From Cirrosporium novae-zelandiae (taxonomy: Eukaryota), in the NCBI GenBank assembly GCA_026023565.1, contig JAPETS010000050.1, positions 62,001 through 126,000 on the forward strand: a DNA stretch of 64,000 nucleotides, given 5' to 3'. The translations under genes were made by a program, and so were the position numbers. Shown here piece after piece: positions 1 through 64,000 of this stretch (position 1 is the stretch's first letter; each line of letters begins with the position of its first letter). The notes beneath the pieces are model-generated. The model searched no databases and was not told the DNA's origin. It worked only from the letters and a program-made list of their open reading frames with translations.

Positions 1-1
1 C

Positions 2-1030
2 CTGAAAAACTTTGCGATCACAATCTGCACTGCTCGCCAGAACTGGACGATGGAAGAATTCGTCTCCAAAGAAATTGCTCGCATCCGTACCATGGTAGGA
101 GAAAAAGGCCAAGTCATCGGAGCCGTTAGTGGTGGTGTCGACTCTACCGTTGCTGCCAAGCTCATGAAAGAAGCTATTGGGGATCGTTTCCATGCCGTCC
201 TAGTCGATAACGGCGTTCTCCGGCTAAACGAAGCCAAAACTGTCCATGAAACACTCACGAAGCACTTGGGCATCAAGCTCACCGTTGTCGACGCGAGCGA
301 GCGTTTTCTCGGCCTCCTCAAAGGCGTCACAGATCCCGAACGCAAACGCAAGATTATCGGAAACACATTCATTGAGATCTTCCAGGACACAGCGAAATCA
401 ATTGCTGCTGCTGCTGCCGGCTCACCCAGTGCAGGCGAGATTGAGTGGCTTCTTCAAGGCACACTATACCCCGACGTCATCGAGAGCATCTCTTTCAAAG
501 GCCCCAGCGCAACCATCAAAACACACCACAACGTAGGCGGACTCCTCCCAGACATGCATCTCAAGCTCATCGAGCCACTGCGCGAGCTCTTCAAGGATGA
601 AGTTCGCGCCTTGGGCGAGAATCTCGGCATTCCTGAAGACCTCGTATGGCGACATCCCTTCCCTGGACCTGGCATCGCCATTCGCTGTCTCGGTGAAGTA
701 ACACGCGAAAAAGTAGAGGTGTCTCGCAAGGCCGACCATATTTTCATTTCCGAGATCAGGGAGGCAGGGCTTTATCGCAAGATTTCCCAAGCCTATGCGG
801 CCGTGATGAGTGATCGGGCGGTGGGCGTCATGGGAGACAAGAGGGTTTATGGATACATTGTGGTGCTTAGGGCGGTAGTGACAACGGATTTTATGACCGC
901 AGACTCGTTTGAATTCGAGGAGAGCTTCCTAAAAAGAGTGAAGAATAGGCTTACGAATGAAGTTGAGGGCGTAGCAAGGGTTTTCCATGATATCACTAGC
1001 AAGCCACCTGGAACAATTGAAATGGAGTAA
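2..1030 (+). CDS. GUA1: GMP synthase (glutamine-hydrolysing), C-terminal part; 5' end lies outside the window
   Basis: Frame is open from base 2 ([20 protein letters not shown]...). Contains PP-loop [37 protein letters not shown] and the C-terminal [11 protein letters not shown] motif. Confidence 0.97.
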
Positions 1031-1573
1031 GGGTCCCCACCAAAAAAGGGAGAGAGAGTGAAAAACAAAACAAAAAACAAAATCTAGGAACGATCTAGAG
1101 AAATGGCTCTACTATTTATGGTGTTTTTTTTTAATATTCCAGGATAAGAGACCCACGAGCATGACTTGTTTTCTCGAAGCTTATAGAAAAAAATTTCGAT
1201 CCTTTTTATTTGGAGTTCTGAAAAGATGATAAATTAGCTCTAGTTAGTTAGAATTATACCCTCTATTAGAAACCAATACCTTTTTTTTACGTTTTAAGTA
1301 AATTGTAGATGAATATTGCTAAATTAATCTTAGATTCACATGACCCTGAATATGATATTGGTAAGTACGTAGAGTTGGGGTACAAGAGAAATTAGGGGTC
1401 AAAGCAAAATGTGATATTGTGGTATATATACAGTACAAACTTCAACCCAGAGTTAGCGATGGTTAGGTTAGCTAGTGTGTTGAGTCCAGGACACTTGTAC
1501 CCTTGAAGTACACATTAAAATGAACATGAGAGCTAAGAACAAGATAATAGAACATAATGAATAGGTACCTAGG

Positions 1574-1734
1574 TGTTACGGATGCCAAGCCACATACACG
1601 TGACATCATGTGACCCACTGTATATAGATTCTCACCTTGCACCTTAGCTTCGAGAACCTTAAGTTATCATAGAATCCAAACCAGTTACACCTAGATTGAG
1701 CCTCACTGAGCCCCATATCCTAGGCGTCGTAACA
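1574..1734. mobile_element. Solo LTR of an LTR retrotransposon (161 bp)
   Basis: Begins TGTTACG and ends CGTAACA (perfect 7-bp inverted termini). Flanked on both sides by CTAGG (1569-1573 and 1735-1739). Internal TATATA. Confidence 0.85.
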
Positions 1735-2409
1735 CTAGGTTATAGATATGTAAGTATATATATATATCAACATTCATTTCCCCCCCTCTAGATCCTTTAC
1801 TCAATCACCCAAAATCTTCCTCTATAATTCTGCCCCCCTCTAGGAATTATGAAGTGAGGGGGTGAACGAGAAGGACAAATCACTCATCATTGACTGCTGT
1901 CCCTCGTGTAATGTTGAGGGTTATGGCCTATTGATAGATATATAAATAGCGTTTGGATGTAGCTTGGAGAAATAATTGGGATGGGAAGGGGAAGGGGGAG
2001 TCGGAATAGACCTGGGATTTCTGGCACAGGTTGTCTTTTTTCTAAGTATATATAGTTTTGAGGAAAGTTGAGAGATCATCACCACCCTTCAAAAGATAGC
2101 TTCATCGAAGGGCCACTTTGACTATCATGCTTATCCTCATCGCCTGTGCTATTAAATGATGTAGAGTAGAGCTTCTGTCAGGCACTGGGGCACAATCCAA
2201 TAAACAGCCATTAAAAGCGGATGGTAGTCTGCGAAACCTGTGGCTAGAATCGAAGAAGTGGAGTGAGAAAGTCCCGTGTTACCTTATAAGATATTTTTTT
2301 AGTTTTGGTTGTTGGATCTTGCAGTTCGAGAAGGTTTCCCAGTAAAACGAAGATGGAACTGGCCACGAATTCCGTCACACTCGAAGCTCTTCTCACCAAC
2401 ACGAACCTG

Positions 2410-2816
2410 TCATATGTAGCGAAACATGTTATCCCTTACACCCCTTTTCATAGCAACAGGTTTTCCATCCTCGAGCTCCATTCCAGCTTGGCCTCCATCT
2501 CCAGCAATGTCCTCGAGTTTTTGACGAAGTTCTTCGTCTGCTTCGGCCATGGTCTTGATTTGTTTCTTTGCAGCAGAGGCAGAGGTTTTCAGGTCCTTGC
2601 TCTTCTCCTGGGGGGTTTTTTTTGCTTAGCCGGTTATGTTCTCAATAAGTTGAAAGCGTACATTTGTACATTTTCATCAGCCAGAACCGTAGCGGAAGAC
2701 TCGGTCTTGGCAGCTCTGGAAATGCATCGGACTGAGCCTCTGAGCGATGGAACCCCGTGGAGAATACTGCTGCGGGGAATAAGCTGTCTCTGGAGATATT
2801 GGAATATCAAAGGCAT
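2410..2816 (-). CDS. Small uncharacterised fungal protein, two exons, with a basic N-terminus resembling a mitochondrial presequence
   Basis: Exon 1 reads MPLIFQYLQRQLIPRSS...ADEN. An intron at ~2609-2669 has a CTAAG branch and CAG acceptor (donor uncertain). Exon 2 reads EKSKDLK...EADEELRQKLEDIAGDGGQAGMELEDGKPVAMKRGVRDNMFRYI*, a C-terminus I recall from conserved fungal hypothetical proteins. Confidence 0.65.
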
Positions 2817-3176
2817 TATGGGGATCGTTATCTGTTGTTTAATGCTAAACAACCCTTGCCGTGAAAGTCAAGGTAAGTAAGGTGAGGGTGAGAGAATTTG
2901 TCCAAGTGACGTTCTCATCGGCATCGGGGGATAGGCCTAAAGTCCGGGGTCCTTCTCTTACCCGAGAAGGACCCCGTTGGCTGACATTTCTTTGCTTGCC
3001 CCTGACCCTTGGTCGGATTTCACCATCCAGTGCATTGCAGGACCTTAACCAACATTTCAGCTTCCCAAAGGCCTACACTCTAAACACCCTTCTTCAACCA
3101 CCTTCTCTTTAAAGCCTCCCAACCCACTCCACTACACCAAATATATTTTATATAATACTTTCGGAACGCAGACAAG

Positions 3177-4082
<906 letters not shown>

Positions 4083-5512
4083 ATATGATATCCAACCCGC
4101 TCTTCTCTTCTCAGGGAAAAATCAACGACGTTTTTAATGTACAGTTCAAGACCACTGGTTCCATTTGCTTCATGTTTGTCGATAAAGAAATATCCGCTTG
4201 CATATGAGAGAGAACGGGACACACCATTGACCATTGGGAGGGGGGAAGGGAAAGAAAGCTTGGGGCAAAGGGGGGGACAGGCGTTTCAGGGGGCGCCACA
4301 AACTTCGTGTGAAGGGAAAAGAGTCCGACAAACTTCTCTGTATTGATTTACAATTTCTCTTTCTCCTTTTGGTTTTTTTCCATAAGGAGGGGGGGAGTGG
4401 AGAGGTGATGCTGATGTTTCTAATACTAAAGCGACTACCTACTTAATTTGGAAAGAATAATTCGTTCCACGAAGAGAGAGGGGAAGGCTCTTTTTTTTCT
4501 TCTTTCTTCACTACATGTTGTGTCCTCGGTCACGAGGAGAGGGACAAAGAGATAAGTTGCTTGGAGTACACTCCTGAATGCTCCTGTGTGTGCTCTGTTT
4601 CTTTCGACAATAGAATATACGAGGTCTAGCTTTTTTTTAAAAATCAAGAATGGTATAAAGAGAATACACCCTAATCTCTAATTATGGACTTAATTAGGCT
4701 CTTAGTTCTTAAATACTATCCCCCCCGAATTGAAGCTAAGAGCTCTAGATTCATTTTTGGAACGGCATCGGGTGCGGGTTACATTGAGGATGGGGGACAA
4801 GTGGGGGATAAGAGAAGAGCAGGAGTTCCTGAGACGACTTCATGTATCTCTTCGTCTTGCGTACGACTAGCTAAGGGTGACGTAAATGGTGATGCCACTG
4901 TGTATACATGTTATACCTTGGAGGGGGCCTTGAAAACAATTTTTCTACGAAAATCGATTTGGACTATAAACTGGCATGTTTGCTTGATGTAAGTCAGGTA
5001 AAAGAAGCTACGGGGTTAAATTATGAAACATATAAAGGAGAATTACAACAAAGGAAGAAAGAATGGATAAATCTACGGCACGTGTCCATTCAATCTAGCA
5101 AAAAAAAAGCAATTGGGATTTCTATTCATCCATCGCCATCCATCCATTACCATCGAGTTAAGCTTAGCTTCACCTTAAGCCCAAAATGAAAAAGGAAGCC
5201 TAGCTAGAAAAGGCTATATAAAAAATACCTATGTTAATTTGTCCGAGAGTCCATCTGGAGCTTGTTCCACAAAGCTCGGAATTGAGAAGAAAGATGAATT
5301 AACTCCTAGCCAAAAAAAACACCCTTTTTAAGATCTGCAACCCCCTTCAACGTCCAGAGCCACATCACTTTGCCGAGGTTGAACTCGGCTTTATACAACA
5401 GCATCCTGGTTCATGCAAAACGGTCCTTCCGACTTGTACAAAATGCACCATGCAACATTTCATCTACCCGATCTATACTCGTTGTCATCATGTTCATCAC
5501 TTCATTCTCCAT

Positions 5513-8500
5513 TTAGCATAATGCTAATGGAATGGGAGGAGGTTGCGTTGAAGCAACCGAGAAAAGAGGTTCATTAGTCTCGTCAATTGCAGTATCGGTA
5601 TCGTTATTAGAATTAGAATTAATAGTGGGGGTGTTCGCTTTTGGAGTTGAAATGTCACTGGTATCGGCTTCGGGACCGGTGAGGGCTTTGCGAATTGTGG
5701 CAACTTTGTCAACGATGACGGCGTCAATACCTTCTTTTTGTTGAAGCTAAGAATAGTTAGTAACGAAGTTGATAGTAGCGGGCAAGGACACAAAGTTTTC
5801 ATGGCTTTACGCCGTTGAAACTTTCAACGAGAATCGGCTCGATTCTGGATGGGACATCGTGGGAGGCACTTACATTTGCATTTCTTGGATCATTGTTGGA
5901 AACCCCGTATGACATGAGTACAAGCCCGGATTCTTTCACAACTCTAACAAGTCTTGGGGCTAAGCAGAGTGGCAGAGCCTCCGAAACGATCCCAAATAAA
6001 TTCCATCGAGAGGTAAATCGAATAGCTTCCTGCAAACTGCTGGCTCGAATATCCGAAACAGGACAGGCTCCAGAGTCCGTAAGAAGGAGCACTGGAATAG
6101 ATGGTTGCTTGAAGGAAAGGAGAAGACAGATATCAGGGTTGAAGCTTGAAAAGATCATAGGTCGACCATAACCAAAATCGTATACTTTCGCTAGGATAGT
6201 GTCGACAAAGGAGTTGAGCTCAACAGCATAAGTGTCCATGTCTTCCTCTTCCGTTTCATGGAGCATAGGATATTCTATGAAAAAGTTAGATAGAGGACTA
6301 GACCCGGCATATATTTTACTCACTTAGCTCAATATCGAATCCTACGTCGGGTTTTACTTTCCTAAACATCTCTTCTAGAGTCGTGAAAGATGATTGGATA
6401 AAATTTCCTCTGCTATTTCCCTTGAAGCCCTTCTTCTTAAAATCACGTGTATGTTTCATGCGTTCGCTCATCTCATCTACATCTCGTTCAGAATTTCCAA
6501 CAGACATCGATCGTTGCCTTTGAGATTCCGAATTTTGGATTTCTCTGATTTTGGGACCTTTGGATCGGAAAGGAGAAATAGGTCTTGGTGGGCGAAGAGT
6601 TCGTCCCTCTCCCACGTGCATAAACTAGAAGAGATTAGTACGTTCTCAGATATAGATTAAAAAAATAGGATAGCGAACTTGTTCAGCAGTAAGAGTATGA
6701 ACTGGAGCATCAATGCCCGTCTCGCTGACGAGGAAATCATGATAGATGACAGGGACATGATCCTTAGTCAGTTGAACATCTATTACAGTTAGAACACTAC
6801 CAGCAAGGGGTTAATCGGGAAGATTACCAAACTACCGAAAATTAGCAACCCAAAGCTATACAAGGACAGGAATGCTATTAATACTAACCTCGACATATTG
6901 AGCACCAAGATTTGCAGCCGCGATAAATGACTATATCAGGTTAGGTTTTGGACTCAACATATTTAAAGGAATACTAACCTGGATAGTATTTTCGCCTAGC
7001 TGAAGGGACTTTTTATCCACAGTATTTTTGCCAAGTCCTTCACAAAGGTTAGGAAGCCACAAGCAGGGATGACAGAAATATCGATTCACCTCTATGGCCA
7101 ATAAGTCTAGTCGATGTCACACTCTTCCAATAGGTATGATTCTCGGTAATTGTCATGTTTGGGTGAGAGAATGGCGTAATGATTAAAAAGTTGAAGGTAA
7201 CAGATCCAATTACTTCCAACGTTTCTGCAGCGATAATAGGAACAACCAAATCTCCCTGGAGATTGCTCTTCTTTGAGCCAATACCAGGTTTAACACTCGA
7301 TAGCAATGCGACTCCTCTTCCTACCTTTTTTTCCTTCGAACCAGCATAGGTAGGAATAATGTCAAACAAAAGTCTCACCTTAGACGGATCTTTGGTGTAA
7401 AATGCAAACGGCTCTGTACTAATGTTTTCATGAACTGGAAGATCAACCGTTTCCGGTTCTCCATGGGCACCGCTAGCTGACACGACTATAGACAGTGCAG
7501 TGTCGAGTTGTGTAGAATGGGCATCTGCAAGAGGGATCTGATCAAGTTTGACAGCTGGTGTCTGCTTCCGCATATCCATAGTTCCCAGACTAACGAGTAC
7601 TAAACTTTCGTCTGTGAGGTATCTGTGACCAAAGGTCTTTACTGTTTGCGTGCTTCGAATTGCCGGGTTGCTATTGATGACACCATTTGAATTTCGATCA
7701 AGTAGGGAGGAATGTGGAGGAGAGCCTGAAACAGCAAGAGTAGAAACATCGGAATCGGAAACATCAGGTGGTGTTGTTAGGGCAGCCAGCCGTTTAGCAA
7801 TATCGATATGGCCCCTTAGTGCAGCATGTTCTTTTGCTGTCCACCCTGAGGAATCTCGTCTTTCCAAGTCTACACCATAATCAATAAGTAAGTTCACGAT
7901 CGAAAGTTGCCCATCTACTGCGGCGATGTGAAGTGCTGTCCATGCGTAGTGCTTTTCAGGAATCTCAGGATCGGCTCGTTGATCATCAGTTCCTTGAAGC
8001 AAAATGCTTGCGCATTCGGTGCATCCAAATCGAGCTGCGATATGTAACGCTGTTTCACCTTGTTCATCACGATAATTGATCTCTACACCAGCATCGACTA
8101 GTAATTTCACAATCTCGGTCGAGTTTACTTTGGTTGCAAGAGCTAAGACTGCACTTGTTTTGGATTTGTTCTTTCGACTTGTGTCACTAGATCTCTGGGC
8201 ACCGGCATCTCTCTCGGCATCCAGAAGGGCTTTTGTTGTCAAAGGATGGTTTCCCATGACACTCAAATGCAAAGGAGCCCAGCCCTCGAAATCTTGCCAG
8301 GCAGGACCATCGATGCCTTGGGAAACATCGAGCTGGTTCCATGCTTGCATATGATCAATAATGGTTGCACAGACGACAACAAATCCATACTGAGCTGCAT
8401 AGTGCAATGGCGTTCGTCCAAACGAATCAATAGCTTTCAAGGCGTTTTGTTGGCGAGGTCGAAGAGAATCCAACAAATAGATTAAAAGCGATACGGCTGG

Positions 8501-9701
8501 ATCATTTGCACCAAGCAAGTGGCGTCCGTTTGCCTCTCTTCCCAAAAATTTGTTTGGGGTTAATATAGGAGTAGCAGCCGGGGTAATATAGTTTGCCAAG
8601 CCAAGCTCGACCTCATTATCCTTTGGCTGACCATCCTCGGTTGATTTAGCGCGCCCAATAGCGATAACAAGCCGATGTATGCAATTTCTATTCGCGATAT
8701 CTTCTGGTTCATCCAATGTCACGATTTGATCGAGTAGTTTGTCGATGCACATCCTAGCTCGGCAGGAAATTGCCCGTTGTAATAGGGATAATAACAAACT
8801 CTGATATGAGGGAGCCTTTGCATCTTCGGCCCCCGACTTGGCTTCTGGCAAAAGCTCCAATAGAATAGATACATCATCTGTACGTATGGCTTGGTTAACA
8901 GTGTCAAGCAACCCTGTCGGAAGTTTAAGGGCTGCTCGTGAGGGTGCAGTTCGTGCAGAAAGGGAAGAATGTGTTGATGATGCATCGTCAAATAGCGCAG
9001 CATCAGAAACATTCGATAGCTTCATAATCCAATTATTGACCATATCCATGGACTGAATAAGGTCGGAATTGGTAGCAAATAGTTTTGGGTCAACCTTAGA
9101 TTCGAGGTATGTGGGTTGGGCATTAGTTCCAGGTAGTTTCTTATCCAATTTTTTGGTGATTTTGACAAAGCCTCGTCTATTTACTTCTCCATACCATCGT
9201 AACTTTCTTAAATGTCCACGCAGTTCAAGTAAGGCCCCAGTTAGGTCTTCTAGTTCATCTTTCTCCATTCTCTGTGGCGTTTCGGACGACTTTCCATATC
9301 GCTCTTCTAGTAGTTTAAGTCGCCGAGCTGATTCGGCGAATTTTTTGTTGTAGAAAGAGTCTACGTCTTCGACATTTCGGTCCAAGGAGTAGAGAAATTC
9401 TGCTTGTCCATCAGTATCCAAAGTTCTCACCAAGGAGAAATCAAGCCACTTCAACCACGACTCGCTGAATTGAGACAACTATTGAAGATGCTTTTCATGG
9501 TGAGGTATCCCCTTCAAAAAGCCCTTCTCTAATCATGGCTCACATGTAGACAAATAAAAGCTTACCAGCAAGATCAACCTCATGGCCGTTTTTGAAAGCA
9601 AGAACAGTCGATTTGATAAGCTTTTTTAAAGCTTTATATTTGATGTAGGAATCTGCCCATTCCGGCACCATAGACTGGGCCAAATTCCTTCCGAACTTCA
9701 T
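5513..9701 (-). CDS. GDE1: Glycerophosphodiester phosphodiesterase with SPX and ankyrin-repeat domains, multi-exon
   Basis: N-terminal SPX (MKFGRNL..VPEWADSYIKYKALKKLIK; NRRGFVKITKKLDK). Ankyrin repeats (GRTPLHYAA, GETALHIAA). GDPD motifs IGHRG, DVQLTKD, FSSFNPD and last exon GIDAVIVD. Confidence 0.95.
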
Positions 9702-10827
9702 CTTCGAGGTAGATATATGGTGTGATAGATTGAGATAGATCGACGTGCTTTTCTTCAGAGCGACCCACAATTCTCGTGTAAATCACAGGACAAGAGTAAT
9801 AATCTTATGTTTCTCCACTAAAGAACAACTCCTCGCATCGAAAGATCGAATTAGTTCTGAAGGTCGCTCGATGTTCTGGTTGCAAGGTACTTTGTACACG
9901 AAATAGATGTCCACCCCACTTAATAAAGGTCGACAGTAATTCTTGGGTAGATTTAGAAGTCACCTGGTTAACTAGTTATTGATATGGAGCTGGGAAATGG
10001 CGAATGTATATCAAGCGCAAACAGTTCACCGGTGTCGCCATTGAGCCTTCGTATTGGCAGGACTGTATTTGTTTTCTTCAAGGATGTGATTCAAGGTAGG
10101 GAGAAATCAAGGAAATAAAATAGACTTGGAAGGGGGAGGCGTGATTGAGATACGATGCCTGGGTGGTCAAAACTGAGTTCGGGTAGTTTGCTTTTCCCTG
10201 GGGAATGTTCAAGGGCAGAAGGGTCAGAGCACAGTTTGATTGATGATTTTAGCCGCCATTATTCTTATTAAGTCTTCCAAGCCACAAACAGAAGTTGGCT
10301 TTCAGGGTGATGGAAGAATATTAATACAAAATCAGACTTTATTTTGCCTACACCGGTTGGTAGATACATGTGGTCTGGATTCAGGATATTTTGGCTGCAA
10401 TGATCATGGGGGGGTGAACGTGGGCGCTGGTAATCAACCATGTCGGCCCGAGAAGACCCGGACAAAGAAACCGTCATCAACGGCTTATTGACCTGCGAAC
10501 AGCCCTGACAGGTCCCCGACTTTCATTGGAGGTTCTATTGTATATAGAACCACTTGGTGTCCTTGGTGTCCTTGGTGGGGAAATTTCTACCTAGTCCTGT
10601 AGTCCGAGTACCTGTAATTTCTACTCTCAGGGTCCAACATGTGATATTAATAGCACACCATTGGTACACATGGTACACACCTATAACTGTATGGAGATAT
10701 CTTTGAGCTAGAAATACATGCGCTGGATGAGGCCTCCTACGTAGACATTATTAAGATTCATCGAGATCATCACTCAAAATAACCCCTTCATTCATCAACC
10801 AACTATCTTTTGAAGTTTCAAACCCTC

Positions 10828-12204
10828 TTAGGTGGTGTCTCCAGCTATCTGCATGCTACACATGTCCGAGTTGATGCTATCAAGGTCAGGTTTCACCTTG
10901 ACATGAGATGTGTCATCTTTGGTCAAAGGTTCCGGGTCACCTTCCTCTGCTCCGATATCCTCACCGTCTCCATCCTGGTCTTCCGATTCTGGGTCTGATT
11001 CATCGTTTTCAGAGTTTCGCCCGACACCGTTGTCACCATCCACGCCCATTTCCCTCATGTAAGTCTCTAGGTCTTTAGCCATCTTCTTCGAGAAACCTGA
11101 TGCTTCCACCTCTACATCCAACCGTTTGGTTCCTGCCTTACCCACATTTTCCCTGGCCTCCTTAAGGAATGGCCCCGGTTCATTGCTCTTGAAATGAAAT
11201 TTGCGTTCAAAAAAGCGTTTTATGCAATCGACATCTCTGTCAAAATACATTTCGGCATTGGTATGATCAATAGAAACCATCTGAGGGAAGTCAATCAGCA
11301 CCGGATTCAATATGATACCTTTTTCAGGTTGGAATTCTGCAGCTGTAGAATCCTTTACAACCACTTTTTCTTCGATCAATATGTTGAACTCGTTAAAATC
11401 ACCATGAATCAGACCATAGCTAGCCAGCTTCATGATCAAATCTATAAGTTCTGCATACAGAGATGATGGGTCCGGAACGGAAGATATCTGTCTTAGAGGG
11501 AATGCATCAACTAGGCTCATAAGGAGCGTATGTCGATTCTGTGCAAGAGGATCAGGGACGGGAAACCCATTTTCTTTTAGTGCCTTCATAAAGTTGTATT
11601 CCTTGAGAGCAGCAAGCCTTGACATATACATCCAAGATCCTGAACTACGATTTCGAAGATAGTCTCGGTTGGCTTTGACTGTGCGAAATGAGATTCGACC
11701 AAGGCGGTGGATTTTGAGAACACGTTGAGTGCCTGTATTGTCTGCAACGACAAAAATATCTGATTCTTTCCCAACACCTATTTGATTTCCCACAGAGTAT
11801 ACGGATTTTTGTTTTTGGTAGGTGTGGAGGGAAAGGTAATCTAGTCCGCCGTAGGTCAAACGGTAGCCATCATCTACTCGTCCATAAAGAGTTAGTAATA
11901 GGAAGTAGGCATTCTTTGAATATTGAAGTCTCGTCTCACATTTGGCATTTTTGACTTTGCCAATTAATTTGACCTTTGCTAGGTTGGATATAGATTTATG
12001 GACACCGCTTCCACCACGAAGGCCAGATAGTTGCGCGATTAAATTTGTAGGAACAACTTCATGGTTTCTACTGCCCATCTCGACCTATGGTTTTTCTATT
12101 AGCCGTTAGTCGGAAGCCCTATATTATAAGAGTAGACTAACTGCAGTAAGGACACGCCAGTCCTCGGCAGTGAGGTAGCGAAGGGCTCTTGTATCGAGCT
12201 TCAT
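10828..12204 (-). CDS. RIO2: Rio2 serine/threonine kinase (40S ribosome biogenesis), 3 exons
   Basis: Starts MKLDTRALRYLTAEDWRVLTA|VEMGSRNHEVVP. Contains GYRLTYGGLDYL, IGVGKESDI, HRLGRISFR, IHGDFNEFN and IDFPQM. Confidence 0.96.
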
Positions 12205-14252
12205 TTTCAATATGTTGTGTCCTATGAAATTTCTAGGCTACGTTTGACAATAAAAAGCAGCAAGTGGGCAATAATAATTTTCGCGGTAAAACTAGAAGAC
12301 AGTTGAGAGAGGGAAATTGTGGATGTCAAAATTTAAGCTTTGTAGCCAAATCAAGCTTAGTTGCAAATCCCTGGTCCCGCCCTCCGTCTTGGTCTGTGTT
12401 ATCGATAACAGATGATTACCTCCCCTTTTCAGTACAGTAACTATTAAGCCCAGATATCCTAAAGCTACTCCAATTATTCGTATGAGCTGAGCCACTTTCC
12501 TAAGTCAACTACTCCCAAATTTTTGATAAGATCCCCTTAGTTACCCTATGTATAAAAAACTTCGTTCTATCTTATCTCATTTTGTTCAATCAATTTTGCC
12601 TCCAGTTTGTCTTCCTTTGAAGCAAACAAATGCGGTACCAAAGAGCTACTACCATGTGTATTAGGGAACTACCAAGGTTTGAGGTTGTGGCTACTCTATC
12701 TTTTGAAGTCAGTGACCACTCAAGTTATTTTCATCATTGACTTTCCATCAGCAACCTGAATACATTCGAATGTATACTTTCCTGTTTGCTGACTGCGAAA
12801 GCCATCCATTGACTTTAGTTTCGATTGTCATACGGTAAACCGCTAGTAGCCAAACAAGGGAGCACGTGGGAGATATCTATAGGAGACACCTAGTTCATTT
12901 GCTTCAAACAATTGGTTTCGCTTTGCATAGACTCCCGCCATGCTCTAGTCTTGAGAAACAGTACTTTCTTTAAAACCGAATTGTATAAGCCGAACGTAAA
13001 GATATGATGAGAACATTCTCAATCTAATGGGTCTAGGGGTTTTTTTTTCGTTTGTTCAAGCGCTCCTCCAAGTCTCTTTTTTTGCGATAGTCTATTCAAC
13101 AATCACCTAGGCTCACAACCTTTGTAGCTCATATTTCATTTAGAGTCTTGGAAGATGTTAGATGTTCTTTACTATTTGCTATTCTTGGAAAGTATTTCTT
13201 CAATTCCCTTTCCTCTGTTGACGTTCGCCACCATTTTATGATTTAATATATCTCGTCTTATTTCGTGTTTGATAGGTTGTCTTTCACCTACGGTATAATC
13301 AAGAATACTGAAATAGTTAAACCTATCATTTCCCTCTTCAATTGGTTAGACTTGGCCTTGGCCACAGACATGTTTTAAACCCTGCATGTGGATGCCTCAA
13401 CTTTCGGATGGGTACGATCTTTTCCATCATCGCGGCAACCAGAGTTGTAATCTTGCGATAATTTTTCAAGAGAAAGCACCGTAAAAGCTTTGGGACTTTA
13501 CGATTGCATCATATTGTTGGGGCCAACAGCCTTCATATGTTCTCAATCCCGACCTAGGATAAGATAGTGTATGACTAAATCTCATCTCTAGGTTCACAGG
13601 ATACCGGCTTTTTACAGATGTTGCCAAGAACGATATCTGGACTATATCCATCTATGAAATTGAAATAGCTTTGTAACATTGCTTGTTTGTTAAAACATCT
13701 TATGTATTATTGATCAATCTTGTGAAAGCTTCCACTAGCATCTTTATATATTTAGCAATCCTATTACGAAACACAAGGGCTTGCACGATCTTCAATGCTG
13801 TCTATACTCGATCTATATCCTTCTTTATGATTTTCCAATGCCACCCTGTATCTTCAGGGTAGAACTTACAGAAGGATAGTAGAATGTGGTCTGGTGGCTG
13901 CTTGGTAGCTTAACGGATTAGACCTTAGCTGATATCCTGCACTTGATAGTTTACAATTCATATCTAGAATTTAGGACGAGGGTTTAGCCGTTTGCCTTCT
14001 AACTATCGCTGCGGGAAGTATTACATCTTGCGTGTATCTATCTATGTCGCTTGTTGAACGTTGCTGTTTACCACTTTTATAATAATAACACCGTTATATA
14101 ATATCTAAATTTCATTATAGTTAGTTCATAGGTAAATAGGTTGGAGATCCATTTTAATTCTCTAGTTATGAATTACATCGGTTTCAGGCGCAATATTTTA
14201 GTCCCCCTACAATATATTAGAAAATAATAGTCTTTTTGTAGATATAGATAAT

Positions 14253-14420
14253 TGTGACGGTACAGGTTATGGCTTGAGCTATTGAACCGTTTAGCGGTTA
14301 TAGCTTTGCTTACCGGTTATCGGTTATTTGAGCGTAACGCGAGCTATATTTAAGCAATAGCTAGCATAGAAGAATAAAATCATCGATTTTACTATATAGA
14401 CCTCCGAGGGCGCCCTTACA
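14253..14420 (+). mobile_element. Solo LTR (168 bp)
   Basis: Starts TGTGACGG and ends CCCTTACA (imperfect inverted termini, TG..CA). Flanked by ATAAT (14248-14252 and 14421-14425). Internal TATATTTAAG followed by AATAAA. Confidence 0.75.
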
Positions 14421-15279
14421 ATAATAGCCACATAACAAGTTTAGGCCTAGATCCAAAGAGCAGGAAGGCTATATTTATGAGGAAGAGAGGCTAAATGGTC
14501 TAAGACTCTGCAATTAGGCTTTTGGTGACAGCCAAACACCATCAACCTTAGGTAAAAGCCAGCCAGAACTTGGAGATACTAATCAAATGTTGAAAGAGAT
14601 GAGAGATGATTGGAATAAGGTTGGATGTCCCTTGGCAAGGTGAATGCGATGAGAACAATGAAGAATCAAATTCCATAAACTGCGCGGAAGACCCATAGAT
14701 GAATAGTCCTCTGCTACTCTCGCATGAGCGAAGGTATAAATACATAGGGATAACATATATTCAATGGTGCTAGCTGTTGCTATCTTAGAATGATATGCTG
14801 CTTAGATATATTTTTATACTTCTAGGAACGAATGTCTCTTAAAATATTGTAAATTGTAGGAAGAAGATTGTCTCTGTAGCACTGTAGTAAGGAAAACATA
14901 TTTGGAACATAAGCCGTCTGGAATTCTAATTAAAAAAATGTTATTTGAGTAAAGGTAAGTCTGGGAATAATTATTGTTGATGAGTTCAATTATCTAACTC
15001 ATTATTGGGACTAAGCTAACATGATCGGCGTCTTGGATGCCACAGCCGATAACTGCTTGGCGAGCTTCGGACTGCTACAACTTCGCGCATTAAGACTAAC
15101 ATCAGTACTTTAGCTTCTAAAAGCATTCTACCGACAACATAAACTGTAACATTTACCAGCCTCATTGCTGGTTCTTTCTCCTGTCCTTCTAAACTCCTCT
15201 CGATAATATCCGGGTGCTATTTCGAAATATTCCCGATCCGCCGCCCAACAACTCTGATTAATAAGACGACGCCTTGACG

Positions 15280-18200
15280 ATGGCGAAGGACAACGAGCAG
15301 CCAACTGCTGCGGAGAAGGGCAAGGGCAAGGTTACCGATGCCCAAAAGAATGGAGAAAAGCAGGTCGATGGGCCTAAGCATGATAAAGATGGGAAGCCTA
15401 TATCAAATGGTAAAAAAGACGACGATGAGCCGCAAGAAGGTATGAACCGAAAATATAAGATGAGCTTTGAATACCTAGCTCCAAGCCTTTATGTATTTGG
15501 TTTTTTACTAATATGTTTGTGATGCTTCAGAGGAGCTCAGTGAGGAGGATCAACAGCTCAAGAATGATTTAGAAATGCTTGTTGAAAGGCTACAGGTTAG
15601 TCTAAGCGGCTTTCTTCTTTATGATATTACTGACAGGGTTCGCAACTAGGAACCAGATAAAACTTTATATAAGCCGACGTTAGAAGCCATCAAAACCTCG
15701 ATCAAAACCTCGACATCTTCTATGACTGCTGTCCCCAAACCGTTGAAATTTCTAAGACCGCATTATGACGACCTCACAAAACTTTACGAGCAATGGCCTG
15801 CAGGAGAAGACAAGGTACCTGGCTGCTCAATAAGTAGTGAAGGCTTCTAACGTAGTTTTAGGACTCTCTCGCGGACATGATTTCAGTTCTAGGAATGACT
15901 TACGGCGACGAAGAAAGATTGGAGACGCTTAAATATCGGTTATTGACGCCAGTAGGGGACCTAGGCTCATGGGGTCATGAATATATTCGCCATTTAGCTC
16001 TGGAAATAGGGCAAGAATACCAAAAACGAGTGACAGATGATCAAGACACCGAGGACTTGGTGAAGCTCACTCGGACACTCGTCCCATACTTCCTTAGTCA
16101 TAATGCTGAAGCAGATGCGGTCGATATCCTCAGCGAATTGGAAATGATTGAAGAAATACCAGAGTACCTTGACAAGAACACCTATCCAAGAGTCTGCTTG
16201 TACATGGTCAGCATGGTTAACCTTCTCACATACCCTGAAGATCAACAATTCCTCCAAACTGCTCACAAGATTTATCGACAATACAATGAACTTGCACAGG
16301 CTATGGTAATTGCAATACGGCTGAATGACATGGCTCTTATCAAGGAGGATATCACATCTACCAAGGATAAGGCTCTAAGAAAACAGATGGCTTTTCTCAT
16401 CTCCCAGCAACAGATATGGCTGGAACCGTCAGAGATTGGGGTCACAGAGGATGAAGCAGACCTCGCCGATTGCCTAAACAACTCTAGGATGACAGATTAT
16501 TTCAAGACCTTGGCTAAGGAATTGAACATTTTGGATCCAAAAATGCCTGATGACATTTACAAAACACATTTGGAAAGTAGCCGAGTCGCCGGCCTTACAA
16601 ATGTGGATTCCGCACGACATAACCTTGCGAGCGCCTTTGTGAATGCTTTTACCAATGCTGGTTTCTGCAACGACAAGATGATGCTTGTTGAAGAGGACAA
16701 GAGTAGTTGGGTCTGGAAGACCAAAGATGACGGAATGCTGTCAACTACTGCGTCACTTGGCATGTTGTTGCAATGGGATATTGAAGATGGTCTTGACAGG
16801 GTTGACAAGTTTCAGTATGCGGAGGAAAGTCCCATCGAAGCTGGCGCATTCCTTGCAATTGGTATTCTCAATTCCGGCGTTCGATCTCCTGATTCCGATC
16901 CTGCATTGGCGCTGCTCGGCGAACCAGCGTTTGGAGGCAAAACCCCTCAAATCCAAATGGCTGCCATCATGGGTCTCGGGTTATCCTATGCAGGTTCAAA
17001 CAAAGAGGCGCTCTTGGAGATGCTTCTCCCTATCGTTGAAGATACTTCCTTGGACATGAAGGTGTCAGCTATGGCTGCCCTGGCTCTCGGAATGATTTTC
17101 GTAGGCTCATCGAATCAACACGTCAGCCAGGCCATCTCAATGACCCTCATGGACGAAGACCGGCAAAAGCAGCTTAAGGATAAGTGGACTAGATTTATGG
17201 CCTTAGGTCTTGCATTGCTCTACTTTGGAAGACAAGAGGAAGTTGATGTTATTTTAGACATCCTAAAAGCCATTGAACATCCTATGGCTAAACCAACAGC
17301 TGTACTTGCTGAAGCTTGCGCCTGGGCTGGCACAGGAACCGTCCTTAAACTTCAAGAACTGCTTCACATCTGCAACGACCACTATGACGATAAGGAAAAC
17401 AAAAAGACTGAGGAACTTATGCAAACATATGCAGTTCTCGGCCTGTCTCTTATTTCTATGGGTGAAGATGTTGGTCAAGAGATGGTCCTCCGCCAGTTCG
17501 GCCATTTGATGCACTATGGTGAACCCAACATCCGCAAAGCCGTCCCACTTGCGATGGGTCTCATCTCTCCAAGTAATCCTCAAATGAAGGTTTATGATAC
17601 ACTCTCGCGATATAGCCACGACAATGATAATGATGTTGCTATCAACGCCATTCTCGCTATGGGTATCCTCGGGGCTGGAACCAACAATGCTCGTCTTGCG
17701 CAACTCCTCCGCCAGCTTGCGAGCTACTACTCCCGCGACCAAAACTCCCTATTCATGGTTCGCATCGCACAGGGTCTGCTTCACCTGGGTAAAGGCACAC
17801 TCTCTCTTAGTCCATTTCACACAGACCGCCAAGTACTTTCGCGCGTCGCCTGCGCAGGGCTCCTTACCGTTCTTGTCTCTATGATCGACGCTAAGCAATT
17901 TATTCTTTCTGAATATCATTACCTTCTTTTCTTCTTCGTCACCGCCATGCACCCTCGATTCCTTGTCACGTTAGACGAGGATCTAAAACCTCTTACAGTA
18001 AATGTGAGAGTGGGAACGGCAGTGGACGTTGTAGGACAGGCAGGTCGACCAAAGACAATTACGGGATGGCAGACACAGAGTACGCCAGTAGTACTAAGCT
18101 TCGGTGAGAGGGCAGAGCTGGAGGATGAGCAGTATATACCTTTGAGTAGTACATTGGAAGGATTGGTTATTTTGAGGAAGGTGTGTGGTTATCTCCCTCC

Positions 18201-18298
18201 CCCATTCCCCCAAACTTCTTTTAATATATACACAAACCACTATGAACATCAGCTAACCCAAATTAAAACAGAACCCCGAATGGGATAATCAGCAATAA
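15280..18298 (+). CDS. RPN1: 26S proteasome regulatory subunit Rpn1 (PSMD2), multi-exon
   Basis: Contains [52 protein letters not shown] repeats and [29 protein letters not shown]. Last exon NPEWDNQQ* follows an intron at 18181-18271. Confidence 0.97.
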
Positions 18299-19063
18299 AC
18301 AACCGGAGAACTTCCAAAAAACCCAGGGATCAGAGAACACGAATTAATACTATCATGTCTAACTTGTCTCGATTGGTCCATCTAGAAGGTGGAGGGAAAG
18401 GGGTCGGGGGTGTGAAATGGGGGGCGGAAGCGTCTCGGAAGTACTACGTGGAAAACGTATTGGCTGTGGGCATTGTAGGGCCTTTCAAAAGGGTTGTAGA
18501 CTCGCAGTAGCATTCGACTAACCAACCAACCAACCAAACCGGGTCGACCTTTTTTATAAGAGAGACTGAAACCGGACTGGAATAAATGAATAAATAAAAC
18601 ACATACATTTTAGATAGAAAAGGAGGGAAAGGTAACGCAACGCAACGTAGATACGTTAGTAGCTGCGAATTGTTAATGCATGCATAAGTTATTTATGTTC
18701 TTTGTGTTGTTGTTTTTAATGGATGCAATTAGCCGCTGTGCATTAGACTATGTAACTGATTTGGGTGTTCTATGTTTGTGGCTAATTGTTGTTGTGGTTT
18801 CTGTTTATGTGTTTTGTTTGTTTTCATTCCATGTAAGTTGGTAGCGAGTAGATATATGATGTTTATTTACTGTATCCAGTTTACCTACTTTCGAAACTAT
18901 TATATGTATGTATATATGTCCTATAGTCTATCTGTATAAGTATATTAAATTATCAAAAAGTGACTGACTGGGTAAGTTATTGAGTAACCTCCAGTAATAT
19001 TGCACAATATATTATCAAGCATGGTAACCCACAGGTGCAAATCCAAGGGCAAGGCCAAAGAAG

Positions 19064-22000
19064 TCACCAACGACTCCCCTCAACCTGAGCACTCGCACTC
19101 ACGCTCCTCTTACTCTGACTTAGATCCCGTCTCCTAGTTTTTGTCATCCTCTCAGATGACTGACTCAGGCTCAACCTTCCATCCCTCCTATCCCTATCTG
19201 TCCCTTTGCTCTTATCTTTGTCTTTATCCATACTACCACTGTTATTACTTGTGGTTTGTATGCTCCTCTTCATTTCGCTCTCAACGTCCCAGCTTCGAAG
19301 AAAGCTTCCCACGTCGTCCATAATGTTGTCGAGATCGAGATTCGGAGGTGGAGAGATACGTTGGCCGTCGTCGAGCGGGATACTGGGAGAGAGGAGGGAA
19401 TGGTAAGTCGAGTGCGTTTGGGAGTGGGAAGTGGGTGTGGATGTGCGGTTGGGAGCGTCGAGAATCGAGGTTATGTCTATGGGACTAGGATTGGAATTGG
19501 GGGCTGGGAAGGGTGGAGGGGGCTTGGAGGATACGATATCGGATGGACCGAAGAGCGACGTTCGGGTGTGTGACGTCTCTTCCTTGTTGTTCATCGTTGC
19601 ATCTTCGTCATTGTGATCCCCCTCGTTCCTCTCTTTATCGTCATCACTATAGAGGGGCTCATGTATGCTTTCAACCTCATTTTTATCCCTATTCAAAGAT
19701 AGCATGGCGCCGAAATCAATTCTCGCGTTCTGTTTTTTAATCCAGTCTTTCGTGGTGGAGATAGAGGATGGTGATATAAAGGTGTTGAGAATAGCGTGTG
19801 TGTTCTGTCGAGGCGTGGTAACAGCTGTACGTTCATGACTAAGGCTGGGCGTATGGACGGCATGGGAAGTGGTCGGTTTTGGAGTGGTTGCATTATCTAT
19901 ATTGGGATATTTAACCTCTAAAACTTCCTCCGCTGGCGTAATCCGCGAGAAAAAATTATCTTGCAACGCAAGCTGAGCCCGGGCAGTCATGGTTTGAGTG
20001 GAAAGTATGCTTGATTCTTCATCCCCTCGGTTATGTCTCGTTGATTCACTCCTAAGATCCTCGAAGGTTGATTGTCTTGTATTTAAGTGCTCTGTAGTTT
20101 CACGTAGGTCGGTTGAAGGGGCTACAGACATGGGAATGTTGATGCCGCCATGGCCCGCAGAGACGACCTGGGCAGAGTAAAAGTTGATGGATGTGGTATG
20201 AGATGTGGCTGTCATAGCTGTAGCCGGCCTAGTATCGATTTTTAGAGATCCTGATGTCGCTGATCGGTAGGAATATTCTAGTGGACGTAGCCCAATCGGT
20301 TCATGTGATGCTGGGTATGTCTCTGGAACCGACGCCCTATCTGAGCCTCCTTTAACTGATTCTCCTTTAACTGATTCATCTGCTGTTGACACGGTACTGC
20401 CAGCGGGAGCAGGGTCTTTATGTGCATCCTGTGCAACAAGTTCTAGAGGCTCCGAATAGGTATCGTGAACGGTTGGTGATTTCCGCTCGCTAGGGGGTGG
20501 CTCATTAGCTGTTGTCGACGCTGGAGCTTTATCTACTTCTGTCGGTACTGCGGCTGCATTGTCTTCATCATTTTCGACATCAATATTCGAAACTTCTACT
20601 TCTTGTTCCTTATATAAGATCATTGGTGCTAGAGGCTCCTTGATTCTATAGTCCTCGGCGCTGGGACCTTCTAGTTCTTTTTCTTTGGTCGTTACAAGGG
20701 GTGGAGGGCTATTTTTCTTGGAACCATTCTTGCCAGAATTTTCGGCTGTTGCTTCTTGTGAGAATAGCCTTTGCCTTTGCTGATATTCGGATTTAGGGAC
20801 AATAGGAGACGAAGGTAGGGTATGAACCGACTGACGGCTATGTAAAGAGCGAGCATACTTTTTCTTTTGCTTCTTGTTTGAAGACCGAATTTTAGGTGGT
20901 TCAGTCAGCTGCCTGCCATAGTGTTTGTGGGAAGTATGGCTTTTGATCGGTGTACTAGTAGCACGAACATAACCCTCTTCCTGACTGAGTGTAACTGAGA
21001 GGTTAGATTCTAATGAAGGATCCGCTTTCCAAGGAATATGATCTCTCCGAAAGTCCTCTGCTGAATTGAATGAATCTGAGTTATGAGCTATAGAGGTGAA
21101 TGAACTTCGGGAAGGAATGCGAGGCGCAGGCGGTTCGGATGCCCTTGTTTGTTTGAAACTTGCTTTATAGAAGCCAGATTTGGATGGCGATTCCCATACG
21201 GGTTCAGAGCGAGATCCACTGGTCACAAAGCTGGGTGTGATATTAGTCTTCATTATGGTCCTCCTTGAATATTTTCCGTTCCTCTTTGTAGATGGTGTGT
21301 TGATTGCCTCAAAGCTTGAGCTCGATATCTCATGTTCAGTTTGTGTTTGCTTAGCACCAGGCAGAGAAATTTGGGAATGATCCCGTTCCTCTATTATAGT
21401 GTCTTTTTCTGAAATATCATCGGGAGGGGTTCCTCTCAGAGGAAGAGAGGATTCAGGTATGGTTCTAGTAAAACTGTACTGCTGACTCAATAGAACCATA
21501 GAAACATCCTGATTTCTGCTGCGAGTTCTACTGCTTTTATCTGCCAGTCCATCATCCTGTGAGAGTAAATATTTTCTATCCTTCTCTAAATCTCGCAACC
21601 GGCGCCTTTCTCGTTTGGCCGATTTTTTTCCTTGACGAGATTTTGTAGCTTCTTCTGTAGACATAATCACCGGTGGAGTATGGTATTTCATCCCATCGCG
21701 TTTAGCCTCTGCGTCTGTTTGTTTTGTTTCTTGTACTTCTTCATCTTGATCTACATCATTGATACTGTGGTTCCTCTCTGCTTTAATTCTTTTTCCTTTT
21801 ACTAAGTCTTGTCTGTCCTGAGGCTGGGATATGGGCTCGCCAACTCGATCTTCTATAGCCTTTGGTTTCTTCCAGGGATTTACCCATGGAGAGACTAACG
21901 GTCCACGCAAGGAAGCACTGGCGATGAACAGCCTATGACCAGCAAGATATGACTTTGCCAGTTTCTCGACCCTTCGGCGCTTAGATGGTGGCAATACAAA

Positions 22001-22096
22001 GTCATGTTCGTCCCCGGAACTCTCGTAAAGTATTTCAGAGCGGTCTGGAATTAGTGGTTCGAATAAGACGGGAGAGACTGCCCTTTTGAATGGCAT
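19064..22096 (-). CDS. Uncharacterised ~1000-aa low-complexity Ser/Thr/Pro/Lys-rich protein
   Basis: 3-kb uninterrupted ORF with first ATG at 22096 (MPFKRAVSP). Short conserved-looking blocks at the N-terminus (YLAGHRLFIASASLRGPL..PWVNPW) and C-terminus (LDNIMDDVGSFLRSWDVE). NLS-like SKRRR. Confidence 0.8.
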   Translation of the reverse strand: MPFKRAVSPVLFEPLIPDRSEILYESSGDEHDFVLPPSKRRRVEKLAKSYLAGHRLFIASASLRGPLVSPWVNPWKKPKAIEDRVGEPISQPQDRQDLVKGKRIKAERNHSINDVDQDEEVQETKQTDAEAKRDGMKYHTPPVIMSTEEATKSRQGKKSAKRERRRLRDLEKDRKYLLSQDDGLADKSSRTRSRNQDVSMVLLSQQYSFTRTIPESSLPLRGTPPDDISEKDTIIEERDHSQISLPGAKQTQTEHEISSSSFEAINTPSTKRNGKYSRRTIMKTNITPSFVTSGSRSEPVWESPSKSGFYKASFKQTRASEPPAPRIPSRSSFTSIAHNSDSFNSAEDFRRDHIPWKADPSLESNLSVTLSQEEGYVRATSTPIKSHTSHKHYGRQLTEPPKIRSSNKKQKKKYARSLHSRQSVHTLPSSPIVPKSEYQQRQRLFSQEATAENSGKNGSKKNSPPPLVTTKEKELEGPSAEDYRIKEPLAPMILYKEQEVEVSNIDVENDEDNAAAVPTEVDKAPASTTANEPPPSERKSPTVHDTYSEPLELVAQDAHKDPAPAGSTVSTADESVKGESVKGGSDRASVPETYPASHEPIGLRPLEYSYRSATSGSLKIDTRPATAMTATSHTTSINFYSAQVVSAGHGGINIPMSVAPSTDLRETTEHLNTRQSTFEDLRSESTRHNRGDEESSILSTQTMTARAQLALQDNFFSRITPAEEVLEVKYPNIDNATTPKPTTSHAVHTPSLSHERTAVTTPRQNTHAILNTFISPSSISTTKDWIKKQNARIDFGAMLSLNRDKNEVESIHEPLYSDDDKERNEGDHNDEDATMNNKEETSHTRTSLFGPSDIVSSKPPPPFPAPNSNPSPIDITSILDAPNRTSTPTSHSQTHSTYHSLLSPSIPLDDGQRISPPPNLDLDNIMDDVGSFLRSWDVESEMKRSIQTTSNNSGSMDKDKDKSKGTDRDRRDGRLSLSQSSERMTKTRRRDLSQSKRSVSASAQVEGSRW

Positions 22097-22660
22097 CGCG
22101 TCAAGTCTTGAGAGAGGCACGTCGTTGCCAGCTAGAGAGTAATCTAAAAGAAATTGTTAGACTGATAATAATCAGAACCATAAGAGAATTTCAGCTTACG
22201 TTCTCTCTAATATCATCAGACTTGATCAACATCGTGTATAGTTAGTTGTATTGTCCAAGTAGGTGACGGAGGCAATTGCTACGGATTTCCCGCGGTGTCA
22301 TGTGATTGGCGTGTGTCCATTAATTTACGCGCCTGCACTGTTGTTCTTGTTTACACTAACTACTTCAGGTCGTATCGCAACGAAACGTTTGACTTATCCT
22401 GCAGATACCAAGGTACCGCCAAAGTATCAAAGTATTATTTATCGGCCTACATTATTTTGGTGACCGAGCACATCCAACTGCGCCGACTACTTATTGACAC
22501 ATTTTCCATGAATATTCTCAACCATTGTTATTCTTCCTGACCGCCTACCACATGCACGTAATGCCAGCACAGGAATCAACTGTTTGGCTTGAGATAACCA
22601 GTATTGCCTTGCGACCTTGGTCATCTCAACCACTTTATAAACAACAAATATCACTGAGCA

Positions 22661-25600
22661 ATGGAGAGAACCGAAACTTGGCTTGACTCACTGTCGGAAG
22701 ATTGGGTATCAGAACCACGTTCATCTCCTAATTCCCTTTTAAAAAAGGTGTGCTTTGCTGCTTCTGCTTCCCTCTGCTCCACCTGATGATCATCAACAGA
22801 GTCGGATACCCCGCCCTAGCTCCGCCACTTCTGGCTCAACATCCAAAACTGGCACTTCGAGTAGTCAGAACTCTGCTTGTCATTTCTCCAAGACGTCAAG
22901 CAAAGTATTAAATGAATCCATTCAATCGAAGCTCAATGTCGTTGACCTCGGTAATATCAACGGAACCACAAAGACCGAACAAACCGCGTCGGACTATTCA
23001 CTGCAATCCGTTCAACGTCACGATGTTTCTCGTCAACCCCTCGACTCCTCACATGGCGTTGGACATGGCACACCTGAATGGAAGAAGAGATTGATACTTG
23101 GTGAGGGAATAAATGGCGAGCAACGCGACTTGTTTGGCCCAATTGGCCTGGAAAGCATTTTTCAACCTTCTTCCGCCCAACCTAAGGAACAGACTAAACT
23201 AGCCTTCCGATTGCCTATCGACCAAGGGAGCTTGTCGGGTGATGATTCGATCCTGATTCGACATGTACAGCAAGACACTGATAGCTTTGAGGAAGGCAGT
23301 GTAGTGCACATAACACAGGAGGAACATGCGGTCAGTGATAAAGCAGATGACTCTCTTCTGGATGAAGCAATTTCACAGGATGAGCCTCCGCATAATGATT
23401 CCCAACAACATTCAGATGAAAGTACAGAGGGATCTGCACCTAATGCTGAAAATCCGGTAACAGCTCCTCGCGAAATCTCCGACGAAGATTCACAATCAAA
23501 GGAAGTATCTACACTGCGACCTAACTACTCTAGGGTTCCAAACAGTCAAGGAGATATGCCTCTTGAAAAGATGTTTCTGCCAAGGGGAGATCTAGAAAGA
23601 GAAAATGTTCCTTCGTCCGACCCATTATCACCACATGAACTACCGACACTTCCTCCCGTAGACCAAACTCCTACCGGTATACCTGGAATTGAAATCCAGT
23701 ACTCTGATTGGGCTTGCTCATCGCTCCCTGGCGATTTATCTATGGGAACACAAGAGTTTGTTTCTAAAGGAGGCTTTATTAATATGCGCCGAGGCGGTTA
23801 TTCCAATGATGGGTCGTTTCGAAACAGGATGCTTAGCGTTGTGTCCCCTCCGTCTGAACTTGGTAATAAACCATTAAAGATTTCCAAGCTAGCGTCGCGC
23901 GATACGTCAAAGGTACCTGCAATTGAAGAAGACACAGAAATCTCAGAAGATATCCCACCCAAAGCCCCAACACCGCCTGAACAATTGCAACTACCCCGGA
24001 CTCCAGGAAATATAAATCATGAGAGCCTGAGCCCTGACAGGGCAAAATCATCAGGAAGCCCTCTGAAAATATTTAACAGTAACTATGACACTTTCACAAA
24101 AGAGAGACTTCTTCGTCGAATCAGCCAATTGGAAAACCCATCCAATGATGAAGACTGTCCCATCCGTCAACAATCCTCGCCGACTCACCGATCAGCCAAA
24201 GATCAACTCCCTTATATTCGCAGGAAGTCAGCCATCGAAGCAAACCAGATTCCCCTCTTACCAAATCCCGTAGATGCTCAAAAGGAATTTGGCAGCGGCC
24301 AGTTGGAGGGTTACGACTTCAAGGAGGATAGTACCTTCATGTCCTCTCGATCCATTGATTTCGATGAGGATGCAGAGAATCGCCCACCTGTGCCACAGCT
24401 TCAAAGAAACACGCAGCCGCTCTTCAATTCCCGTAAAGCGCACAGTATTCGTTCATTTTCTGGAGAAGGAACGTTTCGTACACGCCAATACGAAAGCTTA
24501 TCTAAGATAGAATTGTCACGATTGTTGCAAAGAAATGACCATAGTGTACGACGTTTAAGCCATGACATGCAACTGATGATTATAGAAAACGGTGATACTG
24601 AGGACGAAGTCGAGATACGTGATGGCAAACGCCCGAGAAGTTCACCACAGAAGCACCCTACTCCGAAACGGCGTCGCACCCTACTTGCGACGGATGAGAA
24701 TGAGGAAGGAGAGGTTGATGGCAATCAAGAGGCACCTAGGGCAGAATCAACTGGCCGACGTACACAGTCTCTGGTTGGAAAGAAAAAGAAAGGCGCCCTA
24801 TACGGTAACATTTCTCAAGTACCAGATCCAAGTATTATCCGTCCAAGCACCCCTACCCCGAATCAGAGTCGCTCTAAGAACAGCATGCCGTTTCCGGCAG
24901 AAAAAGGGAGACTCTCTACAAGCGCTTCTAAGAAAGCAGAGGGTGAGATTGCTGACAAAAGCATGCAAGCAAACGACGGAACTCGGAAGATCTCAGTTGC
25001 AACCCAAGATTACTTTGAGGAGGCGAATATAATTATGAGCATGATTCGAGCGAGAGCGCAACCTGAGCTAGATGGCGTTGAAGAATCCCAAAATGAAGAC
25101 GACTGCGAGGCGAGTACAGTTGAGGCATCGTTCTACACGGAATCAACAAAAGAACCGTTCTCGAGACCTCCTAGCCGTGAATATGTCAGCATGCGCAAAC
25201 GGCCACCACCTCAGGTCATGGATCCTAACGTCGTTAATCAGCTTAAGAAGTTCCAAGAAAGCGGTAATGACGAGATTGACATTAGCCCTTCGTTCAAGTC
25301 CTTGCGCATAGATTCTGCAGTACGGCCAGACCCAGAACAAGCTATCCCCGCGCCTATAAGCGAATATGGATTTGAAAGTTATCCTCCAAACATTCGTATA
25401 ACAGAGAGCGAGGCCATGCAGCGAAAACGAAAGCACTCGGGATCAACACTAAAAACAGGGCAAAAGTCTCATACATCATCTACCGACTCTCCCCCTCCAA
25501 CCTTCCCCACAACTTCCTCGGTTGGCTCAGCTAATAAACATATCTTACCATGTGATGCAGTCTCCCATTTGATACCAAGTCAGGTTGCAGGCATGACCTA

Positions 25601-28237
25601 TAGTTCAGTGAGGAAAGCTTGGGTGAAAGATCGAAGATCAATGGATCTTCGGGTTCAGGAGCAACGCAAGGAGGTCAGCATGACGTCCGATGGAGACCCA
25701 TTTGCTGGTATTCCAGACTTAACTGTGGATATGATTCAGGAAATGAACCAGATACAAGCCGAAAGATCGCCAAGAAAACTGTGGAGTCTCAGCCAGGACT
25801 CTCATCGATTCGAAGAGATACCAGCTAATAGCCGCCATTCTAAATCGCAAAAATCAGATGAAGGCCTCATCAACAGCCGTCCGATTATGCGTGGGAATGC
25901 CATGTCAGCTAAAACCGATGCCAGCTCAACGCAATCAAAACGATCAATACTTGATTACAGTATGCGTGAAAGTGATACAAGAGCAACATCATTGAGCCAT
26001 GAAGCTAAGTCAAGGAAAGGTTCCAAAACAGGTTCTCAGCGTACACATACAACTGAAGAGCATACAGAAGAGGTTGAACATGAGATCAAACTTCATGAGG
26101 GTCGTTCTCATGAAGTTCCCGCCCACTTTGCCGAAGACCGCCAGCCAAGAGCTGTTACTATTACTTTTTCGTCTTCGTTGATATCCCCTGATCTTCGACG
26201 GTCCCAAGGGGTAGAATCGCAAAGTGATGCGTCAATTTGGGAAGACAATGACGATAGTCAAGATGGAAAATACAGTAATGGTTCAACTCCATCAGCAAAC
26301 CGGACTTCCTACAGTGTCGGCTCGAAATTTGTCTACCGAGGAGCCGCTCGTCGGTCCTCGCAGAGTGGCAAGTCGTTCACAGGCAGGCCTGTTTCTCGAA
26401 TCGACGAACAAGACGAAATATCGCAAATAAACCTTACTCAAAATCCACTTCGCTCAAGCCTTTCGTTGATTGTATCAACTCCACTACCTCTTCGAGACCT
26501 TCCTGGCAGTGCTTCAATGCCTCCACCAAGCACCAGCAAGAAATCCAATGTGACGTTTCACCTCGATACTTTGCCAGATTTCACCATGAACCAGGTTGAT
26601 GAGCCTTTTCAGCTTGAAGTTAATTACCTTGCAAACCGCAACGGAAAGCTTTCTCTGAAAGATGCCGAAGCAAGTTTATCGCAGGCAATCGATCATCTGG
26701 TTAGAAGCATCACCGATGTCGAGCCATACGAACCATATTGGGAATACATTCGTTCTCTTGACATCAGTAAGAAAGGCTTGGTCACCCTGCTCATGCTCAG
26801 TGAATTTTGTGATCGTATTGAAGATCTCGACGTTTCCCACAATGAACTTGGGCAGGTCAGTGGTGCCCCCAGCACTGTTCGGTATCTGAAAGCTCAATAT
26901 AACTGCCTATCTAATTTAACAACTTGGAACCATTTGATGAATCTCCAGCATCTCGACATCTCAAATAATGAGTTGGAAAGCCTAGATGGGTTCAAGGGTC
27001 TCATTCACCTGAGAGAGTTGAAGGCAGACAATAACAAGGTCAATATTATTGATGGGATATTGGGCCTGGAGGGCTTAATGTCATTGAGCTTGAAAGGCAA
27101 TCGCCTACAAAAGGTCAATTTCACGGATTGTGAGCTGTAAGTTGACGAAATACACAATACATGCTTAGTTGTATTGAGCTAATATTTGCCTCTAGGAAAC
27201 GATTGACCGGACTCAATATGAGCAACAACGAGTTAACCGAAATGAATGGCTTAGGCTACTTACCATCACTCAGCCGCCTTGATCTTGGTAAATGACTGCT
27301 ACTCCGCAAAAACCATTAAAGCTTGCTAACCAATACAGATCATAATAAATTTTCTTCATTTCCTTTGAAAGATGGGCATGTTCCTTCTGATCTTAGGATC
27401 TTGATGCTACGTGACAATCGTCTTAAAAGACTCGATGTGTCAAATGTTCCGCGACTTCGGGCTTTGTGTGTCGACAGGAATCAATTAACCAAAGTCGACG
27501 GCATTCGTTCAACCTATCACTTGAATCTTCTCTCTATGCAGGACCAGGAGAAGCCCGGCCGGACCGACAGCTGTAACTTGGACATCAAGGACTACTTTGA
27601 AATACGAAAACTTTGGCTTTCCGGTAACCCTTCACCGAGCTTATCCATGAACCACTCGTTTCTTTCTTTACAGGGCCTCTCGCTGGCTTCTTGTGGCCTT
27701 CAGACCCTTCCTGCTTCCTTTGGCCAGCTTTTCCCCAATGTTCGTGTTCTGAATCTCAATTACAATGCGCTCAAAGATATTCGGCCCTTACTCGGAATTG
27801 TTCGTCTCACGAGGCTTCATCTAGCTGGAAATCGAATCTCACGTTTGAGACGCACGGTTGGTGTTCTTCGAAAATTTTCACATTTGCAGCTGGTCGATTT
27901 GAGGAACAACCACCTTACTGTCGGTTTTTATCCTGCACCATCGACCGAAAATCAAATTGTCTTGCATGGAGAGCAGTATGATGAAGATGATCAATATAAG
28001 GAGTCTGACCATTACGTTCTGTCAAATACCGACGAAAAGGCAGATCGTCTTTACCGGAGCCGGTTGGATAAGGGAACCGGGCTGAGACGGCGTGTATATG
28101 AGTTACTGCTTGCCTCTCAATGCTCAAGACTCACACAAGTGGATGGCCTTCAACTTGATTGGGATGAGGTATCGAAGGAGCATGAACTCTGCAAGAAATT
28201 GGTAGACCTTTCCGTTTTGAAGATTGATGATGAATAA
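22661..28237 (+). CDS. sepK: Septation-initiation-network/SPB scaffold with C-terminal leucine-rich repeats (Cdc11/Nud1/SepK-like)
   Basis: Exon 1 reads MERTETWLDSLSEDWVSEPRS. Long disordered middle with SGSPLKIF..YDTFTKERLLRRISQLE. Followed by EPYEPYWE and many LxxLDLSxNxL repeats across further exons. Confidence 0.85.
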
Positions 28238-28862
28238 AAGATGTGTCTCTATCAAGGGATACAATGGGCTCACGGATTAACGAACAAAATTTTCAATTCA
28301 CTTTGGCCTGGGGCCTAACCTATTAACTAGGGGCTTTTTTCAAATTTTACACGAAATGGACCTCTGTTCTGCGAGGCAATGAAGACTATGCTAACGATGG
28401 TGGACTATGTACGATACGGCGGGATATTGGCTTTGGTTTGGCTTGCTGGATCTTCTTCATATGCTATTCGGCGCAACAAGCGGATAACTAAAAAGGAAAC
28501 ATGGGAGGGTGGGGGAAGAGATTAATGATGAAATCGAAATTCGAAATTCGCGGCCAAGGATTAATTTGGTTTAAAAGGGACTGGCATTTTCTTTCGGGCA
28601 ATTATTGCGAAATCAACTTGGGGGTTTTTTTTGCTTGTTGATTGACTGGGATTAGCAATCAAGGAAGGGAGGAAAGATAAGGAGGAGTATTGGTATTCCT
28701 GCAATATGATTATCAAAGCAGTACAGCCAGCATGCATCCATGCAATTTTTTTTGAATCATTTGTTGTGTGAGTGGAAAACAAGGGTTAGGGAGCAAAAGG
28801 GGACCGGGGTTCTTGTATGATTAATGAATCAGTATGAATATTAAAATGCGCTCGTGTTTAGC

Positions 28863-28890
28863 CATAGCATAGCATAGCATAGCATAGCAT
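28863..28890. repeat. (CATAG)n microsatellite
   Basis: Five full CATAG units plus CAT. Confidence 0.9.
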
Positions 28891-28953
28891 TGTTATCAAC
28901 AATAGCACTTTGTTTTTTTCCTTTTATTAAATTAATGGAATCATGGATTTTCT

Positions 28954-29313
28954 ATTGACCGACCAGACTGAGGGCCTTGGTCTGGTCAGTCACATGACAC
29001 AGCCTACGCAGAGCGGGAGAAACCTTTAAACCCCGATGCACAACTGTGATTTTGTGTATGGTTCCTTATTAAATTTATCCAAAATATTCTAGTTATACTA
29101 TCTAGTCTTGGCACGGCATCTTCCGAGATCCTTAACAGAAACCACACAACACCTTATTTTATTTCACGTGATCTTATCTAATCTAAACAAAATAAAAAAT
29201 ATAATTTTATCAGTAATATTCTAAGTACCTAGGTGCCTAGGTAGACTATTCTAGATATATATACACCTAATAGACCAAATAGACCTTAGACAATCAAAGT
29301 CTAGTCGGTCAAT
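28954..29313. mobile_element. Putative MITE-like/foldback relic bounded by 16-bp inverted repeats
   Basis: ATTGACCGACCAGACT (28954-28969) versus AGTCTAGTCGGTCAAT (29298-29313) is a 15/16 inverted match. AT-rich non-coding interior. No clear TSD. Confidence 0.4.
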
Positions 29314-29583
29314 GAAAAAGCTCGGTCGGGGTTAGACCGTCTATTTGTTCATTCCCTTCTCTGGTTGTAGCTTCGAACACAGACATCTCTCCTGTAACCC
29401 GCAAACCTATAAGCGGTAAATAGAAAGATAAAAAACCCTGTAGCATAATGGTGAAGGAGCCAAACCCCGGCGTGGTTCCTGAAGATGGGTCCGTTCGTAA
29501 TACTGAGGGCTAGATTCGGGGGTTTTGTTCGTGGTCGCTGTTAAAGGACCTCGGGTGGAAATGTTGGAGCGCCGGGATAGTAG

Positions 29584-29634
29584 TGATGATGATGATGATA
29601 ATGGTGATGGCGATGGTGATGGTAGTGGTGGTGG
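29584..29634. repeat. Compound (GAT)n/(GGT)n trinucleotide repeat
   Basis: tgatgatgatgatgataatggtgatggcgatggtgatggtagtggtggtggt. Confidence 0.8.
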
Positions 29635-30029
29635 TATAATACTCAAAGAGAGGTGCAGGCTTGGGCAATAATAAGTTGCCATGATCGCAAAGAGGATGAA
29701 AGAAGGAGGGGGTGAATTTCTCTGGCGATGATTTGGAGAAAAACGAAGAAGAGAAGAGGTTGTAAAGAAGTGCGAGTGGTATCTATGTGTTTAAATGCCT
29801 CTGCGGCTCGCTCAAGCTTTGGTGCCCCAGATGCTTGCTCGGACTCAGAACCAGAGAATGGTGTGCTCAACAATTATTTGCCTTCCGCACCTTCCTCCTT
29901 TATAAGCCTAAAATCAGGTCAACTTCCTGCCAGTGGGGCGGGGACGCCCCCCCCACTGGTACAAACTCCATTACCTGGCCACACACCATCAGGCCGCCGT
30001 CAGAGCCGTCATACCAACTTCCAACCTCC

Positions 30030-30616
30030 AAGGGTTCGAACCCAACAGCTAACATAACAAAAAAAAACCAAGAAACTGACTTCAACTGTAAAACCCGGCA
30101 TGGGTTTTCATAGGATGTCCTGGAACACCTGAACTTTTGCTATTTTAGTTCCTTAATTTTTTAAATAATAAAACCTCGATATTTTTCCCAGCTCACCAGT
30201 TTGCTTGGATACATAGCATGACTCAGCTATGCTAGATATTCACGGGATAGAAGAACAGCAAAGCTAGACTCTCTCAACAAATTAGTAGCTCACATGCGTC
30301 AAGTGCACTCGAGCCTTTATAAGCTTTAGTACAAGTTCAATAAATAAACACAAAGGAATATAACTACTAATCGCTGACTTAACCTAGGTTCGAATTCGAG
30401 TGTGCTCCCTCGAAAGCCGAACTAGGGAACCAACAGCTAAAAGCCCAGAAACCAGAGGAAAGAGAAAAGCCTAAGAAAGCCAAAAATGCCCAGTAAAGGG
30501 GACTTTCATAGAGTGTCTCCGGGGGCACCTGAGCTTTTGCCGCTTGAATGTCTTAAATACTTTTGTGAGTTAGTAATGAAACCTAAATTAAGCACCTTAA
30601 AGGCTTCAGCTCGTCA
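30030..30616. repeat. Two diverged direct repeats (~170-190 bp, ~390 bp apart)
   Basis: Shared colinear blocks CCAACAGCTAA, TTTCATAG, CACCTGA(A/G)CTTTTGC, CTTAA, AAACCT and CAGCTC at ~30030-30200 and ~30424-30616. Confidence 0.55.
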
Positions 30617-31601
30617 AAAATCATGTATATGATATGGTATGGTATCCATCTTTTCGCAAGCAGGCTCACAGCTCATCATCTTCAATCCTAACTGCATAGC
30701 TGACAAGGTAAGTCAAGCCAAGCCCCGTAGGCGTGACTCAAATATCTGCCTTCGGACACCTTTAGGGTTAAGTAATGAGACAGCGCCCCCATAACCTTTG
30801 CATGGCTAACATATAAGAAAACAGCAGTGGAGCAAGTCAATGTAAGAAATAAAACCCGCATCCTATCCTCGAACGGAGGAATCGTTATCAAAAATTTCCT
30901 CACCCCATCACCCCCATCATTCTTAGACTCAAAACACATACACAATATAACTAACAAAATTCCAACTCACGAAAAGGCACACATCCTAAGGCTTAACGGC
31001 TTAAATACTCTCTCTCATACACACATAAAAAAACAGTCCCACATAAAAAATATGCCACCAGCAGACCAAAATTCGAATCCCTCACTCCCACCTGCACCCC
31101 AAGAAGACATGAGACTATTATTGATCGAGTGTTTGATGATTGTTTTAATAATGTCGCAACTCTATCCATCGGACGTTTGGACGAGATACTATCGATCAAG
31201 ATATAGACTATATATATTTTTACCTGCGGCGAGTTTCTTGGCGCCAAGATATTTTTTTGGATTTTCTGCGCGCCTGTCCCTGTGCCCGTGCTTCTTCTTC
31301 TGTGGTCGTTTGGTCAGTCTCTTAAGATGCAAGATTGGGGAATTTATATAAGGTGAGGTCATATGATGGTATGTGTGTGTGGGCTTTCCATCCGTGTTGA
31401 GTTGAAAGTATACAAGTTTGAAAAAATATATATATAAAGAAAGATCTATCAATATTTTATTTAAGTACTCAAGGAGCAGAAATTACAGAAATTACAATCT
31501 ATGTGTCTTGTGGACGATAGGACGAAACAAGCTGAGAAAAAAACAAAAACAAGAAGGGATAACAAGAATAGCAAGAACAACAAGAGCAAAAACAAAAATC
31601 C

Positions 31602-34600
31602 TCATCCCATAAACTTCTCTACTGCCTGCTTAAGCAATTTCCCAAGATCCTTAACCAACGGCGGCGCAACCATGGAGAAATGATCCGCCTCGATCTTGTG
31701 ACACTCAATCCCCTTCTCCCCAACCAACTTATCCCACCCATTCGGTCCAAATGTATACCTCTTTGCATAAAACCAAGACCTCAACCCCGTCTCCGGATCC
31801 TCCATATTATTCCCCCCCTTTCCGTTTCCAGATCCTACGACGCCCATTGCTGCGGCAGTAGCTGGAGCTGGAGCTGAGGATATTTCGTCGGACTCGGCGC
31901 CCGCGACCTCATCTAGGCCCTGGGTTGCCCAGATGATGAATGTGTTCTCGGGCCGGTGGGCGGGGTCCATGGGGATAGGGTCGAACACGACGAGTGCTTT
32001 GAGCGTGCTAAGGAGATGTTGTTTCTGTTTCTGGGAGATGAGATCGAGGAGGTTTCCGGAGCGTTTGATACCCGTGATGAGACCCGTCTGCTCGACGAGC
32101 TCCATGGTGGGTTCGAGGGCGTCTGGAATGGAGCGGGGCACGCGCATGTCGATGATGATGAGGCCGCGGATTTCTTCGCCCTGGGCCAGGAGCATGCGTG
32201 CGGTTTCGTATGCGTAGACTCCGCCGGCAGACCAGCCTCCGACGAGGTAGGGTCCCTGTGGCTGGGTCTTGCGGATTGCGGCGAGGTACATGCTGGCCAT
32301 GTCGGAGATGGTGCAGGTGTAGTCTTCTGGGCAGTGGAGGAAGGGAGATTCGAGCGCGTAGATGCGGCGGCCGCCTGGGAGGGGAGGTAGGTGGATATAG
32401 GCTGTGGCAGAGCCGGCACCGTCGGTGATGAGGAAGAGGGGGATTTCGGGGGATGAGGAACGGCCTTGCATTAGGACAACCTTGCTGGAGTAGGTGGGTT
32501 TCCCTTCGGCGTTTTCTTCCTGGGCGGGTTCGGGGCTGGCGGCACGCTTTGCGACTTCGGATTTAGGCCTTGGCTTTGGGGCTTGTTTGGGGGTGCTATG
32601 AGTGGCCATTTTTGGGGTTGGTGGTGCTGGTGATGCAACTGGTGTGGGGGTAATCGCTTTCTTTTTGGGTTTTGGGGCGGCTTCTGGTGCTTTCCCAAGC
32701 TCTGCTCTTACATCTGCAACGGTCGGATAGTTGTTGAAGAAGGATGCTGGAAGCTCGACGTCTGTTTCTTTCTTGAAGGCTGCAATGATTGCAATGCTCA
32801 TGAGCGAGTCCACACCCATGTCTGAGAAAAGAGTTGAAGGTTCCATGTCTTCGGCGTCGAATCCAGTTTCTGTGGCGACGGCGCTGAGGAGGATATCTGC
32901 GGCATCTGGCTCGTCTGAGGTAGGCTCGGGGGTCTCTTGACGAGGAGTAGACACGGTCTTTGGTGGCTTAGATGCTCGGATGGGCTTTGGAGTGCTTCCA
33001 AGCTCCTCTCGCATCTCGGCGACGGTTGGGCAGTTGTTGAAGAATGACGCCGGAAGCTCTGTACCCGTCTGCTTCTTGAAAGCCGATATGATGGCGATAC
33101 TCATCAGGGAATCAACGCCCATGTCAGAAAATAGTGTCGAGGGTTCCATATCATCGAGCTGGAATCCAGTCTCGGCAGCGACAGCATCAAGGAAGAGGTC
33201 CGCCATGTCTGGTTCGTCTCGACCGTCGACCGAAGAGGGAGGAGTCGAGGCGCTTGAATCTGACTCAGACGAGCTGTGCGAAGCATCCTCTTCCAATTGC
33301 GTAACGTTCCTGATGTTTTTGGATGATAGTTGCGCTTTGCCCTTAGACGAAGTTTTCGTTGCTGGAGCTTGGAGCCTTTTCTTTGGAAGATTTGTACCGA
33401 CTGGGCCTCCGGGTTTCTGGGAGGCTTTGATCGCATTTTTACCGCTGATGATACCAAAGACTGCTTTTGTCATTTTCTGAAACTTGATGCCAGTGCACAA
33501 TGCGACGAGTTCACTTCCATCGAAGAGATATACATCACCTAGCGACAATCCCTTTTCATTTGAGGGCTCTATGCTAGTATAGCACGTATAATCTTTGTCT
33601 TCAGAAAGCTCGCCGATAATGCGTAGGCTTTCAAGGCCAGTAGATATGTAGGCAATATCATCAGGCTTTGAAAAGTTCCCGTTGAGAACAAATCCTGAGA
33701 GATGGACGATCGCATCTGTCCAGTACGGACTGTAGGTAAATGAACCAAGGCCCAAGCTAGGTCCCAGCTTCACATTTGCTGCAGCGTCGCTGAATCCATT
33801 GTCCAAAAATACCTCTTCAATCGCTTGATACTTCTGATCATAGTCGACTAAATTGGCAAACAGCTTGTATACGATAGGCTTCATCAATCTGTGGCCGGCT
33901 CCTGACTGACTGGACTTGACGAGAGCATCAATCCGCTTCTTGACCAAGTGGAGGCTTCTAGTCCACTCAGATTTCCGCTCATTTTCGTCCTCGAAAAGAA
34001 CTTGGCAATGGCCATGTTCGTGGGAAGAAGCTCCTTCGGTGGAACTGTAGAAGACATCTACAGATGAATCGGCCCCCGACTTTGTAGCAGTTACCTTGAT
34101 TATCTGCTCCGGGTTAATACTAGGGACAACCAAAGCATGGGTAATCTCCAAATTAGATAATTCCATATGTGGAACTGCCATCCCCGGGTTAGCTTTCGTG
34201 TAGATATATCTTGCTGCCGTGAATGCCATATCATAGAAGACACTGGCCGGACATAGCGCAATACCATCAACAATATGGCCTTGAACTGCATTGTACAATT
34301 TTGGCTCGCAGGTATTGGATGCAAAAGTGACAGATATCTTGTTGCCCGCGAATGACTCCTTCTCGACACGTTGCAAACATGTCGTGGAGAACGTAGATAC
34401 AGGCTCTGCTTTCACAGATGCTGGCACAGCTTGGATATTCTTCTCATCTGGCTTATAAGAATTCCAGTAGTTCTTTAGGTCAAAGGCATAAGTCGGCAAT
34501 TCCAAAAGTCGCAATCCTTTTATGAACTCTTTGTGATACTCGGGCCAGTCGAAGGGTGCCTTGGAGACATATAGACTAGCAATGGAAGTAGATATCGTCT

Positions 34601-37600
34601 TCCAATCATCCTCGCCAGACTTGAGAGTGGAAAGCAGCTTAGTAGACGGTACCTCAAGGCTGGTTCGAATGAGCCCTAAGCACACTGGCTGTGGACCAAT
34701 CTCTAAAAACAAGGAATTATCATCAACAACTCCCTTGGACTTGCCAGTCTGTAAAGCGCCGACAAAGTTGACTGCATTTCGAGCTTGCTCTGCTAGATAG
34801 GTTGGATTGAAAGTCCCAGCCTCAGTCACAATTTCGGCAATTAGCGTAGAGGCGACAGGTACGGCCGGTTTGCCGAAATAGATTCCTTTGGCACTAGCCT
34901 CAAAATCCTCCAGGATCGGGTCAATTTGGGGCGAATGAAATCCATAGGGAACCTGCAGCAGAGTGGTTTTGATTGCGTCATCTTGTAAGCGACCCTGCAG
35001 ACCCTTGATTTCCTCGACCATGCCACTAACAACAGTCATGTTGGGCGCATTCAAGCAGGATATTTGGCAAGAATGGTAATTTGTATCGGCCAAGATACTT
35101 TGAAGCGATTCCGGCGACGATGCTATTGCAAGCATTGCGTGTGTACCAGGAGTGCATTTCTCTTCCATAAGTTGAGCACGCTTACCAACAAGATACAATG
35201 TATCACTGACGGACAAAACGCCAGAGACACAAAGAGCAGCGTATTCACCAAGACTGTGCCCAATGACCATATCTGGTGTTATTCCCCATGACCTCCAGAG
35301 GTTCGCTAGAGCAATTTCGAGAGCAACGATAGCAAGCTGGACTTGAACTGGCGTCTTAGACGCAATGTCTTCTTCGTCATTGGAGATTAGGTCAATAAAA
35401 GAAGGCAGACCCTGGATATCACAAAGTTCCTGATAGGAGAGGATAATCTCTCGGAACTTTGGAGATGAGTGGAAAAGGGTTCTCCCCATGCCCGAATATT
35501 GTGAGCCTTGTCCGGTGAAGGCAAACACAACCGAACTATAACCTCCACTTGGCTTTGCTCCATTGTCACTTGCAAGATCGGCGCTGAGTTTATCAATAAT
35601 CTCTTTTGTTGTCTGCGCAATATATGCACTCCTAGAGCCGTCATGGAGGCGCCGAGCACTAGTCGTATAGGCTATATCCGAAATTTTGAGATTCGGGTTG
35701 GAGGCTAAATGATCTAGCAAGCGCCTTTTGTTCTCGTTGAGCGAATAAGCTGTTCGGGCTGAGCAAGTCACAATATGGTATGGCCTTGGATCTTGGGTCT
35801 TTTCTTCTTGAACTGGAGGATCTTCGATTAACAAACTTGTGTTGCCCCCCTAATAGTAATTAGCATGAATCGTTTAATTTCGCCACTGGGAAAAGGGCCT
35901 CACAGCAGCGTCAAAGTTGTTTAGGAGAATTTTTCTCTTTCCGTCGCCTTTCGAATATGCTTTAAAATTCATCGCCTTGTCTGCAATCCGGACATTCATC
36001 TTTTCCAGCGGGGGGAATTTGTGGTTGGTAGGGAACGGCATCCCTGGTTGGGGTGGAATTGTATTTTCTTTCAACATGAGAACTGTCTTGATCAATGAAG
36101 TAATTCCAGCAGCCTTATTGAAAAAATAGTTAGTCAAACATTTAGTACGAAACAGGTCTGCGATATACTGACCGCTTCACCGTGTCCAACATTTGCCTTC
36201 ACGGCACCAACAACCAATGGATTGTCCTTCGTGCGTCTTTTACCAAAGACATTAGTCACAGAGGTCATTTCAACTGTATCTCCAGCTTGTGTTCCGGTGC
36301 CATGCATTTCGACAAAGCCAACATCTTCGGGGTCCACAGATGTCTGCTGAAGTACTTTTCTAAACAGCATTTCCTGCGTCTCTGCGTGAGGCTGGGTGAT
36401 GGAAACGGCCTCTGCAGAATAGGTCCTTGCTGCCCCCCTGACGACCGCTTGTATATTGTCGTTGTCGGAAATTGCATCTTCAAGGCGTTTGAGTACAACC
36501 ATACCGACACCTTCACCTCTGCAGTAGCCGTCTGCGCCGTCATCGAACGTCTTGCAGGCCCCAGTAGTTGATAAGAAACTACCTCTGCTGAGACCTGCAA
36601 ACATTGGCGGTGCTGTGAGAAGAGATCCACCTCCGGCTACGGCGGTGTCACACTCTCGAGCTATTAGGGCGGAGCATGCTAGGTGGACAGCAGTGGAGCT
36701 TGATGCACAGGCAGCATCCAGACTGTAATACGGACCGCCCCATTTGAAGTGATAGTTCAGACGACCAGGAGCAAATGCTCGAACGGTTCCGGGTACGTAG
36801 TAGATATCGACACCTTGCGATTCATTGATATAACGCCAGTCATCGCCACTCTGTCCAAAGTATGTAGCAATTCTTGAACTATTTGTTGAAAGAGAGCCAT
36901 TCTGGGTGTACCCAGCCATCTCCATTGCTTCATAGCTGATCATCAATACCAGTCGCTGAAGTGGGTCCATTTGAGCGGCTTCTCGAGGTGAGACGTTGAA
37001 GAGGCGAGTATCAAAAACGCCAGGGTTATCCAGGAAACAGCCATATTGTGTTGTTGCGGTATTTTTGACTGCACCTGTCGGGTCAAAGTAGGTGTCGAGA
37101 TCAAAACGACTTTTTGGAATCTACCAATTCAAATTAGCAAGATCCTAATTGTTTGAACGTCAAGTTGTATCACCTGTTGATGGACATCTGCGCCGCTCCT
37201 CAGCGTTTCCCAGAACTCTGGAAGATTATTGCCTCCGGGGAATCTACCGGACATGCCGACAATCGCGATAAGATCCGATCCTCCGCGCACATTTTCCGCA
37301 GTTGGCAAAGGCTTGACAGCATCGGTTAGGGTAACATTAAGACCAGAGTTTTGCAAGTTGCGTTGGACCAACGTAGTATGATTGGTCGGTCCAACCGCGG
37401 TCAACTTGACGTCCCCCTTTCCTATAATCTTTGAGATGACAGCTTGGACAGTTGCTTCCATGCGCAATGTGTTTTGGGTGACATCCTGAATCATCAGATA
37501 AAGAAGCTCCCGTAGATTTGATGCTTCAAAGGGCTTGCAAGTGCTTGAGGAAATAATTGAAGCTTTAGCAGGAACGGGGGTATCAAGCAGGGGGGATGTT

Positions 37601-38467
37601 CCAACAATTTTCTCCAAGTCTGGCAGCGGCAGATGGGCCGCATGGACGGCAGCAGCAGCGGCAATCTTGAGTTTTGGAGCTAATGTTAGATCAGAGGAGT
37701 ATGACCAGAGTCTTGCTAGGACAGATGGGGGTCCAAAGATGGTGGTCCAAGTGCGTGAAATAACGCCAAGATACGCGTGCCTTGGGATAGGTAGACCCTA
37801 AACATGTTAGATTGGAGAATGCGAGATTTCGACGAAGAAAATACCTGGCTGTAGTTGAAGTCATCTAGAATCGCTTGCAACTCTTCAGCCGTTGCACCCA
37901 CGACAGTACATGCCCAGGACTCTGGAGATTCATCTATCCGCTTTGAGCGCCGGGTGAATTCAATCGCGAGGCGAAAGGAGATAGAGACAATCTCGAGACC
38001 AAACTTGAACAATTCACTGGTATCTCTTGCAAATGCTGCCACTGCACCTGGAAGAAGACCAGTACAAAAGCCTAATATATGGACGTTGGAGTCTGGTGCT
38101 GTGAGTATGGTCGGATCATTCTCCACATAGCTATAGAAATATTAGAACGAAAAAGATAATGGAGACCGGATACAAACAGAATGAGCTCTCCCAATCGCTC
38201 TATGCACATTAGGACTGTAGCTACAACTTCATCTGGGTCTTCTTGCTTGGCGTAGTCCTCTGCCAAGGCAAGAATACTGTGAAAGGAGGAGAACCATTTG
38301 CGTTCACTCGGACTGACTTTCATAGTCTCTGCCTGGACAACATCTGTAGCCTCCTGGAGGAATCTTCGGAGAGAAGGGGATGTTCTTGATAACTGGACCA
38401 GGTTTCGAATTGAAGGCAGCTTTTCGACCGTTTGGTCTCCAAACAACAGTACATGTTGAGACGCCAT
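31602..38467 (-). CDS. Non-reducing iterative type I polyketide synthase, SAT-KS-AT-PT-ACP-ACP-TE (orsellinate/resorcylate group), 6 exons
   Basis: SAT: LLFGDQT, GFCTG, VHAAHL. KS: DAACASS, HGTGT, GHGEA. AT: GHSLGEY, GFHS. PT: GHIVDGIALCP, TDAIVH. Two ACPs: DMGVDSLM. TE: DGAGSATAYIHL, GWSAG, DHFSMV. All five introns splice in frame by my reading. Confidence 0.96.
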
Positions 38468-40115
38468 GGTTTTTGGTTCTGCAAAGAATAATTTGGAAAA
38501 TATGGACATATGAAGGGACTTTATAATCAGGGGCACAAAGATGGAACCAAATATGATGAACGATAGTAGTCTTAAATGATGGTTGGCAAAGTGCAGAGAG
38601 CCAGCTAGATAGCTTCTTATCAGACTTGGTAACCTAGTGTGGAATATTGCACTGGAGTACTGCAGTATTGGAGCTGAAGATGCAAATTCTTTCATTGGTG
38701 GCTCTAAGGATGCCATCTTCCTTCAGAACTATCACTGAGCTTACCTGATAGCATGTAGCTTTCACGAGCCATAATATTCAATCATGAAGATTGGATTACA
38801 GGAGTGATCCGCCCATAGGCGACGATATTCGATTAGGATGAGTCTCGTACATCCGTACACCTGAAGATACACATATTCCCAATTAGCAATAGTTTGGCCA
38901 TCCCGTAGTCATCTTCATACAACAATAGATTTCATGTTGACTCAACATCGCCAGCGATGTAATCCTCCTGAGTGATCCTAATTAGAGCCAAACTGGATCA
39001 AATCGCGAATTGCTTTTTTTGGAATGATAACTAATAACTAAAAAGGAACATGTTTGAAGTAGTGGCGATGAGGATGGGGACCTCACAGCGAAGGGTTGCA
39101 TGCTGAGGCATCGAATCCTAGCCATGATCTTGTCTACTCGAGTAGGGTGGTGGTCTGCTTAGGGCATATAGGAGTCTCGTTTGGGAAGGCTTGATTAATC
39201 TCGGCTCCTCGGTGAAAGGGATCGGATATGGCGCTCACGGAGAAATTTAATTGAGCGTCTTACTCGAGTACGGCTGACATGATAAGATCTACTCGAGGAC
39301 TCTGTATGGAATAAGAAGGGTCAACGGGCCGGGAAGCTAGTTTAGGGTGATATCAGGTGCCTAGCTCATTGTTGCCGTATCCCGTCCCTGGTCTGGAGAA
39401 TCCTTAGCCCCCACATTTCAACGGGACCCATCTATCAAACTTACAGTAATTAGTCTTCCCGCTAAATCTTCCGGAAATAACCGGATCCTTTGCTCAGTAA
39501 CACCACAGATGAAAAGTAATGCAGCGTGCATGCAACATGCAGCTCAGGCGAGTTAACTCAACAGATGGGAATGACTAGAGCACAGTCTTACCAACAAGGA
39601 ACAATATGCTTGTAACGAGCCCCCCATGTTTCTATACTCAGAAGAAGGGCATGTTGATGAACAACCTAACCCGCATGCGTCTGAGAATGCTGTACACAGG
39701 AGGATAATGCCTGAGTGAAGGTCAGCCCCGATGTGGAAAGAATAAGACTTGGAAAATTTCAACAGTCTATACGCTTGTTATTTTCGTAATTTAATCTGCC
39801 TTGTCTAGTCTCTTGGTATTTTATAACCATGAAATACAAGTATTGGATTTCACTGTATATACTCAAACTCATATAAATTCTGTATTGAACACTAGAAATA
39901 AATGAATTTCATTTCGTGAATGTATTTTATATTACAATATGTATTGACGGGTATTTAGTTTACGGTAATCGGCCAAGTCGGACCGGTATCACTTCTTCAC
40001 CTCCATGGTCTTATCAAAACCGTTAATTTTTATACCTTGAGCTTTACACTATGTTTTATCTCACATAAGACGTTTCCTAATTAAGCACTATGACTGTCGA
40101 CATGACCCTCCATGT

Positions 40116-40297
40116 TGTTAGATAAGGGCCTTCTGTTCACCTAGGACGAGCCAAGGTTCAGGGTTCCTGATAGACCAGACCGTAGTTGTCCAGCATGCCA
40201 TGTAAATGTCTCCATCGGGTAATAGATAGACCCTCAAGTTTCTTGGATCAGAGAATGGTAAGAGTAAGCCATAAACCTTAATCTTCTCTCATCATCA
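40116..40297. mobile_element. Possible solo LTR (182 bp) in the NR-PKS/OMT divergent promoter
   Basis: TGTTAG...CATCA flanked by CATGT on both sides (40111-40115 and 40298-40302). Terminal inverted match is weak. Confidence 0.4.
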
Positions 40298-40350
40298 CAT
40301 GTTATTAGTCTAAGGCACTGGACGGCTTCTATGAAAAGTGACAAGTAATT

Positions 40351-40574
40351 CACGTGGCAGGGTGCACGTGCCGACTTCTGTTTTAGGATTAGTACCATGT
40401 ATTACTGTACTGTGACTAAGCATACATCACGTGCAATCGGCCTCTCGATGATCCGTGATCTAAGGAGGCCGTAGAGACCAACTTGGCAAAATTAGACAAA
40501 AGCTCGGTTTCGTTTAGACCGGGATTCGCGGTATCGTTTAAACTAGTGTAGACTAGGATTCTCGGTTTCGTTTA
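40351..40574. promoter_or_regulatory. Clustered putative transcription-factor sites upstream of the O-methyltransferase
   Basis: CACGTG at 40351, 40365 and 40428. CGGTWTCGTTTA at 40505, 40529 and 40563. Confidence 0.5.
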
Positions 40575-40956
40575 CGATAAATATCCCAATAGTTGGCTGG
40601 TTGTGTCGAGTACCTGATGCGGGGCTTGAAGCCGGTATACTTTAACGGATACACAAAACTCTATGATCGTTAGGTAATAGAGGAGTAGAATGACGGCTCT
40701 CTGTTAGCATGCCTATTTATGAACGTGGGCTTGGGCTTAGATTTCCTTAATTTGAGGACGTGTGTGGAGAAGTATATTCAGCTAGAGTCAGAAGCCCTTG
40801 GTAATTGTTCTAGTTCTGTGTAGCCTACCATCTGGATTTTCTAGTGCTCGCTGCTGCCTGGATTCTTGAGCATAAAAAGGCCCAGTTGTCATTCCTCAAT
40901 CACTCTACTCGACATTTTCGAGTGAAGAAAGTTGCAGTTATATCCTCTTTAACATT

Positions 40957-42433
40957 ATGGAACCTATCAAAGTTGACCCTACCACTGAGTTGACAACATT
41001 AGTTAATGAGCTCAACAATGCATCCAAAGCCTTCAACCCTGCCCCTGGTCCTTCAGGGACACAGAGTCGTATTGAGATCATTGCCAAGGCGAAGCAGATC
41101 ATCAATGCAATGAGAGATCCACTAACTATATCATTCGCCCATGGTGCTAGTGTGAGTATACAGCGGGACTAGACAGCCCTATTAAATAGCTAATTTTGGC
41201 TAGATGCTCGAAACCATGGCCATACGAACACTAGTGAGCTTGCACGTCTTCGAAAAGATCCCTGGCGACGGTTCAATCACTTTGGAAGCCTTGTCACAAG
41301 CCACCGGAGTACAGGATTCTCTTCTCGGTACATTCGGCTTGCAGTGATAATTCTGTATTGATAAACTGACGATTAGAGCAGAACGCCTTTTGCGCATCTT
41401 AGTCGTTACCGGTTTTGTAAACCAGACACCCGAATTTGAATACACTCACACCAAGTTCTCGCGCGCATATGCTACCTCTCCAGAGATTGGAAAATTCTTT
41501 GCATTAAAGTATGTGGTCTCTCCCTCGAGCTCTCTGGGCGCCTTCCATCTACTATACATCAACGTGGCTGACTTTTAACAGATACGATGATGTCTTCCTT
41601 GTCCTCGATCGATTCCACGAATACCTCGCAGACCGCAAATCTCTCAAGGAACCCGAGGACCCAGCCTTTAACCCATTTACATGGGCACACAAACAAGACG
41701 GAACAAACGTGTGGGAAATCATGGCCCAAAACCCAGCGAGACTTAAGGAGTACCAAATAGGGCTCGCGACTGCGGATAAACGCATGCCGACTGTCGGTTT
41801 CTATGACTTCGGTCGGCTAAACACTTCTGATAGCCGTCCTGTGTTCGTGGATGTTGGAGGTGGTAGTGGAGTGAGCATTCTAGCGATCATGAAAGCCCAT
41901 CCAGAACTAGCAAAGACCCCCGAAAAGTTCATATTGCAAGATTTGAAAGGCCCAATTGAGCTTGCGAGAGAGGCAGGGAAATTGCCAGAGGGAGTGAAGA
42001 CAATGGAACATGATTTTTATTCGGAGCAGCCAGTCAAAGGTTTGATTTTCTTTTTTCTCATTTTTTCTTCTTCTTCCACAAGTCATTAATGACTAACTAG
42101 ACCTTAAATATAGGAGCAAAGGCATATTATATCCGTCGCATCATGCACGACTATTCAGACGCAAACTGCGTCTTGATCTTGAAACGGCTAGCGGAGGCCA
42201 TGAGTGCCGACTCGGTAGTTTTAATTTCCGATATGGTCATACCACCACAGTGCTCGGAGACAAATCTAATGGCGGTAATGTCGGATCTGGCAATAATGTC
42301 TATGGGTGGAAAGGAAAGGACAGAAGCAGGGTTTTCAAAGATACTTGGATTGGCAGGTTTGGAATTGGTGAAGGTTTGGAAAGCGAATGTTGAGGGAGAC
42401 GCGTTGGCTGAAGCAAGGTTGGCGACTAAGTAG
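40957..42433 (+). CDS. SAM-dependent O-methyltransferase (fungal secondary-metabolite Methyltransf_2 type), 5 exons
   Basis: N-terminal winged-helix region (ITLEALSQATGVQDSLLERLLRIL). SAM motif VDVGGGSG, ILQDL, HDFYSEQPVKGAKAYYIRRIMHDYSD, GGKERT. Confidence 0.93.
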
Positions 42434-42694
42434 ACTAGGATCTGCATTAATTAAGTTGACGGGCGTGACGGAGGACTAATTAGTTTCGTTAATTTGTGTA
42501 ACATTCGCGTATCTGTTGTAACCAAGACCATAATTACGTGATGCAGTAACTATCTACACCGAGGGAAAAAGGGGCTTGGCTTTCTCGACCTCCACAGTCC
42601 CCTTCAAACCTTAGCCTTGACCCTCATTCGTTTTTTACCATAAACCTTTCTCTAAACCATCGTCGTTAATTTTGCACATTCCTTCTTAGTAACC

Positions 42695-44181
42695 ATGAGC
42701 GACAACGAGAAAATCAGGGTGTCTGGCGATAGTCCCAGAACCGCCGAGTCCAGTACCCTCCCCACAGTCAATCCAGCTATCGAGAAACCAGACCCCCCAA
42801 GGGCGGGCTTGCACCCAGCAGTATACGTCATGTACGTTCTCTTTCTCTAAGCTGCTTGGAGTGATTGGAATTGCAGAAGCTAATTTATCACTGCAGAGTA
42901 TGGATTACCTTGAGCTCAAGCGTCATTCTATTCAACAAGTATCTCTTGGATACCATGGGATTTAGTATGTCGAACATCCCCCCTCCTATATCCTATATCT
43001 TACATCTTGCTAATTCTGTCTAGGATTTCGTATGAGCCCCCCTCCAATTCGTTCCAATACTACATAACCTAACCACAATGCCCAGCCATCGTCCTTACAA
43101 CATGGCATCTCGCCTTCGCTTCATTCTTGACCCAGGTTTTGGCTCGAACAACTACACTTTTGGATGGCCGTAAAACAGTTAAAATGACACCCCGTGTCTA
43201 TATCAGGGCTATCGTTCCCATTGGTTTCTTATTCAGTTTGAGTCTGATGTGCGGTAATAAGGCTTATCTGTACCTGAGCGTAGCTTTTATTCAAATGCTC
43301 AAGGTAAATAGATGGCTTCTTACAATGAACGTGGGAGCTATGTTAACAATTCTAGGCCACTGTGATAGTCGCCGTCCTGTTCGCTACATGGGGGTTTGGT
43401 GTGGCAGAACCTAATCTCAAGACCCTCGGGAACGTCTCCATCATTGTCGTTGGCATCATCATTGCCTCATATGGTGAGGTTCAGTTTAACCTAATAGGAT
43501 TCATGTACCAAGCCGGTGGCATTGTCTTCGAAGCCATCCGTCTGGTGATGGTGCAACGCCTTCTCAGCTCTGCCGAATACAAGATGGATCCGCTTGTCTC
43601 ACTCTATTATTTTGCGCCTGTCTGCGCACTAATGAACGGCCTCACTGCATTAGCCACCGAAGTGCCAACAATGACAATGGACGATATCTACCATGTCGGC
43701 TTCCCTATTCTTCTCGCAAATGCAATGATTGCTTTCATGCTGAATGTCTCAGCCGTGTTCCTGGTCAGTCCCAAAACCTAAAGATATTTCTATCCAAAAT
43801 ACTGATTTTCTATAGATTGGCAAAACATCCTCCCTCGTCCTCACCCTCTGTGGCGTGCTCAAAGATATCCTTCTTGTTGGAGCTTCCATGCTCATCTGGA
43901 GTACTCCTGTCACCCCCCTCCAATTCTTCGGGTACAGCGTTGCCCTATCAGGATTAGTATACTACAAGCTAGGCCCTGACCAGATCAAACAATATGTTGG
44001 CCAAGCAGGCCTTGTCTGGTCAGAATTTGGAGTACAACGACCTGCCCTACGAAAATTTCTAGTCTTTTTTGCCATCCTGTCAACACTTTTCCTGGTCATC
44101 GGAAGTCTGACTCCAACCTTTGCCCCCGAGACAGCCGCCAACCTTGGGGGTATTTTGAACGAAGGTACCACCGGAGCTTAA
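42695..44181 (+). CDS. Triose-phosphate-transporter/nucleotide-sugar transporter family (DUF250-type) membrane protein, 6 exons including a 6-nt micro-exon
   Basis: Contains WITLSSSVILFNK, FPIVLTTWHL, CGNKAYLYLSVAFIQMLKA, MDPLVSLYYFAPVC and IGKTSSLVLTLCGVLKDI. Confidence 0.9.
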
Positions 44182-45069
44182 ATTTCTTCTGTACTACTTT
44201 GATTCTCAATTGGGCTGAATAAATCACGGTAAGCGAACGATTTCGCTATTATGCAAAGTTGGAAGCTTCTCTTTGTTGTTTTACTAGATGTGTAACCCAG
44301 AGATGGCGGACTGTAGTGTGAACTTTTTATAATGATAGATGGAAACCTTATGGTTGTGGATAGACCCATGTGGTTTGCTCATGATTTTAGTACACTTGGT
44401 GCTACAGGTATTAACTATAGGGCATATAAGAAGATATAGTGTACAGGGAATTAATTGTGCGGGATAACTCGGGTGGTTATGCATCTCTATCTAACCGAAA
44501 TTATCGAGGTATTTAGCTAAATACAATAGAATACAATAAAATAAAATAGACAGAGAAACACCAATATAAAAAGCAACTACCTAGGTGGGTAGAGTAGCCT
44601 ATTATACGATCATTAGAGAAAGTACCAAAAAAACTAATATTTCATTTTCGCCTTTTTGTTCCTTATATAGAACAGGAAAATAGAGTACAGTAACATAACA
44701 ATGAAATCTAAAAAGTCTAAAAAATCTAATACTGCAAAACCCTCAATCCCATCATCAAACCTCAAATTTGTTTTCGTTCGCAGCATCAAATTAAATCAAT
44801 CATATATACCAATTAATCCATTTCCATTTCCATTTCCATTTCATTTTTGGAGGGGGGGATTGATGGTGTTATTTGTCTTAACTATGGAGGGAACAGAAGA
44901 AAAGGTATAGGCATGTGTATGTGTATGTGCATAAGTGATATGTGTTGAATGATAGGTGTTGAATAAAGGGGGACTAGGGCCGGGGGGAGGATGATGGCAT
45001 AGGCTAAGTAAATACCTAGGTAAGTAAGAAAGAACGAAGTAAAATTGGGAGGATAGATGCTGAGTCAAA

Positions 45070-47019
45070 TCAATCAATCTCTGGGCGAGTGGTTCGGCCT
45101 AGTTCGAGGTGTCCGTTGGGATGTTGTAAGGGTGAGGGGATATTTGTGGAATCTCCTATGTGCGTTTGTCGCCCGCCGGTGCCAGTACCAGCGCGGTCAA
45201 CATTCTCTTCACCTCCTCCGTCGCCACTGCCATTCTCAGCTCCATTCTTCTTCCTCTGCTTAACGCTCTTCCACTCCATACCGACAACGCCGATAACGGA
45301 ACAGCACGCGAACGCAACACCGACTATAAACGCGTCCATCAGAGCGTCATTATAAATTTTCAATACCAAAGAGGTATCCTGCTTGCTCAGCAGGCCGCGG
45401 AGACCGGTGGCTCCCGCATTTATAATAGCGGCAGGATTAATATCTTTGATTTTGGAATTTTCGAGACCGGAAATGAGACCGCTGTTGAAGACATTGCTGG
45501 CGATGGAAACAGCGATGGAGCCGCCGAGGGACTGTGCAAAGAACATTAGGGAGGTGCCGGTTGGGACATCTTCGTTCGGGAGGATGGTTTGGGCGGCCAG
45601 AATAGGTTGTTGGAGCCCGAGGCCGATTCCGATACCGAAGAGGGCTTGGTAGCCAATCCATTGCGAGGAGGGTGTATTGATGGTGAAGGTAGTCATGAGA
45701 CCTGCTCCGATGGACATGAAGATCGAGCAGGCGATCATGAAAGGGGTATAATAGCCAATCAGGGTGATTATAATCCCTGAGAGGATGCTAGTAATGAAGA
45801 GCCCGAGCAGCATGGGGATGTTACGGATGCCGGACTCCACAGCACTAACGCCTTTGATTGCTTGGAACCAGATTGGAAGGTAGTAGATCAGTGCTATCAT
45901 GGAACCACCTACGAAGACCGAGAAGATGGTGCCAAACAGGATACTGCGTTGTTTGATTATGTGGATTGGGATTGTAGCTGTGGCTCGGAGGAAGTATTGC
46001 ACGGCTATGAATGCGATAAGGAGGATCGCGAAGACGACTAAAAGAGCGATTATTCGTGGATTGTTCCATGCGTAGGTTGAGCCGCCCCATTGCAGGGCTA
46101 GGAGAAGGCAGATTATGCTTGGGAGAAAGAAGAGATTTCCGAGGGGGTCTAGCTTCAGCAATATTTGTCTTACGGTCATCGTAGAGCCGAGATGCGCTGT
46201 CGGCGGTAGATGGAGGAGGAAAAAAATAATGAAAAGAGTCACACAGCCGATGGGTAGATTAATGTAGAAGCACCAGCGCCAGGAGACGTTTTGTGTGAAA
46301 GCTCCACCCAGCAAGGGGCCCGCAACAGATGCAATCCCGAAAACGGAACCAATAAGGCCCGTGTACAACGGACGTTTGTGGAGTGGGACGGTATGAACGA
46401 TGAGAACGGTTGACCCAGAGAAGATACCCGCGGATCCAAGACCTGCTATAGCTCGACCGACGATAAATCCGTCCGAGTTTGGAGCAGCCCCACAGACGGC
46501 GGAGCCGACTTCGAAGATGGTGATGGAAACGAGAAATACCCACTTTGGACTGAAGAAGGTGTAGATCCTGCCAAAGACGAGCTGGAAGGCTGCATTTGTT
46601 AAAAGATATGCTGAACCATACCATCCTACATCGCCGAGGGAGTGGAAATCGTCAGTGATACGGGGAATCGCAGTTGAAATGATTGTTTTGTCCTGCAAAA
46701 GATTTAGCAAATACCTTCAGAACCAGATGTGCGAGATCAGTGTAGGCTCATTTACCAGAGCAACGAGAAGACCGGCGAGATAGATTCCGGTCATGATCAC
46801 CATCACCACTCCGGTCTTGGGGTACTTTGTCGCATCATGTTCGCCAGCCATAGAATCATTTGATGGGAATGATGATGGCTGCTCCTCATTTCCTTGTCTT
46901 TCCATTTTCTCGTCTTCCTTCTTCTCGTTCTGCTTCTCCTTTCCCTCCAACTGCTCGATAGGGTTCGGAGATAGTTCCATAGTTGAATCTGTGTTTGAAG
47001 GAGTGGTAGACATATTCAT
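45070..47019 (-). CDS. MFS drug/toxin efflux transporter (DHA2, 14-TM type), 2 exons
   Basis: LLVAL|DKTIISTAIPRITDDFHSLGDVGWYGSAYLLT, GRAIAGLG, GPLLGGAFT..SWRWCFYINLPIG, YYLPIWFQAIKG. Intron at ~46693-46755. Confidence 0.95.
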
Positions 47020-48247
47020 AGGTTTGAAAGGTATTTTGCTATGTTGTTGATTGAAAAGGAAGTTATTTATTTACATGAAGAATATTTTGATGAATCCTCT
47101 GAGGTGGATAACACCTCTAAGGTAACCCGATGGATTGAAGGATTTTCGTCAACACTACTGTGTTGAGTTGTTGCTGACCTTTCAGACATTTCAAACATGT
47201 TACGCAAGCGGTAATTTTTAACATCATTCTAATAGAAAATTACAAGAATTGTATGCAGGGAAGATGGGGGGTCAGCGAATAGTTGCATAGAATTGCCGCC
47301 AACATGACTTGATATCTATAGAACATTCTTGTTCAAAGGGGAAAGTTGATAGTCAGATTTGACATGTCAGATCGGTGGACGGACAATCTAATCTGCGTGT
47401 AAAGTCGGCATACTAAAACCTTAACGCCGATTACGTCTTTGTAAATACACGGGCCGGAACATCCTCCGTGCTGACTATTAGTGCAACGGTTTACACGGAA
47501 CTGTGGGTATCCTGCTCCCTCAACACTATTTCAAAGCACCATAGCTTCAATTAAAAGCTCTTATTTCATTGGATTATTGAATCCATGTGCCCGGACTCCG
47601 GATTACTATATTCTCTATGACATACTAAAATCACTATCTCCCGAAGCTGAACAATCTATTTACAGGCGAAATATCCTGAACGCTTAGTACATGAAGTTCT
47701 TTCGGACAGAATTTATCTATTTCAAGGAACTTCTACCCGATACTTGGTGCATTTTCTACGGTATTAATCATTCCGTAGAAGAGGCGTAAGATTGAAGTTG
47801 ATAGTATGAAGTATTTTGTCTAAGGTCATGCAATCAGCATAACAAGCCTTGAAGCCCCCAGCTATTACTGAATATAGTAAATTTGAAACTTAATGTTCCA
47901 CAAATTCTATTAGCTGCAACCTAGTAAATGATGATTATAACTTCACTAACTATTTTTCATGCTACTTCAGGAAGCATATTTTAGTTCTAGAGTAGCGATT
48001 AAACACATCCAAGCAAAGTAACACTATAAACACGATAACTGTAATACATCAAAAATGAACGAAAGCCTTGATGGTTCATAACAATCGTAACAATAAACCC
48101 TCATCACCTCAAAAATTTCGACTACTCATCTGTGACCGCCGCATATAATTGTTAAGATTTTGCACCAAAATGTTAGTTAGACATAAATCTAATCACGCCC
48201 ATTCTCTGAGAAGGAAATATCTATTGCCAAATCTTCGATTTGCATTT

Positions 48248-50097
48248 TTATTTGACTAGCACTCTAATGCGCTCGTCGGTTTCCTCTGGGACAGGAAAAA
48301 AGTAATCGTACTTTGGGTCGATGTTTACCCGAGTGGTGTCGTAAAGTTCCATATCGAAGCGACGGAAGACCGTCGCTAATGCAAGGAAGAGTTCTGCATA
48401 CGCCATACTATAGGGAACTTTGTCAGCATGGGATCTATAGGCTTGAACGGAGCGTTAAATGTAAAAAGAAGTTGTAGTTGTGGCAGATATATCAAACAGA
48501 CTCAACTTACTGAATAGCGAGACATTGCCTTGAGCCTCTTGAAAATGTTACAAGATACTTTTCCAAATACTTAGACTTCTCGCCTTGTAGCCAGCGCCCG
48601 GGGTCGTATTTCTGTGAGTTGGGAAAAAGATCTTGATTATGGTGAATAAATCGATGTGACATGCCGATTGGTGTGTGCTTTGGAATGACCCAGTCTCCGT
48701 AGCGCATCACTTCATGATGGTTAACTCTCTGTAGCCTACCCATTGTGCCAAGAGACAGTCGAAGAGACTCTTGAATGCAGGCTTTGAGATAAGGAAGCTT
48801 TTCAAGAGTCGCGACTGGGGGGGGCGGGCCATCCACATCCGGCCAGGCCTCTGTCAGCTCGGCCTTGAGTCTTTGATAGATTTCGGGGTTGGCACATATG
48901 TGATAGTGTCCCGTGTCAAGGGCAAAACTGGCACTTCCAAATCCCGCCCCAATGATCATCAAACCCACTTGGAAGAGACGATGGTTGGTCTTTTCGGCTG
49001 GGGGAAGCTTGTTGTTCTTGTATTCTTCAAAAATTGTTTTGTGCGATTTCTCTTGTCTGTATTCTCCTTTCATCGATGCATCGATACGTTTTCGCAACGC
49101 CTACGATTTGGTTAGTATATGCAATAAAATGAGAGTTCACTATGGGATGAAATATGAAGTGAACAATGAGTAATCATACCGCAGACCATTCTAACATTGC
49201 CTTCATATTCTGTCGAGAAAACATCCACTCTGGTAACTGGGTTATAACCAGGCTAATGTAGTTTACCAGCTTGCTCTCCCGGAAGAAGAAAATATGCTTG
49301 AAGGTTGCTTTAAAAGAGTTAAAGAAGCCTTCACTCCATATAGGATTATCGAGAAAATTGTATGATATTCCAAAGGCATATTCACAGATAACGTCCGCCA
49401 GCAAACATCTATACAGGAGGGACACCCTCACGGGTGTTTGATTTTCTTTGGCATCATAATAGTGACGACACAGTTTGGCCAATCCGTTGTGTATCATGTA
49501 TTCCACTCTCTGAACACCAGCTCGAGAGAAGAAAGACTGGAGAACCTGACGGCGCATTTTGTGCTGAGCAGAAGAGGGGGTATGCACCAAATTGTCTTTC
49601 CTCAATTGTTAGCCTGTTATCAAACACGAAGCTGTAAAAAAGGAGAGCTCGTAAAACTAACTTATGGCAAACTCCCTCTTCTCAAGATGCGGGTCAAAGT
49701 TGAAAAGAACATCATAGTAGTGAGGGTCGATAATATGGACCTCGTAAGGGTTGACGCGGACAATTGGACCATACTGCTTGTGCCATTTTTCGATCTGGTT
49801 ACCAAACTGTCCCCCCACGACCACCTCGTAATAGGCTTCATACCATCTTGTCATGGCCGTGAGCTTTGGTCCAGGGAATTTTGCTAACGGATGTAGGGTG
49901 ATTCGATAGATTCCCCTGATTATCTGGAAAAGAAAGAATGAAACAACAAGACCGAGAAGAGCACGAGGCCATGACAACCTAAATTCCAAGGGTAGACCTT
50001 CGATGAACATCTTGTTAGAGTTCAAGGATGTCAAGAGCTTAGAAGCAGGTTGAAATGCGCGTGTGATATTTGGACTTTGCCAGTAGATGGAATCCAT
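48248..50097 (-). CDS. Cytochrome P450 (trichodiene-oxygenase/CYP58-clan-like N-terminus), 4 exons; start may be 50010
   Basis: TM anchor followed by LHPLAKFPGPKL..TRWYEAYYEV and YGPIVRVNP. ExxR motif ESLR, YDPGRW, heme motif FSRGSRQCLAIHMAYAEL. I-helix reads GAGFGSA. Confidence 0.94.
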
Positions 50098-50569
50098 GGT
50101 GAAACCCTTAAGAAAATGTATCAAAGTTATGCACAAAATAAAATAGCCATGATGACTTTATAGGAAAGCATGCAGAGGAATATTAGGTAAGTGAAAATGA
50201 GCCTGTCAAGATATTCTCTTCATGAGTATAATGTATTCATGTAATTATACCGTAACGATGTTTTATTTTACATGTTTTGTATTTCCCGTATTAATTACTA
50301 GCTAGAACAGCCGTATCGGCCCCTCTGTATCGCTTACATTTATTTCGCATCGGACCTTATAATCGCCGTTATCCGATATCAGCCCGACCTCCCTAAAGAT
50401 GACCACTCATACACCGTTGTTGATCACATTACATCAGAACTTGTCTGATCCTTGGCATCAAGCCATGTCAAATTCAAGCATGGACTAATCCTTGGAGGGC
50501 ACAGCAGATAAAGGAGCCATCCTGTCGGAATATAGGTGGAGGGGGGCGTGGTGGACTAAGCGCACGGTC

Positions 50570-50620
50570 CGCTTTAGAAGGCTGTTGAGGCTCGCTTTAG
50601 AAGGTCGTCGAGCCTCGCTT
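50570..50620. repeat. 23-bp tandem duplication in the P450/HR-PKS divergent promoter
   Basis: CGCTTTAGAAGGCTGTTGAGGCT / CGCTTTAGAAGGTCGTCGAGCCT / CGCTT. Confidence 0.8.
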
Positions 50621-52616
50621 CTTCCCGTCCCGTCGCCCTAGTCACCTTAGTGGCCTTAGTTTTTTGTCCCTTACGTCTCCGGCATACAAGTCACTCATTT
50701 CATCAAATATTAACAACGTCTTGTCTTACATGCGTCGGTTCAATATCCCCCGTTTTGCTTATAGGTTCCACAAACTTACTGATGCATAAAGTTTGCTCCT
50801 TTAACCCTCAACATGCTTATTCCAATATCTATTCGCTGTTCACTATTCTCTGTAAACGTCTTGAGGACCTTTCCACCAACTTTAACGGTGGGGCTGATAT
50901 GCATTAGACCAATCCAAATTCACTGTCCTGCTCGCATGCGACTATAGCTTAGTGGATATGAAAACTCTCCGCCTCCCTGAGAATTTACACTTTTCAGCAG
51001 CCAGACTATTGATAAACCGCATTGATTAGTTTAAACTCTCAAACATATTCATTCCGAAAATAACAAATGTCGATCTGCCGCGATCAGGCCCCGAGCTGAT
51101 TTCAACGGCTTGATATCTATACCCAATATTCTCAGCTATCTAAACATATCAGGCATAACTTATTAGGCATGCTAAAAAATCCGCTACACCCCCACTGAGG
51201 AGACGCAGTTAGCTAGGCTTCCTTAGGGGAAAGACAGGCGTGAGGCGGAGATAAGCTGTGCTGTTGAAATGTCAAGATCTCACTAGTAGAACGGGCTGAA
51301 GCCAGAAAATGTTGTGCTGCTTGTGGTTGGAGTGATAACAAAGATGGGCTGAATTTCTTTTAGATCCGTTCTTTTACCCCCCCTTCATGAAAAAAAATTA
51401 AATTAGCTAAGAGTAATTCACAGGCGGTTAGGTCAAGTAAGCATTCTTAGCCCTAGTTCATGAAATTTCTCCCATGCTTAACAACAGGGCGGGACTAAGC
51501 CTAGATTCCTTTCCATGACCTGTTGCTGCGTACTTCTGATTGGAGATGCCTAATATTGCATTGTTGAAACAAAAAAAGCAATACAGATATATCCGCCTAG
51601 CTGGATTTGGCTGTCCCTGCGAGTTTCTAAATCAATTAACATGCCATTGATGTCAGATAACATCACAGCACTACAATGATCTTCAAAAAAAATCAACCTA
51701 ACAGTATTCGAGATCAGCTAATCTCACTGAGCGAGATGCTATCCATATCTCATCTACACGGGTAGCAGGAGCTGAAGCCTGAAGGATGATCAATCGATCC
51801 CAAACTGCTCTCTGGAATTGCATAATGTTGATTGATAATGATTCAATCCTCGAACTCCCTGCAATCAGCTAATCTATGCGAGCAAGTGAGCAAGGTAGTA
51901 TCCCGTCCATCCAATTCATGCATCTACTTGTCCATCTATCCTTAGTCCTATCCACCAGAGAAGGGCTGGACTGCAGGGTCCACCATCCTAAACTCTGGAA
52001 TTTCATCCTCTTTTTGTTTTGGTTATCAATCCTTTGTCTGGAACGTATGCATGTGTTCATCCATGTTCATCCATACCTAGCTCCCTATCCCACGGATCCA
52101 GCACGGTCGGGCGGAAAAGAAGAGTGAATTCCTTTTGGGAAAGTTAATATGATGTACCATCAATTGAGCTGCGTTCATCTTACAAGAGGATATATTTGGA
52201 AATATGTCGATATCTGATAGCCCTAACCGAATTCATACCGTGTGATATCCTTCTGTCTCCTATCTATCCACGCTTACTTACTTGCTTACACTTCTTCGTT
52301 TCTACTTGCTCATAAGACTTACATGCAAGAAGACATCTCTATTTCTGCCTTTTGCATTTCGTTGAGCTTGGTCATTGTGTGACACTCAGCATTTCTAACA
52401 TATCCGAGGAGCACTTCGTTTCACAACCTCAGGGTCTAGGTAACTTCAGTGAATGTTGAATAAGAATAGAAGTCCCTGCCTACCTACCGTTCCCTACGAT
52501 CATCTTGAGTCAAATAAATCACTGCAGCGTCCCTCTTATTACCTTAGTTATATTATCCCTTCAGGTGTTTGCCTTGCGTGTCAAACCGGGCATCTTTCTT
52601 CATAAACTACCTCATC

Positions 52617-55600
52617 ATGCCGTATCTCGGAAGCTCTGGGAGTTCCGGAATATCTACCCCCGCAACAGAAACCATACGAAATGGTCAAGATGTCGCCATC
52701 ATAGGACTTGCATGCCGGCTGCCTGGTGACGCGACGGACGCAGAAGCTTTCTGGGAACTTCTATGCTCGGCACGATGTAAGTGACCCTCATGACCGACTC
52801 TTCACTCCAAGAGTCCAAGTGAAGCTATCTAGCTACACAAACTCTAACACAACCCACAGCTGCATATTCAGATACAGATCGATTTAATGCCGATGGGTTT
52901 CAGGATAACGGAACTGGAAAGCTTAACTCTAGCGCAACGCGAGGGGGGCACTTTTTGCGCCAGAACGTTGCTGCATTTGATGCGAGTTTCTTTAGTATCT
53001 CGCGTAATGAGGCGTTGGCGATAGATCCTCAGCAGAGAATTATGCTGGAGGTTGCGTACGAGGCTTTTGAGAATGCGGGTGTGCCAATTGAAGCGGTTGC
53101 GGGGAGTCAGACCGGGTGTTTTGTGGGCAATTTCACTACGGATTATAGAGAAATGCTCTTCAAGGATCCAGAGGCTGCTCCACTGTATACTGTAACTGGG
53201 ACTGGCTCATCATTGGTCTCAAACAGGGTGTCCTGGTTCTATGATCTCAAGGGCCCTAGTTTCACGGTCAATACCGCCTGCTCGTCAAGTCTCGTTGCTC
53301 TACACAGTGCATGTCAGAGTCTTCAGTCAGGAGAATCAAGCATGGCAATTGTTGGTGGATCAAATCTGATCCTGAGTCCTGAGATGTTCATGTTTTTCAC
53401 GAACCAGAATTTTCTCTCCAAAGATGGACTCTGCAAGAGCTTTGATGCGTCTGGCAATGGATATAGTCGTGGTGACGGTGTCGCTGCGATAATCCTAAAG
53501 CCAGTCGATGATGCCATCCGCGATGGGGATCCCATTCGAGCCATTATTCGCGGTACTGGAGTGAATCAGAATGGAAAGAATAAGGGAATTACCCTACCTA
53601 GCGCTCAGGCTCAAGCGGATTTGATCCGTTCGACATATCAATCGGCGGGATTAGATTTCAAGGATACTAATTTTGTCGAGGCCCATGTAAGCTCTGAATT
53701 ATTTCATATGCTTCATGTACTAAAGCTTACGATTTCTAGGGTACTGGGACCAAGGCAGGCGATCCTTTGGAGCTGGAGGCCATGGCAAAGACACTAACAA
53801 CAGTCCGGGGGCCCCAAAATAAACTTATAGTTGGGTCAGCAAAAGCGAATGTACGTTTAAAAATCTATTCGAGGTTTGATAGAGGAACAATACTGACGGA
53901 CATACTTTTAGATCGGCCATACAGAAGCCACGGCAGGTCTGGCCGGGGTCATCAAAGGAATTTATATGCTCGAAAATGGCATCATCCCACCAAATATTCA
54001 TTTCCACAAAGGCAATCCCGCAATTCCGTTCGATGAATGGAAGATGATGATCCCGACGAAGCTCATGCCTTGGCCGACCAGCGGCATACGACGTTTAAGT
54101 GTAAGTAATTCAAACCTTGTAGGGCCGAGTTCAAAGAGTGCTTTGTACTAACGTTTCTACCCCCTCGCAGGTCAATTCATTTGGTTACAGTGGAACAAAT
54201 GCTCACGCCATACTCGACGATGCTTTTTCCTACTTGAAAGCTAGGAGACTGAAAGGGGTTCATTTCACTCGCCCGTCTACGTCCACAAGTTCACGCGGAC
54301 TTCCAAGATCTACGGGAAGTCTATGGATGCCTGCCACTAACAGGCTCGATTCGATCAAAACGAACGGACTCAAAAGCCGGATGATGACTAGATTGTTTGT
54401 ACTCAGCGCTCAAGACCAGGACGGGATAAATAGACAAAAAGAGTCGTTTGCCAAGTATTTCCGAGGGCTATCTCTTCAAAGTGAATCCGCAAAGGATAAA
54501 GATGAATACCTCCGCGATTTGGCTTTTACGCTCAGCGAGAAACGATCACGCCTGTCGTGGAAATCATACGTCACCGCTTCATCTCTCGAAGAGCTTTCAT
54601 CCAAATTGGAGGATAAGCACTCCGATTCACTTACTTGCCGGTCAATTCACGAACCCAGGGTTGGATTTATCTTCACTGGACAAGGTGCTCAATGGGCCAA
54701 AATGGGAATTGAGCTTTGTCAGTACTCTGTCTTCCGGAAGAGCGTTGAACAGGCGGATGAATACCTTCGGTCTAATCTTGGATGTACATGGTCTACCGTG
54801 CAAGAATTGCATTGTGAGGAATCCGACTCGAATATTAACCTTCCTACGTACAGTCAACCAATATGTACGATCCTCCAAGTTGCTCTCGTCGATTTGCTCG
54901 AGAGTTGGAACATCACGCCTTGTGCAATGGCCGGCCACTCCAGCGGTGAGATCGCAGGTGCATATTGTTTAGGTGCCCTGTCAAAGGAGGATGCTTGGAA
55001 GATAGCTTACTATCGTGGACTGCTATCTTCGCAGATGCACGCCCACTCACCAGGGCTTGAAGGAGCCATGATGGCTGTTGGAGCGTCTGAGTTCGAGGCA
55101 GAGAACTGGATATCGCGAGTTACTCGTGGTAAAGTGGTGGTAGCATGCGTCAATTCACCTTCCAGTGTCACGATATCTGGCGATGCACCCGGCATTGAAG
55201 AGCTCCATGCCATGTTGAAGAAAGAAGACATTTTCGCAAGGAAATTAAAGGTAGAGACCGCATATCACTCGCATCACATGAACATGATAGCAGCGCCCTA
55301 CCTGCAAGCAATCCATGATATTCAACCTATGCCAGCTCGGGGGTCTCGGAAGATGTACTCTGCTGTGTCTGGTGGTTTGGCAGATGCCACCGAGTTAGGA
55401 CCTGTCAACTGGGTGCGGAATCTAGTTTCCCCAGTACAGTTTTCGGATGCTGTCTATGAACTTCTACGTCCAATCAAGCTTGGGAAGCGAACCACCGAGA
55501 CTGCTGTTGATATTTTACTTGAGGTTGGGCCACACTCTGCGCTTCAAGGTCCTGTGAAACAGATTATGAAAGAGTATGGCATCAGCGGCGTCGACTACCG

Positions 55601-58600
55601 ATCAGTTCTGTTGCGAGGACGAAATGGGATCAACACAGCGCTAGATGCAGCAGGAGCGTTATTCGCCAATGGCGTTGGCGTGGATATCAGTAAAGTCAAT
55701 AGTGGCACGGGTTATGCTCTCAATGACGTGCCAAGTCCACTAGTTAATCTTCCTTCATATCGCTGGAACCATTCTCGGACTTATTGGGGAGAGTCTCGCA
55801 TTGCCAAACAATATCGTACACGGGAGCACCCACAGTTGAGCCTACTTGGAGCTCCATGCCCTACCATGGGAGAAAATGAGCGGCTGTGGAGAGGATTTTT
55901 ACGGATGTCTGAAGAGCAATGGGTTAAAGACCACAAGATTCAGAGCTCTGTCCTGTACCCTGCTGCAGGATATATAGCCATGGCTATCGAAGCCGCTTGC
56001 CAGATCGCTGAAAAAGGCCGTGTGGTCAGAGACTTTAGACTTCGAGACATTCAGATCAACGCAGCTGCAATGGTGACAGAAGATTGTGATCTGGAATGCG
56101 TTTTCCAGTTTCGGCCTCACCTGATTGCTACGCGAGACAAGTCTTCTACTTGGCTGGAATTTACTGTTTCGACGTGTGCCGATGGTCAAGATTTGCGACA
56201 AAACTGTTCTGGTCTCTTACTCGTTGAATACGAATCTCAAGATGGTTCAGCAATGAGCATTGAGAGGCAACTAGGAGATCAAGCGGCCAAGGATCAATAT
56301 TATCAAGCCGAAGAGGTTTGCGAGACTTCCGAAGACCCTCAAGAATTTTACAAGGAACTGGCGTCTCTAGGTTTGGTGTATGGTCCGGCTTTCCAGAAGA
56401 TATCGCGGATTCGTAAAGGGACAGGGAAAAGCTGCTGTGTCGTTGAGACTTTTAACCCAGAGGTCCCTATCTCAGCAGACAGACCACATATCATACACCC
56501 TGCAACCCTAGATGCCATGTTTCACGCTGTCTTTGCAGCCTTCAAGGGAGATGGTGGTTTACTGAAAGAAGCAATGGTACCAAAATCCATTGATGAAGTG
56601 ATCGTTTCAGCACAGGCACCTTATGAAAACGGAACCCGATTTAAAGGCTTTTCCGATGCAGAAAAGCATGGGTTCCGGGAGCTCATGGCCGATCTAGTCA
56701 TGTTAGACGAGAAGACGATGAAACCATCGGTGACAGTGAAAGGCTTCTGCTGTGCTGCCGTCTCAGGCATGGGCGACCCTACCGATGAAGCGTCGGAGGA
56801 AACGGCTAAAAGTTTCTGCAGCAAGCTGGTCTGGACGCCGGCTCTAGAGTTGTTGTCATCGGATCAAGAGCGCCAGTTGATCAACGCAGCGGCCCCTGGA
56901 GACTTGTCTCCTGAGATGGCGAGGAAGATTGAGGAGTCAGAACTGATGGCTTTTATATTTATTCGCCGGGCTATCGAGAACGTTTCCCTAGATATGGTCC
57001 CAACGGAGCCGCTAAAAGCCTTGTATGAATGGATGCAGGAGCAATTGGCTTTGGCGAGCATACATGCTCATCCCCTGCAAGCTGTTATGGAAGATTGGCA
57101 GAGTACAGACAAAGAAACAGAAGAAGCTCTCGAAAAGGAAGTTGAAGCTGACGGCACCGAAGGAGAGGCTTTGTGCCGAGTCGGTAGAAATCTTGAAAAA
57201 GTCCTGTGTGGGGAAGTAGATCCGATGCAGCTCCTTGCCGACAAAGATTTGTTAGATGGAGGTTTTGTTGACATGAAGGGGATGAAGGAGTGCTTGACAA
57301 AGATCAGCGAGGTAATTTCCTATCTTGTGACGAGATATTTCATGCAACTAACAGATCTTAGCTCGTCAACTTGATGGCGAATATCCGCCCAGGTCTTTCC
57401 ATCTTAGAGATTGGTACCGGAAATGGGGGAGTAGCACCAGCAGTACTCTCGTCTTTGTCCAAATTTTTAGATGGAGTTACCAAACCTATCGAGTATACTT
57501 TTTCGTGTTCGAATGCAGCCACCCTGCAAAAGGCTGAGGGACATCTTCAAGAATTTAAAGACCGTGTTAAATTCAAAGTCCTCGATTTTGAGAAAAACCC
57601 CGCCGATCAGGGATTCGAAAATGGGACTTACGACATCATCCTAACTTGCAATGCGATTGTAGCCGTCCAGAATCTGGAACAGGCCTTGCATAGAACACAA
57701 AAACTTCTGAAACCAGGAGGCAAATTCTGTGCCCTGAAGGTAACAGACCCAGGATTAAGACTTGGTATGACACTAGGATGTCTGCCTAACTGGTGGGCGT
57801 AAGTATTCTCAAAGCTTTTCTGCATTAAGTTTACTAATTTTATTTAATAGCAAAGAGCAAGCGGGACGGCTTCATGGCCTTGTAGACATTCAAGCGCGTG
57901 AGGCCCTTCTCAGAAACAAGAAATTCGATTTCGGCTTCATCGAGAGAGATTTTGAAGATTGGAGATATCAACAGCTCAGTTTGATAATCTCAACTGTAGA
58001 AGAAAGCCAGAAGCCAACTCCACATAGTGATGAAGTAGTTATTCTCGAGGCTCCTGGTATGTCCCCTAACGTCAAGGCCTTGAGCTCCCAGCTAGTATCC
58101 GAGCTCAAGCATCGTTCTGTCACCATAAACAAGGTGGCATGGGGCAATGACCTATCTTTACTGAAGGACAAGCGATGCATTTCTCTTCTAGAGCTTGAGA
58201 AACCCGTCCTTTCAAGTTTGAGTGCCACGGACTTTGCAACAATCCAAAGCTTGATCCTAGAATGCTCAAGTCTATTATGGATTTCCTCGTCTGGTGATCC
58301 ATCCGGCAGTCTAGCATCCGGAATGGCTCGAAGCATCAGGAACGAAATTCCTGATATGCAATTCCGCACCCTACAAATTCAGCCAAAGTCTCTAGATTCG
58401 CCTAACCTCCTAGCTCCAGCCATCGCACGGCTTGCTACAATCTCTACGGCAGATGATGAATTCATCGAGGAAGATGGAATTCTAAAAGTGTCTCGCGTCA
58501 TTGAGGATACTCCAATGAACAAACATATGTCCTCGTCGTTGTCCGAGGGCACAGAAATTATCGAGTCCATGTCTTTGAAGCAGTCAAATAGTCCCCAAAA

Positions 58601-60814
58601 GCTCGCGATACAGAATCAGGGAATGCTTGACACGCTCTGCTATGAAGCAGATGAAGTTCCCTCACAACCGCTCGGCGACGATGATGTCGAAATAAAGGTC
58701 AAAGCTACTGGGTTGAAGTAAGTATATCTCGATGTATTCTCTTATTTAATGAGCTAACATCCTCTAGCTTCCGTGACATAATGGTAGCAATGGGTCACAT
58801 ACCCGACAGTCTACTAGGCTTTGAGGCCAGTGGAGTTATCGCTCGTATTGGTAGTAATGTTACTAAATTCAAGGTCGGTGATCACGTTTGCACGTTGGGC
58901 CATGGTGCCCATAGATCCGTCTTCCGAAACAATGAGGCATTTGTTCAACTTGTCCCAGAGGGCTTGTCTTTCGAAGAGGCTTCCACTTTACCTTTAGTTC
59001 ACTGCACAGCCTACAATGCGCTCGTTCGTATCGCACGTGCAGAACCAGGACAAACAGTTTTGATCCATGCCGCTGCTGGTGGCGTAGGGCAAGTTGCTAT
59101 CCAGATAGCAAAACACATTGGGATGGAAATATTTGCAACGGTAGGCTCTCCTGACAAGCGAAAGTTGATCCAGGATGTCTATGGCATACCTGACGATCAC
59201 ATCTTTGCATCTCGAGATGTGAGCTTTGCTAAAGGTGTCATGCGAATGACTCATGGACGAGGTGTTGATGTTGTGCTCAATTCCTTGTCTGGAGAAGCTC
59301 TAAGACAGACCTGGAATTGTATTGCGCCTTTTGGGACATTTATTGAGATTGGCATGAAAGATATTCTGGGAAATACTGGCCTGGACATGCGTCCGTTCTT
59401 GCAAGACGCCACCTTTGCGTTCTTCAACTTGAGCCACGTACTGAGAGCAAACCCAAAGCTCATGGAACGCATCATTCAAGGTGCTTTCGATTTCTTGCGT
59501 CAGGGTATTACAAAGCCAGTCTCACCATTGACGGTCTATCCAATTTCCCAAGTCGAAAACGCATTTCGTCTCATGCAGACCGGCAAACATCGAGGAAAGA
59601 TTGCCTTGTCATGGGACGAGAATGAAGTTGTGCCAATTGTACGAACCGTCGGCGACTCCCTTAAGTTGGACAGCAATGCAACCTACGTCCTTGTCGGAGG
59701 ACTTGGTGGGCTGGGACGAAGTCTTGCCAACCTTTTCGTCGACCACGGCGCTCGCTATCTATGCTTTATCTCGCGATCTGGAGACACGTCAAAACAAGCT
59801 CAAAAGCTAGTTCAGGACCTTGAGAAAAGACAAGTCTTTGTTAGAGTCTACCGCTGCGACATTGCCGACGAGGAGAGCCTAGCTGAGACCATCATCCAAT
59901 GCTCCCAGGAGCTCCCACCCATACGCGGCATGGTCCAGTGCGCAATGGTCCTTCGCGACGTCTTATTTGAAAAGATGACGTATCAGCAGTGGACCGAATC
60001 TCTACGTCCCAAAGTTGATGGCAGTTGGAACCTACACTCTCTCCTCCCAGAAGACCTCGACTTTTTCATAATCCTCAGCTCCTTCGCCGGCATCTTCGGC
60101 AACCGCAGCCAAAGCAATTATGCTGCAGCTGGCGCATACGAAGACGCCCTAGCCCACTATCGCCATTCACAAGGTCTCAAAGCCGTAACCCTCGACCTCG
60201 GAGTTATGCGAGACGTCGGTGTCATCGCCGAACAGGGTGCAACAGACTACCTCAAGGAATGGGAAGAACCCTTTGGAATCCGCGAGCTCGAGCTTCACGA
60301 TCTGATCAAGAAAACAATCACCAGCCAAGCCGCCGACGACGGGGACATCCCACCCCAGATCCTCACGGGATTTGCCACAGGCGGTGCCGCTCACGCAGCT
60401 TCGATCCGTCGCCCCCTCTATTTCGACGACGCGAGGTTCTCAATCCTAGCCAAGACGGGCCTAGGCGCAGCTCAAAGCAGCGGGGCAGCATCCGGATCCA
60501 AATCCATCTCCCTTCAAGACCAGCTAGCCCATGCGGAATCCCTGGCAGATGCCACAGCCGTCGTTATAGAAGCACTGGTTAACAAGGTCGCTAAATCCCT
60601 ACAAACATCGCCGTCTGAAATCGACCCTGCACGTCCGCTCCACTCATACGGCGTGGACTCTCTCGTCGCAGTCGAGATCCGAACCTGGATTTTCAAGGAC
60701 CTCAAGTCCAACGTTTCTCTGTTTGATGTCCTGTCCGCGGTTCCAATTTCAGCGCTGGCGGAGAAAATTGCGGGGGTGAGTAAGTTGTTGGCGGAAGGGG
60801 TGGCTGGGAAGTGA
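52617..60814 (+). CDS. Highly reducing iterative type I polyketide synthase, KS-AT-DH-pseudo(cMT)-ER-KR-ACP, 8 exons
   Basis: KS: TACSSS, EAHGTGT, GHTEA. AT: GHSSGE, AYHS. DH: DHKIQSSVLYP, HPATLD. Degenerate MT: LEIGTGNGG. ER: LIHAAAGGVG. KR: GGLGGLG, LRD, NYAAA. ACP: YGVDSLVAVE. Seven introns splice in frame by my reading. Confidence 0.96.
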
Positions 60815-61658
60815 ATTAATAATAACTTGGATGATGGATGGATAGATTTCATAATGTGTGGTTTTGTATTTATTGTATGTTTCTTAGTTGTTTTTTATAA
60901 TAGATGTTATTGTGTGGATAGATTCAATATGATAATAGCGTTCTTTTTAAAAAAAAATATATTAACCGCCATCAACCATTATTCAGTATAATTTCTAAAT
61001 GATTTTATCCAACTGCATAATTACTCGAGATATAACTAGCTAGCTATCCTAGGCTTAAGTAGCCGCCGCATTGGCCCTTCAACCTCATCGTCCCAGCCTC
61101 ATTTCTCTATACGTTTCATTCCAGCAATCAGATATATCCTCCCCCCTTCAACCAATAACATCAAGTAATTTTTTTATTCCCATTCCGCATGAGCAACAAG
61201 CTTGAACCACATCTACAACACCATCTTTCACTCTTCTTTCCCTCCTCCTCCTCCTCTCAAATTAACATCCCACATCAATCAACCAATCAAGCATTTAAAC
61301 CAAATCGCATTTTTCTTCCTCATCCCATCAGATTCTCCTGAAGTGTGGTCGTGGACTACCTGCCCCCTCCTCCCCCCGAACATACATGTACAACACCCAC
61401 TAAAGAATTGACACTTGACAAATTCATAACATCTTCCCCCTTTCTCTTCCCTTCTCGTCCTTTCCTTTATATCTCTCTCTCTCTTTCTATTAGCGTCTAG
61501 ACTAAACACACACTTATTATGCAACAAACAAACAAAAATAAAAATAAAAAATAAAAGCATCTTTCAAGTGTTAAAAGTATTCAAGTTATGGATTATGGAT
61601 TATGGGTTTGTGAGTCCTTGGTTTTTGGTCTTGTTTCTTCTTGTCTTATCTTCGGTAC

Positions 61659-61698
61659 GGATATGGATATAGATATGGATGTGGATGTGGATTTGGAT
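61659..61698. repeat. Degenerate hexanucleotide repeat (GGATAT/GGATGT)n
   Basis: ggatatggatatagatatggatgtggatgtggatttggat. Confidence 0.7.
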
Positions 61699-62865
61699 GA
61701 CGTCTTGGTTGGTTGCTGGTTATTGGGCAAGTAGAACTTTGCTATCTATCTATCCATCTAGGTATCTAGAAGGTAGAAGGTGTGGTGTTCACTTGTACTG
61801 TACGGGTCACCTAGGGTAGGGTCTTAGTGACAAGCCGCAATATCTACGCATGCCTTAGGCACCCACCCATCCAATCCATGCATCCATCCATTCATGCATC
61901 CATTACATGCAGTTCAGTCCCTCCCTCACACAACATAACCTCAACTAATTATACCTCCCATCCCATTTTTTTACTAATTACAAAACATATTTCCCTATTT
62001 CCCTATTTCCCATCTTTTCTCTCCTTAACTTAAACACCTCTCCCCCCTCTCCTTTTTTTTTCTAATAAAAATAAAACCAATTCCGACAGTAACTGGTGCG
62101 GATGGGAACACAAGGGTGCACGGGCAAAACCATTGTCATTGATTATTGGTATTAGCGGAGTTTGTTTAGGTAAAGGAGAGGAGAGGAGAGGAGGGGGAGA
62201 AAAGAAGGCAAAAACCATGCTTCAATGAAGTTGGAATGAGAGAAAATGGGATAAGAGGATTTTTGATTGAATATGGGTATTTGGTATTTGTGTATAAAGC
62301 TGCGGACACTCTCTACCTAGTCTACTGTACAATATATAATTACCGTTTCCGAATCCCCCCCAAAAAATATACCGACCAGTTTAGTCTAGTTAGACTTTGG
62401 TAATTTAAACTCACAAAAAGCTAAGCCCCGTTGGGTTGGGAAGGGAAGGGGGGAACAAATCAAGTTTCGCTTAAACGCCGAAAAAAGCTCCCTCCGTCCC
62501 ACGTTGAACGCGCCCTAAAGCCTAAACATTAAAGCTAAACCGTAAAATAACTGTGTGTGTGGCATAATATTCTCGAGAAATGGCATAAGAGAGAAAGTTG
62601 GGTGGATCCCCCCCCCCTCCCCGGAATTGATAGGTTAGTTTTCCTTTTTCCTTAGAAATTGCTTTGTGAGAAAAAGAAAAAAAATAGTGCAAGCTTCTTG
62701 GAAAAGCACGCGATTAATTCAAATCTCGTGTTCCATGGTTCGGAAAGATAGAAATGGGCCAAATGTAAAATGAAATGCCCCCCTGATGACGGCCCTGGCG
62801 GCTTTGGTACGGAATCAATTTTTTTTTTATTTTTTTTTAATTCTTCGAAATGGTATCGGATAGGA

Positions 62866-64000
62866 TCATGACCCTCCTAGAAGGGGACCTTCACTCTTCT
62901 CATCTTCTTCAAACAAGAAAGATTCTAGCTTCGCAGTCACCCTTCCGCACCAGGAATCGACATAGGTCGTCCAGGCCCACGCGCAGCAATACACAAGTAC
63001 GACCCAGATTGGTATACAGATGATGAATCTCCAAGGTCCTCCTTGAGGTAGATATGCGACAGGGACTTCTTCGCCCGCCTCGTTCGTTGTCATTTCCCAC
63101 GGTTGTCCCGAGACTCCATAGATCATCCAGACAAAAACAATACGAAGGAGTGTTCCATGTACAAGGTAGACAGCGAAGCTGTTCTTGCCTAGCCAAAGAA
63201 AGTATTTGGTGGACAGAAAATCCTTGGCAATGCTAGACATGAACACAGAGAGGATCATCAGGTTAACTCCAAGGCCAGTAAAGCGTTTCGGCATGGATGG
63301 TACGAGCTCGGGGAAAATGTAGTGGGATAGAGCTTCGAGTTGGCGGGACCATGTGGCCCATTCGGGAAAGTCTTGAGGGTAAGATGAGAGGTAGAGGCCA
63401 AGACCTAGGGGAACGATAGCTGCGATGTTGAGAGCAACGCGGTGCTTTGACATCCACTGCTGCGCGGCAAAGTGTTGAGACATGTCACAAAGGAACATGG
63501 CAAGCATTAACTGTACGCCAAATTCCCCTAAAGCACGATTAGCACGTACGAGAGTAGTCGAACTGGATATACTTACCACTGTCGGGATGTGTATTCTGCC
63601 AAAAGTACATGTACATGCCAGTATATACGGCCAAACGAGCATAATATTTCATGAACATTGTCGCAACAAGAACCACATATACTTCGAATGCGCTCTTTAA
63701 GAAATGGATCAAGGCCCACTGGTGGTCGTCATATGGCATCCATCCGGTAGTCCAAGTAGAGAGGAAAACCTTCCAAAGCTGTACAAGAGCTTCCCAGACG
63801 TTGGGAGCAGGTTCAGGGCTCGAATAGCGCATCCAGCCAGAGTCGCATCTGTTGGCTACGGTGTAAGCTCCAAACTGGCATAGCATCCATGATGTGATCA
63901 AAATAATCGTTGCAGGAATGATCAGTCGAGGTGGACGGCGGAAAGCACTTTTTGCTATTGAGGTAAAGGCTGCATATTTATTTCCAGCTCGCGCAAGCTT
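62866..64000 (-). CDS. Membrane acyltransferase-3 family protein, C-terminal part; 5' end lies outside the window
   Basis: Exons contain SAFRRPPRLIIP, YDDHQWAL, LGLYLSSYP and WLGKNSFAVYLVHG, with multiple hydrophobic segments. Intron at ~63526-63576 (GTAAGT...CTAAT...TAG). Confidence 0.8.

What the first reader, a model, noticed from the sequence alone, without database searches (positions are those of the whole stretch)
31602..60814. Intact dual-PKS (HR-PKS + NR-PKS) cluster with OMT, P450 and MFS pump; product unassigned
Seen: two complete PKSs with catalytic motifs present, arranged as two divergent pairs (NR-PKS<->OMT and P450<->HR-PKS) around two transporters. Known: collaborating HR/NR-PKS pairs pass a reduced chain via the SAT domain and make resorcylic acid lactones (zearalenone, hypothemycin, lasiodiplodin), olivetolic-type alkylresorcylic acids, or depsidones (nornidulin/unguinol). 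Inference: the HR-PKS makes an unmethylated reduced starter and the NR-PKS builds an alkyl-resorcylate. The OMT and P450 then give a methylated alkyl depside/depsidone or a new benzenediol lactone. No halogenase, decarboxylase or FAD oxidase is visible, so the gene set matches none of the pathways above exactly as I recall them.
Basis: partly seen in the sequence, partly recalled or inferred. Interest (0 to 1): 0.9.

Follow-up and report, generated by a model that had tools for sequence, protein, structure and literature searches.

The report
Dual-polyketide cluster for lichen-type phenolics
A wood-dwelling fungus carries an intact six-gene cluster related to catalogued but untested lichen clusters thought to make alkyl-phenolic lichen acids, and its unusual cytochrome P450 could be the enzyme that joins the rings.

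Summary
The cluster is real and intact. It is in Cirrosporium novae-zelandiae, a non-lichenised wood saprotroph. It has six genes: NR-PKS, O-methyltransferase, a nucleotide-sugar transporter, MFS pump, P450, and an HR-PKS with a dead methyltransferase.

It is not the nornidulin cluster, a hypothemycin-type cluster or lichen PKS16. Its nearest described relatives are the uncharacterised lichen PKS27/PKS47 pairs, already hypothesised in print to make alkylresorcylic acids.

NR-PKS, HR-PKS and P450 have 68-72% identical orthologues in two of eight sequenced Xylographa species. By recall, unverified here, these two make confriesiic/friesiic acid. The P450 forms a six-member clade that has lost the I-helix acidic residue.

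Best reading (0.55): the HR-PKS hands an unbranched acyl starter to the NR-PKS, two alkylresorcylates are joined, O-methylated, and oxidatively coupled by the P450. The product is not shown and no RNA data were available.

Unexpected: one of the two transporters is an intact second copy of the GlfB-type UDP-galactofuranose transporter, not an efflux pump.

Verdict: new variant of a known kind; interest 0.55.

The parts
31602..38467 (-). Group I NR-PKS, SAT-KS-AT-PT-ACP-ACP-TE, 2201 aa, 6 exons (KAI9728586.1); relative of lichen PKS27
   Evidence: trees and motif placement
40957..42433 (+). O-methyltransferase (Methyltransf_2), 407 aa, 5 exons, SAM motif and catalytic His intact
42695..44181 (+). 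TPT-family nucleotide-sugar transporter, 400 aa, 6 exons including a 6-nt micro-exon; intact paralogue of the GlfB-type copy that lies beside UDP-galactopyranose mutase on contig C118; membership of the pathway not shown
   Evidence: the name GlfB is recalled
45070..47019 (-). MFS drug:H+ antiporter-like pump, about 628 aa, 2 exons (start codon not fixed: 47019, 47013 or 46980)
48248..50097 (-). Cytochrome P450, 533 aa, 4 exons (M1834_007618); I-helix has Gly-Ser (339-340) in place of the acid-Thr pair
52617..60814 (+). HR-PKS, KS-AT-DH-pseudoMT-ER-KR-ACP, 2592 aa, 8 exons (KAI9728591.1); relative of lichen PKS47

Best explanation
A collaborating HR/NR-PKS pathway to a lichen-type alkyl-phenolic dimer. 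(1) The HR-PKS builds a short, unbranched, largely reduced acyl chain on its ACP. Shown: intact KS/AT/DH/ER/KR, dead cMT, no release domain. Chain length unknown. (2) The NR-PKS SAT cysteine takes it as starter; three malonyl extensions and C2-C7 aldol closure give a 6-alkylresorcylate. Inferred from group I membership. (3) The TE joins two units into a depside. Inferred, the weakest step. (4) The OMT methylates one phenol, and the P450, which lacks the I-helix acid residue, couples the two rings by phenol radical chemistry: C-O gives a depsidone, C-C gives a depsone or a biphenyl/dibenzofuran. Inferred. (5) The MFS exports the product. The sugar-nucleotide carrier is probably a passenger or has an accessory role.
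For: Co-inheritance. In X. trunciseda, NR (MMC11_007031), HR (007034) and P450 (007035) lie on one 46.5-kb contig; in X. bjoerkii the HR (008209) is next to the P450 (008208). Full-length identities are 72%, 68-69% and 68-70%. The P450 clade (6 of 53 rows, SH-aLRT 100) and the NR-PKS clade (17 of 119, support 1.0) branch alike. The HR-PKS is sister (0.999) to lichen HR-PKSs including Bacidia gigantensis KAG8531294, adjacent to NR-PKS KAG8531293; that lichen makes homosekikaic acid, with no PKS assigned. In Kim 2021's tables the adjacent PKS27/PKS47 pair occurs in 3 of 4 genomes of alkyl-compound producers (didymic acid twice, grayanic acid) and 0 of 3 non-producers. P450: Gly at the acid position in 6 of 6 clade members and 0 of 48 other hits; 39 of 48 others keep E/D-T. 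The usnic-acid C-C coupling P450 also lacks the Thr, while the hydroxylase Atr2 keeps E-S-T (by eye). No second FAS pair that could supply the starter was seen.
Against: No product, expression or knockout data. The depside step is not shown. The TE differs from the PKS16-like TEs at several positions, and the ThiA diagnostic residue could not be aligned (supplement too large). The Xylographa orthologues have one ACP, not two. The lichen depsidone P450 CYP682BG1 keeps the E-S-T motif, so loss of the acid is not needed for coupling and does not prove it. One metagenome contig (L001, 7.8 kb, frameshift-rich) carries a P450 of this clade between a peptidase and an unrelated gene, with no PKS. 8 of 13 named NR-PKS relatives had no HR partner among the 120 HR hits listed. 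Only 1 of 20 OMT representatives looked up (of 150) shared a contig length with an NR-PKS hit. Stereocaulon alpinum makes lobaric acid without a PKS27/47 row. Gerasimova 2022 found no PKS clade that tracked homosekikaic acid. The two divergent promoters share no more 11-mers than background pairs (9 against 7.7).
Confidence: 0.55

Rival explanations
1. The pair releases a monomeric alkylresorcylic acid (olivetolic/sphaerophorolcarboxylic type); the OMT methylates it and the P450 hydroxylates ring or chain, with no ring coupling.
For: Olivetolic-type HR/NR systems are the characterised relatives that Kim 2025 names for PKS27/28/29. HR-PKSs of Metarhizium and Talaromyces islandicus are 48-49% identical; that these are the ova genes is recalled, not tested. 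The Xylographa NR-PKSs have a single ACP.
Against: The olivetolic clusters use a stand-alone TE (recalled), whereas this NR-PKS has its own. The Metarhizium/Talaromyces HR-PKSs fall in another clade. An acid-less I-helix is atypical for a plain hydroxylase.
Confidence: 0.18
2. A new benzenediol (resorcylic acid) macrolactone: the HR-PKS leaves a terminal hydroxyl, the TE cyclises, and the OMT and P450 tailor as in hypothemycin.
For: Same domain sets and the same NR group I. OMT, P450 and MFS also occur in the hypothemycin cluster (recalled). TE chemistry cannot be read from sequence here.
Against: SAT segment: 15 of 52 identical to Hpm3 against 41 of 52 to PKS27 (by eye). The HR-PKS lies outside the 44-member clade that holds the ZEA2-like and zearalenone-synthase-labelled hits. 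The close relatives are mostly from lichens known for depside-type compounds.
Confidence: 0.12
3. The product is galactofuranosylated (KS-501-type depside glycoside, recalled), and the extra UDP-Galf carrier supplies the donor to an unlinked transferase.
For: An intact second GlfB-type gene sits inside the cluster, while the housekeeping copy lies beside UDP-galactopyranose mutase on another contig.
Against: No glycosyltransferase in the cluster, in the rest of the window, or among the long ORFs read up to 28 kb beyond the window end. The five GT28 matches are all on other contigs. Conservation of the carrier in related clusters could not be checked; X. trunciseda has only two genes between its PKSs.
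Confidence: 0.05
4. The two PKSs are only neighbours, each with its own tailoring gene (NR-PKS+OMT, HR-PKS+P450), or the cluster is silent.
For: Two separate divergent pairs. In X. bjoerkii the NR-PKS and the HR-PKS/P450 are on different small contigs. No cluster regulator and no shared promoter motif above background.
Against: The HR-PKS has no release partner of its own. HR and NR relatives are adjacent in unrelated genomes. All six genes are free of lesions.
Confidence: 0.07

Closest known systems
Lichen PKS27 (NR) / PKS47 (HR) pair of Cladonia (Kim 2021 PMC8262933; Kim 2025 PMC13062703), uncharacterised
   Same: Adjacent group I NR-PKS and HR-PKS; SAT segment 41 of 52 identical (by eye); similar HR KS; an OMT in the C. 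macilenta cluster
   Different: The window NR-PKS sits in its own 17-member clade, outside the 33-member clade that carries the PKS27 PT motif; special P450 clade; extra sugar-nucleotide carrier; non-lichenised host in another class
Xylographa trunciseda MMC11_007031-007035 and X. bjoerkii MMC18_009118, 008208-008209 (annotated as hypothetical proteins)
   Same: Orthologous NR-PKS, HR-PKS and P450 at 68-72% identity; same altered I-helix
   Different: One ACP; different gene order (P450 outside the PKS pair in X. trunciseda); the two genes between the PKSs could not be read
Stromemycin cluster of Aspergillus ustus (StmA, named by UniRef; pathway details recalled)
   Same: HR-PKS 52.5% identical with degenerate MT; HR/NR pair making an alkyl-resorcylate depside (recalled)
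   Different: Separate clade; glycosyltransferase there (recalled), none here; OMT and P450 here
Nornidulin/unguinol dep cluster (Yang 2023, PMC10501868)
   Same: HR-PKS starter, NR-PKS depside, P450 ether bridge: the same logic
   Different: DepH has an MT domain and groups with Preu6; DepD has a dead ER; DepG resembles Atr2; decarboxylase in the cluster and a remote halogenase
Lichen PKS16 + CYP682BG (grayanic, olivetoric/physodic acid proposals)
   Same: Group I, two ACPs, a P450 of similar overall type beside the PKS
   Different: SAT segment 21 of 52; starter proposed from an unlinked HexA/B FAS, not an HR-PKS; CYP682BG1 keeps the E-S-T motif
Resorcylic acid lactone clusters (hypothemycin, zearalenone)
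   Same: HR/NR domain sets and SAT hand-over
   Different: Hpm3 is distant in the SAT segment (15 of 52); HR-PKS in another clade; no FAD oxidase

Membership tests
Collaborating HR/NR-PKS clusters | NR-PKS with active SAT (GxCxG) and HR-PKS without release domain, clustered | tested here: met
Collaborating HR/NR-PKS clusters | Pair co-inherited in other genomes | tested here: met
   5 of 13 named NR relatives; 3 Cladonia pairs
Collaborating HR/NR-PKS clusters | Acyl transfer from HR-PKS to NR-PKS | not testable with these tools
   needs co-expression
Lichen PKS27/PKS47 | Adjacent group I NR-PKS and HR-PKS with PKS27-type SAT | tested here: met
   41 of 52 residues by eye against 24 (PKS28), 21 (PKS16) and 15 (Hpm3)
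Lichen PKS27/PKS47 | NR-PKS nested in the PKS27 clade | tested here: not met
   the PKS27 PT motif maps to a 33-member clade; the window protein is in a separate 17-member clade; a relative, not a member in the strict sense
Nornidulin dep cluster | NR-PKS with MT domain; HR-PKS with dead ER; in-cluster decarboxylase | tested here: not met
Lichen PKS16 clusters | Two ACP domains | tested here: inconclusive
   two in the window, one in both Xylographa orthologues
Lichen PKS16 clusters | PKS16-type sequence and CYP682BG-type P450 | tested here: not met
   SAT 21 of 52; the PKS16-like PT motif marks another clade; different I-helix
Resorcylic acid lactone clusters | Orthology to Hpm3/Hpm8-type enzymes | tested here: not met
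   partial, as full-length references could not be put in a tree
Resorcylic acid lactone clusters | Macrolactonising TE | not testable with these tools
   no diagnostic residue available
TE-type depside synthases (OrsA, ThiA, AquA) | TE Ser and His of ThiA conserved; TE in that clade | tested here: inconclusive
   Ser1993 and His2176 present, but the ThiA alignment was not readable
Depsone / depsido-depsone pathway | C-C spiro coupling of an O-methylated alkyl depside | not testable with these tools
   no gene reference found; chemistry recalled
GlfB-type UDP-Galf transporter | Linked to UDP-galactopyranose mutase | tested here: not met
   the linked copy is on C118; the window gene is its paralogue, 62-79% identical by exon

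The most novel reading that the evidence does not exclude
This is the pathway of a depsone-type compound, friesiic/confriesiic acid or a close relative. O-methylation blocks the usual ether closure, and the acid-less P450 makes a dearomatising C-C spiro bond. It would be a first gene set for depsones, found in a non-lichenised fungus with a deposited strain, and would show that lichen alkyl side chains can come from an HR-PKS rather than a HexA/B fatty acid synthase. It rests on orthologues appearing in only X. trunciseda and X. bjoerkii of eight Xylographa genomes, and on my recall, not confirmed in the library, that these two make confriesiic/friesiic acid and that friesiic acid is a depsido-depsone.
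Probability: 0.2. Interest if true: 0.8.

Novelty: new variant of a known kind. Interest (0 to 1): 0.55.

Why it matters
Where the C3/C5/C7 side chains of lichen depsides, depsidones and dibenzofurans come from is unsettled. Singh 2021 proposes PKS16 with a HexA/B FAS, but PKS16 made only lecanoric acid in yeast. Kim 2025 states that the clusters for C5-alkylresorcylic depsidones are not identified in lichens and hypothesises PKS27/28/29.

This compact, intact relative lies in a saprotroph with a CBS strain, only three SAT-bearing PKSs and one FAS pair detected. That makes it a clean test of the HR-PKS starter idea. The P450 clade is also a candidate for an unassigned ring-coupling reaction.

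As a kind of system, HR/NR pairs with OMT and P450 are well known.

Tried and rejected
- AlphaFold model of the P450 from a 6-row alignment was poor (mean pLDDT 58.8) and was not used; no fold search.
- PDB searches gave only generic relatives.
- Atlas search of the carrier exon confirmed only the family.
- Promoter scan: shared k-mers not above background.
- GC3 of cluster exons (0.44-0.57) overlaps that of flanking genes (0.38-0.56), so no compositional sign of transfer.
- Metagenome scan gave 2 loci, one too short to inform and one without a PKS.
- The galactosyltransferase family search rang nowhere, controls included, and shows nothing.
- The FAS-alpha family search got no answer; the single-FAS statement rests.
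- The segment counts printed at the end were out of register and were replaced.
- Xylographa, Icmadophila and Lecanora helva chemistry could not be confirmed.
- Earlier findings of the scan: none.
- Rejected: extending the cluster to the downstream acyltransferase-3 and catechol-type OMT genes (no evidence of linkage); identity with dep, PKS16 or hypothemycin clusters; reading the TPT gene as an efflux pump.
Full report
OBSERVATION. The window is fungal. Both PKSs and the P450 are identical to NCBI proteins named Cirrosporium novae-zelandiae, a saprobe of wood and bark in the class Xylobotryomycetes. Accessions KAI9728586.1 and KAI9728591.1 leave four genes between the PKSs, which I modelled as OMT, TPT-family carrier, MFS and P450. 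All six frames are open and the catalytic motifs are in place. The flanks are housekeeping-type: GMP synthase, Rab, GDE1, RIO2, RPN1 and an LRR gene on the left; acyltransferase-3, catechol-type OMT, HET, MFS, eIF1A-like and ALG3 on the right. None of 70 intergenic ORFs reached a Pfam cut-off. The genome shows 19 KS matches on eight contigs, three SAT-bearing PKSs, one FAS pair and no flavin halogenase (these counts are lower bounds).

HR-PKS. The domain order is KS-AT-DH-MT-ER-KR-ACP. The MT is dead by sequence: the catalytic His and the following Glu are replaced in the window protein and both Xylographa orthologues, while the His is kept in 4 of 6 distant HR-PKSs with an intact SAM motif. 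ER and KR cofactor motifs are canonical, so an unbranched reduced chain is expected; its length cannot be read. Full-length identity is 68-69% to Xylographa, 50-61% to other lichen proteins and 52.5% to StmA, the nearest protein with a characterised name. In FastTree trees the Cirrosporium+Xylographa group is sister to HR-PKSs of Bacidia gigantensis, Psora, Lecanora helva, Icmadophila and Uapishka_2: AT-DH 0.996 on all 120 hits; ER-KR 0.952 and concatenated 0.999 on 29 chosen rows. The KS alone instead groups it with the Wetmoreana/Usnea/Xylariales proteins (0.984). The history is therefore mixed, and these are local supports, not bootstraps.

NR-PKS. The domain order is SAT-KS-AT-PT-ACP-ACP-TE, with no cMT. 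It is 72% identical to both Xylographa proteins and 47-56% to the other eight named full-length relatives compared. On PT+TE (119 of 120 hits; one lacked a TE) it lies in a 17-member clade, support 1.0, with Xylographa, two Xylariales and unnamed proteins. Using Data Set S2 of Kim 2021, I counted identities by eye over P0001 residues 198-249: PKS27 41 of 52, PKS28 24, PKS16 21, Hpm3 15. The Xylographa orthologues give 41 and 39. The PKS27 PT motif, however, maps to another clade of 33 that holds Bacidia, Alectoria and Pseudevernia proteins, and a PKS16-like motif marks the Lambiella/Sarea clade. So it is a relative of PKS27, outside PKS27 in the strict sense and outside PKS16.

P450. The search returned 54 hits. 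Six form a clade (SH-aLRT 100; quick tree, 53 rows, one 932-aa fusion left out): Cirrosporium, X. bjoerkii, X. trunciseda, Wetmoreana brouardii, Xylariales AK1849 and Xylaria intraflava. Its branching mirrors the NR-PKS clade. All six have Gly where the I-helix acid should be (0 of 48 others; 39 of 48 keep E/D-T), and Cirrosporium and Xylographa also have Ser for Thr. By eye, the proposed lichen depsidone P450 CYP682BG1 is of similar overall type but keeps E-S-T. The usnic-acid coupling enzyme CYP6309A2 lacks the Thr, and the hydroxylase Atr2 keeps the motif. This favours unusual, probably radical-coupling chemistry but does not prove it.

CO-INHERITANCE. In X. trunciseda, NR 007031, HR 007034 and P450 007035 are on one contig. 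In X. bjoerkii, P450 008208 is beside HR 008209 and the NR-PKS is on another short contig. In Wetmoreana the HR is 000641 and the P450 is 000644. AK1849 and X. intraflava share only a contig length (1.7 Mb and 482 kb), which is weak. HR/NR pairs: 5 of 13 named NR relatives; the other 8 had no partner among the 120 HR hits listed. Against strict linkage: L001 has this P450 without a PKS in 7.8 kb. The OMT is loosely tied: 1 of 20 representatives looked up shares a contig length with an NR hit, and Kim 2025 notes an expressed OMT in the C. macilenta PKS27 cluster. Eight Xylographa genomes are public; close orthologues came only from two, each as a one-member cluster. I could not verify that all eight are in the searched collection.

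CHEMISTRY OF RELATIVES. From papers: B. gigantensis makes homosekikaic acid, with no PKS assigned. The PKS27/PKS47 pair is listed for C. macilenta, C. metacorallifera and C. grayi. These make didymic acid (twice) and grayanic acid, all classed as alkyl-substituted; the three Cladonia without such compounds have no pair; S. alpinum (lobaric acid) is a miss. PKS16 occurs seven times in the same table (two rows seen). The species are related, so this is suggestive only. From recall, unconfirmed: confriesiic/friesiic acid in X. trunciseda and X. bjoerkii; friesiic acid as a depsido-depsone; perlatolic acids in Icmadophila and L. helva; picrolichenic acid arising from a 2-O-methylated alkyl depside. 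The library confirmed friesiic acid only in Xylopsora. Nothing on Cirrosporium metabolites appeared.

THE EXTRA CARRIER. The genome has three related TPT-family genes. The C118 copy is divergent from a UDP-galactopyranose mutase (E 1e-271 to solved structures), the usual glfA-glfB arrangement (recalled). The cluster copy is an intact paralogue, 62-79% identical by exon, that has a 6-nt micro-exon. No glycosyltransferase is in or near the cluster. A search for such a carrier in polyketide clusters gave nothing relevant. Its role is unexplained.

MECHANISM AND ODDS. Shown: intact genes, dead cMT, active-site sets, co-inheritance of HR, NR and P450, altered I-helix. Inferred: starter hand-over, alkylresorcylate, dimerisation, methylation, coupling. 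Odds: coupled alkyl-phenolic dimer 0.55 (within it the depsone case is about 0.2 overall), monomeric acid 0.18, macrolactone 0.12, independent or silent genes 0.07, Galf glycoside 0.05.

NOVELTY. The kind is known (dep, stromemycin, RAL clusters), and the lichen relatives are catalogued with a hypothesis in print. I found no paper on this subtype, on a depsone gene, or on this cluster; the library lacks most subscription journals. New variant of a known kind, interest 0.55.

WHAT I SAW OF EACH PAPER. PMC13062703: parts 1, 3 and 4 of 9, passages, and searches of the spreadsheet; its docx supplement (cluster maps, Table S4 of lichen acids) was too large and may bear on Xylographa. PMC8262933: passages, rows of Data Set S2, Table S1 whole. 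PMC11514314: parts 1-3 of 4; supplement with the TE alignment not readable. PMC10608907: passages and supplement sequences. PMC10501868, PMC8533459, PMC9146135, PMC6712537, PMC5804297, PMC11923402, PMC12113121, PMC9239057, PMC6711938 and PMC10141014: passages. PMC7398404: search listing only. Okorafor 2021, the stromemycin and KS-501 papers, and the Xylographa monograph: nothing seen (recalled or cited second-hand).

Noticed in passing
window 42695-44181: Intact second copy of a GlfB-type UDP-galactofuranose transporter inside the cluster; the mutase-linked copy is on C118 and a third, more distant copy on C74 lies near a glycosyltransferase-like gene.
   Followed up: partly
P0001/P0121/P0255 against P0004, P0005, P0122, P0123, P0256, P0257: 68-72% identity between fungi of different classes, both on wood, and presence in two of eight Xylographa genomes: possible horizontal transfer or repeated loss; GC3 gives no signal.
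   Followed up: partly
P0100/P0132 (KAG8531293/KAG8531294): Adjacent NR/HR pair in Bacidia gigantensis, a candidate for homosekikaic acid, for which Gerasimova 2022 found no type I PKS.
   Followed up: partly
Kim 2021 Data Set S2: PKS27/PKS47 tracks alkyl-substituted compounds in 3 of 4 producers and 0 of 3 non-producers; Cladonia grayi has the pair (CLAGR_011105/011106), a rival source of the grayanic acid side chain.
   Followed up: partly
P0161, P0166, P0220: The Wetmoreana/Usnea/Xylariales HR-PKSs have lost the MT region altogether, and their P450s keep the Thr but not the acid: a sister subtype.
   Followed up: no
window 39775 and 51055; 40704 and 51164: Two 12-mers are shared by the two divergent promoters, in inverted orientation; overall sharing is near background.
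   Followed up: partly
L001:4591-5959: P450 of the same clade next to a TAP-like peptidase with no PKS; many frameshifts, sequencing error or decay.
   Followed up: partly
window 62869-64000 and L003:869-2204, L003:4470-5315: Acyltransferase-3 membrane protein and a catechol-type O-methyltransferase just beyond the HR-PKS; no evidence that they belong to the cluster.
   Followed up: partly
window 19067-22156: 1030-aa open frame with no Pfam match among housekeeping genes.
   Followed up: no
G000 C32:678193 and C94:24446: Two GT28 matches with equal score and frame length on different contigs, perhaps an assembly duplicate.
   Followed up: no
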